Shown here one piece after another: positions 1 to 64,000 of a DNA stretch of 64,000 nucleotides. The DNA is taken from positions 32,488 through 96,487 of the forward strand of contig JAXDQU010000124.1 of assembly GCA_034667685.1 (NCBI GenBank), given 5' to 3'. This DNA comes from Thermoplasmata archaeon. GTDB lineage: Archaea; Thermoplasmatota; SW-10-69-26; JACQPN01; JAJPHT01. Position numbers and translations under genes: made by a program. Numbering within the stretch: the stretch's first letter is position 1; each line of letters starts with the position of its first letter. Below the pieces are notes generated by a model. It was not told the origin of the DNA, ran no database searches, and saw only the letters and a list, made by a program, of their open reading frames with translations.

Positions 1-291
1 CATGCCCTTCGCGAGCAGCAGCGGCGGCGTCTGCGCCAGGAGCTTGTGCTTCAGGCCGTGCGGCGGCGCGACGAGCGCCTCCAGGCTGATATCAGGCGGG
101 ATGCGGCCGCGCAGGGCGAAGTCGCCCACGTGCGTGTGCGCGTTGACGAGCGAGGGCACCAGCACGCCGGTCACGTCCGCGGGCTGGGGCGGCGCGCCGC
201 AGCCCACGCGCGCCAGGCGCCCCGCCTCCACGCCGACCCACCCCTCGACGAACTTACCCTCCTCCCAGCGCGGCCCGCGGAAGATCCTCAG
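1..291 (-). CDS. Amidohydrolase family protein, N-terminal part (runs off the window start)
   Basis: Minus frame 291->1 reads LRIFRGPRWEEGKF...LVPSLVNAHTHVGD, the HxH metal motif of the amidohydrolase superfamily. Probable CTG start overlaps the sua5 stop, with GGAGG upstream. Confidence 0.75.
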   Translation of the reverse strand, partial: MRIFRGPRWEEGKFVEGWVGVEAGRLARVGCGAPPQPADVTGVLVPSLVNAHTHVGDFALRGRIPPDISLEALVAPPHGLKHKLLAQTPPLLLAKGM

Positions 292-1253
292 CGCGACCCC
301 TCCGCCGCCTTGCGCAGGCGCTCCATGACGGCGTGCCCCACGCCCTCCTCGGGGATCGCCTCGACCACGATGGCGTCGTACCCCTCCGCGTCGAGGTCGC
401 GCAGGAGCGCGAAGAGCTGCCGCGCCCACGCCTCGGCATCGCGCCGCGAGCCCGGCACGCGCACGTCGGGCCCCACGAGGCCGCTCTCCGCCGCGGCGAC
501 GATGGCGACACGTCCCGGCAGCCCCCCCGCGGCCGCGCGCAGCCCCGCCGAATCTGATAGCACGACGCGGGCGCTTGGCGCGTAGTGCCGGTAGCGCGTG
601 CCGGGCGAGCGCGCGGAGCCCGTCTCGCGCCCGACCTCGCCGAGCGCCTCGCGGATGCGCTCCACGGGCGTGCCGCCGGGCCGGAGCACGACGGGCTTGG
701 GGCCCAGGACCGAGACGACGGTGGACTCGACGCCGACCTGCGCGGGGCCCCCGTCGAGGTAGACCGCGACCGCGTCGCCCAGGTCCTCCCGCGCGTCGGC
801 GACCCGGGTTGGGCTGGGCCGCCCCGAGCGGTTCGCGCTGGGCGCCGCGATCGGCAACCCGCTTTCCGCAAGGAGCGCGCGCGCCGCGGGGTGCGCCGGC
901 ACGCGCAGGGCCACGCTGTCGAGCCCGCCCGCCGTGATATCAGGGACCCGCGGGCCGCGCGGCACCACGAGCGTCAGGGGGCCGGGCCAGAAGGCGCGCG
1001 CGAGCGTCTCGGCGGCCGGGGGCCACGCGCGGGCCAGCGCGCGCGCCGCCGCCAGGTCGGCCACGTGCACGATGAGCGGGTTGTCGGCCGGGCGCCCCTT
1101 CGCCGCGAAGATGCGCGCCACCGCGTCGGGCCGCAGCGCGTCGGCGCCCACGCCGTACACCGTCTCCGTCGGGAACACGACGAGCGCGCCCGCCCGGAGC
1201 GCGTCGGCGGCGAGGCGAATGCCCTCCGCGTCGGGCGCGACGAGACGGCTCAT
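288..1253 (-). CDS. sua5: L-threonylcarbamoyladenylate synthase (Sua5/TsaC with SUA5 C-terminal domain)
   Basis: Motifs VFPTETVYG, KGRPADNPLIVH, APSANRSG and RHYAP. Confidence 0.95.
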   Translation of the reverse strand: MSRLVAPDAEGIRLAADALRAGALVVFPTETVYGVGADALRPDAVARIFAAKGRPADNPLIVHVADLAAARALARAWPPAAETLARAFWPGPLTLVVPRGPRVPDITAGGLDSVALRVPAHPAARALLAESGLPIAAPSANRSGRPSPTRVADAREDLGDAVAVYLDGGPAQVGVESTVVSVLGPKPVVLRPGGTPVERIREALGEVGRETGSARSPGTRYRHYAPSARVVLSDSAGLRAAAGGLPGRVAIVAAAESGLVGPDVRVPGSRRDAEAWARQLFALLRDLDAEGYDAIVVEAIPEEGVGHAVMERLRKAAEGSR

Positions 1254-1313
1254 CGGGCAAACGCACGGGAGATCGGGGGAAAGCCCTTTCGCGGCGTCGC
1301 GCCTCCGCCCCGC

Positions 1314-1892
1314 GTGCACGACGTGACGCTGCGCGGCAAGCGCGTGATCCTGGAGCCGCTCGTCCCCGCGATGGCGGAGGACCTCGCCGCCGCGATCCAG
1401 CCGGGGGACGACGTGTACCGCTGGACCAACACGAACCCGCGCACATCTGAAGAGATGCGCGCGTGGATCGAGGCGCGCGGCACGCCCCGCCCCGGCCTGC
1501 GCAACCTGGCCTTCGCGCAGCGCGACCCGGCCACGGGCCGCCTCGCGGGCAGCACGAGCCTCTTCGACGTGGACGAGAAGGCGGAAAGCGCCGAGATCGG
1601 CCACACGTGGATCGCCGCGCCCTGGCGCCGCACGGGCCTCAACACGGAGGCGAAGCTCCTGCTGCTCACCTACGCGTTCGAGACGCTGCGCCTGAAGCGC
1701 GTGCAGCTCTGCACCGACCTGCGCAACACGCGGAGCCAGGATGCCATCGCGCGCCTCGGCGCGGTCCGCGAGGGCGTGCTGCGCAACTTCCGGCGCAACC
1801 TCGAAGGCGGGCTGCGGGACACCGTGGTCTACAGCGTCATCGCGCAGGAGTGGCCCGCGACGAAGGCGCGCCTCGAAGGGATGCTACGCTGA
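1314..1892 (+). CDS. RimJ/RimL-like GNAT N-acetyltransferase
   Basis: AEIGHTWI...RTGLNTEAKLLLL...NTRSQDAIARLGA..EG.LR; GTG start. Confidence 0.9.
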   Translation: MHDVTLRGKRVILEPLVPAMAEDLAAAIQPGDDVYRWTNTNPRTSEEMRAWIEARGTPRPGLRNLAFAQRDPATGRLAGSTSLFDVDEKAESAEIGHTWIAAPWRRTGLNTEAKLLLLTYAFETLRLKRVQLCTDLRNTRSQDAIARLGAVREGVLRNFRRNLEGGLRDTVVYSVIAQEWPATKARLEGMLR

Positions 1893-2252
1893 GCCGGTAC
1901 GCTTCGCGACCTCGGCCTCGACGGCGCGCAGCGCCTCCGCGAGCTTCGCGGGGTCCTTGGCCGCGTCCTTGAGCTGGCCGCCCCAGGTTTGCAGGTCGGA
2001 GGTGCTAACCTTGCGCACGCCGTTGTCCTTCGCCCACTCCGCCGCGATGAGCCGGCCGACGGACTCGATCTGCGCGCGGGCGGCGGGCGCCCTGGCCACG
2101 AGGTCCTTCTCGCGGTCGGCCCACCCGGCGATCGGCGGGAACTTCTGCCCCTCGTAGAAGCGCGTCACCCACTTGCGGTACTCGTCCCAGCTCTGCTTGC
2201 CCTGGTTCGCCTTGTCGGCGTCGTACTTCGCGCGGAAGAAGGCCTCGTCCAT
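1884..2252 (-). CDS. Hypothetical protein (122 aa)
   Basis: Clean ORF with protein-like composition and GC-rich third positions. Confidence 0.7.
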   Translation of the reverse strand: MDEAFFRAKYDADKANQGKQSWDEYRKWVTRFYEGQKFPPIAGWADREKDLVARAPAARAQIESVGRLIAAEWAKDNGVRKVSTSDLQTWGGQLKDAAKDPAKLAEALRAVEAEVAKRTGSA

Positions 2253-2306
2253 GGCGGCCGCAGGCGCGGGAAATCGCTTAAGGGCTGGCGCGGAATCCCC
2301 GCCCCG

Positions 2307-3152
2307 ATGGTCACGCTGGTCCTCGAAGGCGGCGCCGCCCGGGCCACGTACGGGAGCGGCGTGTGCGACGCCCTGCTGCGCGCGGGGCTCGTGCCCGAGG
2401 CCATCTACGGCACCAGCGCGGGCGCGGCGATCGGCGCGTGGTTCGCCTCCGGCCAGACCGAGGCGGGCATCTCCACGTGGGACGCGATCGGGGAGCGCGA
2501 GCTGCTATCGTTCCGCCGCGCGTTCACGCGCAGGCCCATCATCGACTTCGCGCGCCTCTACGGCCACATGTACCCGAACCGCTTCGGCATGGACGTCGCG
2601 CGCCTCCGCAGCGCGCCTTTCCCGGTGTGGGTCACGCTCACCGACGCCGAGCGCGCCACGTCGCGCTACGTCGACCTGCGCCGCGCGCCCGACCCGTTCA
2701 AGGTGCTCCACGCCACGAGCGCCATGCCCATCATCTCCGAGGCGCCCGTCGTGCTCGAGGATGGCCGGCCCTACGTCGACGGCGGGATGACCGACCCGAT
2801 CCCGCTCGCCAAGGCGCTCGCCGACGGGCACCGCGATATCATCGTGGTCACGAACCGCGTCGAGGGCGACCGGCGCCCGGAGCCGGCCTTCGTCGTCTCG
2901 CTCGTGGGCCGCAGGTTCCCCGCGCTGCGCGCCGCCACCGCGCGCCACCACGCCATCCAGCAGGAGGCGCTCGCCCTGGCCGCCCACCCGCCCGAAGGCG
3001 CGCGCGTCCGGCTCGTGCGCCCCCAGCGCCCGCTGGGCATCTCGCGCCTCACGCGCGACGTGCGCAAGCTCCGCGCCGCGGTCGAGACGGGCCGCGCCGA
3101 CGGCGCCGCGCTCGCGCGCGAGATCGGCCTCCTCCCGAAGGCGGCGCCATGA
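2307..3152 (+). CDS. Patatin-like phospholipase
   Basis: LVLEGGAAR, GTSAG nucleophile elbow and DGG motif. Confidence 0.92.
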   Translation: MVTLVLEGGAARATYGSGVCDALLRAGLVPEAIYGTSAGAAIGAWFASGQTEAGISTWDAIGERELLSFRRAFTRRPIIDFARLYGHMYPNRFGMDVARLRSAPFPVWVTLTDAERATSRYVDLRRAPDPFKVLHATSAMPIISEAPVVLEDGRPYVDGGMTDPIPLAKALADGHRDIIVVTNRVEGDRRPEPAFVVSLVGRRFPALRAATARHHAIQQEALALAAHPPEGARVRLVRPQRPLGISRLTRDVRKLRAAVETGRADGAALAREIGLLPKAAP

Positions 3153-4276
3153 TCGCGGTGCGCGCGCACGCCGCCCTGGGGCTCGCGCTCGCCGCGCTGG
3201 CCGCCGCCTCCGCGCTCGCGGGCTGGCCGATGCCCGACGCGCACGTGGCGCTCTCGCTCGCCGCCGTGACGCTCGTGGCGCAAGCGCTCCTCTTCTGGTA
3301 CCTGCCCAGCTTCGCGAAGCGCGAGCTGATGACGCTCCCCGTCGCGCAGTTCGCGTGCCCGTGGCTCGTCGCCGCGGCCGGCGTCGTGGGCGCGTTCGGC
3401 ATCGGCCCGCCCGCGGCCGCGCTCGCCGCGCTGGGGCTGGGCGCGACGGGCGCGGTCGTGCTCGCCAGCGCGCTGCGCGGCAAGCCCTGGCGTGGCGGCG
3501 TCCCCTTCTGGCGCGCGCCGGGCGACCGGCGCGGGTCCGACGCGGCCGCCGCCCTGGCGCTCCTCTCGGGCCTCGTGGGACTCGTGCTCGCGGCGCTCCT
3601 CTTCGTCGCGTTCCCGTTCCACAGCCCTCCGCCGACGCTCGCGTGGATCGCCGCGCTCGCGATGCTATCGTTCGGCGCGCTGGCGCACTGGCTTCCGCGG
3701 CTGCGCGGCGTCCCGCTCGCCATCCAGCCCTTCCGCCTCGGCGTCCTCGCCTTCGACGTGGGCGCGCTGCTCGCCGTCGCCGCCTTCCTCGCGCCCCCCG
3801 TCGTCGGCCTCGCCGCGGCGTTCCTCCTGGGCGCGGGCCTCGCGCTCGCGCTGGGCGCCCTCGCCCGCCCCGCCGGAAAGGAGCGCGGCCCCCGCGCCCG
3901 TGACGCGGCGCCCTTCCTCCTGGCCGGGGCGCCCCTCGCGCTCGTCGCCGCGCTCCTCGTCGTCGCGGGCTTCCCCGCCAGCGCGCCGCTCGTGGGCGCC
4001 GCCGCCGAGGTCGGGCTCGCCGCGCTCGCGTGCGCCTGGGCCGCGCTCGCCCTCCTCGGGCTCCCCGTCGTGCTCAACAACGTCCCCGAGACGCGCGCCA
4101 CCTGGCCCGCCGCGCTGGGCCTCGCGCTCGCCGGGCTCCTCGCCGGCGCCTCGCAGCTCGTGCCCGTCCCCGAGTGGGCCGCCGGCGCGTGCGCGGCGCT
4201 GGGCGTCATCGCGCTGGGCGTCGCGCTGGCGCCGCTCCGGACGCCGCGCCGCGACTGCCCGCCGCAGGATTCTTGA
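3149..4276 (+). CDS. Polytopic membrane protein of unknown function
   Basis: About 10-12 hydrophobic segments; ATGA overlap with the patatin gene. Confidence 0.75.
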   Translation: MIAVRAHAALGLALAALAAASALAGWPMPDAHVALSLAAVTLVAQALLFWYLPSFAKRELMTLPVAQFACPWLVAAAGVVGAFGIGPPAAALAALGLGATGAVVLASALRGKPWRGGVPFWRAPGDRRGSDAAAALALLSGLVGLVLAALLFVAFPFHSPPPTLAWIAALAMLSFGALAHWLPRLRGVPLAIQPFRLGVLAFDVGALLAVAAFLAPPVVGLAAAFLLGAGLALALGALARPAGKERGPRARDAAPFLLAGAPLALVAALLVVAGFPASAPLVGAAAEVGLAALACAWAALALLGLPVVLNNVPETRATWPAALGLALAGLLAGASQLVPVPEWAAGACAALGVIALGVALAPLRTPRRDCPPQDS

Positions 4277-4299
4277 CGGAGGCCAGGGTAGGAGGCTCC

Positions 4300-4581
4300 G
4301 TGGCCGCGCCCGAGTACAGCGTCCTGGAGCTCTGCAAGAACAGGGCCGGCTACGAGGCGATCCCGAAGACGCGCCTCAAGCTCAAGCTCGCCGACGTCGA
4401 GCGCGACCTCGCCTCCGCCGGCTTCGAGCCGCTCGCCAACGCGGGCATCGTCCTCGTCCTGCGCTGGGAGGACGTCGAGCTCTCCGTCTTCGAATCGGGC
4501 AAGCTCCTCTTCAAGACGCGGGAGATGGACCAGGCGCGCGTCGCGATGGCGGCGTTCAAGGGCGCGATGGGGTGGACTTAG
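4300..4581 (+). CDS. Small conserved hypothetical protein (93 aa)
   Basis: GTG start after GGAGG; VLELCKNRAGYEAIP...ELSVFESGKLLFK. Confidence 0.7.
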   Translation: MAAPEYSVLELCKNRAGYEAIPKTRLKLKLADVERDLASAGFEPLANAGIVLVLRWEDVELSVFESGKLLFKTREMDQARVAMAAFKGAMGWT

Positions 4582-4602
4582 CATGGTTCTCCGTGGGCCG
4601 AC

Positions 4603-4682
4603 CCCCAGGAACACGAAGGCACGAAGACACGAAGACACGAAGCTTGGTGTCTTCGTGTCTTCGTGCCTTCGTGTTCCTGGGG
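4603..4682. repeat. Intergenic hairpin with a perfect 36-bp stem built from 8-nt (ACACGAAG) tandem units
   Basis: 4603-4638 CCCCAGGAACACGAAGGCACGAAGACACGAAGACAC is the exact reverse complement of 4647-4682; 8-nt loop. Confidence 0.95.
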
Positions 4683-4719
4683 TCTGGGGGCAGAGCCCCC
4701 AGCGTGGAGGCAAATCCCC

Positions 4720-5928
4720 ATGATCGGCGAGCAGATCCGGCAGGACTTCCCGCTGCTATCAAAATTGGAGCCGCCGATCTACCTCGACAGCGCGTGCATG
4801 ACGCTGAAGCCGCGCAGCGTGATCGACGCGGTCGTCCGCTACTACGAGGAGACGCCGTTCTGCGCGGGGCGCGCGGTCTACGAGGGCTCGCTCGCCGTCG
4901 AGGAAGCGATGGAAGCGGCCCGGTGCGACCTCGCCGCGCTCCTGGGCGGCCGCCGCGAGGCGACCGTCTTCACCAAGAACGCGACCGAGGCGATCAACCT
5001 CGTCGCGCACGCCTTCCCCTGGCGCCCGGGCGACGTCGTGCTCACCACGGACCGCGAGCACAACAGCAACCTCGTGCCCTGGCAGATGCTATCAAGCCGC
5101 GGCGTCAGGCACGAGGTCGTCCCCTCGCGCGAGGACGGCACGCTCGACCTCGACGCGTGGCGCGGCCGGCTCGCGCGCGGCGACGTCGCGCTGGTGGCGG
5201 CGGTGCACGTCTCGAACCTCGACGGCTACGAGGCGCCCGTCCGCGAGCTGACCGCGATCGCGCACGAGGCCGGCGCGAAGGTCCTGCTGGATGGCGCGCA
5301 GGCCGCGGGCCACCAGCCGGTCGACCTCGGCCGGGTCGGCGCGGACTTCTATGCCGTCTCGCTCCACAAGATGCTCGGACCCACGGGTGTCGGCGCCCTG
5401 CTCGCGCGCCCCGAGGCGCTCGCCGCGCTGGGCCCGTTCATGACCGGCGGCGACACCGTCGCGCGCACCACGTACGAAGGGGCGGACCTGCTCGAAGCGC
5501 CCGCCAAGTTCGAGGCCGGGCTCCAGAACTACGCGGGGCTCGCCGGCAGCGTCGCCGCGCTCGCGTACCTCCGCGGCCTCGGGCCCGAGCGCATCCACGC
5601 GCACGCCTGCGCGCTGATGCGCCGCGCCGCGGAGGGGCTCGCGGGCGCGCCCGGCCTCGCGCTCGTGGGCGCGCCGCTGGAGACGCGCGCGGGCATCGTC
5701 CCCTTCACGCTCGACGAGCAGGATCCGCATACCCTCGCCATCCTCCTGGAGGACAAGCACCGCGTCCTCGTCCGCAGCGGCGACCACTGCCTCCACAGCT
5801 GGTTCAATGCGCGCGGCGTGCCCGGCGCCGTCCGGGCCAGCGTGGGCCCCTACACGACCGCGGCCGAGATCGACGCCTTCGTCGAGGCGACCCGGGGCCT
5901 GCTCCGCCAGCTCGCTCACAAGCGGTGA
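4720..5928 (+). CDS. Cysteine desulfurase (SufS/CsdA-like, aminotransferase class V)
   Basis: YLDSAC, EHNSN, DGAQ, SLHKMLGPTG (PLP lysine) and RSGDHC (catalytic Cys). Confidence 0.9.
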   Translation: MIGEQIRQDFPLLSKLEPPIYLDSACMTLKPRSVIDAVVRYYEETPFCAGRAVYEGSLAVEEAMEAARCDLAALLGGRREATVFTKNATEAINLVAHAFPWRPGDVVLTTDREHNSNLVPWQMLSSRGVRHEVVPSREDGTLDLDAWRGRLARGDVALVAAVHVSNLDGYEAPVRELTAIAHEAGAKVLLDGAQAAGHQPVDLGRVGADFYAVSLHKMLGPTGVGALLARPEALAALGPFMTGGDTVARTTYEGADLLEAPAKFEAGLQNYAGLAGSVAALAYLRGLGPERIHAHACALMRRAAEGLAGAPGLALVGAPLETRAGIVPFTLDEQDPHTLAILLEDKHRVLVRSGDHCLHSWFNARGVPGAVRASVGPYTTAAEIDAFVEATRGLLRQLAHKR

Positions 5929-5978
5929 TCCAGGGGCGTACCTCAACCGGGTTGCCACCCCATGCCGCCGCGGCGGCC

Positions 5979-6290
5979 ATGGATCCGGTCGGTTTCGGGA
6001 CGTTCGGCGAGCGGCGCGGCGAGTTCGACATCCTGGTCGCCATCCTCCGCCTCGCGGCCCAGGGGCACGGCCGCACGCGCATCATGTACGGCGCGAACAT
6101 CAGCCACGCCATGCTCCGGCGCTACCTCGACGGCCTGGAGAGCAAGGGCTTCGTCGCGCGCGACGGGGAGTCCTACGCGCTCACCGCCAAGGGCGAGCAG
6201 CTCCGCCGCGACATGGAGCGCGTGCTGACCCACTTCGAGCGGGCGCCGCGGGACGCGCCCTTCTCGCCGGACGCCAAGGCTGCCCCATAG
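5979..6290 (+). CDS. Archaeal winged-helix DNA-binding protein
   Basis: RRGEFDILVAIL...RTRIMYGANIS...YLDGL..KGFV....Y.LT.KG pattern. Confidence 0.85.
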   Translation: MDPVGFGTFGERRGEFDILVAILRLAAQGHGRTRIMYGANISHAMLRRYLDGLESKGFVARDGESYALTAKGEQLRRDMERVLTHFERAPRDAPFSPDAKAAP

Positions 6291-6349
6291 CTACGCTACG
6301 GCGTGGGCGGAACGTCCCCGGCTTCAGGACGCCCCCTGGCATGGCCGGC

Positions 6350-6613
6350 TCAGAGCATCCGCCAGGGCGTCTTGACGAACGGCCCTTGGCCGTCGCCCGG
6401 GCACTGGTTGCTCACGAAGAAGTAGCACTGGCGGCAGTCCATCAGGTTGCAGCGCGCGCCCAGCACGCCGGCCTCGCGCAGCCGGCCCACGGCGTAGCGC
6501 ACCGTGCGGCCGGGCATGCCCGTCGCCGCCACGAGGTCCTTGTGTGTCAGCGGCCCGGCGCGGGTGAGCGTCTCGAAGACGTGGCGCGCGCTGGGCGGGA
6601 GCCCATCGGGCAT
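6350..6613 (-). CDS. Small MarR-like HTH regulator with a Cys-rich wing
   Basis: LPPSARHVF..L...GPLTHKDL....GMPGRTVRYA..RL, followed by C-NLMD-C-RQ-C...C. Confidence 0.8.
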   Translation of the reverse strand: MPDGLPPSARHVFETLTRAGPLTHKDLVAATGMPGRTVRYAVGRLREAGVLGARCNLMDCRQCYFFVSNQCPGDGQGPFVKTPWRML

Positions 6614-6694
6614 GGCGACCAGGGGCGCGACGTTTGCCACGCTCGTTCGATTCCAGGCCTTGGATATAATGATGATGGGAACCCTGGGGCCACC

Positions 6695-7234
6695 GTGCTG
6701 AGGATCTGGACCATCGGCCACAGCAACCGGACGCCCGAGGCGTTCCTCGACCTGCTCGTCCAGAATGGCATCCAGCGCGTCGTCGACGTGCGGACCCTTC
6801 CCCGCTCGCGGCACAATGCATGGACCAGCGTGGACGCGCTGCCGGGCATCCTGGCGGCGCGCGGCATCTCCCACGCGCACCTTCCCACGCTGGGCGGCCT
6901 GCGCAAGCCGAGGCCCGAGAGCCCCAACGGCGCGTGGCGCAACGAGAGCTTCCGCGGCTACGCGGACCACATGCGCACGCCCGAGTTCGAGGAAGGGCTC
7001 GCCACGCTCCTGCGCGGGGCGGCGCGCGAGCCCACGGCGATCATGTGCGCGGAGGCCGTGCCCTGGCGCTGCCACCGCTCGCTGATCGCGGACGCCCTCC
7101 TGGCGCGCGGCGTCGAGGTGCTTGATATCATCGACGGGCCGGCCAAGCCGCATCGGATGACGCCCTTCGCGCGCGTCGTCGAGGGGCGCGTCACGTACCC
7201 GCCCGCGGGCGGCGAGCAGACGCGGCTCCTCTAG
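6695..7234 (+). CDS. DUF488 family protein
   Basis: IWTIGHSNR, DVRTLPRSR, LGGLRK and MCAEAVPWRCHR. Confidence 0.92.
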   Translation: MLRIWTIGHSNRTPEAFLDLLVQNGIQRVVDVRTLPRSRHNAWTSVDALPGILAARGISHAHLPTLGGLRKPRPESPNGAWRNESFRGYADHMRTPEFEEGLATLLRGAAREPTAIMCAEAVPWRCHRSLIADALLARGVEVLDIIDGPAKPHRMTPFARVVEGRVTYPPAGGEQTRLL

Positions 7235-8766
7235 TCGCGCGGCAGCGGCATGGGCGGCGCCAGGTCGAGCGGCGCCACGTCGCCCTTGCCCGTGAGCGAC
7301 GGTCCGGAGACCTGGACGGCGACGCCCACCTGGCGCTCGCGGCTCTGGCCGCCCACGACGTCCGCGACGTTGCCCGCGCAGCCGTTGCGCGGCACGCAGC
7401 CGTCGGTGAACGCGACGTACCAGCGCCCATCCTTGTCGTGGACCATGTCGATGAAGTCCAGGAGGTTGCGGCAGCCGTGCGGCCCGCCGCCTCCGCCTTC
7501 GAGCCAGATGCAGCCCACCTGCACGGGGTCCTCGTTGGGCGTGACCTGCGTCGTGACGAACGTGGGGCTCGCGGACTCCGCGTCGTCCACGGTGGTCACG
7601 AACAGGTGCCACGCGCTGCCCAGCGTCGCGTTGCTCGGCGAGGCGCCGGGGTCTTGCGGGTCGCGCGTGCCCACGTACGCCATGGCGAGGCGGCCGTCGG
7701 CGCCGCTGGTGATCGCGGTGAACTCGTCGAGCGTCTGGCCGGGCGGCGCGACGCGGAAGCTCTGGCAGGTCTGGAACTTGTCCTTGCTGCGGAGCAGATG
7801 CGTCATCTCGTCGTGGTCGCGGTAGAGCAGATACGCCGTGCCGTCGGGGGTGACGGTGATATCAGCGTCGATCTCGAGCTGGCCGAGCTTGGGGTCGCAT
7901 TGGCGGACGCTCCACGTGACGCCGCCGTCCTCCGAGAGCACGACGGTGAGGGGCCGCTCGCAGCGCGTGCCGCCCAGGTTGCCCAGCACGAGCGCGACGG
8001 TGCCGTCGGGGAACGCGGCCGGGTGGCCGTTGATGTTGCTGCAGAGATGGTCGTTGACGTAGACCTCGCGCTCCAGCGGGAACGACAGCCCGCCATCGAA
8101 GCTCGTCATGCACGAGGTGCCCATGCCGTCGGCCAGCCCGCCCAGGCCCGTGTCGAGCATCTTGTTGACGCACATGTAGACGAGGCTCGGGTACTGGCCG
8201 GGCGCGCGCGGGATCGTCGCGGGCGGCGGCGCCGTCATGACCTTCTGGTGGTCGAGGCCGGGCGTGGCGCAGTCGAGAGGACGCTCCGTCCACGTGTTGC
8301 CATCGTCGTCGCTCCAGCTCATCCACGTGCACAGGAGCGCAGGGTGCATCTGGTTGGCGAAGACGCGGTCCGTGCCGGCGTCCACCCACATCATGGGGTC
8401 TGACGTGCCGAACTGGTCGTCGGTCAGGGGCGCGCCGGGCGTCACGAGATCCTCGACCACCTTCCACGTCTTGCCGTGGTCGGTGCTGCGCCGCACCTGG
8501 TCGAGCGTCGTGACGAAGAGGCTGCCCTTCGACGTCACGCCGACGTTGGGCTCGGCCCCCGTGCCGGGCACGAGCTGCTCGATCCCCTTCACGACGTCGG
8601 CGGGGACCGGGCGCGCGGTGCCGTTGCCATCGTACGCCACGGGCGCCGGCCACGTGTAGGCGGTCGCGGGCTGCGCGACGGAGAGCGGCTGGAGCGGGAG
8701 CGGCGCGCCGCCCAGGCAGCCGGAGAGCAGCAGCGCGAGCGCGAGGACGATCATCCTGTTACTCAA
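7231..8766 (-). CDS. Secreted lipoprotein with BNR/Asp-box repeats (sialidase-fold beta-propeller)
   Basis: Signal peptide with LSGC lipobox; Asp boxes STDHGKTW, SDDDGNTW, SFDGGLSF and SEDGGVTW. Confidence 0.85.
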   Translation of the reverse strand: MSNRMIVLALALLLSGCLGGAPLPLQPLSVAQPATAYTWPAPVAYDGNGTARPVPADVVKGIEQLVPGTGAEPNVGVTSKGSLFVTTLDQVRRSTDHGKTWKVVEDLVTPGAPLTDDQFGTSDPMMWVDAGTDRVFANQMHPALLCTWMSWSDDDGNTWTERPLDCATPGLDHQKVMTAPPPATIPRAPGQYPSLVYMCVNKMLDTGLGGLADGMGTSCMTSFDGGLSFPLEREVYVNDHLCSNINGHPAAFPDGTVALVLGNLGGTRCERPLTVVLSEDGGVTWSVRQCDPKLGQLEIDADITVTPDGTAYLLYRDHDEMTHLLRSKDKFQTCQSFRVAPPGQTLDEFTAITSGADGRLAMAYVGTRDPQDPGASPSNATLGSAWHLFVTTVDDAESASPTFVTTQVTPNEDPVQVGCIWLEGGGGGPHGCRNLLDFIDMVHDKDGRWYVAFTDGCVPRNGCAGNVADVVGGQSRERQVGVAVQVSGPSLTGKGDVAPLDLAPPMPLPRD

Positions 8767-11700
8767 GGTCGGGCACCCCCTTGTCGAGGCGGCGGAAGCG
8801 CAGGAGCATCCCGCCCACGGCGACGACGCCGGCGAACGCGCCCACGCCGGAGAGGATGCTCGGCACGAGGACCGGCGCGCCCTCGTCCTGCACGGAGAAA
8901 GGCGTGCGGGCCGCGGCGGCTTCGAGCTTCTCCACGGCCTGCTCGCCCGGCGTCGCGCCCGGCACGTGCGCCAGGAGGTCGGCCTGCTGAAGGTGCGGGA
9001 GGCTCCACGTCGAGGCGCCCGTGCGCGAGGTGACGAGCATCAGCTGGGGCATCACGGTGTCCAGCTCGTAGAGGAGCGACTCCGATCCGTTGCCGGTGAG
9101 GAAGATCCCCTCCTGGAGCTGGCTTGCGGCCAGGTGGACGTCCACCAGGACGTCCTGCCGCCCGTCGGGCTGCGCGAGCCCCTGGAGCGAGACGTAGGGC
9201 AGCGCCTCGGCGTAGCCGGTGGTGGAGACCGCGGAGACGCGGCGCGACCAGATCGCGCCCCCGCCGGCGCCGTCGTAGAGCGTGAGCCAAAGGTCGTTGA
9301 CGTCTCCCGAAAGCACGCCCATCTCACGCCGGCCGTCGCCATTGGCGTCGGGCGCCGCGATGGGGGAGCAGAACGTCCCCACGCACGACACGGTGGACAG
9401 CGGCCGCGCCGTGCGTCCGTCCAGGAACGAGAGATGGTGGAGGACGGTCTGGTCGCCCAGCAGCTCCGGCCGGTCCACGGGCACCTCTCCCACGCCGTCG
9501 CCGTTGACGTCGACGATGCCCGCGCGGCGCATGGCGTCGAGGAAGTAGGCGACGTCCGCGGGCGCCTCGAGGCTGGTGGCCGTCCAGAGCGTCTTGCCCG
9601 TGCGGCCCGAGAGGACGAAGACGTGCGCCGGCTGGACGACCGCGCGGTCTTCGCTGGTGGCGTACCACTCGGTCGCGACGAGGTCGGCCGCCCCGTCGCC
9701 GTCCGAGTCGCCAAGGAGCGCGGCGTCGATCGCGCGCGGCGCCTCGCGCGACCACAGAAGGTGGCCGTCGCGGCCGCTGCGCGCCGAGAGGACGTCGCGC
9801 GGCTCCGAGCCGGTCAGGCGCTCGCGCAGGATGACGTCCGAGGCGCCGTCGCCGTCGAGGTCGGCGGTCGCCAGGATGCGCACCTCGTGCGCGGGCACGT
9901 TGAGCTCGGCGGCCAAGCGCAGCCGCGGGTTGGGATAGGGATGCGCGCCCGTGGTGGCGGGCACGTCGCGCCGGATCGTCTGGTCCCACAGCTTCTTGCC
10001 CGTGGCGCCGCCGAACGCGACGAGGTGGACGTCGAAGTCGCGCGGACCCGTGTTCGCGTTGGGCGTGGGCGACCAGACGTTCTCGCGGTAGAGGACGTCG
10101 GGCACGCCGTCGCCATCGAGGTCGGGGCAGCAGGGAGCCGGGTCCCAGGCCCGGTCCTTGACGCTGACGGGAGGCGCGTCCTCGTCGCGCTCGGCGTAGG
10201 CGGCGTCGAGGATCCACGCCTCGCGGCTCGCGGCGGGATCGGCGGTGAAGGTGTCCGTGCGCCACGCGACGTGGCCGGTCTGCGGATCGAGGCGCGCGAC
10301 CCACTCCACGCTGTCGTAGCGGTCGAGCAGGATCGGCCCGTTGTTGAAGCCGGGCGCGGACACGTACGACTTCACCTCGCCCACGCTCCAGCCGACGCCT
10401 TCGACGAAGAGCGCGCCGGACGCCACGAAGGTCTGGATGAAGAAGGTGTCCGCCTGCGAGGCCATGACGCCGTCCTCGGCCTCGCGTCCCTGGAACGCCC
10501 AGCGCCAGAGCGTCGCGCCGTCGCGCGCGTCGATCATGGCGATCTCGTGGAGCGAGACGGCGGCCCCGAAGAGGAGGCTCGGGCGCTCGACGCGCGTGCG
10601 CTCCACGACGATGCCGGTCCCGTTGGCGAGGCGCATGGTGCCCACGACGCGCGCGTTGGAGCAGCCCATCTGCGTCGAGTTCTCGTTGAGGTCCACGGCC
10701 CACGCGACGGTCCCGCGCGCGCCGTCGAGGCCGAAGAGCCTGTGCTCGGGCGGGCAGCGCCAGATGGCCTCGTGGTCGGCGTCCTCGGGCAGGCGGAAGG
10801 CGCCCTCGCAGTCGTACCGGACGACGCAATAGACGTCCGCCACCACGTCGGCGCGCCCGTCTCCCGTGACGTCGCCGATGGGGTAGGTGAACGCGAGCGT
10901 GTCGTTGTCGTCGAAGACGCGCTGCGTCGTGGCGTTGGGCTCGGGCGTGGCCGCTTCCGTGGGCGGGGGCAGGAGCGTGGGCGGGGGCGAGGGCAACGGC
11001 GCGCGGCCGCCCAGGGACAGGCTCAGCGCGGGCGAGACGGGGAGCGCCGTGACGAGGACGACGAGCACCACGCCCGCGGCGAGGAGCTTGAGCGGAAGAC
11101 GGCTCAGCGCGAGCAGCGTCGCGAGCCCCAGCGCCAGCCCAAGCGCGACGCCCACGACGACGCCCCATGCGACCCGCGGCGCCAGCGGCGCGGGCGGGGC
11201 GTCCACGCTGGCCAACGAGAGCGGCTGCGTGCTCGCGGGCGAGCTGAGGTTGGGCGAGCGCCACACGAGGCTCCCGTCGTTGGCGATCCTCGCGCGGGGC
11301 GTGATGACCTCGTGGCGGCGCTCGAAGCTGAAGTCCTGGAGGTCGGCCCACGCGAGCGTCGCGCCGCCCGGAAGGCCCGCGCAGCCGGCGCCCAAGGCCT
11401 CGAGCTCGATGCCGGTGGTCGCGGCGTGGGGCGCGCTGCTGCTGTGCAGCGGCACGCGCCAGAGCGTCTGGCCGCTGCTCGCGTCCAGGCGCGTGACGTC
11501 GACGCGCCGCGCGTGGCCCGAGACGACGGTGAGCTTCGTGCCCGCGTCGCCGCACGCGACGACGCGCCCGTCCGGACCCCAGGCGGAGAGCGTCTGGAGC
11601 ACGTGGCCGTCGACGCCGCTGCGCACCTCGTAGACGTGGCTCGACGTGGCCAGGAGCGCCTGGTCGCGCCCCGTCTCGAAGGCGGGCTGGGCGGGCGTGA

Positions 11701-13354
11701 CGAGGTCTCGCACGCCATCGCCGTCGAGGTCGAAGGGGGCGAGCGCTTCGCCATACTGCGCCAGCGCCAATTGATAGCTCAGGTAGGAATTCTCCGCGAA
11801 GCTGCGCTCCCACGTCCAGCGAGAGGCGCCGGTGGCCGCGTCGAGCCCGACCAGGCGGAGGCTCTTGGCAGGGAAGCGCCCGCCCGGCGGGGGGAGGGTG
11901 GGCACGTCGACCAGGCCCACGCCCAGGAGCCCCTTGCCCAGCGGCGCCGCGCGGCCCCAGCCTTGCAGGCGCGCGTCCCACATGGGCGTGCCGTTGGCGC
12001 CGCGCAGCGGGACGAAGTGCGTCCGGTACTGGCCGTTCGGCGTCGCCTGGAGGCCAAGCTCCTGGCCGACCCACGAGGCCATGACATCAGGGTGGCCGTC
12101 CCCGTCGAGGTCCGCGACGGCGTACGCCTGCTCCCACTGGAGCTGCTCGACGCCCTCTTCCAGCGGCGGGCTGGCGCGCGGGGCCAGCGCATCGACGAGC
12201 GTGCGGTTCCAGCCCACCTCGCCAGACCTGCCCTCCAATGCCAGGACGGCCATCCCGCGGCCCGCCTGCGCGAGGCTCGCGCCGGTGGGATCGACGATGC
12301 CGGTGGCGCGCGGGCTCTCCAGCGTCGTCTGGTCGAGCACGATCTCGGGCCAGGCGTCGCCGTCGAGGTCGGTGGCGCTCGCGAGCCACGTCAGGTTCGT
12401 GACCTTGCCGTCGGCCGCGAGGTCGCGCGTCCACATCGTGGTGCCGTTGGCCGCGTCGAGCGCGAGGACGTGGTCGGTCGCCGCGGCGGCGTCGTACGAG
12501 AAGGGCGTCTGGAAGGGCAGGTCGAGCGAGTTGCCGATCTGGGCGTTGGTGAAGCCGATGGGGTCCTCGGCCTTTTGCTCCAGGACGTCGGTGGTCTGGA
12601 GCACGACCTCGGCGCCATGCGGCGTGCGGGCCACCATGAGGCCCGTCGGGAAACCCTGGATGGAACGGACGAAGACGCTCGCGAAGCCATAGAGGGGCGC
12701 TGCGTCGTCGGCGCGCGTGTCGCGCCCATCCAGAGCGCGCGTCCAGAGCGGGCGGCCGTCCTTGCCCGAGAGCGCCTTGACGATGGCCGCGTACGTGACG
12801 ACCTGGACGTTGCTCTGCGTGGGCGGCGCGTCCAGCCTCGTGCCGGGCTGGTAGCCGAACGCCACGACGTCGCATGCGCCGTCCCCGTTGAGGTCGGGCG
12901 CCGCGACGACGTTGCGGGGCGCGTCGGGGACCGGCTGGCCGAGACGCTGCCACGAGTCGCCATCGTCGCGCAGCGTGACGGCGAAGAGGTTGTCGGCGGC
13001 CCAGAGCTGCGAGCCGTTGGCGCCGCTCCACGCGACGACCTTGGAGGGGGCGTCCTCCAGCCGCGGGGGCGCGCGCAGGTCGAGGTCGTTCGAGATCATG
13101 TCGGGGACGCCGTCTCCGTCGAGGTCGCACGTCGCGTGCACGTCGCGGTACGTCGTGCGCGGCGCGTTCCCGTCCACGGCCGCGGCCGCGGCGGCCTCCG
13201 TCGCGCCCGGCGGGAGCGCGCCCATCCGCTCCATCTGCGCGAGGAAGGCCGGACCCATGCCTCCCACCTGCGGCGCGACCTGGGGCGCGCTGGCCCGGGC
13301 CGGCGCGAGGGGCGCCAGGAGCAGCACGGCCAGGAGCGCGGGGAGCAGCCTCAT
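8759..13354 (-). CDS. Large membrane-anchored surface protein (1531 aa) with FG-GAP/DxDGDG and PQQ-type beta-propeller repeats
   Basis: N-terminal signal peptide, many DLDGDG and 'dG..G..lW' motifs, an internal pair of hydrophobic helices and a C-terminal TM. Confidence 0.85.
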   Translation of the reverse strand: MRLLPALLAVLLLAPLAPARASAPQVAPQVGGMGPAFLAQMERMGALPPGATEAAAAAAVDGNAPRTTYRDVHATCDLDGDGVPDMISNDLDLRAPPRLEDAPSKVVAWSGANGSQLWAADNLFAVTLRDDGDSWQRLGQPVPDAPRNVVAAPDLNGDGACDVVAFGYQPGTRLDAPPTQSNVQVVTYAAIVKALSGKDGRPLWTRALDGRDTRADDAAPLYGFASVFVRSIQGFPTGLMVARTPHGAEVVLQTTDVLEQKAEDPIGFTNAQIGNSLDLPFQTPFSYDAAAATDHVLALDAANGTTMWTRDLAADGKVTNLTWLASATDLDGDAWPEIVLDQTTLESPRATGIVDPTGASLAQAGRGMAVLALEGRSGEVGWNRTLVDALAPRASPPLEEGVEQLQWEQAYAVADLDGDGHPDVMASWVGQELGLQATPNGQYRTHFVPLRGANGTPMWDARLQGWGRAAPLGKGLLGVGLVDVPTLPPPGGRFPAKSLRLVGLDAATGASRWTWERSFAENSYLSYQLALAQYGEALAPFDLDGDGVRDLVTPAQPAFETGRDQALLATSSHVYEVRSGVDGHVLQTLSAWGPDGRVVACGDAGTKLTVVSGHARRVDVTRLDASSGQTLWRVPLHSSSAPHAATTGIELEALGAGCAGLPGGATLAWADLQDFSFERRHEVITPRARIANDGSLVWRSPNLSSPASTQPLSLASVDAPPAPLAPRVAWGVVVGVALGLALGLATLLALSRLPLKLLAAGVVLVVLVTALPVSPALSLSLGGRAPLPSPPPTLLPPPTEAATPEPNATTQRVFDDNDTLAFTYPIGDVTGDGRADVVADVYCVVRYDCEGAFRLPEDADHEAIWRCPPEHRLFGLDGARGTVAWAVDLNENSTQMGCSNARVVGTMRLANGTGIVVERTRVERPSLLFGAAVSLHEIAMIDARDGATLWRWAFQGREAEDGVMASQADTFFIQTFVASGALFVEGVGWSVGEVKSYVSAPGFNNGPILLDRYDSVEWVARLDPQTGHVAWRTDTFTADPAASREAWILDAAYAERDEDAPPVSVKDRAWDPAPCCPDLDGDGVPDVLYRENVWSPTPNANTGPRDFDVHLVAFGGATGKKLWDQTIRRDVPATTGAHPYPNPRLRLAAELNVPAHEVRILATADLDGDGASDVILRERLTGSEPRDVLSARSGRDGHLLWSREAPRAIDAALLGDSDGDGAADLVATEWYATSEDRAVVQPAHVFVLSGRTGKTLWTATSLEAPADVAYFLDAMRRAGIVDVNGDGVGEVPVDRPELLGDQTVLHHLSFLDGRTARPLSTVSCVGTFCSPIAAPDANGDGRREMGVLSGDVNDLWLTLYDGAGGGAIWSRRVSAVSTTGYAEALPYVSLQGLAQPDGRQDVLVDVHLAASQLQEGIFLTGNGSESLLYELDTVMPQLMLVTSRTGASTWSLPHLQQADLLAHVPGATPGEQAVEKLEAAAARTPFSVQDEGAPVLVPSILSGVGAFAGVVAVGGMLLRFRRLDKGVPDLE

Positions 13355-13363
13355 GATATCATC

Positions 13364-15328
13364 TCAGCGGCGGACGTGGAGGCGGCCCGAGAGCGCGACC
13401 TTGGCCTGGGGCGTCGCGTCGAGCGCGGCGTCGAGGACCTCGGCGAGGTCGTGGCACGCGACGATCTCCAGGGTGGCCAGGCCGGGCTCGTCGGCGAGGA
13501 GCGAGGCCAGCGCGGCGGCGGGGACGATGGCGCGCCGGTAGCCGAGCGCGGCGGCGGCCTCCAGGCGCTGGAGCGTCGCGCGCACCGGGCGCAGCGCGCC
13601 GCTCACCGCGACCTCGCCCACCAGCACGACGTCCTGCCGGACCGGGAGCGACTCCAGCGCCGAGACCGCGGCGACGGCGGCGGCCATGCCGATCCCCTCC
13701 GCCTCGGCGTGCGGGTGGGCGATGCGGGCGTCGACGTGGATGTCGTGGTCCGCGATCGCGTCGCCCTTGAGGATCTTCAGGACGGCCCCGACGTTCTCGA
13801 CGCCGTGGCCGTGCGCGCCCTTGAGGCCGGGGCCCAGCACGATGGCGCCGCCGTGGCGCGAGAGCGCCGGGACGACGGCCGCCTCGACGGGCGCGACGAG
13901 GCCGGCGGGCTCGCCCACCTCGCCGGTGCCCACGATGGCGACGCCGATCGCGCTTCCCACCTCGGCGCCCGCGCGCACCGCGAACCCTTCGCGGGCCAGC
14001 GAGCCCTCGACGTCCTTCTCCATGATCTGCTGCTCCAGCGAGCGCGAGGCGCGCTTGGCGGAGCGCACGTGCTCGACCGTCACGAGGGTCGCGCCCGCGG
14101 CGCTCGCGAAGTCGCCGGCCGTGCGCACGAGGCCGCCCAGCTCGCGCAGGCGCAGCGTGAGCTTGCCGGTGCGGCCGCTGCGGCGCTGGGCCTCGCGGAT
14201 CACCTCGCCCACGGCGTCGGCGTCGAAGTGCGGGATGCGCCCGTCGCGCGCGACCTCCTGGGCCACGAACTGCACGAGCTTCGCGCGGTTCGCGTCGGTG
14301 TCGTCCATGAGCGCGTTGACGTGGATCTCGTAGCCGTAGCCGCGGATGCGCGAGCGCAGCGCGGGGTGCATGCCGCCCGCGCCGTTCTGCTCGGGGGGCG
14401 CGACGGCGTCGAGGTTGCCGGCCGCCACGAGGATGAAGTCGCAGGGCACGGGCTCGGTGCGGATCATCGCGCCGCTGCTGCTCTGCGACTGGCCCACGAT
14501 CGCATACTGGCGGTCCTGCATCGCGGTGAGGAGCGCCTGCTGCGAGGGCAGGCGGAGCACGTTGATCTCGTCGATGAAGAGCACGCCCTTGTGCGCGCGG
14601 TGGATCGCGCCCTCCTCCACGCGCGCGTGGGGCGGCGTCTCCAGGCCGCCGCTCTGGAAGGGGTCGTGGCGCACGTCGCCCAGGAGCGCGCCCGCGTGCG
14701 AGCCCGTGGCGTCCACGTAGGGCGCCTTCTCGGGCCGCGCCGCGTGCTCGGCGAGGAGCTTCGGGACGAGGAGCTCCTTCTTGGGCGCCTTCTGGCCCAT
14801 GAAGTAGACGAACATGAGGCCGATCAGGACGCTGAAGAGGAACGAGAGCACGCCCTGGGCCAGCGCGAGCCACATCACCAGGCCGAAGAGGATCGTGCCC
14901 GCCGCGATGCCGTACTCGACGGCGCGGTAGAGCAGGACCTTCCTCGTCGCCTTGCGCTCGTACTTCTCCAGGATGCGGCGCCCCAGGCCCCCTTCCACCT
15001 GCGCGACCTTCGGCATGTTGGGGTTCTTCGCGTTGTGGTGGACGAGGACGTCCTTCTGCGCCTCGGCGGGAAGCAGCTCCGCCATCGCCTTCGCGATCAT
15101 CGACTTGCCCGTGCCGGGGTCGCCGATGAGCAGGATGTTGCGCTTCTGCTCCGCCGCCCTGCGCACGATCTCGACGGCGTGATCCTGTCCAATGACCTGC
15201 TCGATGAGGCGGTCCGGGATGGCCACGTCCGCCGTCGTGGCGAATCCCTGGCGGCGGGCCCACTGGCGCGGGTCGGCTTCGAGCGGGGCGTTCACGGGGA
15301 TGCGGCGGGTCTGGGTCTCTTCGGTCAT
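13364..15328 (-). CDS. lonB: Archaeal membrane LonB-family AAA+ protein, predicted protease-inactive
   Basis: QVIGQDHA, Walker A GDPGTGKS, two TM helices, GDVRHDPFQSGGL, Walker B LFIDE and HPALRSRIRGYG. The catalytic Ser and Lys positions read Gly and Arg. Confidence 0.92.
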   Translation of the reverse strand: MTEETQTRRIPVNAPLEADPRQWARRQGFATTADVAIPDRLIEQVIGQDHAVEIVRRAAEQKRNILLIGDPGTGKSMIAKAMAELLPAEAQKDVLVHHNAKNPNMPKVAQVEGGLGRRILEKYERKATRKVLLYRAVEYGIAAGTILFGLVMWLALAQGVLSFLFSVLIGLMFVYFMGQKAPKKELLVPKLLAEHAARPEKAPYVDATGSHAGALLGDVRHDPFQSGGLETPPHARVEEGAIHRAHKGVLFIDEINVLRLPSQQALLTAMQDRQYAIVGQSQSSSGAMIRTEPVPCDFILVAAGNLDAVAPPEQNGAGGMHPALRSRIRGYGYEIHVNALMDDTDANRAKLVQFVAQEVARDGRIPHFDADAVGEVIREAQRRSGRTGKLTLRLRELGGLVRTAGDFASAAGATLVTVEHVRSAKRASRSLEQQIMEKDVEGSLAREGFAVRAGAEVGSAIGVAIVGTGEVGEPAGLVAPVEAAVVPALSRHGGAIVLGPGLKGAHGHGVENVGAVLKILKGDAIADHDIHVDARIAHPHAEAEGIGMAAAVAAVSALESLPVRQDVVLVGEVAVSGALRPVRATLQRLEAAAALGYRRAIVPAAALASLLADEPGLATLEIVACHDLAEVLDAALDATPQAKVALSGRLHVRR

Positions 15329-16950
15329 TCGTCGCGGACCTCCACGGTCTGCTGGCGCCGGGCCATGGCGACGCGGGCCATGGCGGTGCCGGCGAGGACG
15401 CCGGCGGGGATGCCGACGAGGACGGGGATGCCGCCGGGGGCGGCGGCGGGAACGGGGGGAGCCTGCGCGGCCAGGGGGACCACGGGCGGCGCGAACCCGT
15501 GCTCGCGGACCTCGGCGAAGCGGACGAAGCCGTAGTCGCCGTAGGCCAGCAGCTCGCGCGGGGCGCCGCCGGCGGGATCGCGCCGGACGACGAGGCTGTC
15601 GTGCAGGTCGTCGTAGACGTCCTCGCCCAGGCCCGTGGCGGTGGGGCTCACGTCCACGCGGCGCACCTGGCCCAGAGCGAGGTCGAGGCTCGCCCGGACG
15701 CCCTCGGGACCCAGCGCGACGAGCGTCTTGGCGATGCCGGGCTGGGCGTCGGTCGCGCGGCGCGTCTCGAAGACGAGGTGCAGGCTCCCCGAGCCAGGCG
15801 CGTAGGCCGCGGCCGTCGCGCGCGCCTCCAGGAGCGCGCCTTGGGAGCCCAGCCCGGGCGGCTGGACGTCGGGACCCACGTCGCGGGGCGCGCTCCAGGC
15901 GGAGCCGTTGCGCGCGCGGAACGACACGACGAGGCTCGGGTGACCGTCCTGCACGCCGGCGGCCCACGCCGCGTAACGGCCGGGTCCGTCCAGGGGCGCG
16001 AGGCCCACCTGGCCCAGGTCCGGCAGAGGGAGCGCGCCCAGGTCCGAGGCCCGCGACGTGCGCGGGTCGAGCGACACGAGCCGCGATCCGCAGGCGAAGA
16101 CGAGGCTCGCCCCCTCGGCGAAGGGCCGCGAGAGCGAGGCGCACCCCTGCGGCGTGAGGTTCGCGTCGAGCGGCGTCCACGCGCCGGACGTCCCGTTCGC
16201 CCACGCGCCGGCGAGGGTGACGCGCCGCGGGGCGTCCTCCTGGCGCCAGAGCGCGACGAGGGCGTCCGCGTCGGGGACGTAGGTCAGATGCAGGCTGTCC
16301 GCGCGCGAATCGGCGGGGAGCGGCAGCACCGTGAGGCCGTTGAAGTAGTCCATCCCGGCCGCGGGCTTCCCCTCGCGCCAGAGGGCGACCGTGTAACGGT
16401 AGGGCGTCGAGGCCGTGGCGCCCGCGTCGCGCGACGCGTAGAGGGCCGCCAGCGCGACGCGGCCCTGGCCGTCGAGCGCCATCGCGTTGTCCTCGCCGTA
16501 CGCCTCGCGCGCCTGGCCCGCCCGCACCGGGACGCCGGGCAGCGTGGAGGCGGGCAGGATGGCCGTGGGCGGATCGTACGGGTAGTCATGCCACGTCGAG
16601 CCGCCGTCGCGGGTCACGAAGGTCGTGTGCGGCTGGTGGACCGAGGCGTCGCGGCTCCGGGGCGACGGGGGCTGGCCGCTCGGGAGCGGATGCAGCCCCG
16701 CGCCGCCGTGCATGGCGCTGAACGCGAGGACCGACGGATCGCGCGCGTCGGCCACGAGGTCAGGCTGCCCGAACAGGTCTTCCTGGTCGAGCACGTAGAG
16801 GGGGCAGGTCGGCGGCTGCGCGGGCGAGGCCGCGACGACCGGTGGGCAGGCCAGCTCGAAGCCGGCGCCGCCCGGGGCCGCGTGGACGACCGGGACCGCG
16901 AGCAGGACCAGGAGAAGGGGGGCGACCCAGCGGACGGACTCGGACGCCAC
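15325..16950 (-). CDS. Secreted, C-terminally membrane-anchored hypothetical protein (probably beta-propeller)
   Basis: GTG start after GAGGTGG; signal peptide; Asp-box-like TRDGGSTW; C-terminal TM plus RRQQ; stop overlaps the lonB start. Confidence 0.8.
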   Translation of the reverse strand: MASESVRWVAPLLLVLLAVPVVHAAPGGAGFELACPPVVAASPAQPPTCPLYVLDQEDLFGQPDLVADARDPSVLAFSAMHGGAGLHPLPSGQPPSPRSRDASVHQPHTTFVTRDGGSTWHDYPYDPPTAILPASTLPGVPVRAGQAREAYGEDNAMALDGQGRVALAALYASRDAGATASTPYRYTVALWREGKPAAGMDYFNGLTVLPLPADSRADSLHLTYVPDADALVALWRQEDAPRRVTLAGAWANGTSGAWTPLDANLTPQGCASLSRPFAEGASLVFACGSRLVSLDPRTSRASDLGALPLPDLGQVGLAPLDGPGRYAAWAAGVQDGHPSLVVSFRARNGSAWSAPRDVGPDVQPPGLGSQGALLEARATAAAYAPGSGSLHLVFETRRATDAQPGIAKTLVALGPEGVRASLDLALGQVRRVDVSPTATGLGEDVYDDLHDSLVVRRDPAGGAPRELLAYGDYGFVRFAEVREHGFAPPVVPLAAQAPPVPAAAPGGIPVLVGIPAGVLAGTAMARVAMARRQQTVEVRDE

Positions 16951-17083
16951 GTGGCCACCTCGCACGAGGCCGCTATGCCTGCCCGCTTTCAAGGTTGTTG
17001 GTGCGCGCCTTGCCCAAGCCGTCGAGGCGTCCCACCCGAAAGGCCGGGCGAAGGATCATGGCCTGCGCGCCGCTTCCCCGCGC

Positions 17084-17203
17084 GTGCCCCGCCGCAAGTA
17101 CGGCCACCTGGTCACGACGATGGGCAAGAAGCACAAGGACACGCGCCCCGTCCCGGGCTGCCCCAAGTGCGCGCGCGGGTCGTGCGCCACGCACATGGGA
17201 TGA
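17084..17203 (+). CDS. Putative zinc-finger microprotein (39 aa)
   Basis: MPRRKYGHLVTTMGKKHKDTRPVPGCPKCARGSCATHMG with GC-rich third positions; shorter than any ORF in the provided track. Confidence 0.55.
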   Translation: MPRRKYGHLVTTMGKKHKDTRPVPGCPKCARGSCATHMG

Positions 17204-17239
17204 GGCAACGCTCAAGCGGCGCCCCTTCGTCCGTGGCGC

Positions 17240-17779
17240 GTGACTTTCCTCGCCCCGCCGGATGGCCCCGGCGTCGTCTACGAGTTCTTCGCCCCGTTCG
17301 CGCACGTCGAGGGGAAGTACGAGTGGTGCCGCATCCGGAGCCCCACGCACGGCGTCTTCGACGTGCTGATCCTCCTGGGTGCGAGCACGTCGGTGGCTGC
17401 GACGGTCTACGTGGGGTCGGAGGCCGGCGTCCGCTACATGGCGGAGCGTTACCCGGAGTGCCGGACGTTCCGCGGCGAGGTCTCGCTGGTGGAGCGCGAG
17501 GGGGGCCTGGCGCTGGAGGGGCGGCTCGCGGCGGCCGAGGGTCCGCTGCGCGCGGCGCGCATGGCGCTCGTGGCGCCCCCGCAGGTGCCGCAGCAGGTCC
17601 CGTACGGCGGGGCCGGGCAGCCGGTGTGGGGCTCGAAGCGCTTCACATGCTGGGGCGTCGACCTCGTGCTGCGCGGGCACGCGTCGGGCACCCTCGCGTG
17701 GGCGGAGGGGCGCGAGGAACGCATCGACGCGCCCGCCATCGTCACGATGGGGAGCTTCGGACGGATCGCCCCGCTCTGA
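17240..17779 (+). CDS. Hypothetical protein (179 aa)
   Basis: Clean ORF with typical codon usage. Confidence 0.7.
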   Translation: MTFLAPPDGPGVVYEFFAPFAHVEGKYEWCRIRSPTHGVFDVLILLGASTSVAATVYVGSEAGVRYMAERYPECRTFRGEVSLVEREGGLALEGRLAAAEGPLRAARMALVAPPQVPQQVPYGGAGQPVWGSKRFTCWGVDLVLRGHASGTLAWAEGREERIDAPAIVTMGSFGRIAPL

Positions 17780-17782
17780 GGC

Positions 17783-19078
17783 TCATCGCGTGACGGTCAG
17801 CCGCCGTCTCCGGTAGAGCCACGCGCCCACGAGGAAGAAGAGCGCGCTGAGGACCACGAGCATCGTCAGCGGCACGGCCTCTTCGCCCAGCCCCTTGCCG
17901 TAGAGCAGCACGTCGCGCAGCGCGCGGTTGGCGTGCGTGGGCGGAAGGATATCATAGGGCTGGACGACGTAGCCGCCGACCTTGAGCAGCGGCACGGCGG
18001 GGATCGGGAAGAACGAGCCCGAGAGGAAGCCCGCGGGGACGCTGAAGAGGATGCCGTAGTTGGCGGCCTCCTGCGACTTGGTCGCGAAGCTCGCGATGAC
18101 GAGGCCGACGCCCACGACGCAGAGCGCCGTCAGGAGCACGATGAGGATGCCGGCCGGGAGCGAGCCGACGTTGTGGTAGCCCATCAGGCGCGCGACGGCG
18201 AACATGAGCAGGACCTCCATCGCGGCGATGACGAGCTGCGCGAGCGAGACGCCGCCGAGCAGCTCGGCCGTGCGGACGCGCGTGATCTTGATCCGCTCCA
18301 GCGTGCCCTTCTCCATCTCCTGCGTGAGGATGGCGGCGCACTGCGGCGCGATGTTGAGCATGCTGTACACCATGAGGCCGGGCACGATGAAGTCGAAGGG
18401 CTCCAGCCTGCTCGACAGGATCGATTCGGTGGTCGTCCCGACGCTCGGGCCGGTCGCGGGCGCAAGGCGCTGCGCGTAGTCGTGGACGACGCCCTGCACG
18501 ATGCCGCCCGCGACGGTGAACGACGCGTACGAGGGGTCGCCCACGAGGCGGATCGTCGCGTTGGGCGCGGGGTCGGGCGCCAGGAGGACGAGGCCGAGGC
18601 GCGCGCCCTGCGCCTGGAACGCCATCGCGCCGAGGCTCTGGGAAAAATTCTCGGGCAGCACGATCATGGCGACGGCGTCGCGCGAGCGCACGAGCCCCGC
18701 GCCCGCGTCCTCGTCCGCGGCGCGGACCACCTCCAGGAGCGGCTTGCCGTCCGCGTAGGTGAGGTTGGCGAGGATGCCGGTGAGGTTGGCGCCGAAGCGC
18801 GCGTCGTCGCCGAAGGCCGCGGCGAGGCCCGCGCGCACGCCCGCGGTGGCGGCGGGCGCCGGCTGCGTGCCGTTGCCCAGCTCGAACGAGGCGAGCGTCG
18901 CGCCGCGGTCGTGGTCCACGACGGCGACCTTGTACGTCTCCTCGGAGCTTCCGCCGCCGAACGCGAAGCCGAAGATCAGCACGAAGAGCATCGGCAGGCC
19001 CAGCGTGAGGAACATGTTGCGCCGGTTGCGGAAGAACTCGCGCAGCGTCTTGCGCGCCACGCTGAGGACCTTACTCAC
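17783..19078 (-). CDS. ABC-2 type transporter permease
   Basis: N-terminal TM, extracellular loop, E.EKGTLERI motif and five C-terminal TMs. Confidence 0.92.
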   Translation of the reverse strand: MSKVLSVARKTLREFFRNRRNMFLTLGLPMLFVLIFGFAFGGGSSEETYKVAVVDHDRGATLASFELGNGTQPAPAATAGVRAGLAAAFGDDARFGANLTGILANLTYADGKPLLEVVRAADEDAGAGLVRSRDAVAMIVLPENFSQSLGAMAFQAQGARLGLVLLAPDPAPNATIRLVGDPSYASFTVAGGIVQGVVHDYAQRLAPATGPSVGTTTESILSSRLEPFDFIVPGLMVYSMLNIAPQCAAILTQEMEKGTLERIKITRVRTAELLGGVSLAQLVIAAMEVLLMFAVARLMGYHNVGSLPAGILIVLLTALCVVGVGLVIASFATKSQEAANYGILFSVPAGFLSGSFFPIPAVPLLKVGGYVVQPYDILPPTHANRALRDVLLYGKGLGEEAVPLTMLVVLSALFFLVGAWLYRRRRLTVTR

Positions 19079-20000
19079 GCAATCCCCTCCCGGTCAGGGT
19101 AACAAAGACGTCTTCGAGCGAGTTGCCCCGGTAACGCAGGTCGTCGATGGGCGCGGCGGCCGCCTCCGCCTCGCGGAAGATGGCGGGGAGGCGCGCGGTG
19201 AGGTCGAGCCCGCGCACGGTGACGGTCGCCTCGCGCTGCGCGACGGTGGCGCCCGGCATGGCCGCGAGCCGCCGCGCCAGGGCCTCGGCGTTGGCGCGCA
19301 CCGTCAGCTCCAGCGCGTCGCCCGCGCCCACGCGGCGCTTGAGGTTGGCCGGCGTGTCGAGCGCGATGAGCTTGCCGTGGTCGATGATCGCCACGCGGTC
19401 GACCAGGCGCTCCGCCTCGTCCATGTTGTGCGTGGTGAAGATGATGGTCTTCTCGCGCCGGAGCCCGTCGATGAACTCGCGCAGCACGACGCGCGCCTGC
19501 GGGTCGAGCCCCGCCTCCGGCTCGTCGAGCACGACGACCTTGGGATCGTGCACGAGCGCCATCGCGACGTTGAGCCGGCGCTTCATGCCGCCCGAGAGCG
19601 CCGCCGCGCGCGCGTCCGCCTTCTCGTCGAGCGAGAGCATGCGGAGCAGCTCCTGGCCGCGCTCGCGCGCCTTCGCGGCGGGCATGCCGTACATCTCGCC
19701 GAGGAACGCGAGGTTCTCCAGCGCGGTCAGGTTCTCCCAGAGGACGACCTCCTGGGGGCAGACGCCCACGAGCCCCTTCGCGCGGCCGCCGCCGGGCTCG
19801 ACGCGCTCGCCGAGGATCTCGACCTCGCCCGCGGTGGGCGGGAGCAGGCCCGTCATCATGCGGATGCTGGTGGTCTTGCCGGCGCCGTTGGGACCCAGGA
19901 AGCCGAACACCTCGCCCTCGGCGATCTCCAGCGAGAGCCCGTCGACGGCGCGGAGCGTCCCGAAGTCCTTGACGAGGTCGCGCGCGACGAGGGCGGGCAC
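19071..20000 (-). CDS. ABC transporter ATP-binding protein (multidrug/ABC-2 type)
   Basis: GPNGAGKT, LSGGMKRR and VLDEP. Confidence 0.95.
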   Translation of the reverse strand: MPALVARDLVKDFGTLRAVDGLSLEIAEGEVFGFLGPNGAGKTTSIRMMTGLLPPTAGEVEILGERVEPGGGRAKGLVGVCPQEVVLWENLTALENLAFLGEMYGMPAAKARERGQELLRMLSLDEKADARAAALSGGMKRRLNVAMALVHDPKVVVLDEPEAGLDPQARVVLREFIDGLRREKTIIFTTHNMDEAERLVDRVAIIDHGKLIALDTPANLKRRVGAGDALELTVRANAEALARRLAAMPGATVAQREATVTVRGLDLTARLPAIFREAEAAAAPIDDLRYRGNSLEDVFVTLTGRGLRE

Positions 20001-20090
20001 GCGCCGCGCATGCCCGCGGGGCGGCTTGAATGGAAAGGGATCTCGGCGCCGCAAAGCAGCTTTATGCCGCGAGGCGGCGTGGGCCGCGTC

Positions 20091-21398
20091 ATGGCGGTCC
20101 GGCCCGCGCGGGCGCTCCTTCTCGCGGCGCTCGTCGGGCTCGCCGGATCGGCCGCAGGCTGCGCGAAGCTCACCGGCCTCCAGGAGACGCCCACGCAGAG
20201 CGGCTTCCGCATCGTGGGCGCGCGCCTGGCGGGGAACGACTCGGCGGCGCACCTCGTCCTCGACTACGCGAGCGGCGTCTCCTCGCTCGTCGTCAGCGTC
20301 ACCTCGCCCTCCGGGACGGTCCTGGGCACGCAGGCCGCGGCGCGCTCGCCGGCGAACATCCCCCTTCCTCCGCTCGCGTCGTACTACGACGGCCGCGGCC
20401 CGCTCACGCTCCGGATCGTCGCGAGCGACGGGAAGGGGGCGCGCCTCGCGTCCGAGGATTACGCGTTCTACGCGCCCCGCCTCGCGATGCCGGGCGCCGC
20501 GCGCGCCGTGGGCGAGCAGGGAGCCGGCCTTGCCGTCGCGTTGCGCAACACGGGCGATGCTCCCGCCGTGCCCGCCGGCGCGACGCTCCGCGTGGATGGT
20601 GACGCCTACGTCGCGCGCGTGCGCAACGGCACCGTCTACCCCGATCCGCAGCAGACCACGACGATCCTCCTCGACGTGCCCGGCCTGGGCCTCGCGCCCG
20701 GCCCGCACGTCGTGGAGGCGGAGGTCGATTTCGCCAACGCGCCTCCGCTCGTGGTCAACGCCACCGGGGCCGCGGGGATCCTCGTCGACGCGGCGCCCCT
20801 GGGCTGGGACGAGGCGGGGCTCACGGGACTGCGGCTCACCCTCGCGGGCCGCGGCAGCCTGCCCGTCGCGGTGGAGAACGTCACGCTCGCGTTCCAGAAC
20901 GAGTCCACGACGCAGCCGCTCCACGCGCTCGTGAGCGCCGCCGCGCCGGCAAGGCTCGACGTCGCGCGTCCCGCCGGCACCGCGCTGCGCCCCGCCAACG
21001 GCCACGACGCGCTCGACCTGCGCCTCGCGGACGCGCAGAACGCCACGCTCGCCGAGCGCAATCTCACGTTCTGGTCCGGCGCGCCCGCGCTCAATCTGAC
21101 CGGCGCGACGTTCCGCTGCGAGCCGTCGCCCGGCCCCTGCACGCTCGCCTCCGCCACGCTCCGCTTCGACCAGACGAACGACTCGACGCGCTACGTGGGC
21201 GCCTACCGCCTCTCGCTCGGAGGCGTGAACGCGACGCTCGCGCCGCCGCTCAGCCTGCACCAGGGCCCGGTCGTGGACGACCTCGCGCTCGCCGTGGGCC
21301 CGCTGCGCCGCGGCCTCGCCAACCTCAGCGTCTCCGCGCTGGGCCTCGACGGATCGACGATCGCCTCGACGCGCGCCCGCGTCGACGTCAGCGGGTGA
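20091..21398 (+). CDS. Secreted lipoprotein with Ig-like beta domains
   Basis: Signal peptide ending AAGC; beta-rich with many N-x-S/T sequons; TTTATG about 27 nt upstream. Confidence 0.75.
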   Translation: MAVRPARALLLAALVGLAGSAAGCAKLTGLQETPTQSGFRIVGARLAGNDSAAHLVLDYASGVSSLVVSVTSPSGTVLGTQAAARSPANIPLPPLASYYDGRGPLTLRIVASDGKGARLASEDYAFYAPRLAMPGAARAVGEQGAGLAVALRNTGDAPAVPAGATLRVDGDAYVARVRNGTVYPDPQQTTTILLDVPGLGLAPGPHVVEAEVDFANAPPLVVNATGAAGILVDAAPLGWDEAGLTGLRLTLAGRGSLPVAVENVTLAFQNESTTQPLHALVSAAAPARLDVARPAGTALRPANGHDALDLRLADAQNATLAERNLTFWSGAPALNLTGATFRCEPSPGPCTLASATLRFDQTNDSTRYVGAYRLSLGGVNATLAPPLSLHQGPVVDDLALAVGPLRRGLANLSVSALGLDGSTIASTRARVDVSG

Positions 21399-21404
21399 AC
21401 GCGC

Positions 21405-22271
21405 ATGCGATCCGCCGCGCGCAACGCGCTGGCCGCCCTGCTTCTCGTCGCGGCGGTGGGCGCGCTCGTGGTGCTCGTGGTGGGCCTCCAGGCGCCCGAC
21501 ACCGGCGGAGGCGGCCAGGAGGGCTCGCAGGTCACGCTGCCCACGCCGAGCTTCCCGACGCCCACGCCCTGCAACGCGACGACGCCTTCGCCTTCGCCCT
21601 CGCCCGCGTCGGCCGCCCTCGCCCTTCCGATCGGCGTCGTCCCGCGTCGGAAGGCGCGCTGGCTGCTCGCGCCGCTCGGCCTCGCCGCGCTGGGCGGCTG
21701 CGCCTCGTCGGGCTGCAACCCGCCCACCGGCACGCCGCCCTCGGTCACGTTCCCCAACTCCGGCTCGCCCGGCACCGGCGGCGGGACTGGCGGCGGCAAC
21801 GGCCCGGGGAACGGCGCGGGCACGGGCAGCGGCTCCGCGCCCGACCCGATTACGCTCCCCACGGGCCTGCTCTGGATCCTGCTCGCGGTCGTCCTCGCGC
21901 TCGCCGTCGTGGCCGCCGTCGTCCTGCTATCACGCCGCCGCGCCAAGGCCGCGCTCGCCGTCCCGCCGCCGCCCTCCGCGCCCGCGCTCGCCGAGGCCGA
22001 GGCCGCGCTTGCCCTCGCGGAGCCGGGCCCGCCGCACGACGTCATCGCCGCGTACGTCGAGGCGCTCCGGGCGCTCGCGGGCGCGGGCGTCGTGCGCGCC
22101 GGCTGGGAGACGCCGCGCGAGCTGGCGGCGCGCGCGCCCGAGGCCGCGCAGGAGCCCCTGCGCCAGCTCACGCGCATGTACGAGGGCGTGCGCCACGGCG
22201 GCCACGCGCCGGGCGAGGAGGGCGTCGCGCGCGCCCGCGCCCACGCGCAGGAGGTGCGGCAGCGCCTATGA
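21405..22271 (+). CDS. DUF4129-domain membrane protein
   Basis: C-terminal V..AY...L...G..R..WETPRE...L..LT..YE..R.G pattern, plus TMs. Confidence 0.8.
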   Translation: MRSAARNALAALLLVAAVGALVVLVVGLQAPDTGGGGQEGSQVTLPTPSFPTPTPCNATTPSPSPSPASAALALPIGVVPRRKARWLLAPLGLAALGGCASSGCNPPTGTPPSVTFPNSGSPGTGGGTGGGNGPGNGAGTGSGSAPDPITLPTGLLWILLAVVLALAVVAAVVLLSRRRAKAALAVPPPPSAPALAEAEAALALAEPGPPHDVIAAYVEALRALAGAGVVRAGWETPRELAARAPEAAQEPLRQLTRMYEGVRHGGHAPGEEGVARARAHAQEVRQRL

Positions 22272-22729
22272 CCCACGCGCTCTCCGTCACGCTGGGCGTC
22301 GTCGCGGGGCTCGCCGCGGGCGCGCTCGCGATCCGCTTCGTCGCCAAGGCGCCCGTCGTGCGCCCGCTCCCCCCGCCGCCGCGCGCCCAGGCGCCGCGCC
22401 CCGGCCCCGCCGCGGCGATGGTGCAATATTCCACGGGCGCCAAGGCGCTCGCGGCGCGTCTCGAGCCCAGCGCGCGCGATCTTGTCGCCGCGTGGCTGCG
22501 CGAGGGCCACCGCGCGGACGCGCTGCCCGCCTCGCTCCGGCACCTCATGGCCGGCGGATCGGCGGACGAGTGGGCGCGCGCGAAGCGCCAGGCCGCCTGG
22601 CGCGGGCCCGACTTCCTCTTTCCCGCCTGGAGCTTCCTCGCCGAGCGGCTGGAGCGCGACGACGCGCGCGCCGCGCGTTGGCTCGACGAGATGACCCGGG
22701 ACCTGATCGCCACGGTGGAGCACCCATGA
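22268..22729 (+). CDS. Hypothetical membrane-anchored protein
   Basis: N-terminal TM; ATGA overlaps on both sides. Confidence 0.7.
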   Translation: MTHALSVTLGVVAGLAAGALAIRFVAKAPVVRPLPPPPRAQAPRPGPAAAMVQYSTGAKALAARLEPSARDLVAAWLREGHRADALPASLRHLMAGGSADEWARAKRQAAWRGPDFLFPAWSFLAERLERDDARAARWLDEMTRDLIATVEHP

Positions 22730-23709
22730 CCACGTACGCCGAGATCGCCGCGAAGCTGCGCACCCTGCAAGCCGAGGTCGCCAAGGTGGTCGTGGGCAAG
22801 GAGGCCGTGCTGGAGCGCGCCTGCCTCGCCCTCGCCGCCGAAGGCCACGTCCTGCTGGAGGACAACCCGGGCCTCGCCAAGACGCTCATGGTCAAGTCGT
22901 TCTCCCAGGCGCTCGGCATTCCGTTCCGCCGCGTGCAGTTCACGCCCGACCTGCTGCCCGCTGATATCACCGGCTCGTTCTTCTTCAACCTGCAGGCCAA
23001 CAAGTTCGAGATCCGGAAGGGGCCCATCTTCACGAGCTTCCTGCTCGCGGACGAGATCAACCGCGCGCCGCCCAAGACGCAGAGCGCGCTTCTCGAGGCG
23101 ATGCAGGAGCGCCAGACGACGCTCGAAGGCGAGACGCACGCGCTGCCCAGCCCCTTCTTCGTCTTCGCCACGCAGAACCCCATCGAGATCGAGGGCACCT
23201 ACCCGCTCCCCGAGGCGCAGCTCGACCGGTTCCTGATGCGCCTCTCCGTGGGCTACCCGAGCCCGGCGGCCGAGGTCGAGATGCTGCGCCGCCGGGACGC
23301 CGCGAAGCAGGACGAGACCAAGCTCGCGCCCGTGATGAGCGTGGAGGAGCTTCGCGCGATCCAGCGCGCGACGGAGCAGGTGCGCCTCGACGACGCGAAC
23401 AAGGAGTACATCGTGCGGCTCGTCAATGCCACGCGGCAGGACCCGCGCCTTCAGCTTGGCGCCTCGCCGCGCGGGAGCCTCGCGCTCTTCAAGCTCGGCA
23501 AGGCGCACGCGATGATGCAGGGGCGCGGCTACGTCGTGCCCGACGATATCAAGGCGATCGCCGAGGCGGCGCTCGCGCATCGCCTCGTGGTGCGCCCCGA
23601 GATGCGCGTGCGGGGCCTACGCGCCGAGCAGGTCGTGCAGGAGGCGCTGCGCAGCGTGCCCGCCCCCGCGCCGCCGGCCCCGACCTCGTTCGGCGTGGCG
23701 GGAGGCTGA
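22726..23709 (+). CDS. MoxR family AAA+ ATPase
   Basis: HVLLEDNPGLAKT, RVQFTPDLLP, DEINRAPPKTQSALLEAM and YPLPEAQLDRF. Confidence 0.95.
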   Translation: MTTYAEIAAKLRTLQAEVAKVVVGKEAVLERACLALAAEGHVLLEDNPGLAKTLMVKSFSQALGIPFRRVQFTPDLLPADITGSFFFNLQANKFEIRKGPIFTSFLLADEINRAPPKTQSALLEAMQERQTTLEGETHALPSPFFVFATQNPIEIEGTYPLPEAQLDRFLMRLSVGYPSPAAEVEMLRRRDAAKQDETKLAPVMSVEELRAIQRATEQVRLDDANKEYIVRLVNATRQDPRLQLGASPRGSLALFKLGKAHAMMQGRGYVVPDDIKAIAEAALAHRLVVRPEMRVRGLRAEQVVQEALRSVPAPAPPAPTSFGVAGG

Positions 23710-23711
23710 AG

Positions 23712-24977
23712 TTGCTCACGCGCAAGGGCGCGCTGCTGGCGGCCGCGCTCGTGGGCGTCGTCTCGCTGGCGCTCCTGGCGCGCTCGTGGGTGCTGGCGCT
23801 CGCCGCGCTCCCGCTGCTCGCCGCCTTCGGCGCCGGGCTCGCCCGCGCGCTGCTGCCCGCGCCGCGCCCCGTGGCCCGCGCCGAGCATGCGCCCGAGCGC
23901 GCGCTGGCGGGCGACGAGGCTGATATCACGGTCGTCGTGCGGGGCGCGCGGACGGGGCTCTGCGAGGTCGCCTTCCAGCCGCACCCCTTCCTCGAGCTGG
24001 AGAAAGGCGCCCCCGTCGCCCTGCGCCCGCTCTCGCCGCGCGACCCGGCGCGCTTCGACCTGCGCCTGAAGACCGCCGTGCGCGGGCGCGTGCCCCTGGG
24101 CGAGGCCGTCGCGCGCGAGCGGAGCCTCTTCGGCGTGCTCTCACGCGAGGGGCGCGCGCACGTCGAGCGGGAGGTCGTCGTGCTCCCGCGCTGGGAGCCG
24201 CTGCCCGAGATCCGCTGGCTCGCGCGGCGCCCTCGCGCGCTCCCCGTGGGCACCAGCATCGCGCGGCCCGGCGCGGGCGACGAGTTCTACGCGCTGCGCC
24301 AGTACCTCCCCGGCGACCCGATCGACAGCGTGAACTGGAAGCAGACCGCGAAGCTGGGCCGCCCGATCGTCAACGAGCACGAGCTGCAGGCGCCGGCGGA
24401 CGTCCTCGTGGCGCTCGACGCGCGGGTGAGCGTGCACGCGGGGGCGGGCTATCATTCCACCTTCGAGGCCGCCGTCCGCGCGTGCGTCTCGATCAGCGAG
24501 CGCGCGCTGGCCTCCCGCGCCAAGGTCGGCCTGCTCGTGCTGGGCGCCCGCCTCGCGTGGATCCACCCCGCGCACGGCCGCCGCCAGCAGGAGAAGATCG
24601 TCGAGCACCTGCTCTCGGCCTTCCCGGGCGGCGACTACGACCTCGCCGACGCTTTGCTATCGCTTCCCCCGACCGTCGTCCCGCGCGCGGCCACCGTCGT
24701 CCTCGTCACGACGGGGTACGGGGACGCGCGGCTCCCGCGCGCGGTCGAGACGTTCGCGGCCTCCGGCGTGCGCGCGGTGCTCGTCGCCGTCTCCCCCGAG
24801 GCGTGCGAGATGGCCTCGGGCGACCTCACGCCGCAGGGCGAGGCCGCGGCGCGCGTGCTCATGGCGGAGCGGACGCGCTGGCTCGACGCGCTGCGCGGCG
24901 CGGGCGCCGACGTCGTCGCGTGGGACCCGCGCCAGCCGCTCGCGATCCCGCTCTCGCTCCTGGAGGCGCGCCGGTGA
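23712..24977 (+). CDS. DUF58 (vWA-like) domain protein
   Basis: GDEFYALRQYLPGDP..SVNWKQTA; follows MoxR. Confidence 0.9.
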   Translation: MLTRKGALLAAALVGVVSLALLARSWVLALAALPLLAAFGAGLARALLPAPRPVARAEHAPERALAGDEADITVVVRGARTGLCEVAFQPHPFLELEKGAPVALRPLSPRDPARFDLRLKTAVRGRVPLGEAVARERSLFGVLSREGRAHVEREVVVLPRWEPLPEIRWLARRPRALPVGTSIARPGAGDEFYALRQYLPGDPIDSVNWKQTAKLGRPIVNEHELQAPADVLVALDARVSVHAGAGYHSTFEAAVRACVSISERALASRAKVGLLVLGARLAWIHPAHGRRQQEKIVEHLLSAFPGGDYDLADALLSLPPTVVPRAATVVLVTTGYGDARLPRAVETFAASGVRAVLVAVSPEACEMASGDLTPQGEAAARVLMAERTRWLDALRGAGADVVAWDPRQPLAIPLSLLEARR

Positions 24978-25711
24978 GGACGCCCCCGCTCGTCCCCGCG
25001 CTCGCCCTCGCGCTCGCGTTCGCCGCGGCGGGCGGGATCGCGCAGGCGGGGCCCGACCTCGGCGCGTGGACCCAGCCCGCCCTCGTCGCGGGGCTCGCGT
25101 TCGCGCTGGGCCTCGCCGCGTCGTTCGCCCTCGCCCTCCTCGCCTCGCGCGACCCGGAGCGCGGCTGGGCCCTCTCGCGCCCCGCAGGCCTGGGCATCCT
25201 CGTCGTCGCGGGCGTCGCCGGCTTCCTCGCGGGCGTCGGGCCAGGCGCCGCGCTCGCCTCGGGCCTGGGCGCCGGCTGGCTCGCGGGGCGCAAGGGCGTG
25301 CATGCCTCCGACGTCGCGTTCCTGGGCGCCGCGGGGCTCGTCGCGGCCGGCGTGGCGCTCCAGCCCTCCGCGTGGAATGATAGCACGACGTTCCTCGCGC
25401 CCGCGGCGACGGTGGCGCTGGCCCTCGCGGCGCGCGAGGCGTGGGACCTCGCGGACCTGCGCCGCGCCGCCCGCGAGCGCGCGATCGACGCGCCGGTGGA
25501 CGACCGATCGTGGGGCGCGCTCCTCGCGGCGCTCGTGGTCCTCGCGGGCGCCACGCTGGCGGGGCTCGTCCTGGGTCTCACGCGGGACGCGTGGCAGGCG
25601 TTGGGCCTGAGCGATATCTCGATCCGCATCGGGGCCGCGACGATCCTGCTCGCTTCGGTGGTCGGGCTCGCGCGGCTGTTCCTGCCGGCGCGGACGCGCG
25701 CGAGGGGCTGA
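24974..25711 (+). CDS. Polytopic membrane protein
   Basis: Multiple hydrophobic segments; GTGA overlap with the DUF58 gene. Confidence 0.7.
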   Translation: MRTPPLVPALALALAFAAAGGIAQAGPDLGAWTQPALVAGLAFALGLAASFALALLASRDPERGWALSRPAGLGILVVAGVAGFLAGVGPGAALASGLGAGWLAGRKGVHASDVAFLGAAGLVAAGVALQPSAWNDSTTFLAPAATVALALAAREAWDLADLRRAARERAIDAPVDDRSWGALLAALVVLAGATLAGLVLGLTRDAWQALGLSDISIRIGAATILLASVVGLARLFLPARTRARG

Positions 25712-25722
25712 GGGCCCCCGGC

Positions 25723-26793
25723 TCACTCGTTCTCCGGGCCTTTGGCGGCCGTCTCGCGCAGCGGCACCACGACGTATCGGCTCCCCGCGCCGACGCCTTC
25801 CCGCCGGAGGAAACCCAGGTCCTCGAGCTCGGCGAGGCGACGGATCACCGTTCGGCGGCTGTCGTCGAGGAAGACGTCGCGCACGTCGCCCAGGCGGAAC
25901 CTGTCGACGCGGTGGACGTAGGCGTGCTCCAGAAGGCGCCGCGAGGAGGCAGGGACCTTGGGGGGGATCCGCTGGAGCCTCTGCGCGAGAAGGTGCGCGC
26001 GCTGGTAGCCATGGTGGAGCTGCGCGCCGAAGTAGCCAACCCAATACTCGAGGTCGCCCGCGTCGCCGCGCGCGAGCGCGAGGTAGTACTCTTGCCGATC
26101 TTCGTTGATCGCGTCGTCGACCGGCGCGTAACGGATGCCTTCCAGCCCTCCGGCGGACAGGAGAAAGAGCGCCGCGAGCCGGCCCACGCGACCGTTGCCG
26201 TCGCCGAAGGGGTGGATGCGTTGGAAGCCGTGGAAGAAGATCGCGGCGCGCGCGACGAGCGGAAGCTTGCCTCGCGTCCGATTGTACCAGGAGAGCAGGC
26301 TCTCGAGGTCTTCCTCGGTCCGCTCCCTGGGCGAGGTTTCGAGCGTCCGCCACGGCGTGGCGACGACGTTGTCACGCTCCTTCCATCGTCCCGGCCGCGC
26401 TTCGTTCTGCAGCGGCACCTCGCGGAAATACTCCTGGTGGAGCAGCCGGACGTCCTCGGCGCTCGCGTCGAAGTCGCTCGTGGGCAGGTCCTCGACGAGG
26501 CGGAAGTAGTTGATGACCTCGCGCTCGGTGGGCAGGATCTTGGTCGCGCCGGCCGCGCCGCGCTCGTAGGCTTCGTAGAGCGCCTCGACGCGGGCGAGCT
26601 CGATGGGACCGGCGTCGATGTTGGTGGTGCCCCAGGAGTTGCGGATGAGCGCGTAGCGGTAGAGGCTCCGGCGCACGTCCGTGGTGAAGGCGTCGCTGGG
26701 AAGGAGCTTGTCGAGCCGCTCGATCCGAGACTCCGTCTCCTCGTGGAACGGAGTCGCCACGAAATCCTCGCGCGGCACCATCAAAGGTGACAT
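25723..26793 (-). CDS. Fic family protein with C-terminal wHTH
   Basis: Canonical HPFGDGNGRVGR motif; C-terminal SRRTVIRRLAELEDLGFLRREG...SRY. Confidence 0.92.
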   Translation of the reverse strand: MSPLMVPREDFVATPFHEETESRIERLDKLLPSDAFTTDVRRSLYRYALIRNSWGTTNIDAGPIELARVEALYEAYERGAAGATKILPTEREVINYFRLVEDLPTSDFDASAEDVRLLHQEYFREVPLQNEARPGRWKERDNVVATPWRTLETSPRERTEEDLESLLSWYNRTRGKLPLVARAAIFFHGFQRIHPFGDGNGRVGRLAALFLLSAGGLEGIRYAPVDDAINEDRQEYYLALARGDAGDLEYWVGYFGAQLHHGYQRAHLLAQRLQRIPPKVPASSRRLLEHAYVHRVDRFRLGDVRDVFLDDSRRTVIRRLAELEDLGFLRREGVGAGSRYVVVPLRETAAKGPENE

Positions 26794-26836
26794 TGTGCCA
26801 TTATAGTATAAGAACATTCGCCATCAATGGCACAAT
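26792..26836. promoter_or_regulatory. Putative fic promoter/operator: 11-bp inverted repeat around a TATA-like core
   Basis: ATTGTGCCATT (26792-26802) and AATGGCACAAT (26826-26836) flank the AT-rich ATAGTATAAG. Confidence 0.6.
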
Positions 26837-26859
26837 CTTTGGTGCCAAGGTGGGGCACC

Positions 26860-27819
26860 TCAGCCCGCGATCGGCCCAAGCTCCTTCGCGAGCGCCGCCG
26901 CGGTGAGGCGGATCGCCTCGGCGCTGCCGTGCCTGGGCTTCCAGCCGAGCTTCTTGATCTTCTCGTTGGCGAGGCCCATGCGGCGCACGTCGCCCTTCCA
27001 GCCGCCCGAGCCCGCCGCGCCCGTCGCGACGAGCTGGACGTCCTTCAGCCCCCACGCGGAGATGGCGGCGCGCGCCAGGTCGAAGACGTCGATGGCGTCA
27101 TCGCTGCCGATGTTGTAGGCGTCGTAGCGCTCCGGGAAGCGCTCGGCGGCGAAGAGCATCGCGCTCACGCAGTCGTCCACGTGGCAGTAGCTCTTGAGCT
27201 GCTTGCCGTCGCCGAGGATCTCCAGGCGCTTCGGGCTCGCCTTGAGCTTGTGGTAGAAGTCGTAGGTGACGCCGTGCGTGGAGCGCGGGCCGACGATGTT
27301 CGCGAAGCGGAACGAGAGCCCCTGCATGTCGAACGTGCTGCAGTACGCGCTGATGAGCGCCTCGCTGCCCAGCTTGGAGGCGCCGTAGAGGCTGATCGGG
27401 TGGAGCGGCGCGTACTCCTCCGGCGTCGGGATCGTCTTCGCCTCGCCGTAGACCGTGCTCGTGCTGGTGAACGCGATGCGCTTGACGCCCGCGACGCGCA
27501 TGGCCTCCAGCACGCGCAGCGTCGCGATGACGTTCTGCTGCACGTGGACCTCGGCGCGCAGGCCGCTGGTCCGCACGTCCGGGTCGGCCGCGACGTGCCA
27601 GACGATGTGCGCGCCCTTCATCGCGATGGCGGCGTCGGCCGTGTCGAGCACGTCGGCGTGCACGAAATGATAGCGCGGGTCGCCCTTGTGCGCGGCGAGG
27701 AACGACTCCTTGCCGGCGCTCAGGTTGTCGTAGACGACGACCTCGTCGCCGCGCGCCAGGAGAGCGTCCACGAGGTGGCTTCCGATGAAGCCCGCGCCAC
27801 CTGTCACGACGTGACGCAT
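26860..27819 (-). CDS. NAD-dependent epimerase/dehydratase (GalE-like extended SDR)
   Basis: TGGAGFIGS and YGASK motifs. Confidence 0.93.
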   Translation of the reverse strand: MRHVVTGGAGFIGSHLVDALLARGDEVVVYDNLSAGKESFLAAHKGDPRYHFVHADVLDTADAAIAMKGAHIVWHVAADPDVRTSGLRAEVHVQQNVIATLRVLEAMRVAGVKRIAFTSTSTVYGEAKTIPTPEEYAPLHPISLYGASKLGSEALISAYCSTFDMQGLSFRFANIVGPRSTHGVTYDFYHKLKASPKRLEILGDGKQLKSYCHVDDCVSAMLFAAERFPERYDAYNIGSDDAIDVFDLARAAISAWGLKDVQLVATGAAGSGGWKGDVRRMGLANEKIKKLGWKPRHGSAEAIRLTAAALAKELGPIAG

Positions 27820-28746
27820 CTAGCGCCACCCGCGCCGGTTGCCGAAGTCACCACCGGGGCGGCGGTCGTCGCGCGGGGGCGGGGCGCGGTCCTCGCGGGG
27901 CTGCCACTTGCCCTTGCCGGGGGGCGGGCCGCGCTTGTCCTCGCGGGGGCGGAAGCCGCCGCCACCGCCGCCTTCGCGCTTCTGGAAGCCGCCCTGCTGG
28001 CGCGGGCGCTCGTCGCGGCGCTGCTCGTAACGCGGCCGCTCCTCGCGGCGCTCCTGCTGCGGTTGGGGCTGCGGGCGCTTCCTGCCCGTGCCGGGGCGCA
28101 GGACGAGCGCCGCGTGGTCGCGCTCGAAGGGCCCGAGGTCGATGCTGTCGACGACCTCGTAGCCGCTGCGCTCCTCGACCTCGCGGGCGACCTGCTCGTA
28201 GACCTCGCGCGGGTGCGCGGCGACGTTCACGCTGCGCGCCTTCACCGCGATCATCGCCACGTCGGGCTTGAACGCCTCGATGTTCTTGGCGAAGATGGCG
28301 GCCTGCTGGCGCTGCGCGATGTCCTGGAAGAGGAAGTCCACGTGGCCGACGTAGCGCTCGTAGAGCTCGGGGCGCCAGGCGTCCGCGAGCACGGGCACGA
28401 TGTTGGCGCGCGGCTCGCTCATGCGCAGCAGGTCGCGGAAGCTACGCGGGCTGAACTCGACGGCGACCATCGTGCCTTCGCGGACGATGTCGCTGACGTG
28501 CGAGGGCGTCGTGCCGTTCGCGGCGCCGAGGTACACGATGGTGCTGTTCGCGCGCAGCTCGACGGCGCGGCCGCCCTTCACGAGGTACGCGCCCAGCTTG
28601 CTCTTCGTGGGGTTCCACGTGCGGAACTCGGCGCCCTCGACGGTGTGCAGTTCCTCGTCGTAGACGCGCTGACCGGGCACGAGGCTGCGCGAGAGGATGC
28701 GTCCGTCGTCGAACGCGATGACGTTGGGCAGGAGCTCGCGCGCCAT
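27820..28746 (-). CDS. flpA: Fibrillarin-like rRNA/tRNA 2'-O-methyltransferase with a low-complexity C-terminal tail
   Basis: RVYDE, WNPTKSKLGA, VYLGAANGTTPSHVSD, AVEFS and FQDIAQ. Confidence 0.95.
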   Translation of the reverse strand: MARELLPNVIAFDDGRILSRSLVPGQRVYDEELHTVEGAEFRTWNPTKSKLGAYLVKGGRAVELRANSTIVYLGAANGTTPSHVSDIVREGTMVAVEFSPRSFRDLLRMSEPRANIVPVLADAWRPELYERYVGHVDFLFQDIAQRQQAAIFAKNIEAFKPDVAMIAVKARSVNVAAHPREVYEQVAREVEERSGYEVVDSIDLGPFERDHAALVLRPGTGRKRPQPQPQQERREERPRYEQRRDERPRQQGGFQKREGGGGGGFRPREDKRGPPPGKGKWQPREDRAPPPRDDRRPGGDFGNRRGWR

Positions 28747-29915
28747 CAGCGGCCACCCCCGCGGAACTTGGCCTTGCCTTGGAAGCCGCCGCCTCCGAAG
28801 CCTCCGCCGCCGCCACCGCGCGGGGGACCCTGCGGGCGTCCGGTGAAGCCGGCCTTCTTCTGCTTGATGCGCTTCATGCGCTGGCCCTTCTCCTTCAGCG
28901 CTTCGGCGCGCTTGGCGAACTCCTCCGCGAGGCGCGCGCCGCTCTCCTTGCTCTTGGTGAACACGTCCGCGCGGGCCGCGAGCGCGACCTTCGCCGCGAG
29001 GCTGCGCGCGAGGGCGCCGCGCTGGTGGCGGGGGGCACGGTGGACGAGCGGGTGCTGCATGAGGAAGCCGTGCTTGGGGGGGCGCTTGCCCTCCTTGATG
29101 TGGCGGAAGAGCGCCTTCTCGGCGCCCAAGGTCTGGATGGTGCCCGCGGGCATCGTGGCGAGGCGACGGATGCCGCCGGCCTGCTTCACCATGCGCGCCG
29201 CGAGGACGGGCTGGAGCAGCACCGACACGTTGGGCGCCACCTCGGGCATCGCCTGGTCGAGGTACTTCTCCAGCTCGGCGCGCGTGCTGTAGAGGGTGCT
29301 CGCGGTGCGCGCGAGCTGGCGCACGGCGGCCTGCTCCAGCTCGGGCAGGGGGCCGCCCATGCTGGAGGCGATCTTGTATTGCGGCTGCGCGGCCATGATC
29401 GCGTCGCGGTCCGCGTGGCTGGAGATCAGCGCGGCGACCTCCTCGTTGGGCTGCGAGGCGTCGACCATCTCGGGGAAGTGGAGGCCGTACCACTCGCGGA
29501 GGCGCTCCACGAGGATGTTGGCCTGCTCGTGCAGTTCGTCGATGGCGTCCACGGCCTGCACGACGTGCATGTCGCGCTTGGACGACGCCGTGCGCACGCC
29601 GCTGCGGCCCAGCTCCATCGTGGCCTGGTGGAGCAGCTTGCGGTCGTAGCCGTACTGCGCGGCCTGGTCGGCCATGCTGGGCGCCTTCGTGACGTGCTTC
29701 GCGGAGGGCAGGCGCACTTGGCGCATCTCGCGGACCTGCACGTCGCCCTCGGCGCGCACGGCGAGCTGGCGCTCCTCCTCCAGGATCATCCCGTCCTGGA
29801 GGCGCTGGAGGATGGTGGCGAGCGCGGCGGCGTCCTTGGGGAAGAGCCGCTCCTCCTTGACGGAGCCGTCCTCGGCGAGGAGGAACGCGCCGAACCACTC
29901 GGTGATCAGGAACAT
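28746..29915 (-). CDS. nop5: Nop5 (Nop56/58) C/D-box RNP scaffold
   Basis: ERLREWYGLHFPE, APNV, PAGTIQTLGAEKALF and PPKHG. Confidence 0.95.
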   Translation of the reverse strand: MFLITEWFGAFLLAEDGSVKEERLFPKDAAALATILQRLQDGMILEEERQLAVRAEGDVQVREMRQVRLPSAKHVTKAPSMADQAAQYGYDRKLLHQATMELGRSGVRTASSKRDMHVVQAVDAIDELHEQANILVERLREWYGLHFPEMVDASQPNEEVAALISSHADRDAIMAAQPQYKIASSMGGPLPELEQAAVRQLARTASTLYSTRAELEKYLDQAMPEVAPNVSVLLQPVLAARMVKQAGGIRRLATMPAGTIQTLGAEKALFRHIKEGKRPPKHGFLMQHPLVHRAPRHQRGALARSLAAKVALAARADVFTKSKESGARLAEEFAKRAEALKEKGQRMKRIKQKKAGFTGRPQGPPRGGGGGGFGGGGFQGKAKFRGGGR

Positions 29916-29940
29916 GACACGCGGGCAGACCCCATCTCCT

Positions 29941-29949
29941 GTATAAAGG
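29941..29949 (-). promoter_or_regulatory. TATA box of the nop5-fibrillarin operon
   Basis: Minus-strand CTTTATAC about 27 nt upstream of the nop5 ATG, consistent with a leaderless archaeal transcript. Confidence 0.55.
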
Positions 29950-29966
29950 GGAGGGCGGGGAGCACG

Positions 29967-30068
29967 GGGAGGCCGAGGGAGGCTTGGGGAGGCCGAGGGA
30001 GGCGAGGGGAGGCTGAGGGCGGAGAGGGGCACGTTCCCTCGCCTCCCTCAGCCTCCCTCAGCCTCCCT
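29967..30068. repeat. Intergenic imperfect hairpin of 10-nt tandem units (GGCYGAGGGA / GCCTCCCTCA)
   Basis: Five G-rich 10-mers followed by about three complementary C-rich 10-mers. Confidence 0.8.
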
Positions 30069-30110
30069 GCGCGGCAAGCCTTCAAGTGCCCCAGGTCGCG
30101 TGCGCCGCGC

Positions 30111-31193
30111 GTGCTCTACGACCTCGCCCGGCCCGTGCTCTTCCGCATGGACGCCGAGCGGATCCACGAGTTCATGGTCAGGCGCCTGGAGCGCTGGGGC
30201 CGGAGCGAGCGGATCACGCGGTCGCTGCGCGCGCGCTACTTCATGGAGGACACGCGCCTCTCGCAGGACCTCTGGGGGCTGCGCTTCCCCAACCCGGTCG
30301 GGCTCGCGGCGGGCTTCGACAAGAACGCGCGCCTCGTGAACGCCATGCCGCACCTGGGCTTCGGCTTCGTGGAGGTCGGCACGGTCACGAGCGAGGCGCA
30401 GGCCGGGAACCCCAAGCCGCGCCTCTTCCGCCTGCCCCAGGACCGCGCGCTGATCAACCGGCTCGGGTTCAACAACGAGGGCGCCGACGCCGTGGCCGCG
30501 CGCCTGGCGAAGAGCGGCCCGCACGTCGTGCCCGTGGGCGTCAACATCGGCAAGGCGCGCCGCGTGCCCAACAGCGAGGCGACGCAGGACTACCTCCGCA
30601 CGTTCGAGAGGCTCTCGCCCTACGGCGACTACTTCGTCGTCAACGTGAGCAGCCCGAACACGCCGGGCCTGCGCGACCTGCAGGCGCGCGACAGCATGGA
30701 GGACCTCGTCCGCGCGCTCAAGTCGAAGAACGCCGAGCTTGCGCGCGCGCAGGGCGCGAGGCCGCGGCCGCTGCTCGTGAAGATCGCGCCCGACCTCCAG
30801 CCCAAGGACCTCGAGGCGTTCGTCGAGGTGGCGAAGGCCGAGAAGCTCGACGGCATCATCGCGACGAACACGACCGTCACGCGCGCCGGCCTCAAGACGC
30901 AGATCCAGCAGGAGGGCGGGCTCTCGGGCGCGCCCCTGCGCGAGCGCGCGACGGCGATGATCCGCGAGGTCCACCGGCTCGCCGACGGGCGCATCCCGAT
31001 CGTGGGCGTGGGCGGCGTCTTCACCGCCGAGGACGCCTGGGAGAAGATCCAGGCCGGCGCGAGCCTCGTGCAGCTCTACACGGGCTTCATCTACGGCGGC
31101 CCGGAGACGGCGCGCCAGATCAACGAGGGGCTCGTCGAATTGCTATCGGCGGCCGGCTACGAGCACGTGGCCGACGCGGTCGGGACGGGCTGA
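30111..31193 (+). CDS. pyrD: Quinone-dependent (class 2) dihydroorotate dehydrogenase
   Basis: NPVGLAAGFDKN, INRLGFNN, NVSSPNTPGLR and GGLSG. Confidence 0.95.
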   Translation: MLYDLARPVLFRMDAERIHEFMVRRLERWGRSERITRSLRARYFMEDTRLSQDLWGLRFPNPVGLAAGFDKNARLVNAMPHLGFGFVEVGTVTSEAQAGNPKPRLFRLPQDRALINRLGFNNEGADAVAARLAKSGPHVVPVGVNIGKARRVPNSEATQDYLRTFERLSPYGDYFVVNVSSPNTPGLRDLQARDSMEDLVRALKSKNAELARAQGARPRPLLVKIAPDLQPKDLEAFVEVAKAEKLDGIIATNTTVTRAGLKTQIQQEGGLSGAPLRERATAMIREVHRLADGRIPIVGVGGVFTAEDAWEKIQAGASLVQLYTGFIYGGPETARQINEGLVELLSAAGYEHVADAVGTG

Positions 31194-31253
31194 GCCGCAG
31201 TTCAACCGTCCTGATAGGCCGGACCGAGGTCCGGCCGTGTGGGCGGCGGCTGA

Positions 31254-31808
31254 TCACTCGATCGGGATGCCGCGGCCGCCGCTCTCCTCGACGTCCGTCT
31301 TCGGCAGCGTCACGTGGAGCACGCCGTTGGCGAAGCGCGCGTTCGCCTGCTCGGCGCGCACCTCGTCGGGCAGCCGGATGACGCGGTCGAACGTCATCTG
31401 CGAGCGCTCGCGGCGCAGGTAGGTCGTCGCCTCCGGCCGCGCCGCGCTGCCGCCCGAGCGGCCCGCGCCGCGCTTGAGGGTGCGCTCCGCCTGCTCGCCC
31501 AAGGTGGGCTGCGTCGTCTCGCGCGTCTCGTCGCGCTCCGCGCGGAGCCGGATGACGTTCTCGCGGATCGTGAGGCGGATGTCCTCCTTGCGCACGCCGG
31601 GCAGCTCGGCGGTCAGCACGTAGCGGTCGCCCTCGTCGGCGAGATCGACCCTCGGCACGCGCGGGCCGTTCGCCTGGAGGTCCCCGAGACCGCTGCCCGC
31701 CCCGAGGCGCGGGACGCCGCCGAGGCCGCCGCCCCAGCCGGGGAGGGTCGCGCGGCGCATGTCGTCGAAGATCGCGTCGAAGTCCGAGTAGGGGTCCTGG
31801 TAGGGCAT
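31254..31808 (-). CDS. Hsp20/alpha-crystallin small heat shock protein
   Basis: PRVDL...AELPGVRKEDI...A.F.NGVL.V.LPK and a C-terminal IPI motif. Confidence 0.92.
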   Translation of the reverse strand: MPYQDPYSDFDAIFDDMRRATLPGWGGGLGGVPRLGAGSGLGDLQANGPRVPRVDLADEGDRYVLTAELPGVRKEDIRLTIRENVIRLRAERDETRETTQPTLGEQAERTLKRGAGRSGGSAARPEATTYLRRERSQMTFDRVIRLPDEVRAEQANARFANGVLHVTLPKTDVEESGGRGIPIE

Positions 31809-31943
31809 GGGTGCACCCGCGCCCCCAGCGTCGCGCGCGGTGCAAATGAGCATCGGCTCCCGACGCTTCGAAGGCCCCTCGCCTCCCCGCTGGGCGCAAC
31901 CATTTGCTTATACCTCCGAACCGGGATGGCGCGGATTGAGATC

Positions 31944-32177
31944 ATGGCCGTCGGCTTCGTCCTCATCAGCGCCGCCCCCTCGAAGGAGCACGAGGTCTAC
32001 AACGCCCTGCTGAAGGTCCCCGAGATCGTCGAGCTGCACCCGCTCTTCGGCGAGTACGACCTCATCGCCAAGATCGAGGGCAGCGACTTCGACACGCTGG
32101 GGCACATCATCGTCAACAAGATCCGCACGATCGAGGGCGTCATGGATACCAAGACGCTCACCGGGACGCGGTTCTGA
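31944..32177 (+). CDS. Stand-alone Lrp/AsnC ligand-binding (RAM) domain protein
   Basis: GFVLI...LFGEYDLIAK...IRTIEGV.DT.TL; TTATA about 30 nt upstream. Confidence 0.9.
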   Translation: MAVGFVLISAAPSKEHEVYNALLKVPEIVELHPLFGEYDLIAKIEGSDFDTLGHIIVNKIRTIEGVMDTKTLTGTRF

Positions 32178-32178
32178 T

Positions 32179-32493
32179 ATGGCCTGGCCCGACGCCATCG
32201 CCGTCTTCAGCGGCGTCCTCGTCCTCGCCTTCGGCCTCACCATCCTCTTCTCCGGTCTCTTCACCGCCTACTTCGGCGCGGGCAAGAGCCGAAAGATCGG
32301 CCTCGGCCTCGTCATCGTGGGCCTGCTGACGCTCTTCGCCTGGACGACCATCACGTTCAACATCCGCGTCATCACCACGGTGGACGCCTGGAACGCCGAC
32401 CAGATGGGCGTGGGCGTCGCCGGCGTCGTCGCCGGGGCGCTGGGCGGCCTCGTCGCGCTCGGGCTCTTCCTCGTCGCGATCATGCGGGCGTGA
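32179..32493 (+). CDS. Small three-TM membrane protein
   Basis: Hydrophobic ORF with GLFTAYFGAGKSR; immediately follows the Lrp-domain gene. Confidence 0.8.
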   Translation: MAWPDAIAVFSGVLVLAFGLTILFSGLFTAYFGAGKSRKIGLGLVIVGLLTLFAWTTITFNIRVITTVDAWNADQMGVGVAGVVAGALGGLVALGLFLVAIMRA

Positions 32494-32496
32494 CCC

Positions 32497-32729
32497 CAGC
32501 CTCAGCCTCAGCCTCAGCCTCTAGCCTCAGCCTCAGCCTCGGCCCGAGCCTATGGCCCCGACTCCTCCAGCCACAGAGGACACAGAGGTCACAGAGGCGG
32601 CTTTTCTCGTCCCTCTGTGGCTGGAAGGATGGAGGCTGACGCTACAGGCTTGGGCTGAGGCTGAGGCTATGGGCTTGGGCTGAGGCTAAGGCTGAGGCTG
32701 AGGCTACAGGCTTGGGCTGAGGCTGAGGC
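32497..32729. repeat. Nested inverted tandem repeats: outer (CAGCCT)n...(AGGCTG)n and inner 9-nt (CACAGAGGN)3...CCTCTGTGG
   Basis: Hexamer arrays at about 32497-32550 and 32635-32729 are complementary; inner stem TCCAGCCACAGAGG / CCTCTGTGGCTGGA. Confidence 0.9.
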
Positions 32730-32795
32730 GGGGGGCCGGAACGGACCTCCGGCTGCTCCAGCATTGGCTTATTCCCCCTCGCGAACCGCCGCAGC

Positions 32796-32921
32796 ATGGA
32801 ATCCCGCGCCCACCTGAACCATGCGGTCTGCCGCCACTGCTTCGGAACCGGGGAGCTGCGGCGGGAGGGCGTGGCGGCCGTCGAGTGCCCCGAGTGCCTG
32901 GGCGCCGGCGCGATGCGATAG
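32796..32921 (+). CDS. DnaJ-type (CxxCxGxG x2) zinc-finger microprotein, 41 aa
   Basis: MESRAHLNHAVCRHCFGTGELRREGVAAVECPECLGAGAMR. Confidence 0.7.
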   Translation: MESRAHLNHAVCRHCFGTGELRREGVAAVECPECLGAGAMR

Positions 32922-33016
32922 CGGCGCCGCGCGGTTCGCTCGATGCTGCATCCCTCCGGGTGCATCACCCGGTTTGTTTCAAAGGGCTCAAAAGCTCCAC
33001 CCACGTGGCTCCCCGC

Positions 33017-33148
33017 ATGGCCTCGCGCGCGCGCCCTTCGCAGCACCCGGGACTCTGCGCCCGCTGCCAGGGCGCCGGCGTCTCGGCGCGGGCGCTGACG
33101 GGCTGGGTCTACTGCCCCGACTGCCACGGGCACGGCGTCGTGGCGTAG
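33017..33148 (+). CDS. DnaJ-type (CxxCxGxG x2) zinc-finger microprotein, 43 aa
   Basis: MASRARPSQHPGLCARCQGAGVSARALTGWVYCPDCHGHGVVA. Confidence 0.7.
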   Translation: MASRARPSQHPGLCARCQGAGVSARALTGWVYCPDCHGHGVVA

Positions 33149-33210
33149 GTCCCGAGCCCGATTCCGATTCCTTGTCCGAGCCCTGCACGTGGGACCCACA
33201 GGGCCCGGGT

Positions 33211-34212
33211 TCAGCTCAGCGTCGGGTTGTCCCACGTCACGACGAGGAACGCCGGCTCGTTGTACGGGACGTTCGCCGTGACCTCGACGTTGTAGACGCC
33301 GCTGCCGGTGACGTAGACCGTGATCGGGCTCGTGACGTTGGAGAGGTCCTCGGCGGTCAGCGGGAACGCCTTGCTGTAGGGCGCCTGGGGCGTGACCTGG
33401 CCCGTGTCGGTGTACCCCTTGCCCACGGGGATCGTGACGGTGATGGTGCCCACGCCGACGTTGGCGGGCGCGCCGGCCGGGGCGGCGGAGGTGCTGTTCA
33501 CCGTGATCGTGAAGGGCAGCGCGCCGGCTTCGACCGGGATGGCGACGCTCTGGTTCCCGTTGGGCCCGCTCATGGTGAGGTTGCTGTCCACGTGCACCGG
33601 CGCCTTCGTGAAGTTCATGCCGTCCGGGTGGACCAGCTTGAGCATGGCCTGCGCCTGGCCCGGGTAGGTCTTGGCGTCGGCGGGCGCGCTCGGGTCGAAG
33701 GGCGAGGTGCCGTCCTTCTTGGTGATCTTGCCGTCGGGCCCGCGCACGGCGTCGTCGTAGACCATCAGGTGCGCGGCCCAGAGGTTGCCCGCCTGGCCCA
33801 CGAAGGGCTTGCCGTCGCGGAGGATCTGCGCGAAGCCGTATGCGACGACCTTGCCGTGGACCTTCGGGATGCTCGTGTCGGCCGTGCCGGAGTCGCCGTG
33901 CTCGGTCAGGCCGAACGCGACGCCGCCGTCCTGGAACGGCTTCCCGTCCTGCTGCTTGAACTGGTCGAAGATGACCTGGTACTTCGAGCCCAGGTAGGTG
34001 AAGTTCGCGAACACGCCGCCCGCGTTGTCGGCGTTCCGGACGTAGCCCTCGAGCGTCGCGTCGCCGCCCGCGAGGCCCGCCCCGTCGTAGGCCCAGCCGG
34101 GGCTCACCTTGCCGCCGGTGGCCTTGATCGTGTAGGCCGCGGGCGTGTTGTCTTTGCTGAAGCAGCCCGCGAGGACCAGCAGCACGAGGGCGAGCGCGAG
34201 GACGAGGCGCAT
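33211..34212 (-). CDS. Secreted lipoprotein of unknown function
   Basis: Signal peptide with LAGC lipobox; strong codon bias. Confidence 0.85.
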   Translation of the reverse strand: MRLVLALALVLLVLAGCFSKDNTPAAYTIKATGGKVSPGWAYDGAGLAGGDATLEGYVRNADNAGGVFANFTYLGSKYQVIFDQFKQQDGKPFQDGGVAFGLTEHGDSGTADTSIPKVHGKVVAYGFAQILRDGKPFVGQAGNLWAAHLMVYDDAVRGPDGKITKKDGTSPFDPSAPADAKTYPGQAQAMLKLVHPDGMNFTKAPVHVDSNLTMSGPNGNQSVAIPVEAGALPFTITVNSTSAAPAGAPANVGVGTITVTIPVGKGYTDTGQVTPQAPYSKAFPLTAEDLSNVTSPITVYVTGSGVYNVEVTANVPYNEPAFLVVTWDNPTLS

Positions 34213-34262
34213 GGACGCGCATCCTGAGAGCCCTTCTAAGCTGTTGTGGCGCGGCCGCGAAA

Positions 34263-35054
34263 TCACGCGACGTCCAGCGTCCCGACCATCCCGGTCCACT
34301 TCCCATTGCCGCCCTTCGCGCTGTGCAGCTCGCAATAGTATTGCAGCGAGCCGGCCGCGTCGAGCTTGAGCCAGACGTCATGCGTGGAGCCCGGCGCGAG
34401 GTCGACGCGCGCGCCGCTCTCGGGCTGGTCGAAGACGTGGTCCGCGCTCCCCGCGTTGCGCACGTGGAGCAGCACGAGCTTGCCCACGGGGACGTGGAGG
34501 CTCGCCGGCTCCCACGCGTCGTCCCGGGCCGTGAGGTTCAGCTCCGCGTCGGCGTGCGCGGCGACGACGCTGCCCTGCGCCGGGGGCACGTAGGCCTTCA
34601 CCTCGTAGGCCGTGGCGACGCCGGCCAGGAAGACCGCGACGCACACGGCGACGGCGGCGATGCCCAGCGGCGTCGGGCTCGCGGGGGCGCGCCGCGCGTG
34701 CGCGATGGCGGCCACGAGCGCGCCCACGCCGGCGACGACGGAGAGCCACCAGAACGTGTACTCGTTGAAGCGGTCGGGCCGCAGCGCGCCCGGGTCGCCG
34801 TTGGCGGGGTCGCTTCCCGTGAGCGCGGCGATGGAGCCGGAGATCGCGTACACGAACGCGAGGATGCCGCCCGCCAGGAGCATCCACCGGTTGGGCCACC
34901 GGATCGCCACGAGGCCGAGGAGCGCCATCGGGATCAGGAAGAAGGGCACGGGGCCGAAGCCCAGCCACGCGAAGCCGCGCACCTCCAGCGTGAGGACGAC
35001 GACGGGAAGGATCAGCGCGACGACCAGGAACGTGCGGGAGAGCGACCAGCCCAT
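34263..35054 (-). CDS. Membrane protein with C-terminal cupredoxin (type-1 Cu) domain
   Basis: Five TMs, then N....H.F...YYCELH...GM.G.L.V. Confidence 0.85.
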   Translation of the reverse strand: MGWSLSRTFLVVALILPVVVLTLEVRGFAWLGFGPVPFFLIPMALLGLVAIRWPNRWMLLAGGILAFVYAISGSIAALTGSDPANGDPGALRPDRFNEYTFWWLSVVAGVGALVAAIAHARRAPASPTPLGIAAVAVCVAVFLAGVATAYEVKAYVPPAQGSVVAAHADAELNLTARDDAWEPASLHVPVGKLVLLHVRNAGSADHVFDQPESGARVDLAPGSTHDVWLKLDAAGSLQYYCELHSAKGGNGKWTGMVGTLDVA

Positions 35055-35086
35055 GCGCGGCGCAACGGCGCGCCGACGGATGACCC

Positions 35087-36020
35087 TCACGTCGGGAGGG
35101 ACGCGAGCCGCGCTTCCCAGCCCTTGGGGCCGGCGACGACCTGGATCAGCATCGGCGCCGCGCCGTTGCGCACCGGCAGCGCGCTGCCCTGTGGCTGGAC
35201 GAACAGCAGCGTCTGGAGGCCCGAGGCGGTCACGCGCGCGTAGCGGTCGCGGTTGCCTTCGCCGTCTCGACGGCGCTCACGAGGTTGCCGGCCCCAGGCG
35301 TGGAGGCGCAGACGGACCCGATCAGGCAGCTGCCGCCCACGAGGGGGGCCGCGCCCGCGATGAGCCCGACGTCGCCGTTGGGCGCGACCGCGATGGCGCA
35401 CGCGAAGACCAGCTCGCCGGGTCCGCTGGGGATCACGAGCGTCGGGCCAGCCAGCGTCCAGACGAACACCCCGGCGGGGTTCGTGTAGCAAGCGTGGGGC
35501 GTGCCGTCGGGGCCCGTGGCGACACCATCGAGGATTCCCGGGCCCCCGTCGAGAAGCGTCCGGGTGAGGACTCCGTCCCGCACGGCCACGAGCGCCTGCC
35601 CGTGGAGGCTCGACTCGGTCACGTAGACGGTCCCGTCGGGAGACACGGCAACGCCCGCGTAGTTCGTGTTTCCCACGGGGGAATCCGGAGGCAGCGCCGT
35701 GAGGCTCCACGCGCCCGCCGACGCGCGCACCGCCAAGAATGACCCGAAGCTGCTGTGATGAGCGCCGCGTCGATCCCGTCCACCGAGTCCGAGGCGATGG
35801 AATAGATGCGATCGCCCGGCGGCAGCAAGGGAGCGCTCGTGACGCTTCCGTCGGGCGCCACGTCGTAGGCGCGCGCCGAGCCGTCGCTCGCGCTGACGAA
35901 CGCAAGGTACGACGTCGCATCGCGGGCCACGAGGCCGACCGCATCCACGTCGCCCTGCGCGACGAGGGTGCCATCGGGCGCGGCGTGGGCGGGCGTAAGG
36001 CTTGGCGTCCGAAGGATGAA
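35087..36020 (-). pseudogene. Frameshifted/truncated beta-propeller-like gene remnant
   Basis: Protein-like segments run in successive frames (...DVAPDGSV...; ...VAVSPDGTVYV...; ...RVTASGLQTLLFV...), with shifts near 35740 and 35250 and no clear start. Confidence 0.5.
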
Positions 36021-36044
36021 ATCGGAGTGGCCCGATCCGCCCGC

Positions 36045-37205
36045 ATGCAGAAGGCCGCCATCGTGGGCGCGGGCATGACCGCGTTCGGCGTGCGCCCCGA
36101 GAGCCCCAAGAAGCTGTTCGCGGAGGCGACTGCGGTCGCCTTCGCGAGCGTCGAGAAGGGCATGGACGCCAAGGACGCGCAGGAGGCGTGGATCGGCTCG
36201 ACCGCGTTCGGCGGCTGGCAACTGGGCAACACCGCGGCCTACCTCGCGGAGCAGGCCGGGTTGCCCGGCATCCCGGCGCGGCGCGTCGAGAACGCCTGCG
36301 CCAGCAGCGGGTTCGCCCTGCGCGACGCCGTGCTCGCGGTGCGCAGCGGCGCGGTGGACGTCGCGCTCGTGGGCGGCTTCGAGAAGATGAACGACGTGGG
36401 CGGCATCCACAAGCGCTACTGGCTCGGCGTCAGCGGCGACACGCCCTGGGAGCGCATGGCAGGCGCGACCTTTCCTGGTGTGTACGCGATGATGGCCGCG
36501 CGCCACATGCACGAGTTCGGGACCACGCGCGAGGACCTGGCGAGCGTCGCGGTGAAGAACCACGCGCACGGCGCGAAGAATTCGAAGGCGCAGTTCCAGA
36601 AGGCGATCACGCTGGAGAAGGCGCTCGCCTCCGCGATGGTGGCCTCGCCGCTCACGATGTTCGACTGCTGCTCGACGACCGACGGCGCGGCCGTGGTCCT
36701 CCTGGCGAGCGAGCGGGTGGCGCGCCGCTACACCGACACGCCCGTGTGGATCGAGGGCTCGGGCGCGGCGACCGACTTCCTGGCGGTGCACGACCGGCCC
36801 AGCATGACGACCCTGGAGGCCACGCGCAAGGCCGCGGGCCAGGCCTACCGCGAGGCGCAGGTCGCGCCGAAGGACCTCGACTTCGCCGAGGTGCACGACT
36901 GCTTCACCATCGCGGAGATCCTGGCGACCGAGGACCTCGGCCTCGTCAAGAAGGGCGAGGGCGGGCGCTTCGCGCGCGAGCAGCGCGGCGCGCTCGGGAA
37001 TGATATCGTGATCAACCCGAGCGGCGGCCTCAAGGCGAAGGGGCACCCGCTGGGCGCCACCGGCGCCGGGCAGGCCGTCGAGGCGTTCGAGCAGCTCCAG
37101 GGCCACGCCGGCGCGCGCCAGGCGCAGGGCGCCGAGGTCGGCCTCACGCACAACGTGGGCGGCAGCGGCGCGACGTGCGCGGTCCACGTCTACCGGAGGG
37201 GCTGA
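36045..37205 (+). CDS. Archaeal acetyl-CoA acetyltransferase (thiolase)
   Basis: ENACASS (active Cys), EVHDCFT, KGHPLGATG and HNVGG. Confidence 0.95.
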   Translation: MQKAAIVGAGMTAFGVRPESPKKLFAEATAVAFASVEKGMDAKDAQEAWIGSTAFGGWQLGNTAAYLAEQAGLPGIPARRVENACASSGFALRDAVLAVRSGAVDVALVGGFEKMNDVGGIHKRYWLGVSGDTPWERMAGATFPGVYAMMAARHMHEFGTTREDLASVAVKNHAHGAKNSKAQFQKAITLEKALASAMVASPLTMFDCCSTTDGAAVVLLASERVARRYTDTPVWIEGSGAATDFLAVHDRPSMTTLEATRKAAGQAYREAQVAPKDLDFAEVHDCFTIAEILATEDLGLVKKGEGGRFAREQRGALGNDIVINPSGGLKAKGHPLGATGAGQAVEAFEQLQGHAGARQAQGAEVGLTHNVGGSGATCAVHVYRRG

Positions 37206-37209
37206 TATC

Positions 37210-38088
37210 ATGAGGCAGATCGTCGACGCGGCGCGCGCGCAGGGCTCGCTCGCGGTGGATCCCAAGAGCGAGGGCGCGGAAGGCTGGGGCGAGCGCGCGC
37301 TCGCATGGGACGAGGACCTGACCACGCTCGCCATCGCGGCCGCTTCGGCCGTTCGACATCACGACGCGAAGCTCGTCCTGGCCTCGCCCAAGCTCGACGC
37401 CGAGACGATCCGCGTCGCGCTTGATATCAAGGCGCCCGTGCGCAGCGTGGCGGACCCGATGTCGGCCGCCGCGGACCACGACGTCCCGACGCTGCTCCTG
37501 GGCGGCCAGGAAGCCTGGGCCGTGGCGTGCCTCGTCGAGGGCCCGAAGGGCGCGGTGGAGCAGGGCGGATCGCCGAAGGACGTCGGCCCCGCGCCACGCG
37601 TCGTCTCGGCCGCCCGCGCCCTGGCCGAGTCGCGCCGCGTGCCGCCCGCCGAGCCGATCCCCGACGTGCCGATGGGCGCCTACGTCCCGGCCGGCACGTG
37701 GACCGAGGACCTGCCCGCGCGCCTCCGGCTCATCGCGCAGCGCTGCGTGGCGTGCGGCAAGACGCTCTACCCGCCGCGCGGCGCGTGCCCCGCGTGCCGT
37801 GGGCGAGCGTTCACCGAGATGGCGCTTCCGCGCGAGGCGGAGCTGTACGCCGCGACGCGCATCGGCCGTGGCGGCGCGCCCAGCGAGTTCGCGCTGGAGC
37901 AGGCGCAGACGGGCGCGTACTGGGTCGCGGTCGTGGATTGGCCCGGCGTCGGCGTGCGCCTCACCGCGCGCCTCGCGGACGTGGACGAGCGCGCGCCCGC
38001 AATCGGGGCGAAGCTCGTGCCGGTCGTGCGGCGGCTCTTCGATCAGGAAGGCAAGACGCGCTACGGGCTGAAGTTCCGGGCTGCGTGA
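37210..38088 (+). CDS. DUF35 Zn-ribbon/OB-fold protein with a degenerate HMG-CoA-synthase-like N-terminus
   Basis: N-terminal ER...DEDLTTLA..AA; MGAYV; CVACG..YPPR..CPAC; OB fold ending RYGLKF. Confidence 0.85.
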   Translation: MRQIVDAARAQGSLAVDPKSEGAEGWGERALAWDEDLTTLAIAAASAVRHHDAKLVLASPKLDAETIRVALDIKAPVRSVADPMSAAADHDVPTLLLGGQEAWAVACLVEGPKGAVEQGGSPKDVGPAPRVVSAARALAESRRVPPAEPIPDVPMGAYVPAGTWTEDLPARLRLIAQRCVACGKTLYPPRGACPACRGRAFTEMALPREAELYAATRIGRGGAPSEFALEQAQTGAYWVAVVDWPGVGVRLTARLADVDERAPAIGAKLVPVVRRLFDQEGKTRYGLKFRAA

Positions 38089-38178
38089 CCCGAGAGAAAA
38101 ACCCGAGAACCCGCGGACCCGGAAACCCGCCTCTCAACCCTGGTTCGTCAGGTCCGCGGGTTCTCTCCGGGGTCACGC
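38083..38178. repeat. Hairpin between convergent genes, built from 8-nt (ACCCGNNN) units; possible terminator
   Basis: GAGAACCCGCGGACC (38105-38119) pairs with GGTCCGCGGGTTCTC (38151-38165); outer GCGTGACCC/GGGTCACGC. Confidence 0.75.
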
Positions 38179-38487
38179 CTTCCGCGCGTCCATCGCCATC
38201 TTGCCCACGCCCAGGGCGAACGCCACGAGCGCCGCGACGAGCACGACGTGGATGAGCAGGTGGTCGTACGCGTCGTCGGAGACGTCCATGCCGATCCACG
38301 CGAGCGGGTAGTCGTTGAGGACGTGCAGGCCCTGGCCGACCACGAGGATCCAGGTGCCGGTGCCCAGCGCGGGGGCGAGCGCGGAGCCGCGCACGCGCAT
38401 CAGCAGCCAGATCGAGGCCGCGAAGCCCAGGAGGTTGGCGAAGCTGATGTACGGAGCCAGCGACTCCGCGACCGACGAGACAGCCAT
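38173..38487 (-). CDS. Small three-TM membrane protein
   Basis: Three hydrophobic helices with His residues (GLHVL, DHLLIH). Confidence 0.7.
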   Translation of the reverse strand: MAVSSVAESLAPYISFANLLGFAASIWLLMRVRGSALAPALGTGTWILVVGQGLHVLNDYPLAWIGMDVSDDAYDHLLIHVVLVAALVAFALGVGKMAMDARKA

Positions 38488-38520
38488 CGCGCGGGCAGGG
38501 CGGCCCGGCCGCTTGAAGGC

Positions 38521-39159
38521 CTAGCTTCCGAAGCGCTTGATGAGCTCCTCGTAGAGCGCGTCGAGGTTCTGGCCCGTCTTGGCCGAAACGCCGACCACGG
38601 GGTGACGCTGGAACATCTTCTGGATGCGTCCCGCGTCGGCGTTGGGCAGGTCGATCTTGTTCGCGATGACGAGCATCGGGAGCTTGCGCGACTGCACGTG
38701 CGTCAGGAGCACCTGGTTGACCTGGCTGTAGGGGTCGGCCGCGGCGTCGAGGACGAGCAGCATCGCGTCGAGGCTCTGGAGCATCTCGATGGCCTCGAGG
38801 ATGCCCTGCGTCGCCTCCTGCGCGCGCTTGGCGGCGGCGTCCGGGTCCATGTTGTACATCAGCTCGAAGTCGAGCGGATTGACGCGGTTGGCGAGGCCCG
38901 GCGTGTCCATGACGTCCACGATGAGCCTGCCTTGCGGGCTCTCCATGACGATCTCCTGCTTGGTGAGGACGCGGCGCGTCTCGTGGGGGATCTCGCTGAC
39001 CTCGCCCATGACCTGGCCCGTGTAGTCGCGCGCCATGGCGTTGGCGAGCGTCGTCTTGCCCGCGTTGGGCGAGCCGTAGATGCCCAGCTTGAAGCCGCTC
39101 TTCTTCTTGCCGAAGAGGCGCTTGAGGCTGAAGCGCTTGAGGAAGCTCCCGAGGCCCAC
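38521..39159 (-). CDS. Era-like GTP-binding protein (OapA-like)
   Basis: GIYGSPNAGKTT, PHETR, DTPG, NKID and VSAKTG (G1-G5). Confidence 0.9.
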   Translation of the reverse strand: MGLGSFLKRFSLKRLFGKKKSGFKLGIYGSPNAGKTTLANAMARDYTGQVMGEVSEIPHETRRVLTKQEIVMESPQGRLIVDVMDTPGLANRVNPLDFELMYNMDPDAAAKRAQEATQGILEAIEMLQSLDAMLLVLDAAADPYSQVNQVLLTHVQSRKLPMLVIANKIDLPNADAGRIQKMFQRHPVVGVSAKTGQNLDALYEELIKRFGS

Positions 39160-39161
39160 GG

Positions 39162-39719
39162 TCAGAACCTCGTGGCGGCCACGTAGAGCAGGACGAGAAG
39201 GACGAGCACGCCGCCGGCCGCGAGCCAGCCCGCGGCGCCTTCGCCGAACGTGAACGTGAAGAAGCCGACGGGCTTGACGGGCACGAGCTCCAGCATGTCG
39301 TGGTACTCGTGGCCGCAGTGGCGGCAGCGGATGTGGTGCCCCTCGGCCCACACGTCCATCGTCTCGCACGCCGTGCAGAGGACCTTGAGGTGGCGCGCCG
39401 ACGAGGGCGAGGAAGAGGGCGAGGGGGTGCGGGTGATGGGGACGGATTGGGGCTGAGGCTGGGGCTGAGGCTGGGGCTGGGGCTGAGGCTGAGGCTGGGG
39501 AATGGCGCGCGGCTGCACCATCGCGGCGGGGCCGGCGGAGGCGGCCTTGCCTTCGAGCTGGAGCCAGACGCGGGCGAACTCGCGGCGCAGGCGGTCGCGG
39601 CGCGTGGCGTCGTTGCCCATCCAGGCGTGGATGCGCTCCTGCGCGGCGAAGCCCTCGAAGGCCTCGTTCTCGCTCACGCCCGGATGCTCGCGGATGTAGT
39701 CCTCGATGACCTCGCTCAC
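39162..39719 (-). CDS. Zn-ribbon membrane protein with a (PQ)n linker
   Basis: PQPQPQ linker, CTAC...CRHC and a C-terminal TM. Confidence 0.75.
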   Translation of the reverse strand: MSEVIEDYIREHPGVSENEAFEGFAAQERIHAWMGNDATRRDRLRREFARVWLQLEGKAASAGPAAMVQPRAIPQPQPQPQPQPQPQPQPQSVPITRTPSPSSSPSSARHLKVLCTACETMDVWAEGHHIRCRHCGHEYHDMLELVPVKPVGFFTFTFGEGAAGWLAAGGVLVLLVLLYVAATRF

Positions 39720-39722
39720 GGC

Positions 39723-40004
39723 TCAGCCCCCGACGCGGCGACCGCTCGCGCCAAGGACGCGGAAGCCGATCCAGCAGAGCGCGGCGGTCCCGAGGGCGCC
39801 CTCGGCGATCGCGATGACGAAGAGCCGGTCGCGCTCGAGCACCGGCTGGCCCGCCGTCGCGGTCGCGGCGGAGTAGCCCAGCTTGTACATCAGCACCATC
39901 AGCGAGAAGCCCACGACGGCGAGCACGAGCATGGCCGTCACGTCGACGAGACGCGCGCGGGCCTCCACGCGTTGCTTGTCCAGGACCTTGACCGCCGTCG
40001 CCAT
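39723..40004 (-). CDS. Small two-TM membrane protein
   Basis: Two hydrophobic helices; first gene of an apparent three-gene operon with the GTPase. Confidence 0.7.
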   Translation of the reverse strand: MATAVKVLDKQRVEARARLVDVTAMLVLAVVGFSLMVLMYKLGYSAATATAGQPVLERDRLFVIAIAEGALGTAALCWIGFRVLGASGRRVGG

Positions 40005-40128
40005 TCGCCCCTCGACGCACGCTGGCGCGCCAAGAACCTTTTGAAAGTGGAAGGCCGGACGCTCCGGCGTTTCCCGACCGCCGATCCCGCATGGATTGAT
40101 AAGGCACGGCCGACGGACAAGCAAGCGG

Positions 40129-41727
40129 ATGGCGGGTCAGAGCGACGAGGATCTCGACGGGCTGCTCACGCGCCTGGATCGAGAGCTGGCGACCCGGCCC
40201 TCCGCCGCGGCGCGCGGCGTCCCCGTCCACGTCGCGGCGGCCCGCGGCCCTCCCCGCGTCCTGGAGGAGGCCGAGCTGGGCGCGGCGCGCGTCCGCGTCG
40301 TGGAGGACCCGGAGACGCGCGCGCTGACCTACGAGGTCGCCGAGCCCGCGCTGACGTCCGAGGAGCGCGGCGTGCTATCGTTCCTGGAGGAGACGCTCGC
40401 CGCCACGATCGAAGGGTATCCGGGCGCGGAGGACGATGCATCCAAGCGCGCGTTCCTCGAGGCGCGCGTCGAGGGCATCCTGCGCGAGTACCGCGTCAGG
40501 CTGGAGCCCGCGACGCGCGTCCGGCTCCTCTACTTCGTCGAGCGCGACTTCCTCGGCTTCGGGCCCGTGGACGTGCTCATGCGCGACCCCTCGCTGGAGG
40601 ACGTCTCGTGCGACGGGCCGGGCATCCCGATCTACGTCTTCCACCGGCGCCACGGCAGCCTGCGCACGACGATCCAGTTCGCCGACGACAAGACGCTCGA
40701 CGGCTTCATCGTCCGCATGGCGCAGAGCGCGGGCAAGCACATCTCGGTGGCGAGCCCGATGCTCGACGCGACGCTGCCCGACCGCTCGCGCTTGCAAGCC
40801 ACGCTCGCCCGCGAGATCACGCCGCGCGGCAGCAGCTTCACCATCCGCAGGTTCCGCGACAAGCCCGTCAGCCCAACGGAATTGCTATCGTGGGGCACCG
40901 TGAGCCCCGTCATCGCGGCGTTCTACTGGCTGCTCATGGAGGAGGGGCGCTCGCACATCCTCGCGGGCGGCACCGCCTCGGGCAAGACGACCTCGCTCAA
41001 CGCGTGGAGCCTCTTCATCCCGCAGGAGAAGAAGATCGTCTCGATCGAGGACACGCGCGAGATCAACATCCCGCACGAGAACTGGATCGCGGGCGTCGCG
41101 CGGCAGGGCTTCGGCGAGACTGGCGCGAGCGGCAAGGCCGCCGGAACGATCGACACGTTCAAACTTCTTGAGGCCGCGCTGCGCCAGCGCCCCGAGTACA
41201 TCCTGGTGGGCGAGGTGCGCGGCGCCGAAGCCTCGACGCTCTTCCAGGCGATGGCGACGGGGCATGCGACGTACGCCACGATGCACGCGGACAGCGCGTA
41301 CAGCGCGGTGCGCAGGCTGGAGAACGCGCCCATCGGCGTGCCGCGCATCATGATCGCCTCGCTGGACTGCCTGTCGGTCCAGTTCCAGACGCGCGTCGGG
41401 GGCCGCGCCGTGCGCCGCGTCAAGGAGGTGGTCGAGATGCTCGGCATCGACAACGAGTCGGGCGAGCTGCTCACCAACACGCTCTTCCGCTGGGACCCGC
41501 GCGCCGACAAGTGGGTCCACGGCCTCAAGTCGTACATCGTCGAGCGCATCGCCGAGGCGCACGGCCAGAGCGTCGGCGAGGTCAACCAGGAGTGGCACCG
41601 CCGCGCGCTCTTCCTGGATGCCCTGCAAAAGCAGGGCATCCTTGACTACCGCGAGGTCGCGCGCGCCGTGCAGACCTACCGCTCCTTCCCCGAGGAGACG
41701 TACGCGCGGGTGGTGGGCGGCGCGTGA
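40129..41727 (+). CDS. Type II/IV secretion system ATPase (TadA/PilB/ArlI family)
   Basis: EDVSCDG, GGTASGKT, SIEDTRE, LRQRPEYILVGEVRG and TGH...TMHA. Confidence 0.95.
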   Translation: MAGQSDEDLDGLLTRLDRELATRPSAAARGVPVHVAAARGPPRVLEEAELGAARVRVVEDPETRALTYEVAEPALTSEERGVLSFLEETLAATIEGYPGAEDDASKRAFLEARVEGILREYRVRLEPATRVRLLYFVERDFLGFGPVDVLMRDPSLEDVSCDGPGIPIYVFHRRHGSLRTTIQFADDKTLDGFIVRMAQSAGKHISVASPMLDATLPDRSRLQATLAREITPRGSSFTIRRFRDKPVSPTELLSWGTVSPVIAAFYWLLMEEGRSHILAGGTASGKTTSLNAWSLFIPQEKKIVSIEDTREINIPHENWIAGVARQGFGETGASGKAAGTIDTFKLLEAALRQRPEYILVGEVRGAEASTLFQAMATGHATYATMHADSAYSAVRRLENAPIGVPRIMIASLDCLSVQFQTRVGGRAVRRVKEVVEMLGIDNESGELLTNTLFRWDPRADKWVHGLKSYIVERIAEAHGQSVGEVNQEWHRRALFLDALQKQGILDYREVARAVQTYRSFPEETYARVVGGA

Positions 41728-42581
41728 ACGGCTTCGCGCTGGCCGCCTACCGCGCGCTCGGGCCGCAGGCGCGCAAGCGCGCCGACCCCAAGCTCCAGAA
41801 GCTCCTCCAGCAGGCGCACCTGGGCATGCGCGCCGACGCGTTCCTCGCCACGCTCTGGCTGGCGAGCGCTTGCGCAGGCGCGGGCGTCGCGCTCCTGACG
41901 CTGCTGCTCGCGATCGCGCTCCACGCGCCGCTCGCGCTCGTCGTGCTATCACCGCTCGTCCTGGGCCCGCTCGCGGCCGGCTGGGGCGTCGCGCTCGGGC
42001 CCGCGTGGCTCCAGAACCGCGCGAAGGAGGTCGCCCAGGAGATCGACGAGGCGCTGCCCAGCGGCCTCAACCACATGCTCGCGCTCGCCAACGCCGGCAT
42101 GCCGCCCGCGCAGATCTGGGGCAGCCTCGCCCGCGCGGAGGCGTTCGGCGCGCTCGCCCGCGAGGCCGCGCGCATCCACCGCGACCTCGCGCTCTTCAGC
42201 CATGATATCCTGACTGCCCTCCGCGCGGCGCAGGAGCGGACGCCCAGCAAGCGCTTCCACGAGTTCCTCCAGGGCGCGATCAGCAGCTTCCAGAGCGGCG
42301 TCGACCTGGAGGACTACCTCAAGACGCGCGGGCTCCAGTACCAGCACGCCGCGCAGCAGGAGCAGGCCGCCACCATCGACGCGATGGGCGTCATGGCCGA
42401 GGCTTTCCTCGTGGTCGTGGTCGCCGCGCCGCTCTTCCTGATGATCCTGCTCTCCGTGATGGCCGTGAGCCAGGGCAAGGGCATCGTCGCGTACGGGCTC
42501 GCGCTCTCGCTGATCTTCCTGCCGCTCGCCCAGCTCGTCGTGGGCGCGCTGATCCAGGGCATGAACCCCAAGTCGTGGTGA
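41724..42581 (+). CDS. Type II secretion system F domain protein (TadB/TadC/ArlJ-like platform)
   Basis: IDEALP, ERTPSKRF.EFL.G and TMs; GTGA overlap with the ATPase. Confidence 0.9.
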   Translation: MNGFALAAYRALGPQARKRADPKLQKLLQQAHLGMRADAFLATLWLASACAGAGVALLTLLLAIALHAPLALVVLSPLVLGPLAAGWGVALGPAWLQNRAKEVAQEIDEALPSGLNHMLALANAGMPPAQIWGSLARAEAFGALAREAARIHRDLALFSHDILTALRAAQERTPSKRFHEFLQGAISSFQSGVDLEDYLKTRGLQYQHAAQQEQAATIDAMGVMAEAFLVVVVAAPLFLMILLSVMAVSQGKGIVAYGLALSLIFLPLAQLVVGALIQGMNPKSW

Positions 42582-42585
42582 CGTC

Positions 42586-43470
42586 ATGGCGACCGTGACC
42601 TTCGCGCCCCGCAAGCGCTTCGTCCTGGACGGACGCCCGATCGCGATCTCGCTGGGGCTCGCCGCGGGCGCCGCGGTGATGCTATCAGGCGCGCTCACGC
42701 TCGCGGGCCGGATCGGCGCGCGCCCCACGCGCGGCCTCGACCTGATCGCGCTGGGCTTCCTTCTCGCCGCGAGCCCGCTGGCCTTCGTCGTCTGGGCGAA
42801 GCGCCGGCGCGCGAGGGGCATGGACGAGCGCCTGCCCGACTTCCTCACCGACGTCGCGAGCCTGCACAAGGCGGGCCTGCCGCTCCAGGAGAGCGTCACC
42901 GCCGCCGCGGAGGGCAGCTACGGCCCGCTCGACCCGGCCGTCAGGGCGGCCGCCGACCAGGTGCGCTGGAACCTGCCCGTCCTCGCCGTGCTGGAGAACC
43001 TGCGCCGGCGCATCGGCACGCCGCTCGCCACGCGCACCTTCACCGTCGTCATCGAGGCGGGACGAACCGGCGGCAACGTGCCCGAGGTGCTCGAGATCGC
43101 GGCGCAGAACGCGCGCGCCACGGTGCAGATGAAGCAGCAGCGCGCCCGCGCGATGAGCCTCTACACGATCATCACGTACGTCGCGAGCCTCGTCTTCGTG
43201 GGCGTGGCGCTCGCCATGCAGACGGTCTTCGTGCCGCGCATGATCGCCGCGTTCGGCGCCACCGGCTCGGCCGGCCACGGCATCGGCCTCGCCAGCGCCC
43301 TCCCCGACGCCGACAGCTTCCGCACCATGTTCTACGTCGGCGCGCTCGTGCAGGCCGCCGGCAACGGCATCATCGGGGGCGTCATGAGCGAAGGCTCGCC
43401 CGGCGCGGGGCTGCGGCACTCGTGCGTCATGGTCGCCATCTGCGCCGCGGGGTTTGCGATCGTGGGATGA
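42586..43470 (+). CDS. Type II secretion system F domain protein (TadC-like platform)
   Basis: ERLPDFL.D, YG.L, GG.V.EVL, G.MSEGS..AGL.H and TMs. Confidence 0.9.
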   Translation: MATVTFAPRKRFVLDGRPIAISLGLAAGAAVMLSGALTLAGRIGARPTRGLDLIALGFLLAASPLAFVVWAKRRRARGMDERLPDFLTDVASLHKAGLPLQESVTAAAEGSYGPLDPAVRAAADQVRWNLPVLAVLENLRRRIGTPLATRTFTVVIEAGRTGGNVPEVLEIAAQNARATVQMKQQRARAMSLYTIITYVASLVFVGVALAMQTVFVPRMIAAFGATGSAGHGIGLASALPDADSFRTMFYVGALVQAAGNGIIGGVMSEGSPGAGLRHSCVMVAICAAGFAIVG

Positions 43471-43476
43471 CTCCGA

Positions 43477-43978
43477 AGGGAAGACGGGAAGAAGCGAAGA
43501 CGGGAACTGGGGAAGAAGGGCGCGTGCAGCGATTCCCGGAGGAGCTTCATGAGACTCCCGGCAATCCTCTCGCGTGTCGCAAGCGCCGCACGAGTCGCTA
43601 TTCGCCTACAAGCGCGCCCGCGAGGCCGTCCGCTCGTTGCTCCAGGTCTCTGACGCCCTGCCGCCAAGGCGCGGGGACCTCCGCGACCAGATCGACCGGG
43701 CCAGCTTCTCGATCCTTCTGAACTTGGCAGAGGGTGCGGCGGAGATCCGGAAGGCGGAGAAGGCGCGATTCTACCGCATGTCGCGGCGGTCGGCCGCGGA
43801 GTGCCTGGCCGCCCTGGACATCGTCGAGATGCTCGGCATGCAACTCCCGGCGATCGTCACCGCGCGCACAACACTCAACGAGGTGATCGTGCTGACGACG
43901 CTTCTCATTGGGGCCGTCGACGCGCGAAAGTAGCTCCTTCTTCCCCAGTTCCCGTCTTCGCTTCTTCCCGTCTTCCCT
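43477..43978. mobile_element. Four-helix-bundle gene cassette bounded by a perfect 43-bp inverted repeat (mobility inferred)
   Basis: 43477-43519 AGGGAAGACGGGAAGAAGCGAAGACGGGAACTGGGGAAGAAGG is the exact reverse complement of 43936-43978. Confidence 0.6.
43574..43933 (+). CDS. Four helix bundle protein (23S rRNA-IVS / bAvd-like family)
   Basis: LRDQIDRASFSILLNLAEG...KARFY..SRRSAAE signature. Confidence 0.9.
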   Translation: MSQAPHESLFAYKRAREAVRSLLQVSDALPPRRGDLRDQIDRASFSILLNLAEGAAEIRKAEKARFYRMSRRSAAECLAALDIVEMLGMQLPAIVTARTTLNEVIVLTTLLIGAVDARK

Positions 43979-43981
43979 CAG

Positions 43982-44437
43982 TTACCGGAACCGCTCGATG
44001 CCACCCTCTTCGGACTCGATCTCCGAGATGACGGCGCGGATCTTCTCGTGCCGGAGCGGCTTCTCGATGTAGGCGAAGACGCCCGCGCGGATCGCGGCGC
44101 GCACGAGGAGCGAGTCGCGCGGCTCGGAGGTGACGAGCACGATCTTCGCCTGCGGGTCGAGCGCCAGCATCTCGAGGACCATGTCGAGGCCGTCCTCGGG
44201 GCGCTTGCCGACGAACTCCGCGAACACGACGCCGGGGTGGTGGCGCGCGAAGAGCTCCAGCGCCTCGTCGGGGTCGCCGGTCGCCTGGACCTGCGAGGCC
44301 GGCACGGCCTGGCGGTGCAGGATGTCGAGCAGCTTGCGGCGCACGGGCGCGGCGTCGTCGGCGAGCAGGATCGTGCGCAGCCGGAGGCTCACGGTCGTCT
44401 CGAGGGGCGAGTCGCCGCGTCCGATCCCCGGGATCAT
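43982..44437 (-). CDS. Single-domain response regulator (atypical, Asp->Glu at the phosphoacceptor)
   Basis: ILLADD, PGVVFAE, IVLVTS and YIEKP. Confidence 0.85.
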   Translation of the reverse strand: MIPGIGRGDSPLETTVSLRLRTILLADDAAPVRRKLLDILHRQAVPASQVQATGDPDEALELFARHHPGVVFAEFVGKRPEDGLDMVLEMLALDPQAKIVLVTSEPRDSLLVRAAIRAGVFAYIEKPLRHEKIRAVISEIESEEGGIERFR

Positions 44438-44478
44438 CGGGTGCAGCCAGTCGGATGCAGGCATTGAACCCGGCGCTG

Positions 44479-45351
44479 TCACCCGTGGGGGTGAGTCTCG
44501 GCGCGCCCCGGCATCCGGTCGGCGGCGCGGTCCTCCGCCATCTGGATGGCGATCTCCGCGAGGCTGAGGCGGCTGCGGGAGGTCACGGCGAAGCACTCGC
44601 CTCCCCAGCTGAAGTCGACGTCCACGGGAAGGCCGAACGCGGTGCCCTGGGCGGGCTCGACGCTCCCTTCGTCGCGCAGGTGGCGCAACGCGAGCGCGCT
44701 CGCGACGATGCGCGAGGGCTCGTGCCCCGCGGCCTGCGACTCCTCGACGCTGCGGCGGATCGCCCCGCTGAGCGTCCCCGGCTTGAAAGGCCCCACGTGG
44801 GCGCCCGTGGCCGAATGGCCGGCGGCGTGGCTCTCGGGCAGGTGATCCTCCGGACGCTTCACGCCCAGCGCGGCGCGCAGCTCGTTCGCGTGCCGCTGGT
44901 CGATCGAGGCGAGCTGGAGGAACGCGCGACGCAGCTCCTCGTTGGGCGACCGGATGCCCGCCGCGAGGAAGACCTCGGTGCTGCTCTTCTTGAGCTCGAG
45001 CAGGTCCTCCAGGAGCCGGCGGAGCACGTGCTCCGTGACGTCGCGCGCCGCGCCGGTGGATGCCGACTCGTCCCACCTGCGGATCAGGGAAGCGGCCTCC
45101 ATCGCCTCGGCCCGCGTCTCCCGCGCGATCGACTCGTAGATCGCCCTCGTCTCGGGCGTCTCCTCCGCGCCCAGCGCCTGGAACCACGGCGCCACGAAGA
45201 CGCTCTTGTAGAGAAGGAGCGCGCGGAGCATGTCCTGCATCGGCGGGCTGAGCGATCCGATCGCCTCGTCGCCCAGGCCCAGCCAATCCTCCGGGCGCGG
45301 CCCCGGAGGCGGATCGAACGGCTCGCGGGATCCCAAGGGCGCGGGCGGCAT
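44479..45351 (-). CDS. Ferritin-like four-helix domain fused to a putative encapsulin A-domain-like (DUF1884-like) C-terminus
   Basis: [17 protein letters not shown] (rubrerythrin/ferritin-like). The C-terminal [17 protein letters not shown]...FGLPVDV resembles family-4 encapsulins by eye. Alternative start at 45378. Confidence 0.6.
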
Positions 45352-45460
45352 GGCCCCCGGGCAGGAATCCCCCTGCATGACGTTGTTGACCCAGCGGTCG
45401 GAACCGATCGCCCGAAGCGGGCATGCAAACAGCGACGACCGTCGGATCGTTCGGTCGTCA

Positions 45461-45919
45461 TCAGCGGAATCTTTCGATCCCGCCCTCTTCGGACTCCAGC
45501 TCCGTCATGAGCTGGCGGATCTTGTCGTGCCGGAGGGGCTTCTCCAGGTGCGCGAAGACGCCGGCCCGGATGGCGGCGCGGACCTCGGGCGCGTCGCGCG
45601 GCTCGGAGGTCAGGAGGACGATCTTGCAGGCCGGCGCCATCTCCAGCATGGCGTGGATCATGTCCAGCCCCTCGTCGGGATGGACGCCGATGAACTCGGT
45701 GAAGACGAGCCGCGGCGTCTCCTTGCGGAAAAGGGCGAGCGCCTCCTCGGGCGTCTCCGCCATCGCGACGTCGGACTCCGGCACGCCCAGCTTGCCCAGG
45801 ATCTCCTGGAGGCCCCGCCGCACGGGGAGCGCCTCGTCGAGCACCAGCACCAGACGCGCGGCCTGGACCGGCGGCCCAGCGGGCTGGCCGGAGCGGTCCG
45901 CGCCGAAGGCCGGGATCAC
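45461..45919 (-). CDS. Single-domain response regulator (atypical, Asp->Glu), paralog of 43982-44437
   Basis: VLVLDE, PRLVFTE, IVLLTS and HLEKP; same [11 protein letters not shown] end; TTATA about 25 nt upstream of the GTG. Confidence 0.85.
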
Positions 45920-45966
45920 GCTCCGGGCTTGCCGGCCCCCGGTATAAGAGGATTCGGCCAAGGCAC

Positions 45967-46230
45967 TCAGCGCCGCGCGGGGCGGAAGGCCACGAGCAGC
46001 ACGAGGCCCGACATCGCGCCCAGGATCGCCAGCGCCAGGAACGGCGCGGCCGGGACGCCGCCCGCGCTGCCCGCCGTCGCGGGCTGGAGCGCGTCGCGCG
46101 CGTGCGCGAACGCCAGGGGGGCGGCGAGCAGGACGCCGACGCAGAGCGCGGCGAGGGCGGGGCGGAGCACGCGGGCGAGCACGGGCCCCCCGTTCGCGGC
46201 ACCGGCATATGGCGCCTGCGCTGGGGACAC
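45967..46230 (-). CDS. Small membrane protein
   Basis: Two hydrophobic segments; start uncertain. Confidence 0.5.
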
Positions 46231-46279
46231 TGGGGACGGGGCGCCATGGTCCCCGTCCCCGGCGGCCGGACCTATGCCT

Positions 46280-49200
46280 TCAGCATGCGTGGCTCCGGGT
46301 GGGCGGCACGGTCCCGACGTTCTGCCCCTGGCCCAGCGTGAAGAAGCCCGTGCCCTGGCTCGTCTCCAGCGCCGTCTTCACGCCGTCCACGCTCTGGCCG
46401 TTGACGCACGAGGCGTCCGTGGGCGTCATCGTCAGCGCCGTCACGCCGTTGACGGTGACGCGGAGCGCGTGGCTGGGGAACTCGTCCGTCGTGTACTGGA
46501 GCTGGAGGTCTCCATTGCCCTGGAACGAGCCCGACAGGCTCCCATCGATGGAGGGCACGTTCACGCTCCCGGTCGGGTAGTTGTACGCCACCGGGTTCTT
46601 CGACGAGTACGAGAGCGAGAACGCGGTCGAGGACGTGCTCGCGCCCGACGAGGACGACGTGGCCGTGTCGTAGTCGAGGAGGCACTGGTAGCTGCCCGAC
46701 GCGTCCCAGTAGATCCGGTAGAGGTGCGTCGTGCCGTAGTTCCCGAACACCTCGGGGGCCACGTTCGAGAGCGCGCTTCCGTCCCACTGCATGTGGAGCA
46801 CGCTGTGGACGCGATAGTCCCCGTCGTACGCCGCGTGGCCGTCGCCCGTGTAGAAGCCGTCGATGCCGTCGGGGCCGAGCACGGAGCGGCCCGAGGGATA
46901 GCACGAGGTCTGGTAGGTGCTCGAACGGCCCGACCACTGGTAGGCATAGGCGTCGGCGGCCTCGACGCAGCCCGTGTCATAGCCGCACCCGCAACCGTAG
47001 ACGTGGCACTCGCTGGACACCACGGGGTCTATCAGCGAAGCCTGCGGGATCCAGGAGCGCAGCTCGACGTCGTACTTCCAGTAGGCCTTCGCCACCACGA
47101 CGACGTTCGAGGGGCCTTCGAGCCCGGCGCCGTTGACCGCGCTCACGGCGTAGCCACGCTGGCCGGGCTGGAGGTTCATGTCCAGGTACGAGGTCGTGCT
47201 CGCCGGCACCTGCGCGAGGAGCTGCTTGCTCGACGTGGGCGTGGGATAGACGTAGACGTTGTACGCGGTGACGCTCACGCCGCCGTCGGACGAGGGCGGG
47301 CTCCAGGTGACGCGGAGCTGCGCGTACGTGGGCGCGACGACGGCAAGGTTCTGCACCGCGCTGGGCGGGACCGCCGTGACCGTGATGGTGGCGGAGGCCT
47401 TCGCGGTCTTGCCGTCCGTCTGCGTCACGGTGAGGTTCACGGTGAACGTGCCCGCGCGCGCGTAGTAGCCGCTGATCCCGGTCGGGGGCGCGCCGCCGCC
47501 GGACTGCGTGTTGCCGTTGCCGTACTCGAGCAGGTAGCTCGCCAGCGCGCACCCCGGGCCCGCCGCGGCCGAGGCCGTCAGCGACGCCGTGTAGGGCGCG
47601 TTCCCGCCTTGCGTGGGCGGGCTGAGGCTCACGGTGGGCGCGTTGCAGGTCACGCTGACCGTGCCCGAGGCGCTCCCGGTCGTCCCGTCGCTTTCGGTGA
47701 CCGTGAGCGTCGCCGTGTACGTGCCGCCGCTCGCGTACGTGTGCGTCGCCGAGGAGGGGGGCGCGCCCGAGCCGGTCTGCGGGCTCCCCTCGCCGGGCGA
47801 GAAGGAGTAGCTCGCCAGCGTGCAGCCCGAGGACGCCGAGGCGCCCAGCGTGAACGACGCGCCGTAGGGGGCCTGGCCCGTCTGCGAGCCGGGCGAGAGC
47901 GACACGGTCGGGGCGGTGCACGGGACGCTCACGAACACGTCGTCCACGAACCAGCCCTGGTACGCGTTCGAGAGGCTGTCGATCGTGTCGAAGCGGAACC
48001 GGATCTGCGCGGTCTGGCCGGCATAGCTCGCGAGGCTGTAGCTCTCGCCGTTCCACGTCAGGGACGCGTCGGTGATCTGCGCGAGCGGCAGCCACGTGAC
48101 GCCGCCGTTCGTCGTGATCTCGACGAGCTTCTGGTCGAAGGCCGTGAGCGACTCGGTGTCGTACCAGCTCTTGAACTTCAGCACGGGGCTGCCCGAGGGG
48201 ACGGTGAACGCCGGGCTCGTGGCGCTGCCGGAGTTCGTCGCGCCGTTGTCATAGTTGTTCGTCGCCTCCTGGCCGTACCAGAGGCTGTTGGGCGCGCTGA
48301 AGGGGCGCTTCGTCGAGACGTGCCAGAAGCCCGTCGCGCTCCAGCCCGAGGGAATGCTCGGGCCGCCGTCGAACTTCTGCGCGAGGCCGACCGGGAACGT
48401 CGTGACGGTGACGCCCGCCGACGAGGTCGCGCTCCGGCCATCGCTCTGCGTGACCGTCAGGGTGGCCGTGTAGCTCCCCGCGGCGGTGTACGTGTGGGAC
48501 GACGTGCCTCCGGGCGCGCCGCTTCCGGAGGCGGGCGAGCTGCCATCGCCGAAGGAGAGCGACCAGCTCGACGCGGTGCATCCCGAGCCCGCGCCGCCCG
48601 ACCGCGTGAAGGCCGCCGCGAAGGGCGCGCCGCCCGTCTGCGAGGAAGGCGTGAGCGACGCGGTCGGCGCGCCGCACGTGGGCTGCGTCACCGTGACGCT
48701 CGCCGACGAGGTGGCGGTCTTCCCGTCGCTCTGCGTGATCGTCAGCGTCGCGGTGTAGCTGCCGGCCGTGGCGTAGGTGTGCGCGACGTTGCCCGAGGGC
48801 GCTCCGTTGCCCGACGCGGGCGAGCCGCCGTCGCCGAAGGAGAGCGACCAGCCCGACACGGTGCAGCCCGAGGCCGCGCTCCCCGAAGGCGTGAACGTGG
48901 CGCCGTACTGCGCCGCGCCGCTCTGCGAGGAGGGCGTGAGGGACGCCGTCGGGTTGCCGCACGCGGGCGCCTGCGTGATGGTGAACGTGTACTGCGCGTA
49001 GTAGAGGTAGTTCGTGTCCGTGTCGAGCCAGGGGCGCACGGTCCACGTGCCGGGGTAGGCGGCGGCGCCGCTGGTCTGGATGTTCAGGCTGCCCCCGATC
49101 GTCACGAGGCTGCTGCCGCTCGCGATGGTCTGGGCCGGGTCGTTGCGGAAGGGGCTCAGGATGGGGTCCGTGGAGCGGTACCAGTGCCAGCGCAGCGTGT

Positions 49201-50401
49201 GGCCGTTGGCCTGCGCGTACGTCGTGTCCCAGTCCGTCTCGACGTTCACGATCTCGTTCGTGTTGAAGGAGGATACGTGGTCGCCGGGCGTGGTCTTGTA
49301 GACGCCGCTGTGGTGGCTCGCGTCGGTCAACAGGATCGGATAGACCGTGAAGGGGAGGTTGGAGCCCTGCCTCACCCACGCGCCGCTGCTGTCCTTGAAG
49401 TACGTCTCGACGTGCCAAGCGCCGGGCCGCGCCTGGAAGACGGCGCCGTTGATGTTCTGGTCGAACTCGGAGCAGTAGTCGCCCGGGCCCAAGGTGTGCG
49501 TGGTGATGTTCTCGATCCACGGCGTGCCGGTCGCGTCCTCGACCCACCAGCGACGGATGTCCATGGGGAACGAGCTCGTCACGTGATAGCTGATCCAGTG
49601 CGCGGCGGCCGTGTCCCGGATGTCGTAGATGGCGTTGGACGGCGGCGGCGGGCAGCCGTTGGCGACCGTGCCGGTGGTCTTGCTGAGCACCTGGCTCGTG
49701 AGCGAGCCCAGCGGGGTCGCGGCGCCGTAGGAGTACACGACGACGCTGTCGAACGCGGCCGTGTCGAGCAGGCCCGTGGACGAGCCGCCCGTCCAGTCCT
49801 GGAGCTGCACGACGAAGCTGGACGCGCCGCTGAAGATCGTGCTGGAGACGCTCAGGCTCGATCCATCGTAGTAGCCCGTGTAGCCGCTGCCGGTCAGGAC
49901 GATGCGCACCGCGTGGAAGGCGGTGTCCAGCGTCCCCGCGAACAGGATCTGATCCGTGCCCGCGCTGTCGCGCAGCTCGACCTTGTTGTAGTACGGGTTG
50001 GCGACGACGTCCACCCAGACGTTCGTGTTGTCCGCGCGCGCGAGCCGGAGGTCGGGCTTCGCCACGACGCCCGACCCGGAGACGTGGCGCGCCATCTGGA
50101 CGTTCGCGTCCACGCCGTGCGACGCGTCGAAGGGCGCGCCCACGCTGCCGCCCTGCACGTTCACCCAGTTGGACCCCTGCTCCTGGACCGTCGTCTCCAG
50201 GCGTTGGCTGCTCACGACGACGCTGTAGCCGCCGCTGAGCACCGTCCACTTCGAGGTGTCCAGCCCGCCCGAGTCGAAGTTGTCCTGGAAGAGGATCGAC
50301 CCGGACGCGCCCGCGGGAAGGAGCGGCAAGCCGGACGCGAGAAGGCTCGCGGCGAGAAGGAGGAGGGTCGCGCGTGGGAACCGGAAGCTCAGGGCCATCA
50401 T
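46280..50401 (-). CDS. Large secreted multidomain surface protein (4 PKD repeats, FN3, jelly-roll domains, unique C-terminus)
   Basis: Signal peptide; repeated WSLSFGDG...[13 protein letters not shown] (PKD); PSAVQNL...VTWSPP (FN3); Ser/Thr-rich. Confidence 0.88.
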
Positions 50402-50599
50402 GATCGCTCGGATCTGAAGGGTCGAGCGGGGCTCAAGTACGTCGCCAACGCGAGGGTTGCGCTCCTCTCCGCGGGGTTGCGCGCCTCATGCCCCCGGCTG
50501 CGGGGCGCCTGGCGGAGGTTGCCGGGATGGCCGACACGCTCAAATAGAACCGCTCGTATGGGCGCGCATTCCCTGCCCGTTGGCAGGGAGGTGTTCACC

Positions 50600-52258
50600 A
50601 TGATGGGCAACAACGCCGGCAATCAGCAGGTCATCATCCTCAAGGAGGGCACGCGCCGCGACAAGGGCCGCGGGGCGCAGAGCAACAACATCATGGCCGC
50701 CCGCGCGGTCGCCGAGGCGGTCCGCTCGACGCTGGGCCCCAAGGGCATGGACAAGATGCTCGTGGACAGCATGGGCGACGTCGTCATCACGAACGACGGC
50801 GTGACGATCCTCAAGGAGATCGACATCGAGCACCCCGCGGCGAAGATGATCGTCGAGGTCGCCAAGACGCAGGACCAGGAGGTCGGCGACGGCACGACCA
50901 GCGCGGTCATCATCGCGGGCGAGCTCCTGCGCCGCGCCGAGGAGCTCATCGACGACGTGCACCCCACGCTGATCAACCAGGGCTACCGCAAGGCGCACCA
51001 GAAGGCGCTGGAGATCCTGCCCTCGATCGCGCACCCCGTCTCCACGAGCGACACCGCGCTGCTCACCAAGATCGCGACCACCGCGATGACCGGCAAGAGC
51101 GCCGCGTTCCAGAACTCGCTGCTCTCCAAGATCGCCGTCGACGCGGTCACCGCCATCGAGGAGAAGCAGGGCAACAAGACGATCGCGGACACGGACAACA
51201 TCCAGGTCGTCAAGAAGAGCGGCGGCTCGGTCGACGACACGCAGCTCATCAAGGGCATCATCGTCGACAAGGAGCGCGTGCACGCGGGCATGCCCAAGAG
51301 CGTCAAGAACGCGAAGGTCGCGCTGCTCGACGTCGCGCTCGAGATCAAGAAGACCGAGATCGACGCCAAGATCAAGATCACGAGCCCCGGCAGCTTCCAG
51401 AGCTTCCTCGACGAGGAGGAGAAGACGCTGCGCACGAAGGTCGACAAGGTCGTGAAGTCGGGCGCGACGGTCGTGTTCGTCCAGAAGGGCATCGACGACC
51501 TCGCGCAGCACTTCCTCGCGAAGGCCGGCGTCTACGCCGTCCGCCGCGTCAAGAAGAGCGACATGGAGAAGATGGAGAAGGCGTGCGGCGCGAGCATCGT
51601 CTCCAACCTCGACGACCTCCGCCCCACGGACCTGGGCAACGCCGGGCTCGTCGAGGAGCGCAAGATCGGCGAGGACGAGATGACCTTCGTCACCGAGTGC
51701 GCCAACCCGCGCGCCGTGAGCATCCTCCTCCGCGGCAGCACCGAGCACGTCGTCGACGAGATCGAGCGCGCCCTCGAGGACGCCCTGCGCGTCGTCGCGG
51801 TCGCCGTCGAGGACGGCAAGATCGTCGCCGGCGGCGGCGCTCCCGAGGTCGAGCTCGCCCTCCAGCTGCGCAAGTACGCCGCCAGCGTCGGCGGCCGCAG
51901 CCAGCTCGCCATCGAGGCGTTCGCCAACGCGCTCGAGATCATCCCCCGCACCCTCGCCGAGAACGCGGGCCTCGACGCGATCAACATGCTCGTCGACCTG
52001 CGCAGCGCGCACGAGAAGGGCCAGAAGTCCGCCGGCCTCAACGTCTTCACCGGCAAGGTCGAGGACATGCTCAAGGACGGCGTCGTCGAGCCCCTCCGCG
52101 TCAAGATCCAGGCGCTGGGCTCCGCGACCGAGGCCGCGACGATGATCCTGCGCATCGACGACGTCATCGCCGCCAAGGAGCTCAAGGGCGGCGCCGGCGG
52201 TCCCCCCGGCGGCGGCATGCCCGGAATGCCCGGCGGAATGCCTGGCATGGGCATGTAG
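50600..52258 (+). CDS. ths: Thermosome subunit (group II chaperonin)
   Basis: [24 protein letters not shown] and a GGM-rich tail; GGAGGTG RBS. Confidence 0.97.
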
Positions 52259-52348
52259 GCCCGGCTTCGCCTCGTCGATCTCTTTTCTTGCATCCTTTCT
52301 CTTGCGCGACAGCGGACGCTATCTGCCGAGGGCGGGATCGGGGCGCGC

Positions 52349-52588
52349 ATGCTTTCCCGCCTCGTCCTCCTCGCCGCCCTCGTCCTGATCGCCTTCGCGA
52401 CCTCCGCCCAGGCGCGCCCCGACGTGCCCGGCGTCTGCACGTGGGGCAACGATCCCTGCGGCCCGCTCGACATCGTCTGCGTCACGCAGGCCACGAGCGA
52501 GACGTGCCTCGCCGTCGCCTGCAACACGCAGACCCAGTGCACCTGGCCCCCGCAGATCGACCCCTGCGGCGACTCGCAGTGCGAGTAA
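52349..52588 (+). CDS. Small secreted Cys-rich protein
   Basis: Signal peptide and 8 Cys in an approximately 58-aa mature part. Confidence 0.7.
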   Translation: MLSRLVLLAALVLIAFATSAQARPDVPGVCTWGNDPCGPLDIVCVTQATSETCLAVACNTQTQCTWPPQIDPCGDSQCE

Positions 52589-52626
52589 GATGATGGCGCC
52601 CCCTTCGGGGAGCCGAGAAAAACGAG

Positions 52627-52699
52627 TGGGGTGAGCCGGACTTGAACCGGCGACCTTCTGATCTTCAGTCAGACGATCTCCCAACTGATCTACCACCCC
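52627..52699 (-). tRNA. tRNA-Phe(GAA), intronless, CCA not encoded
   Basis: GGGGTGG acceptor stem, GATC D stem, TCTGA-CTGAAGA-TCAGA anticodon arm and GCCGG-TTCAAGT-CCGGC T arm. Confidence 0.95.
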
Positions 52700-53082
52700 A
52701 GTTGGTTTGGGCGATCCACCCGCGCGCAGCGAAGCGCGTCGGGCAGCGTTCGGAGCCGCCAGCCCCCTTGGGGGCGTCCCTCCATTCCGGCCCCCGTATT
52801 TGAGCGTTCGGACGACCTGCCCAGCCGCCCCGCATCGTGGCTCACCAACGCCGACCGTTTGGCCGGGCGGGAGCGGCGCGGGCGTCTTCCCTTGCGCCGC
52901 TCGCTCGTCGTGGTCCCGGTCGTCCTCGCCCTCCCTCATGGGCGCCGCCGCACGTGATATCACGCCCGCGCTGCCGCGGTACCCGGGAGGACATCGGACG
53001 AGCCGCGTCAGCACGGGCGTGGGCGCGGGACGGCGCTTCGGCCTCGCCCAAGCCTCAAGACCCACGCGGCCCTCGCAGGCGC

Positions 53083-53475
53083 GTGCGGGCGCTTCCGCTC
53101 CTGGTCCTCCTTGCGTTGACCAGCGGCTGCTACGCGCCCCCGAGCGCCCCCGCGCCGCAGGCCGGCGAGTTCCACCTGGAGCTGCTGGGCGCGACGCCCG
53201 GCGCGAGCGCCATGCGCTGGAGTGTCGCCCTTGCCAACGGCAACGCGGACGCGCTGCACGGCGTGAAGGTCACGATCTCGGTGAAGTACTACCGCACGAA
53301 GGACGCGGGCCAAGACGAGCGCGTCGTCGACGTCCCGGGCAACGAGACCTCCGTCGTGACGCTCAACACGACGTACATGGGCTTCGGCGACTACGATTAC
53401 ACCATCCAGGCCCTCGACGCGCAGGGGCACGTGCTCGACGGCGAGCAGGATCTCTTCGAGCTGTGCTATTGCTAG
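53083..53475 (+). CDS. Small lipoprotein with an Ig-like fold and C-terminal CYC
   Basis: GTG start, hydrophobic signal ending TSGC, beta-rich. Confidence 0.7.
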   Translation: MRALPLLVLLALTSGCYAPPSAPAPQAGEFHLELLGATPGASAMRWSVALANGNADALHGVKVTISVKYYRTKDAGQDERVVDVPGNETSVVTLNTTYMGFGDYDYTIQALDAQGHVLDGEQDLFELCYC

Positions 53476-53562
53476 CGCTTGCGGATCTGTTCGGCCGAGG
53501 CAGACTCCGATCGCCGGAGCTATCGCCGCGGGCGGCCTCCGGCGGTCCGGAGCGCTTCCGCC

Positions 53563-54051
53563 ATGAACGCGAAGTTCCTGATCGCATGCCTCGTGACCAC
53601 CGCCTTCGTCCCCGTCGCCTCCGCCACGACCGGGACCTGCCTCTGGCAGTCCAGCCTCGACCGCGGCGCCTGCGCCGACGCGGGCGGGTACGCCTACGGC
53701 GAGGGTTGCGGCGGCGCGCAAGGCTACACGCAGGATGGCGCCCGCGTCTCCGCCTCCGGTCCGCGCGCCTCGCGCAACGTCGAGGTCGCGTGGTCCTGCG
53801 ACGACTGGACCGGCAGCGGCGGCAACAACACGACCGCCTGGTCCTCCCACGACCGCGCGCTGCGCGCCACCACGTGGTCCTCCCGCGACGGAGCGTGGCA
53901 CGAGACGTCCGCCGACTGGGAATCGTACGACGGGAGCGATCCCTACGGCTCGTGGCACGGCTGCGGGACCTACGTGACGGTGTCCGGCCACGGACGCGAC
54001 CTGGGCTGCCCCCTCGGCGCGCCGCCCGCGCCGCCCACCGTGCTTCCCTGA
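53563..54051 (+). CDS. Secreted Cys/Trp/Gly-rich hypothetical protein
   Basis: Signal peptide MNAKFLIACLV...ASA. Confidence 0.7.
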   Translation: MNAKFLIACLVTTAFVPVASATTGTCLWQSSLDRGACADAGGYAYGEGCGGAQGYTQDGARVSASGPRASRNVEVAWSCDDWTGSGGNNTTAWSSHDRALRATTWSSRDGAWHETSADWESYDGSDPYGSWHGCGTYVTVSGHGRDLGCPLGAPPAPPTVLP

Positions 54052-54085
54052 GAAGCTTCATCCCGGCGCGGGCGGGTCCCGCCGC

Positions 54086-55147
54086 GTGCGCGCCGAGGCC
54101 CTGCTGCCCGACCTGATCCGTCGCGCCGGCCGCTCGCCCCACGACGTGATCGCAGGCGTGGCGCCGCACCTCGCCGCGCTCGGGTTCGCAGAGCGCCGCA
54201 CGCGCGAGGGCCCCGAGGCCGTGCTCTTCACGCGCGGCAAGCCGACCCTCTGCCTCTCGGGGCACGTCGACGTCGTCCCGGAAGGCGAAGGGTGGACGCG
54301 CGACCCGCACGGCGGCGAGACCGCCGAAGGCCGCATCTGGGGCCGCGGCGCGTGCGACATGCTCGGCGCGGTCGCGGCCTACGCCGGCGCCGCCGGCCTC
54401 GCGCCCGACGCGCCTTGCGCCATCCTCCTCACCACCGACGAGGAGACGAAGATGGGCGCCGCCGAAGGCGCGCTGCGCGACGGATTGCTATTGGGCATCC
54501 GCGGCGTCGTCGTGGGCGAGCCCACCTCGTTCGCCGTGGGACGCGCCGAGAAGGGCGTCCTCTGGCTGCGCGTCCGCACGCAGGGACGCAACGCCCACGG
54601 CAGCATGCCCGAGCTGGGCGACAACGCCGCCGACCGGCTCGTGCGCGCGCTCCATGCCCTCCAGGGCGCGCCGCTCCCGGGCCGCCACCCGCTCCTGGGC
54701 GCGCCGACGCTGAGCTTGGGCAAGCTCGCCAGCGGCGAGGCCGTCAACCAGGTGCCCGCGAGCGCCGCCGCGGAGCTTGATATCAGATACCTGCCCGGCA
54801 TGGCCCATGATCAGGTGAACGTTCACCTGACCACGGCGTTCGCGCGGGCCGGCGAGTCGCCGCGCGTCGAGACGCTCGGCCACCACCCGCCCTTCGAGAC
54901 GCCCGAGGACGCGCCGCTCGTGCAGGCTGCCGTCCGCGCGGTGGCGAAGGCCCGCGGCGCCGCGCCGCCCGTGCTGGGCTTGCCCTACGGCACGGAGGCG
55001 TCGCGCTATGCGCCCGCGGGCTTCCCGTGCGTGATCCTCGGGCCCGGCGAGCAGGCGCTCGCGCACACGAACCAGGAGAGCATCGCCATCGCCGCGCTGC
55101 GCGAGGCCGAGGAGACGTACGCCTTCCTCCTGCGGGACGCGGCATGA
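54086..55147 (+). CDS. M20 family metallopeptidase (ArgE/DapE-like)
   Basis: GHVDVVP, GRGACDM, DEE, GEPT and AH..QE. Confidence 0.92.
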   Translation: MRAEALLPDLIRRAGRSPHDVIAGVAPHLAALGFAERRTREGPEAVLFTRGKPTLCLSGHVDVVPEGEGWTRDPHGGETAEGRIWGRGACDMLGAVAAYAGAAGLAPDAPCAILLTTDEETKMGAAEGALRDGLLLGIRGVVVGEPTSFAVGRAEKGVLWLRVRTQGRNAHGSMPELGDNAADRLVRALHALQGAPLPGRHPLLGAPTLSLGKLASGEAVNQVPASAAAELDIRYLPGMAHDQVNVHLTTAFARAGESPRVETLGHHPPFETPEDAPLVQAAVRAVAKARGAAPPVLGLPYGTEASRYAPAGFPCVILGPGEQALAHTNQESIAIAALREAEETYAFLLRDAA

Positions 55148-56073
55148 CGCCTCCGCGCGGGCTCGTCGCCGCGACGGTGACGCTCTCGATCCTCGCCGTC
55201 TCCACGGCCGCGCCGCTGATCCGCCTCGCGGGCGACACGCCGCCCCTCGCGATCGCGTTCTGGCGCCTCCTCGACGCGACAGCCCTCCTCGTGCCGCTCG
55301 CGCTGATCTTCGCGCGGCGCGACCTCGCCTCGCTCGCGGGCCGCGACTGGGCGATCCTCCTGGGCGTGGGCGCGATCCTGGGGCTCCACTTCGCGACGTG
55401 GATCACCAGCGTCGGCCTCACGAGCGTCGCCGCGAGCGTCGTCCTCGTCACGCTGCACCCGGTGTTCGTCGGCCTCGCCTCCGAGCGCCTCTTCGGCGAG
55501 GGCCCGCGCCGCATGGGCTGGATCGGCATCGTCGTGGCGCTCGTGGGCGGCCTCGTCATCGCGGCGGGCGACTCGCGCGGCGGCCCCGCGCCGCTGCTGG
55601 GCGACGCGCTGGCCTTCGCGGGCGCGCTCTGCGCCGCGCTCTACTTCCTCGCGGGCCGGCGTTACCGCCAACGCCTCGGCCTGCTCGCCTACGTCACGCC
55701 CGTCTACACCGGCGCCACGATCGCGCTGGGCATCCTCCTCGTCGCGCTCCCCACGCCCTGGGGCGGCGGCTTCGCGACGTACGGCGACGCCAACCAGGGG
55801 CTCTTCCTCGCCCTCGCGCTGGGCCCCATGATCCTGGGCCACACCGGGCTCAACTGGGCGTTGAGGTACGTTCGCGCGCCGGTCATCGCCACCACCATCC
55901 TGGGCGAGCCCGTAGGCGCTTCGCTGCTCGCGTTCTTCCTCCCGCAGATCCACGAGGTGCCGCCCCCCTCGACGCTCGTGGGCGCCGCGGTCGTCCTGGC
56001 GGGCATCCTCCTGGTCGCGCTCGACGAGGGCCGGCGCGGCGCGGCGGAGGCCGCCGCCGAAGTCGAGGCGTAG
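55144..56073 (+). CDS. DMT/EamA family transporter
   Basis: About 10 TMs; HFATWITS, GHT..NWAL and LGEPV. Confidence 0.92.
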   Translation: MTPPRGLVAATVTLSILAVSTAAPLIRLAGDTPPLAIAFWRLLDATALLVPLALIFARRDLASLAGRDWAILLGVGAILGLHFATWITSVGLTSVAASVVLVTLHPVFVGLASERLFGEGPRRMGWIGIVVALVGGLVIAAGDSRGGPAPLLGDALAFAGALCAALYFLAGRRYRQRLGLLAYVTPVYTGATIALGILLVALPTPWGGGFATYGDANQGLFLALALGPMILGHTGLNWALRYVRAPVIATTILGEPVGASLLAFFLPQIHEVPPPSTLVGAAVVLAGILLVALDEGRRGAAEAAAEVEA

Positions 56074-56093
56074 CGAGTCGGGCCCGCCCTTTG

Positions 56094-56158
56094 TTTCCCG
56101 CCAACACGCCAGGACGCCATCACGCTACGTGTTGGCGTGTTCGCGTGTTGGCGGGAAA
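56094..56158. repeat. Intergenic hairpin of 8-nt units (ACGCCANN / TGTTGGCG)
   Basis: TTTCCCGCCAACACGC (56094-56109) pairs perfectly with GCGTGTTGGCGGGAAA (56143-56158). Confidence 0.85.
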
Positions 56159-56248
56159 GCAACGCACACTCGACCGACCCGCGAAACTCCGGGCGGGGGG
56201 CGCCGCAAGCATCAAGCTTCAAGCCCGGAGCCGGGCCTCGGCCAAGAG

Positions 56249-59248
56249 TTGAACCCGAGGCTCTGGTGGGCGCTGGGCGCGTTCGCGCTCGCCCTCGCCC
56301 TCCTGGCGCCCGCCCTGGCGCCGCTCCCCGCGAGCATGGACCAGTTCGCGGGCGACCTGGCGAACGGCACGTTCCGCCCGTTCGGGCCGCCCCCGGGCAC
56401 GGGGCTCGGGCCGGGCAACGCAGGCTCGCTGGGCGGGCTCTCCGGGCTCTCGACGGGCAACTTCGTCCCGGGGGCCGGCGAGGTGCCGCCCAGCTGGGAG
56501 ATGGACCGCAACCCGCTCTCGGGCAACGTCGTCATCGACTACGTCTGCAACCCGAGCCCGGGCGCCATGCAGCGCTTGAAGGCGTACGACATGCTCGGGT
56601 CGGACGCGCGGACGCTCCAGGTCGCCGACGCGCGCCTGCACACGCTCGGCGCGCAGCGCGGCCTCCCGTATGATAGCACGGTCTCGTGCAGCTTCCCGGT
56701 GCAGCTCGCCGCGAACGTGCCGGTGCCCATCTACAGCGTGGCGCCCGAGGGGTACGCGCTTCCCTCGTACACGACGGACCCGCCGCTGCCGGGCGGCCTG
56801 GCGTTCCTCAAGGACGGCGCGGACACGGTGTACGTCCTCGCCAGCGAGACGAAGCGCGTCACGCTCAACGTCACGTACCTCGTGGACAGCGACTACTTCG
56901 CCTTCCAGCCCAACGCGCGCTGGCGCGCCTCCGACTACCCCGCGGGCCTCGTGCCGGCGCTGCCTTCGGGCGTGGCGGACGCGGCGAAGATCGTCCTCGC
57001 GCGCGCGGGCGTGAGCGATGCGACGCAGGTGGGTCCCACGCTGGAGGCGTTGAACGCCTACTTCCGTGGCTTCACCGACGGCCCGATCCCGGGGCCCGAC
57101 GAGGTGGAGAGCCTCTACCTGGCGCTCGCGCTCTCGGGGCACGGCTGCTGTCGGCACCGCGCGTTCGCGTACATGGTCACGGCGCAGGCCGCCGGCATCC
57201 CGACGCGCGTCGTCGTCAACGAGGCGCACGCGTTCCCGGAGGTGCTCTTCCCGGACGGCACGTGGCACCAGGTGAACCTGGGCGGGTGCGGCACGTACTC
57301 GCTCAACAATCCGAACAACTATCCTTCGCTCTTCGACCAGGCGGCCGATCCGCGCCAGCAGGCGAACCCGGACCAGGGGCGGCCGCAGACGGTCGTCGGG
57401 ACGTTCACGAACATCACCGACGCGCCGGCGCGCATGGTCAAGGGCGACACGTACTTCGTGAACGGCACGGTGGAGGCGAGCAACGGGCGCCCGGTGGCTG
57501 GCGCGCCCGTGGACCTCTACCTGAACGCGACGAAGACCACGCGCGGCAAGCTCATGACGTCGGGGCAGAGCGATGCGAACGGGCGCTTCGCGATCCAGGC
57601 GCGGGTGCCCGGCGACGTGCCGGCGCAGGGCTATCAATTGGTGGCGAGCGCGGGGACGGTCTCGGCGGGTCCGTTGCGCTACGAGGCGTCGTGGAGCGAT
57701 CCAGCCGTGGACGTGTTCACGCCGACGCGCATCGTGCTGGCCAAGTCCACCGCCGCGGCGGGCTTCCCCGCGAACGCGACTGGCCGCCTCGTGGACGTGG
57801 ACGGCAACCCCGTCGGGCCCGCGCGGATCGACTGGACCTTGCAAGGCGTGGCGCTCGATCCGGTGCAGGCGGACGCGAGCGGCCTCTTCACGGCGCGCTT
57901 CCTCGCCAACGGCACCGGCAACGTCACGCTATCGTTCTCCTACGCGGGGGACGCGCACCACGGCCCCACCACCGCCAGCGAGAGCGTGCCGGTCGACCGC
58001 GGCACGGTGCTCCTTCCCGCGCAGGCGCCCGAGCTCTTGCGCGGGCAGCGCGGCTTCCTCTCGGGCACGGTCGCGATCCAGGGCGCGCAGCTGGGCGGCC
58101 GCCAGGTCGCGGTCTACCTCTCGCTCTCGAACCTGACGGGCGCGGCGCTCGCGCGCGCGGCGCCCGACGCCACCGGCGCGACGGACGCGGGCGGGCACTT
58201 CGTCGCCTCCTTCGACGTCCCGCCCCGCGCGGCGCCGGGCGTCTACAACGCCATCTACGTCGTGCGCGACCTCAACGTCACCGCGACCGGGCTCGCGCAG
58301 ATCCTCGTGAAGCCCACGCTCGCGATCGACGTCCCCGCGCGCATCGGGCCCGCGCAGGCGTGGACCGCGCTCGCCACCGTCGCGTCGGACGACGGCTCGC
58401 CCATCGCGGGCGGGATCGTGGAGCTCCGCTTCGACCGCAACGCGAGCGCGGCGCGCACGCTCCTGACCAATGCGAGCGGCGTGGCGCGCTTCGAGATGGG
58501 CGGCGGCGCGCTGCCCGCGGGCGACCACCAGGTCTCGCTCGTCTTCGCCGGCGACCGCGTCACCGCCACCGCGACGCAGGACGCGACGCTCCGCGTGCTC
58601 CCGCCCTTCTGGGCGCTGATCCCGCCGTGGGCGTGGCTGGCGCTCCTCGCGGTCCTGCTGGTGGCCGGGCTCGTCGCGCTGCTGCTGCGGCCCCAGGGCG
58701 CGTTCCGCCGCGTCGTGCTCCGCCCGCGCTGGCGCGTCGAGCTGTCGTGGCCCGGCTTCGAGCCGGGCATGGCGCCGATGGCCGAGCCGGGCGGCGCGTT
58801 GCGCGTGCGGGCGCGCCTCCTCGACGCGCAGGGGCGCGAGCGCCGCGCGCGCTTCCTCGTGCAGACGGCCGGGCAGCGCGTGCGCACGCGCGACGAGGCC
58901 ACGCTCGACGCGCCGCAGGAAGAAGGCGCGCTCGCCCTCGACGTGCGGCCCGGCGGGCGCGGGCGCTGGCTCGCGGCGCCGGCCCACGCGCGCGTGCCCG
59001 TCGCGACGTACCGCCGCGCGGTGGAGGACGGCTTCGTCGCGCTCCGCGCCCGGGCGGGGCTCGACCCGAGCGCCACGCCAGACGAGCTCGTCGAAGCGCT
59101 CGCCCCGCGCGCGCCGCGCGAGAGCCTCGTGGCCGCCGCGCGCCTCTTCGAGCTGGCCGACTTCAGCGAGGTGGGCGTGGACCGCGCGTTCTACGACGCG
59201 TTCGCCGCCGCGCGCCGCGACGTCGAGGAGGCGATCGCGCGTGGCTGA
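56249..59248 (+). CDS. Secreted, membrane-anchored transglutaminase-like protein with Ig-like repeats and a DUF4129-like C-terminus
   Basis: GCCRHRA...GIPTR...NEAHAFPEV...W..VNLGG; TTG start; TM in the C-terminal quarter. Confidence 0.85.
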   Translation: MNPRLWWALGAFALALALLAPALAPLPASMDQFAGDLANGTFRPFGPPPGTGLGPGNAGSLGGLSGLSTGNFVPGAGEVPPSWEMDRNPLSGNVVIDYVCNPSPGAMQRLKAYDMLGSDARTLQVADARLHTLGAQRGLPYDSTVSCSFPVQLAANVPVPIYSVAPEGYALPSYTTDPPLPGGLAFLKDGADTVYVLASETKRVTLNVTYLVDSDYFAFQPNARWRASDYPAGLVPALPSGVADAAKIVLARAGVSDATQVGPTLEALNAYFRGFTDGPIPGPDEVESLYLALALSGHGCCRHRAFAYMVTAQAAGIPTRVVVNEAHAFPEVLFPDGTWHQVNLGGCGTYSLNNPNNYPSLFDQAADPRQQANPDQGRPQTVVGTFTNITDAPARMVKGDTYFVNGTVEASNGRPVAGAPVDLYLNATKTTRGKLMTSGQSDANGRFAIQARVPGDVPAQGYQLVASAGTVSAGPLRYEASWSDPAVDVFTPTRIVLAKSTAAAGFPANATGRLVDVDGNPVGPARIDWTLQGVALDPVQADASGLFTARFLANGTGNVTLSFSYAGDAHHGPTTASESVPVDRGTVLLPAQAPELLRGQRGFLSGTVAIQGAQLGGRQVAVYLSLSNLTGAALARAAPDATGATDAGGHFVASFDVPPRAAPGVYNAIYVVRDLNVTATGLAQILVKPTLAIDVPARIGPAQAWTALATVASDDGSPIAGGIVELRFDRNASAARTLLTNASGVARFEMGGGALPAGDHQVSLVFAGDRVTATATQDATLRVLPPFWALIPPWAWLALLAVLLVAGLVALLLRPQGAFRRVVLRPRWRVELSWPGFEPGMAPMAEPGGALRVRARLLDAQGRERRARFLVQTAGQRVRTRDEATLDAPQEEGALALDVRPGGRGRWLAAPAHARVPVATYRRAVEDGFVALRARAGLDPSATPDELVEALAPRAPRESLVAAARLFELADFSEVGVDRAFYDAFAAARRDVEEAIARG

Positions 59249-60284
59249 GGAGGAGCAGACCACGGCCGACCGTGTCGGCCTGTCGGCGTCGCCACGAGAT
59301 GGCGACGCCGAGCCCGGCGCGGTCGACGCGTGGGCCGCCGCCGTCGCCGGTCCCGCCTTCGCCGGCGCGGTCGAGGTGTTCCGCGGCGCGACGTTCGTGC
59401 CCGCGGGCGTCTTCGACGGCGTGGCCGCCGCGCTCGTGGCGTTCGGCCTCTCGCTCCTCCTCCACCGGCGCTTCGGCGGCACGGCCGCGACGCTCCTGCG
59501 CGGCGCGGGGCTCGTCGTCTCGGCGCTCCTGATGACCGCGAGCCTCACCGCGCCGTGGGACCGCGCCGCGCCCCCGTTGGCGCTCCTCCTGGCCGGCGGC
59601 GCGCTGCTGCAAGCGGGCGCGCGTCCCAAAGCAAGCGCCGCGTGGACGTGGGCCGGCGGCGCCGTGCTCGCGGCCGCGGTCGCCATCGGCCTCTTCGTCG
59701 CGCCCGACTTCCCCGAGCCCACGCGCCTGCGCCTGACGCTCGTGCTGGGCGCGATCGCGGCCGCGGGCCTGCTCGCCGCGCGCCGGTGGCTCCTGGCGAA
59801 CGGGCATGAGGCGCTCGCTCCGAGCCCGGCGGGCCTGCTCGCGGGCGCCGCCGTGGGCGCGACGTACCTGGGTTACCGCGAGCTGGTCGCGCAGCGCGTG
59901 GGCAACCTTCCGCTCTACGAGTGGAGCCTCGGCGTGCTGCTCTCGCTGCTGCTGCTCTCGCGCCTGCGCCGCGGCGCCCGCGAGGACGAGACGCCCGAGG
60001 CGTGGACGAGCGAGGCGCGCCGGCACGCTCAAGCGCCGATCCCGCTGTACGACGCGCGCATGGGGCCGCTGGCCGCGGCGCTCGCGCGCTACCTGGAGAC
60101 GGGAGAAGGGTTCGAGCAGTACCGCGCCGCGCTGGGGCCGAGCCCGCGCCTCGACGCGATCCTTCCCGCGCCCATCGTGCCCCACAAGCGCGGCCGCGCA
60201 GCGCGCAGGGAGGCCTACCAGCAGCGCCTCGCCGCCCACAGGGCCGCCCTTGAAGCCGTGACGCCCCCCATCCGGAGCCGCTGA
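59241..60284 (+). CDS. Polytopic membrane protein
   Basis: Multiple TMs, within the TGase-MoxR-DUF58 operon. Confidence 0.75.
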   Translation: MAEEEQTTADRVGLSASPRDGDAEPGAVDAWAAAVAGPAFAGAVEVFRGATFVPAGVFDGVAAALVAFGLSLLLHRRFGGTAATLLRGAGLVVSALLMTASLTAPWDRAAPPLALLLAGGALLQAGARPKASAAWTWAGGAVLAAAVAIGLFVAPDFPEPTRLRLTLVLGAIAAAGLLAARRWLLANGHEALAPSPAGLLAGAAVGATYLGYRELVAQRVGNLPLYEWSLGVLLSLLLLSRLRRGAREDETPEAWTSEARRHAQAPIPLYDARMGPLAAALARYLETGEGFEQYRAALGPSPRLDAILPAPIVPHKRGRAARREAYQQRLAAHRAALEAVTPPIRSR

Positions 60285-60285
60285 C

Positions 60286-61287
60286 ATGGACGCACCCGTC
60301 CCCGCCACCACGCCCCACCCGTCCTGCGCGCGCATCCTCGACGGCGTCGCCGCGACGTTCGTGGGCGACCGGATCCTCCTGCGCAAGATGCTCGCGGGCG
60401 CGCTCGCCAACGGCCACATCCTCTTCGAGGATCACCCGGGCCTGGGCAAGACGCTGCTCGTGAAGGCGTTCGCGCGCGCCATCGGGTGCGAGAGCCGCCG
60501 CGTCCAGTTCACGCCCGACCTTCTCCCCGGCGACATCCTGGGCACGCACGTCTGGAGCAGCAAGGACGAGCGCTTCGCCCTCGCGCGCGGCCCCGTGTTC
60601 ACCAACATCCTCCTCGCGGACGAGATCAACCGCGCCCCTCCCAAGACACAGAGCGCCCTGCTCGAAGCGATGGAGGAGCGCCAGGTCACGATCGAAGGCG
60701 AGACGCACCAGCTTCCCACGCCGTTCTTCGTGCTCGCCACGCAGAACCCCCTGGAGCAGGAGGGCACGTACCCGCTGCCCGAGGCGCAGCTCGACCGCTT
60801 CATCCTCCGGCTCACGACGGGCTATCCCAAGGACGTCGAGAGCGAGACGGAGATCCTGCGCCGGCGCCTCGCGTGGAAGAAGGACGACCCGACGAAGGAG
60901 CTCAAGCCCGTCGTGGACGGCGAGGGCTTCCGCCGCATGCAGGAGGAGGTCGAGGACAAGGTGTACGTCCACCCCGCGCTCCTGGTCTACATCAGCAAGC
61001 TCGTGCGCGGCGTCCGCGAGCACCCGCACGTGAGCGCCGGCCCCTCCCCGCGCGGCGCGCTCTCGCTCCTGCGCCTCAGCCGCGCCAACGCCTACGTCTC
61101 GGGGCGCAACTTCGTGACGCCCGACGACGTGAAGATCTACGTGGAGGACGCGCTGGCCCACCGCCTGCTGCTCGACGTCGAGCGCGCGCTGGAAGGCCGC
61201 GAGGAGCGCGCCGTGGTGCGCGAGGTGCTCGACAAGACGGAGGCGCCGCTGCGCTTCGGCTCGGCCGAGGCGCCCAAGCGCGGGTGA
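60286..61287 (+). CDS. MoxR family AAA+ ATPase
   Basis: HILFEDHPGLGKT, DEINRAPPKTQSALLEAM and YPLPEAQLDRF. Confidence 0.95.
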   Translation: MDAPVPATTPHPSCARILDGVAATFVGDRILLRKMLAGALANGHILFEDHPGLGKTLLVKAFARAIGCESRRVQFTPDLLPGDILGTHVWSSKDERFALARGPVFTNILLADEINRAPPKTQSALLEAMEERQVTIEGETHQLPTPFFVLATQNPLEQEGTYPLPEAQLDRFILRLTTGYPKDVESETEILRRRLAWKKDDPTKELKPVVDGEGFRRMQEEVEDKVYVHPALLVYISKLVRGVREHPHVSAGPSPRGALSLLRLSRANAYVSGRNFVTPDDVKIYVEDALAHRLLLDVERALEGREERAVVREVLDKTEAPLRFGSAEAPKRG

Positions 61288-61290
61288 GCG

Positions 61291-62598
61291 ATGGCGCTCT
61301 TCAGCCGCGCCGGCGTCGCGCTCGCCACCGCCGGGCTCGGGCTCCTGGGACTGGGCATGTCCGTGGGCAACCTGTCGCTCCTGATCCTGAGCGCGTTCCC
61401 GCTCTCGCTCCTGGCGTGGTCGCTGGCGACGCGCCCCGCCGGTGATATCACGGGCCAGCGCGCCCTCTCCACGGCCGCGCCGCGCCGGGGCGAGCGCGTC
61501 GAGATGACGATCCGCACGGAGACGCCGCGGGCCGGCGACATCATCGAGGTCCACGCGCCGCTCCCCGAGAGCGCGTCGCTGGAGGGCGCCGACACGAACC
61601 TCGCGGCGCACCACGGCGCGGGCGCGCGCGGGCTCGTCGTGGGCTTCCGCGTCCACAAGCGCGGCCCCGTGATGCTGCCCGCCGTCACCGCCGAGCGCAT
61701 CGACGCGCTGGGCCTCCTCGCGCCGCGCGTGGGCGAGGTCGCGCCGCCGCTGGCGATGCGCGTGGCGCCGCGGGGCTATCCCAGCGAGAGACTCCGGCGC
61801 AAGGGCGCCATGGCGCTGCGCGTGCAGCCGACCCGGCTGGGCATCGGGAGCGCGGACTTCCGCGAGCTGCGCGACTACGCGTGGGGCGACCCGCCCAAGA
61901 GCATCCACTGGCGCGCGACGGCCCGCAGGCTCTCGGCGGCCGCGGGCCGCGGCGGGGCCGCGGCCGCTCCGATCGTCAAGGAGTACGACAAGGAGGGCCG
62001 GCGCGCCGCGCTCGTGCTCCTGGACGGGGGCGAGTCGCTGCGCATCGGCACGTCGCTGGAGAGCGGGCTCGACCACGCGGTCGAGGCCGCGCTGGCCGCG
62101 TGCCGCCTGCTCCTCGCCGCGGGCGTGCGCGTGGGCGCCGCGACGTACCACGCCAAGGGCGCGACGCCGGAGCCGCCCGAGTCCGGCGCGGGGCAGATGC
62201 CGCAGCTCGAGCGTGCGCTCTCGCCGGGCGAGCCCGACCCGGCCGCGGGCCCGGCGCGCGCCCTGCAGCAGCTCACGCCGCACCTGCGCGGCATGCGTCC
62301 GGTCGTCGTCGTGGTCACGCGCGTCACGCCCGCCAACGCGCAGGGGCTCGCCGAGCTCGCGGGCCAGATGCGCGTGCTGCTGCGCGAGCGCGCCAAGCGC
62401 CTCCCGCTGGTCGTGCTCGACGTGCGCGCGCTGTCGCTCGTGCCTTCGCGCGGCGAGGCGTGGGACGCGGCGGCCGCGCTGGTCGCCCGCGAGGATGGCG
62501 AGGCCGCGCGGCGCGTCGAAGGGCTGGGCGCGCGCGTCCTCCCCTGGAAGCCGGGCGACGACGTGCATGCGCTCCTGGCGCGGGAGGGGATCGCATGA
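61291..62598 (+). CDS. DUF58 (vWA-like) domain protein
   Basis: DFRELRDYAWGDP.K.IHWRATAR...VKEY. Confidence 0.9.
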   Translation: MALFSRAGVALATAGLGLLGLGMSVGNLSLLILSAFPLSLLAWSLATRPAGDITGQRALSTAAPRRGERVEMTIRTETPRAGDIIEVHAPLPESASLEGADTNLAAHHGAGARGLVVGFRVHKRGPVMLPAVTAERIDALGLLAPRVGEVAPPLAMRVAPRGYPSERLRRKGAMALRVQPTRLGIGSADFRELRDYAWGDPPKSIHWRATARRLSAAAGRGGAAAAPIVKEYDKEGRRAALVLLDGGESLRIGTSLESGLDHAVEAALAACRLLLAAGVRVGAATYHAKGATPEPPESGAGQMPQLERALSPGEPDPAAGPARALQQLTPHLRGMRPVVVVVTRVTPANAQGLAELAGQMRVLLRERAKRLPLVVLDVRALSLVPSRGEAWDAAAALVAREDGEAARRVEGLGARVLPWKPGDDVHALLAREGIA

Positions 62599-63236
62599 AC
62601 AAGCTCGTGGTGCGCGTCCCCCTGCTCGCGGCGCTCGTCGTGCTGCTCGACCTGCTCGCGCTCCGGTCGAGCCTGCTGCGTCTCGTGCCCGCCGACCTCG
62701 CGGCCCCACCGTGGGCGTTCGCGCTCTTCGGTGGGCTCGCGCTGCTCCTCCTGCCGGCGCTGCTCATGCGCGGCTCGCCGCTCCCGGCCGCCGTCGCCAT
62801 CGCGCTCCCCGTCGTGACGCTGGCGGACTACGGCGAGAACAAGCTCGACTGGTTGCGCACGCTCAAGGACTTCGGCGTCGTCGAGGGCGCCGGTCCCTCG
62901 CTGCCGCGCCTCGCGCTGGCGCTCGCGGTCCTCGCGCTCCTCTGGGCGCTGCACGCGGGCGACTTCGCGTGGCGCCTGCGCGAGCGTGCCCTGGCGCGCG
63001 GCATCCGGCCCGACGAGGCGAACGGCGCCGCCCTCGCCTCGCTCCTCCGCAGCGCCGCCGCCGGCGGATTCGCCCTCGCCGTCACGCTCGCGGTGGGCGC
63101 GCTCGTGCTCGGCGCCGCGGCGCTGGGCGACCTCGGCTTGGGCAGCGCGGCGTTCATCGTGCCGCTTGCGGCGACCGCGCTCGTGGGGATCGCGGGCTAT
63201 CTCCTGGTGAAGGGGATGCGAAGCCCTGGGAACTAA
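62595..63236 (+). CDS. Membrane protein
   Basis: About six hydrophobic segments; ATGA overlap. Confidence 0.75.
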   Translation: MNKLVVRVPLLAALVVLLDLLALRSSLLRLVPADLAAPPWAFALFGGLALLLLPALLMRGSPLPAAVAIALPVVTLADYGENKLDWLRTLKDFGVVEGAGPSLPRLALALAVLALLWALHAGDFAWRLRERALARGIRPDEANGAALASLLRSAAAGGFALAVTLAVGALVLGAAALGDLGLGSAAFIVPLAATALVGIAGYLLVKGMRSPGN

Positions 63237-63247
63237 GGCTGTTGGAT

Positions 63248-63322
63248 GGCGCTCCCTTCCCGACACCGAGAATCCCGGAATCCGCGGATGACTCGGATGC
63301 GCGGTGTTAGGGAAGGAGCGCC
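63248..63322. repeat. Imperfect hairpin between convergent genes with 8-nt internal periodicity
   Basis: GGCGCTCCCTTCCCGACACCG pairs imperfectly with CGGTGTTAGGGAAGGAGCGCC. Confidence 0.65.
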
Positions 63323-63352
63323 GCGAAGACCGGAGCAGGCGAAGGCTGAGCC

Positions 63353-63916
63353 TCAGCGGACGAGCGAGAGGAGATCGGCCTTCGACACGATGCCCACGAC
63401 CTTGCCGCGCTCCATCACCAGGATGGCGTCCTGGTCTTCGAGCAAGCGGTAGGCCTGCTCGACGCTCATCTCGGGGCCCGCCATGGGGAGCGGCGCGGCC
63501 ATGAGGTCCTGCACGGGGGTGCGGGCGAGCGCGTCGGCGTCGGTCGTCTCGGAGAGCGCGTGCACGATGGCGCGGTCGGAGAGGCTGCCCACCGCGACGC
63601 CCTTCGCGAGGACGGGAAGCTGGCTGATCCCCTTCTCGCGCATGACGCGGATCGCGGCGCTCACGGAGTCGCTCGCGCGCACGGTGGCGACGGGGCTTGT
63701 CATCACCTCGCCCAGGAGGATGCCCTTGCCTTCGGCCTTGTTGAGCGCCTCCAGGATCGCGTTGAACGTGGAGCAGCGCGGGTCCACCGTGCCGTTCTCG
63801 ATGCGCGCGATGAGCGGCTGGCTGACGCCCGCCTCCTTCGCGAGCTGCGCCTGCGTGAGGCCGAGCTTCTTGCGCATCGCGCGCACCTCCGCGGGGTGCG
63901 GCATGTGGAGCGGCAT
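63353..63916 (-). CDS. XRE-type HTH + CBS-pair transcriptional regulator
   Basis: RKKLGLTQAQLAKEAGVSQPLIARIE.G..DP, then two CBS domains. Confidence 0.92.
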   Translation of the reverse strand: MPLHMPHPAEVRAMRKKLGLTQAQLAKEAGVSQPLIARIENGTVDPRCSTFNAILEALNKAEGKGILLGEVMTSPVATVRASDSVSAAIRVMREKGISQLPVLAKGVAVGSLSDRAIVHALSETTDADALARTPVQDLMAAPLPMAGPEMSVEQAYRLLEDQDAILVMERGKVVGIVSKADLLSLVR

Positions 63917-63966
63917 CGTGATGACGACGCGACCGGGGGGCGATAACCATTGCGCATCGCGTCCCT

Positions 63967-64000
63967 CGAAGGGAAGACGGGAAGCGAGGGAAGAAGGGAA
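63967..64000. repeat. Purine-rich repeat arm matching the left inverted repeat of the four-helix-bundle cassette (truncated by the window end)
   Basis: CGAAGGGAAGACGGGAAG at 63967-63984 is identical to 43474-43491. Confidence 0.75.

Follow-up and report, generated by a model that had tools for sequence, protein, structure and literature searches.

We found that the octamer TG(A/C)TA(T/G)CA (TGMTAKCA; canonical form TGATATCA, variant TGCTATCA/TGATAGCA) is carried hundreds of times in the genes of one uncultured, GC-rich soil archaeal genus, as an AT-rich word that resembles HIP1. Our data support the view that the TGMTAKCA excess is a genome-wide, DNA-level cis signal kept by selection or by a biased process. 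We favor, at a probability of roughly 45%, the reading that it is a genus-specific DNA-level recognition word, the archaeal counterpart of cyanobacterial HIP1.

The window, meaning the whole stretch of 64,000 nt that was analyzed (GC of 0.69 to 0.76 in 4-kb bins), contains 12 copies of TGATATCA versus 0.07 expected from 100 dinucleotide shuffles (shuffle maximum, 1) and 20 copies of TGMTAKCA versus 0.46 (shuffle maximum, 3) (Table 1). With up to one mismatch to TGATATCA allowed, there were 27 matches versus 2.53 expected. The original prediction had listed 12 exact copies, 8 variant copies, and 16 near-copies; all were found where it placed them, the near-copies within one mismatch of TGMTAKCA. 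It had also described the flanks as often AT-rich, which proved to be no general feature; the flanks show only ordinary codon periodicity. AATTG-flanked copies were few (18, 25, and 7, both strands counted). GCTGATATC occurs at 85, 22960, 23919, and 37201 of the window.

Table 1. Copies of TGMTAKCA in the window, with their coding context and the sequence at aligned places in related genomes
Word	Position	Context	Relatives
TGATATCA	87..94	In minus-strand gene, CCT GAT ATC AGC (P-D-I-S)	TGATGTCG in G003
TGATAGCA	555..562	Minus-strand gene, sense GTG CTA TCA GAT (V-L-S-D)	TGATATCA in G003
TGATATCA	935..942	CCT GAT ATC ACG (P-D-I-T)	TGATATCA in G003 and G004; TGACGTCG in G001
TGCTATCA	4754..4761	CTG CTA TCA AAA (L-L-S-K)	TGCTGTCG, TGCTGTCA, or TCCTCGCG
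TGCTATCA	5087..5094	ATG CTA TCA AGC (M-L-S-S)	TGCTATCA kept in G003; G001 and G004 lack it
TGATATCA	7123..7130	CTT GAT ATC ATC (L-D-I-I)	
TGATATCA	7857..7864	Minus-strand gene, GCT GAT ATC ACC (A-D-I-T)	TGATGTCG in outgroup G006 copies; TCATGTCT in G001
TGATATCA	13354..13361	Minus-strand gene junction (TGATATCATG); TGA is the stop of ORF 13359-15263, last A is the A of ATG of ORF 8759-13354	TGATATCA kept in G001
TGCTATCA	21925..21932	CTG CTA TCA CGC (L-L-S-R)	
TGATATCA	22962..22969	GCT GAT ATC ACC (A-D-I-T)	
TGATATCA	23921..23928	GCT GAT ATC ACG (A-D-I-T)	
TGATAGCA	25378..25385	AAT GAT AGC ACG (N-D-S-T)	
TGATATCA	37203..37210	Thiolase/DUF35-like gene junction; TGA is the thiolase gene stop, last A is the first base of the next gene's ATG	
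TGATATCA	37422..37429	CTT GAT ATC AAG (L-D-I-K)	
TGCTATCA	41944..41951	GTG CTA TCA CCG (V-L-S-P)	
TGCTATCA	42680..42687	ATG CTA TCA GGC (M-L-S-G)	
TGATATCA	52955..52962	Intergenic (outside home-made gene calls)	
TGATATCA	54778..54785	CTT GAT ATC AGA (L-D-I-R)	
TGATAGCA	56671..56678	TAT GAT AGC ACG (Y-D-S-T)	
TGATATCA	61443..61450	GGT GAT ATC ACG (G-D-I-T)	

The enrichment is not limited to the window. We counted 378 copies of TGATATCA in the 3.48-Mb genome (71% GC) versus 4.0 expected from a zero-order model; at 94-fold, it is the most over-represented 8-mer of the whole genome. The variant adds 329 copies. Markov models of orders 1 to 3 predicted 2 to 11 copies of TGATATCA. Under a synonymous codon shuffle, in which protein sequences and per-gene codon usage were held constant, the excess persisted (248 observed versus 5.0), and two further counts gave 167 versus 7.4 and 59 versus 1.3. 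Control palindromes stayed at the codon-shuffle expectation (CGATATCG, 28 versus 22.1; TCGATCGA, 54 versus 54.5). There is one TGATATCA per ~9 kb, or one word per 4.9 kb with the variants, and in this draft assembly the spacing is Poisson-like (variance/mean, 0.98; CV, 1.0). The word tolerates no substitution at position 2/7 (0 to 1 copies), C/G alone at position 3/6 (17-fold), and partial change at position 1/8 (8-fold), yet CGATATCG shows no excess.

By our home-made gene calls (87% coding), 304 of the 378 copies of TGATATCA lie inside genes, with phase 2 used in 295 and phase 1 in 9; 33 serve as a TGA stop, 26 adjoin a start codon, and 31 lie between genes. The variant is found chiefly as nTG CTA TCA. 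Copies appear wherever the protein sequence can accommodate the word (nnT GAT ATC Ann, nTG CTA TCA, nnT GAT AGC Ann, and TGC TAT CAn), as well as at stop codons, immediately before ATG starts, and in spacers. We also found that carrying the word means using rare codons and, in places, changing amino acids. GAT makes up 11% of all Asp codons, and among 511 sites encoding Asp-Ile followed by an A-initial codon, 233 read T-GAT-ATC-A and 139 read C-GAC-ATC-A, with only 26 and 34 single-step intermediates. An A-initial codon follows 38.0% of 1,673 Asp-Ile pairs versus 16.4% of other x-Ile pairs. The rare intermediates, this imprint on the proteome, and the clustering of substitutions within the word (below) show a directional force on the octamer as a whole. 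Genes of atypical codon usage have few copies: density falls to 0.67 per 10 kb in the lowest decile of codon typicality versus 2.4 to 2.6 in the middle bins. Low-GC contigs are likewise depleted (C42, 3 versus 12.7 expected; C118, 7 versus 16.5).

All five species of the genus carry TGATATCA (53 to 378 copies) and the variant (63 to 329 copies), versus 0 to 7 and 1 to 10 copies, respectively, in the order's remaining 10 genomes; both forms are thus enriched throughout the genus. The variant-to-canonical ratio across species ranges from 0.65 to 1.6. In G003, TGATATCA was the top 8-mer of the 1.2 Mb sampled. We found no excess in 0.3 Mb sampled from the sister genus G007 (70.9% GC), whose genome contains 5 copies in total. 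Low-GC relatives have high raw counts as well; the pieces sampled from four of them gave 2 to 9 times expectation (rank 70 to >10000), and a 7-kb piece of a fifth had no copies.

We compared 783 orthologous gene pairs of G000 and G003 (675 kb aligned), covering 1.2 of the 3.8 Mb of this one relative. The two species have 16 copies in common, out of 83 in G000 and 34 in G003. Where both encode Asp-Ile-A, the contingency table had rows of 16 and 15 and of 3 and 38 (odds ratio, 13.5; p = 3e-5), and ordinary GAT codons were retained in 83 of 647 cases. This shows that copies, once made, persist across species, far above ordinary rare codons. At the 61 sites where only G000 has the word, the two species differ at 3.39 of its 8 nt, compared with a flank rate of 1.58 per 8 nt, and at 28 of the 61, the new copy needed 4 to 6 changes, amino acid changes included. 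Copies originate in place by point substitution and not by repeat insertion. The genome-wide cis signal put forward in the original prediction holds under the codon null, across the whole genome, in several frames, and in conservation between orthologues; none of the outcomes that it had named as refuting (loss under such a null, or confinement to the window or to one frame) was seen.

We found no candidate reader among the families searched. DNA methyltransferases of PF01555, PF02086, PF00145, and PF02384 included none with a genus-specific pattern; each full-length member was either shared with genera that lack the motif or confined to a single genome, and in a conserved SPPY methyltransferase, the variable region had not changed in a genus-specific way. 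PD-(D/E)XK domain proteins were found, and they are present in motif-free genera too. ComEC was not found in any of the 15 genomes of the order, and DprA was found in only one of the 15, outside the genus. No RecBCD/AddAB-type machine was identified.

Several other explanations were weighed. The word could be a by-product of codon, dipeptide, or base composition, or of selection for off-frame stops in a GC-rich genome. We consider this highly improbable: although Asp-Ile in a single frame accounts for most copies, TGA is present on each strand of the word, and raw counts in low-GC relatives are high, the variant occupies other frames and other peptides, T-GAC-ATC-A provides an equal off-frame TGA with 26 copies versus 233, and the excess in the sampled low-GC pieces is severalfold. 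The codon shuffle, the Asp-Ile-A intermediates, and the G007 counts contradict it. There is just as little to recommend remains or target sites of mobile elements (MITEs, REP-like hairpins, or insertion footprints). The flanks lack similarity, so this is not a mobile repeat; no 44-nt context is duplicated among the 378 or the 329 copies, most copies lie within genes and in frame, and the differences between aligned orthologues are substitutions, not insertions. These unique contexts and substitution-type alignments contradict a mobile-element origin.

Methylation-linked biased repair, as in Elhai's HIP model, is an unlikely source of the word. Here an amino-methyltransferase would mark position 3 (A in the canonical word, C in the variant), methylation-guided mismatch correction would guard sites and turn near-cognate into cognate ones, and the word would spread as a by-product, with individual sites functionless. 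Consistently with this, the palindrome is of restriction-modification type, and A to C, the sole internal change tolerated, retains an exocyclic amino group. M.EcoRV methylates GATATC at the base that matches position 3 of the word. Orphan-looking methyltransferases occur in all genomes of the family, and HIP1 abundance is reported to track cognate orphan methyltransferases (PMC4390886). However, no methyltransferase of the four families searched is genus specific, searches of G000 and G001 gave no Vsr, and single-step neighbors are enriched ~6-fold relative to the Asp-Ile-G context rather than depleted. Because many new copies needed 4 to 6 changes, a one-mismatch repair bias does not readily explain them. 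It is also doubtful that the copies are binding sites of a nucleoid or chromosome organizer, each under selection. Xu et al. argued for a role of this type for HIP1. The half-site logic is dimer-like, native DNA is covered evenly and genome-wide, and orthologous sites are retained, all as an organizer might have it. One ribbon-helix-helix dimer covers an 8-bp palindrome in the textbook MetJ/metbox model. Against this, there are ~700 sites, with ~46% of permissive Asp-Ile-A sites converted (233/511), whereas known organizer sites number in the tens. The Poisson-like spacing does not hint at ordered placement, which a structural organizer might need, no ParB-like gene was found in G000, and of the 21 RHH_1 genes in the genus's five genomes, none lies within 300 nt of a copy; copies are single and spread genome-wide.

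If TGMTAKCA is a genus-specific recognition word, its reader would be a protein of two-fold symmetry (a dimer) that binds or modifies DNA and whose origin would lie at the base of the genus. A single perfect half-site (TGAT) paired with a slightly imperfect one would suffice, and the sole tolerated internal change would preserve the amino group in the major groove. Some protein should then bind or modify TGATATCA over TGGTATCA or CGATATCG. By analogy with HIP1, the most likely function would be that of a self-DNA mark in DNA processing (recombination, repair, or conspecific DNA exchange), not gene regulation. A role as a mark of own DNA has lately been proposed for HIP1, methylated HIP1 is reported to make transformation more efficient, and its role has been suggested to be like that of Chi or of uptake sequences. 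The mechanism of HIP1 is itself unsettled.

The original prediction knew of no description of the motif in archaea, and our literature search likewise gave no description of it as a genomic signal. Among the matches listed, a full-text search for TGATATCA returned only primers or unrelated uses, and "highly iterated palindrome" returned no archaeal case; searches on archaea and uptake sequences returned unrelated papers only.

Noc, SlmA, and MatP sites are bacterial palindromes scattered through genes, with tens of sites and regional exclusion. Our word is similarly dispersed in coding DNA chromosome-wide, but its numbers, Poisson spacing, and lack of a ParB-like gene in G000 set it apart. Chi, which RecBCD/AddAB reads as a self-DNA mark for repair, is an asymmetric 8-mer that is co-oriented with replication and occurs about once per 5 kb. 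TGMTAKCA is also a lineage-specific 8-mer that lies within genes at about that density, but it is symmetric, and we identified no machine of that type. DUS of the Neisseriaceae and USS of the Pasteurellaceae are genus- or family-specific words with permissive frames, a proteome imprint, depletion in foreign DNA, and species dialects. All of these have parallels here, the last in the species ratio of variant to canonical copies. In contrast, our word is palindromic and about 5 to 10 times sparser than uptake words, and ComEC and DprA were not found in the genus. We know of no sequence-specific DNA uptake in archaea. The closest relative in kind is HIP1 (GCGATCGC), with the alternate highly iterated palindromes of cyanobacteria (PMC4390886 and PMC5861425). 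Unlike HIP1, TGMTAKCA has an archaeal host, is AT-rich within a 71% GC genome, has a defined degenerate position (M/K), is ~5 to 10 times less dense (one per 4.9 to 9 kb), and has no cognate lineage-specific methyltransferase among the four families. Like HIP1, itself still unexplained, it is a palindromic octamer in tens- to hundreds-fold excess, written into coding DNA by substitution, lineage specific, and conserved at orthologous sites.

We found that the palindrome TGATATCA occurs 12 times in the window, at exactly the positions listed in the original prediction, against 0.07 expected from dinucleotide-preserving shuffles (top value 1). The three forms of the word, TGATATCA and the variant pair TGCTATCA/TGATAGCA, together written TGMTAKCA, number 20 as claimed (0.46 expected). 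There are 27 matches within one mismatch of TGATATCA (2.53 expected), and all 16 near-copies named earlier were correctly placed and within one mismatch of TGMTAKCA. The window (C124:32488-96487) has a GC content of 0.69 to 0.76 in 4-kb bins. In the whole assembly (3,481,428 bases, 124 contigs, 71.1% GC), TGATATCA occurs 378 times, 94 times the zero-order expectation, and has the top observed/expected ratio of all 8-mers; the enrichment is thus genome-wide, as had been proposed. The doubly variant form TGCTAGCA is depleted, and the CTAG that it includes may be avoided for reasons of its own.

Markov models of orders 1 to 3 predict 2 to 11 copies of TGATATCA in this genome. At higher orders the signal is absorbed, since most of the constituent 5- to 7-mers stem from TGATATCA itself. 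TGATA was considered as the true shorter unit and rejected: 57% of all TGATA in the genome sit in the three full forms, and the remainder shows no comparable excess. We also permuted synonymous codons 30 times inside each of the 2172 ORFs called with confidence (2.46 Mb), which preserves all proteins and codon usage gene by gene. The excess of TGATATCA persisted under this codon-aware null, and control palindromes were at expectation. We give artefactual explanations of the excess almost no weight.

With improved gene calls of our own (3481 genes; 87% of the sequence coding), 304 of the 378 copies of TGATATCA fell within genes, and the other 74 were at gene ends or in spacers. In keeping with the proposed cis signal, they are not limited to one frame: 295 read nnT GAT ATC Ann and 9 read nTG ATA TCA, and the frame beginning with TGA is merely forbidden within genes. 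A TGA stop codon is supplied by 33 copies (14 of them in TGATATCATG stop/start junctions), a start codon is adjoined by 26, and 31 are intergenic. The variants mainly read nTG CTA TCA, less often nnT GAT AGC Ann or TGC TAT CAn. The use of several frames and of non-coding places shows that the signal acts at the DNA level, whatever the frame. Among 104 copies outside gene interiors, 27 adjoin ATG, and no cluster at -25 to -35 that would suit a promoter or TATA role was found. At the two TGATATCATG operon junctions of the window, TGA ends the upstream gene and the final A opens the next ATG. Copies also stand just ahead of start codons in ribosomal-protein operons, where they precede small translation genes (S28e, L24e, S17, and RpoN, identified by eye) and frequently follow GG, giving a Shine-Dalgarno-like GGTGAT.

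Counts of the word in the window's genome, and coordinates of features there (G001, G003, and G004 are genus relatives)
Feature	Location	Observed	Expected	Remark
TGATATCA	in ORFs	248	shuffle mean 5.0, max 12	
TGCTATCA	in ORFs	167	shuffle mean 7.4, max 13	
TGATAGCA	in ORFs	59	shuffle mean 1.3, max 3	
TGATATCA	whole genome	378	4.0 (zero order)	
TGCTATCA	whole genome	173	9.9 (zero order)	
TGATAGCA	whole genome	156	9.9 (zero order)	
TGCTAGCA	whole genome	3	24 (zero order)	doubly variant form
Variant copy	window 555			canonical TGATATCA in G003
Copy	window 935			conserved in G003 and G004
TGATATCATG junction	window 13354-13361			copy conserved in G001
TGATATCATG junction	window 37203-37210			links archaeal-type thiolase to DUF35/BbsA-like gene
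Ribosomal-protein operons	C106:130997-131483; C19, C20, C78			copies 0-2 nt ahead of start codons
L134	C106:108965-109963			beta-class SPPY orphan methyltransferase
L132	C97:3115-4446			443-residue methyltransferase-like protein
L188	C51:6000-18223			provirus- or plasmid-like stretch
L139	C34:152721-155609			bacterial-type RecQ helicase

The force acts on the whole word. At the 511 sites that encode Asp-Ile followed by a codon beginning with A (Asp-Ile-A sites), T GAT ATC A occurs 233 times and the usual C GAC ATC A 139 times, with the single-step intermediates at just 26 and 34. About 46% of these sites carry the word, and GAT makes up 11% of Asp codons generally. Selection for hidden, off-frame stop codons was ruled out, as T GAC ATC A has the same off-frame TGA and is unfavoured. 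We also found that 38.0% of 1673 Asp-Ile pairs are followed by a codon beginning with A, compared with 16.4% of other x-Ile pairs and 18.7% overall. The excess of Asp-Ile-A tripeptides, about 330, equals the number of in-frame copies, so the word has shaped protein sequence too. Archaeal codon choice and local protein sequence can be reshaped by a DNA-level force.

No 44-nt context is repeated among the 378 TGATATCA or 329 variant copies, and the 20-nt flanks show no conserved bases, only coding 3-base periodicity. A mobile repeat as their source was ruled out by these flanks without homology. Orthologous alignments contain substitutions only, which indicates that the copies spread by substitution and do not belong to a longer repeat.

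We compared the window's genome with one other species of the genus, G003 (783 gene pairs, 675 kb aligned, 1.2 Mb of G003). Amino-acid identity is about 75%, and identity at four-fold sites is 64% in a first subset. Sixteen copies of TGATATCA stand at the same place in both species, of 83 and 34, respectively, as do 14 of the 93 variant copies (36 in all in G003). Conservation at orthologous sites, as befits the maintained signal originally proposed, was found where both species encode Asp-Ile-A (2-by-2 table, 16 and 15 over 3 and 38; odds ratio, 13.5; p = 3e-5). Of 31 such cases, the word was retained in 16, compared with 83 of 647 ordinary GAT codons that stayed GAT. The 61 copies private to the window's genome average 3.39 mismatches to G003 over the 8 positions (flanks, 1.58 per 8 nt), with four or more in 28 of them; exchanges of Val and Ile or of the next residue are frequent among these differences. 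Counted in both directions, CGACGTGC stands opposite the word eight times. In the sister genus (G007), used here as the outgroup, none of 15 alignable copies is the word, and the tripeptide is kept at 3 of the 15, which is about the background rate. The system is therefore older than the species splits, with copies retained and new ones still arising.

To describe the range of the word, we counted it in 15 species genomes of the order, five of them from the window's genus. The five hold 378, 210, 141, 111, and 53 copies of TGATATCA, against 0 to 7 in the ten others, and 329, 151, 229, 72, and 63 copies of the variant pair, against 1 to 10. With variants counted, each genus genome has 116 to 707 copies, and the ratio of variant to canonical copies varies between 0.65 and 1.6, which amounts to a mild "dialect" effect. 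TGATATCA is again the top 8-mer in G003 (73 against 1.2; 1.2 Mb, 71.8% GC), and a 0.3-Mb piece of the sister genus (70.9% GC) shows no comparable excess. Among 401 genomes of the phylum, certain families reach raw counts of 100 to 430. They were rejected as a second enriched lineage: pieces of four such genomes (G077, G082, G261, and G115) have 39 to 47% GC and just 2 to 9 times the expectation, so their high counts are compositional, and TGATATCA ranks there from 70 to over 10000. A 7-kb piece of another, G284, has no copy. Composition was set against counts in pieces of 5 of about 400 genomes. The host is not cyanobacterial, as its relatives group in an archaeal phylum and the thiolase pair in the window is of archaeal type. 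We concluded that TGMTAKCA is a real, strong, genus-specific DNA-level signal of the kind called highly iterated palindromes (HIPs).

The tolerance of the word points to what may read it. The sole strongly enriched change among single-mismatch neighbours of TGATATCA is A to C at position 3 (T to G at position 6), at 17-fold. Changes at positions 1 and 8 show moderate enrichment (CGATATCA, 8-fold), and those at positions 2 and 7 are not tolerated (0 to 1 copies). TGGTATCA stands at 0.3 times expectation, and CGATATCG, with both outer positions altered, shows no excess (28 against 22.1). A and C have in common a major-groove amino group. A reader with two-fold symmetry and a binding energy that is additive over two half-sites would fit this pattern, in which one TGAT half is perfect and the other slightly imperfect, G2/C7 is strict, and position 3 is either A or C.

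Along the genome, the three forms are Poisson-like per 10 kb (variance/mean, 0.98; spacing CV, 1.0; largest contig, 167 kb), with too few spacings below 200 bp (14 against 28 expected). Copy counts rise with local GC (r = 0.36), and two low-GC contigs are depleted: C42 (62.6 kb, 66.4% GC) has 3 copies against 12.7 expected, and C118 (81.5 kb, 67.4% GC) has 7 against 16.5. Both may be foreign islands or extrachromosomal elements. Genes in the bottom decile of codon typicality have 0.67 copies per 10 kb, against 2.4 to 2.6 in the middle bins, and 23% of their Asp-Ile-A sites are converted to the word, against 51 to 59%. Density is also lower in the most codon-biased genes, but copies themselves reduce GC3 and so make this comparison partly circular; it is not taken as a sign of an effect on expression. 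In three soil metagenome runs, whose fragmentary coverage allows no inference, none of 40 examined differences (303 in total) fell inside a copy.

The original prediction had proposed a search for co-occurring DNA-binding proteins or methyltransferases. In the four methyltransferase families searched (PF01555, PF02086, PF00145, and PF02384), full-length members are common to motif-free genera or private to single genomes, and none is genus-specific. We also screened the 3481 predicted proteins with the expression [DNS]PP[YFWH] and obtained 32 matches (19 Pfam-scanned, 1 scanned with its neighbours, and 12 inspected by eye only), which yielded two DNA methyltransferases, one conserved across the order and the other private to this genome. 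The SPPY enzyme L134, which we take to be N4-cytosine-like, is 58 to 75% identical in nine other genomes of the order; its relatives occur both with and without the palindrome, and no genus-specific change was found in it. L132 has a SAM-binding motif before DPPY (the alpha-class order), and no close relative was found in 30 related genomes searched. On C118, a 1090-residue open frame includes a Dam-like stretch that was found in this genome only. The stretch L188 encodes a Prim-Pol, a WGR-domain ATP-dependent ligase, a phage zinc-finger protein, part of a C5-methylase, and an unassigned DPPY protein. The RecQ helicase L139 (DEAD, Helicase_C, RecQ_Zn_bind, HRDC) is of bacterial type in an archaeal genome.

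We consider it about 45% probable that TGMTAKCA serves, much like HIP1, as a recognition word for "own DNA" and is read by a symmetric factor. Methylation-linked repair bias could also produce an excess and is in our judgment improbable. No genus-specific methyltransferase was found in the four families searched, which speaks against it, and C5 methyltransferases are common to motif-free genera; Vsr was not found in this genome or in its relative G001. We hold it equally improbable that the copies are nucleoid binding sites, a role suggested originally. A symmetric reader would suit this role, and the Poisson-like spacing speaks against it; ParB was not found in this genome, and none of 21 RHH_1 genes in the five genus genomes, examined as ribbon-helix-helix (RHH) readers, has a copy within 300 nt. 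Other candidate machinery differs from the word in its phyletic pattern: a MutS-like gene (MutS_V) is family-wide, and PD-(D/E)XK proteins (PF12705, PDDEXK_1) occur in motif-rich and motif-free genera alike.

A bolder form of the own-DNA reading, which we think rather unlikely, is that TGMTAKCA is the first "own DNA" sequence tag in Archaea, with a genus-specific dimeric reader that favours conspecific uptake, recombination, or repair. Copies would then spread through biased fixation in the population, overwriting codons and amino acids. If true, Archaea would have an analogue of uptake sequences or Chi that arose independently of the machineries of bacteria.

The word ends sharply at sister genera of equal GC that lack it, and its strength differs about seven-fold among the five genus species. 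The cause should therefore be findable, and the reader or writer should be one of the genes that the genus acquired at its base. The AT-rich spelling in a 71% GC genome also makes each copy conspicuous above background.

Highly iterated palindromes are a thirty-year open problem in cyanobacteria. The present case is independent of these, in another domain of life and at the opposite base composition. In agreement with the original prediction that the motif is undescribed, literature searches found no paper on it among those listed; the HIP1 supplementary files, which perhaps list non-cyanobacterial HIPs, lay outside their scope. HIP1 is the nearest case. It shows a 15- to 300-fold excess, conservation, and periodicity, with periodic placement at 10 to 90 kb (Xu et al. 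2018, PMC5861425), and it has been linked to cognate methyltransferases (PMC4390886, whose text contains neither "archaea" nor any of three further terms). A methylation-dependent boost of transformation and Chi-like or uptake-like readings have been described (preprint 10.1101/2024.09.10.611283), as has a correlation with type IV secretion genes (PMC13756078). Our word resembles HIPs as a palindromic octamer, at 94-fold within the HIP range, that substitutions have spread through genes and spacers alike and that is conserved beyond neutral expectation in the one species pair compared. In contrast to HIP1, no methyltransferase tracks it in the four families searched, and its host is archaeal. 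Like DUS/USS, it is lineage-specific, permissive in frame, imprinted on the proteome, and depleted in foreign DNA. Unlike the asymmetric DUS/USS, it is symmetric, and ComEC (PF03772; 0 of 15 genomes of the order) and DprA (PF02481; 0 of 5 genus genomes) were not found in the genus, both families excluding archaeal uptake systems. The density of Chi is similar to that of TGMTAKCA. Chi, however, is asymmetric, strand-biased along replichores, and read by RecBCD/AddAB, whereas TGMTAKCA is its own reverse complement and PF12705 proteins are present with and without it. Finally, restriction-modification targets are avoided in their host, whereas this word is 94-fold enriched.
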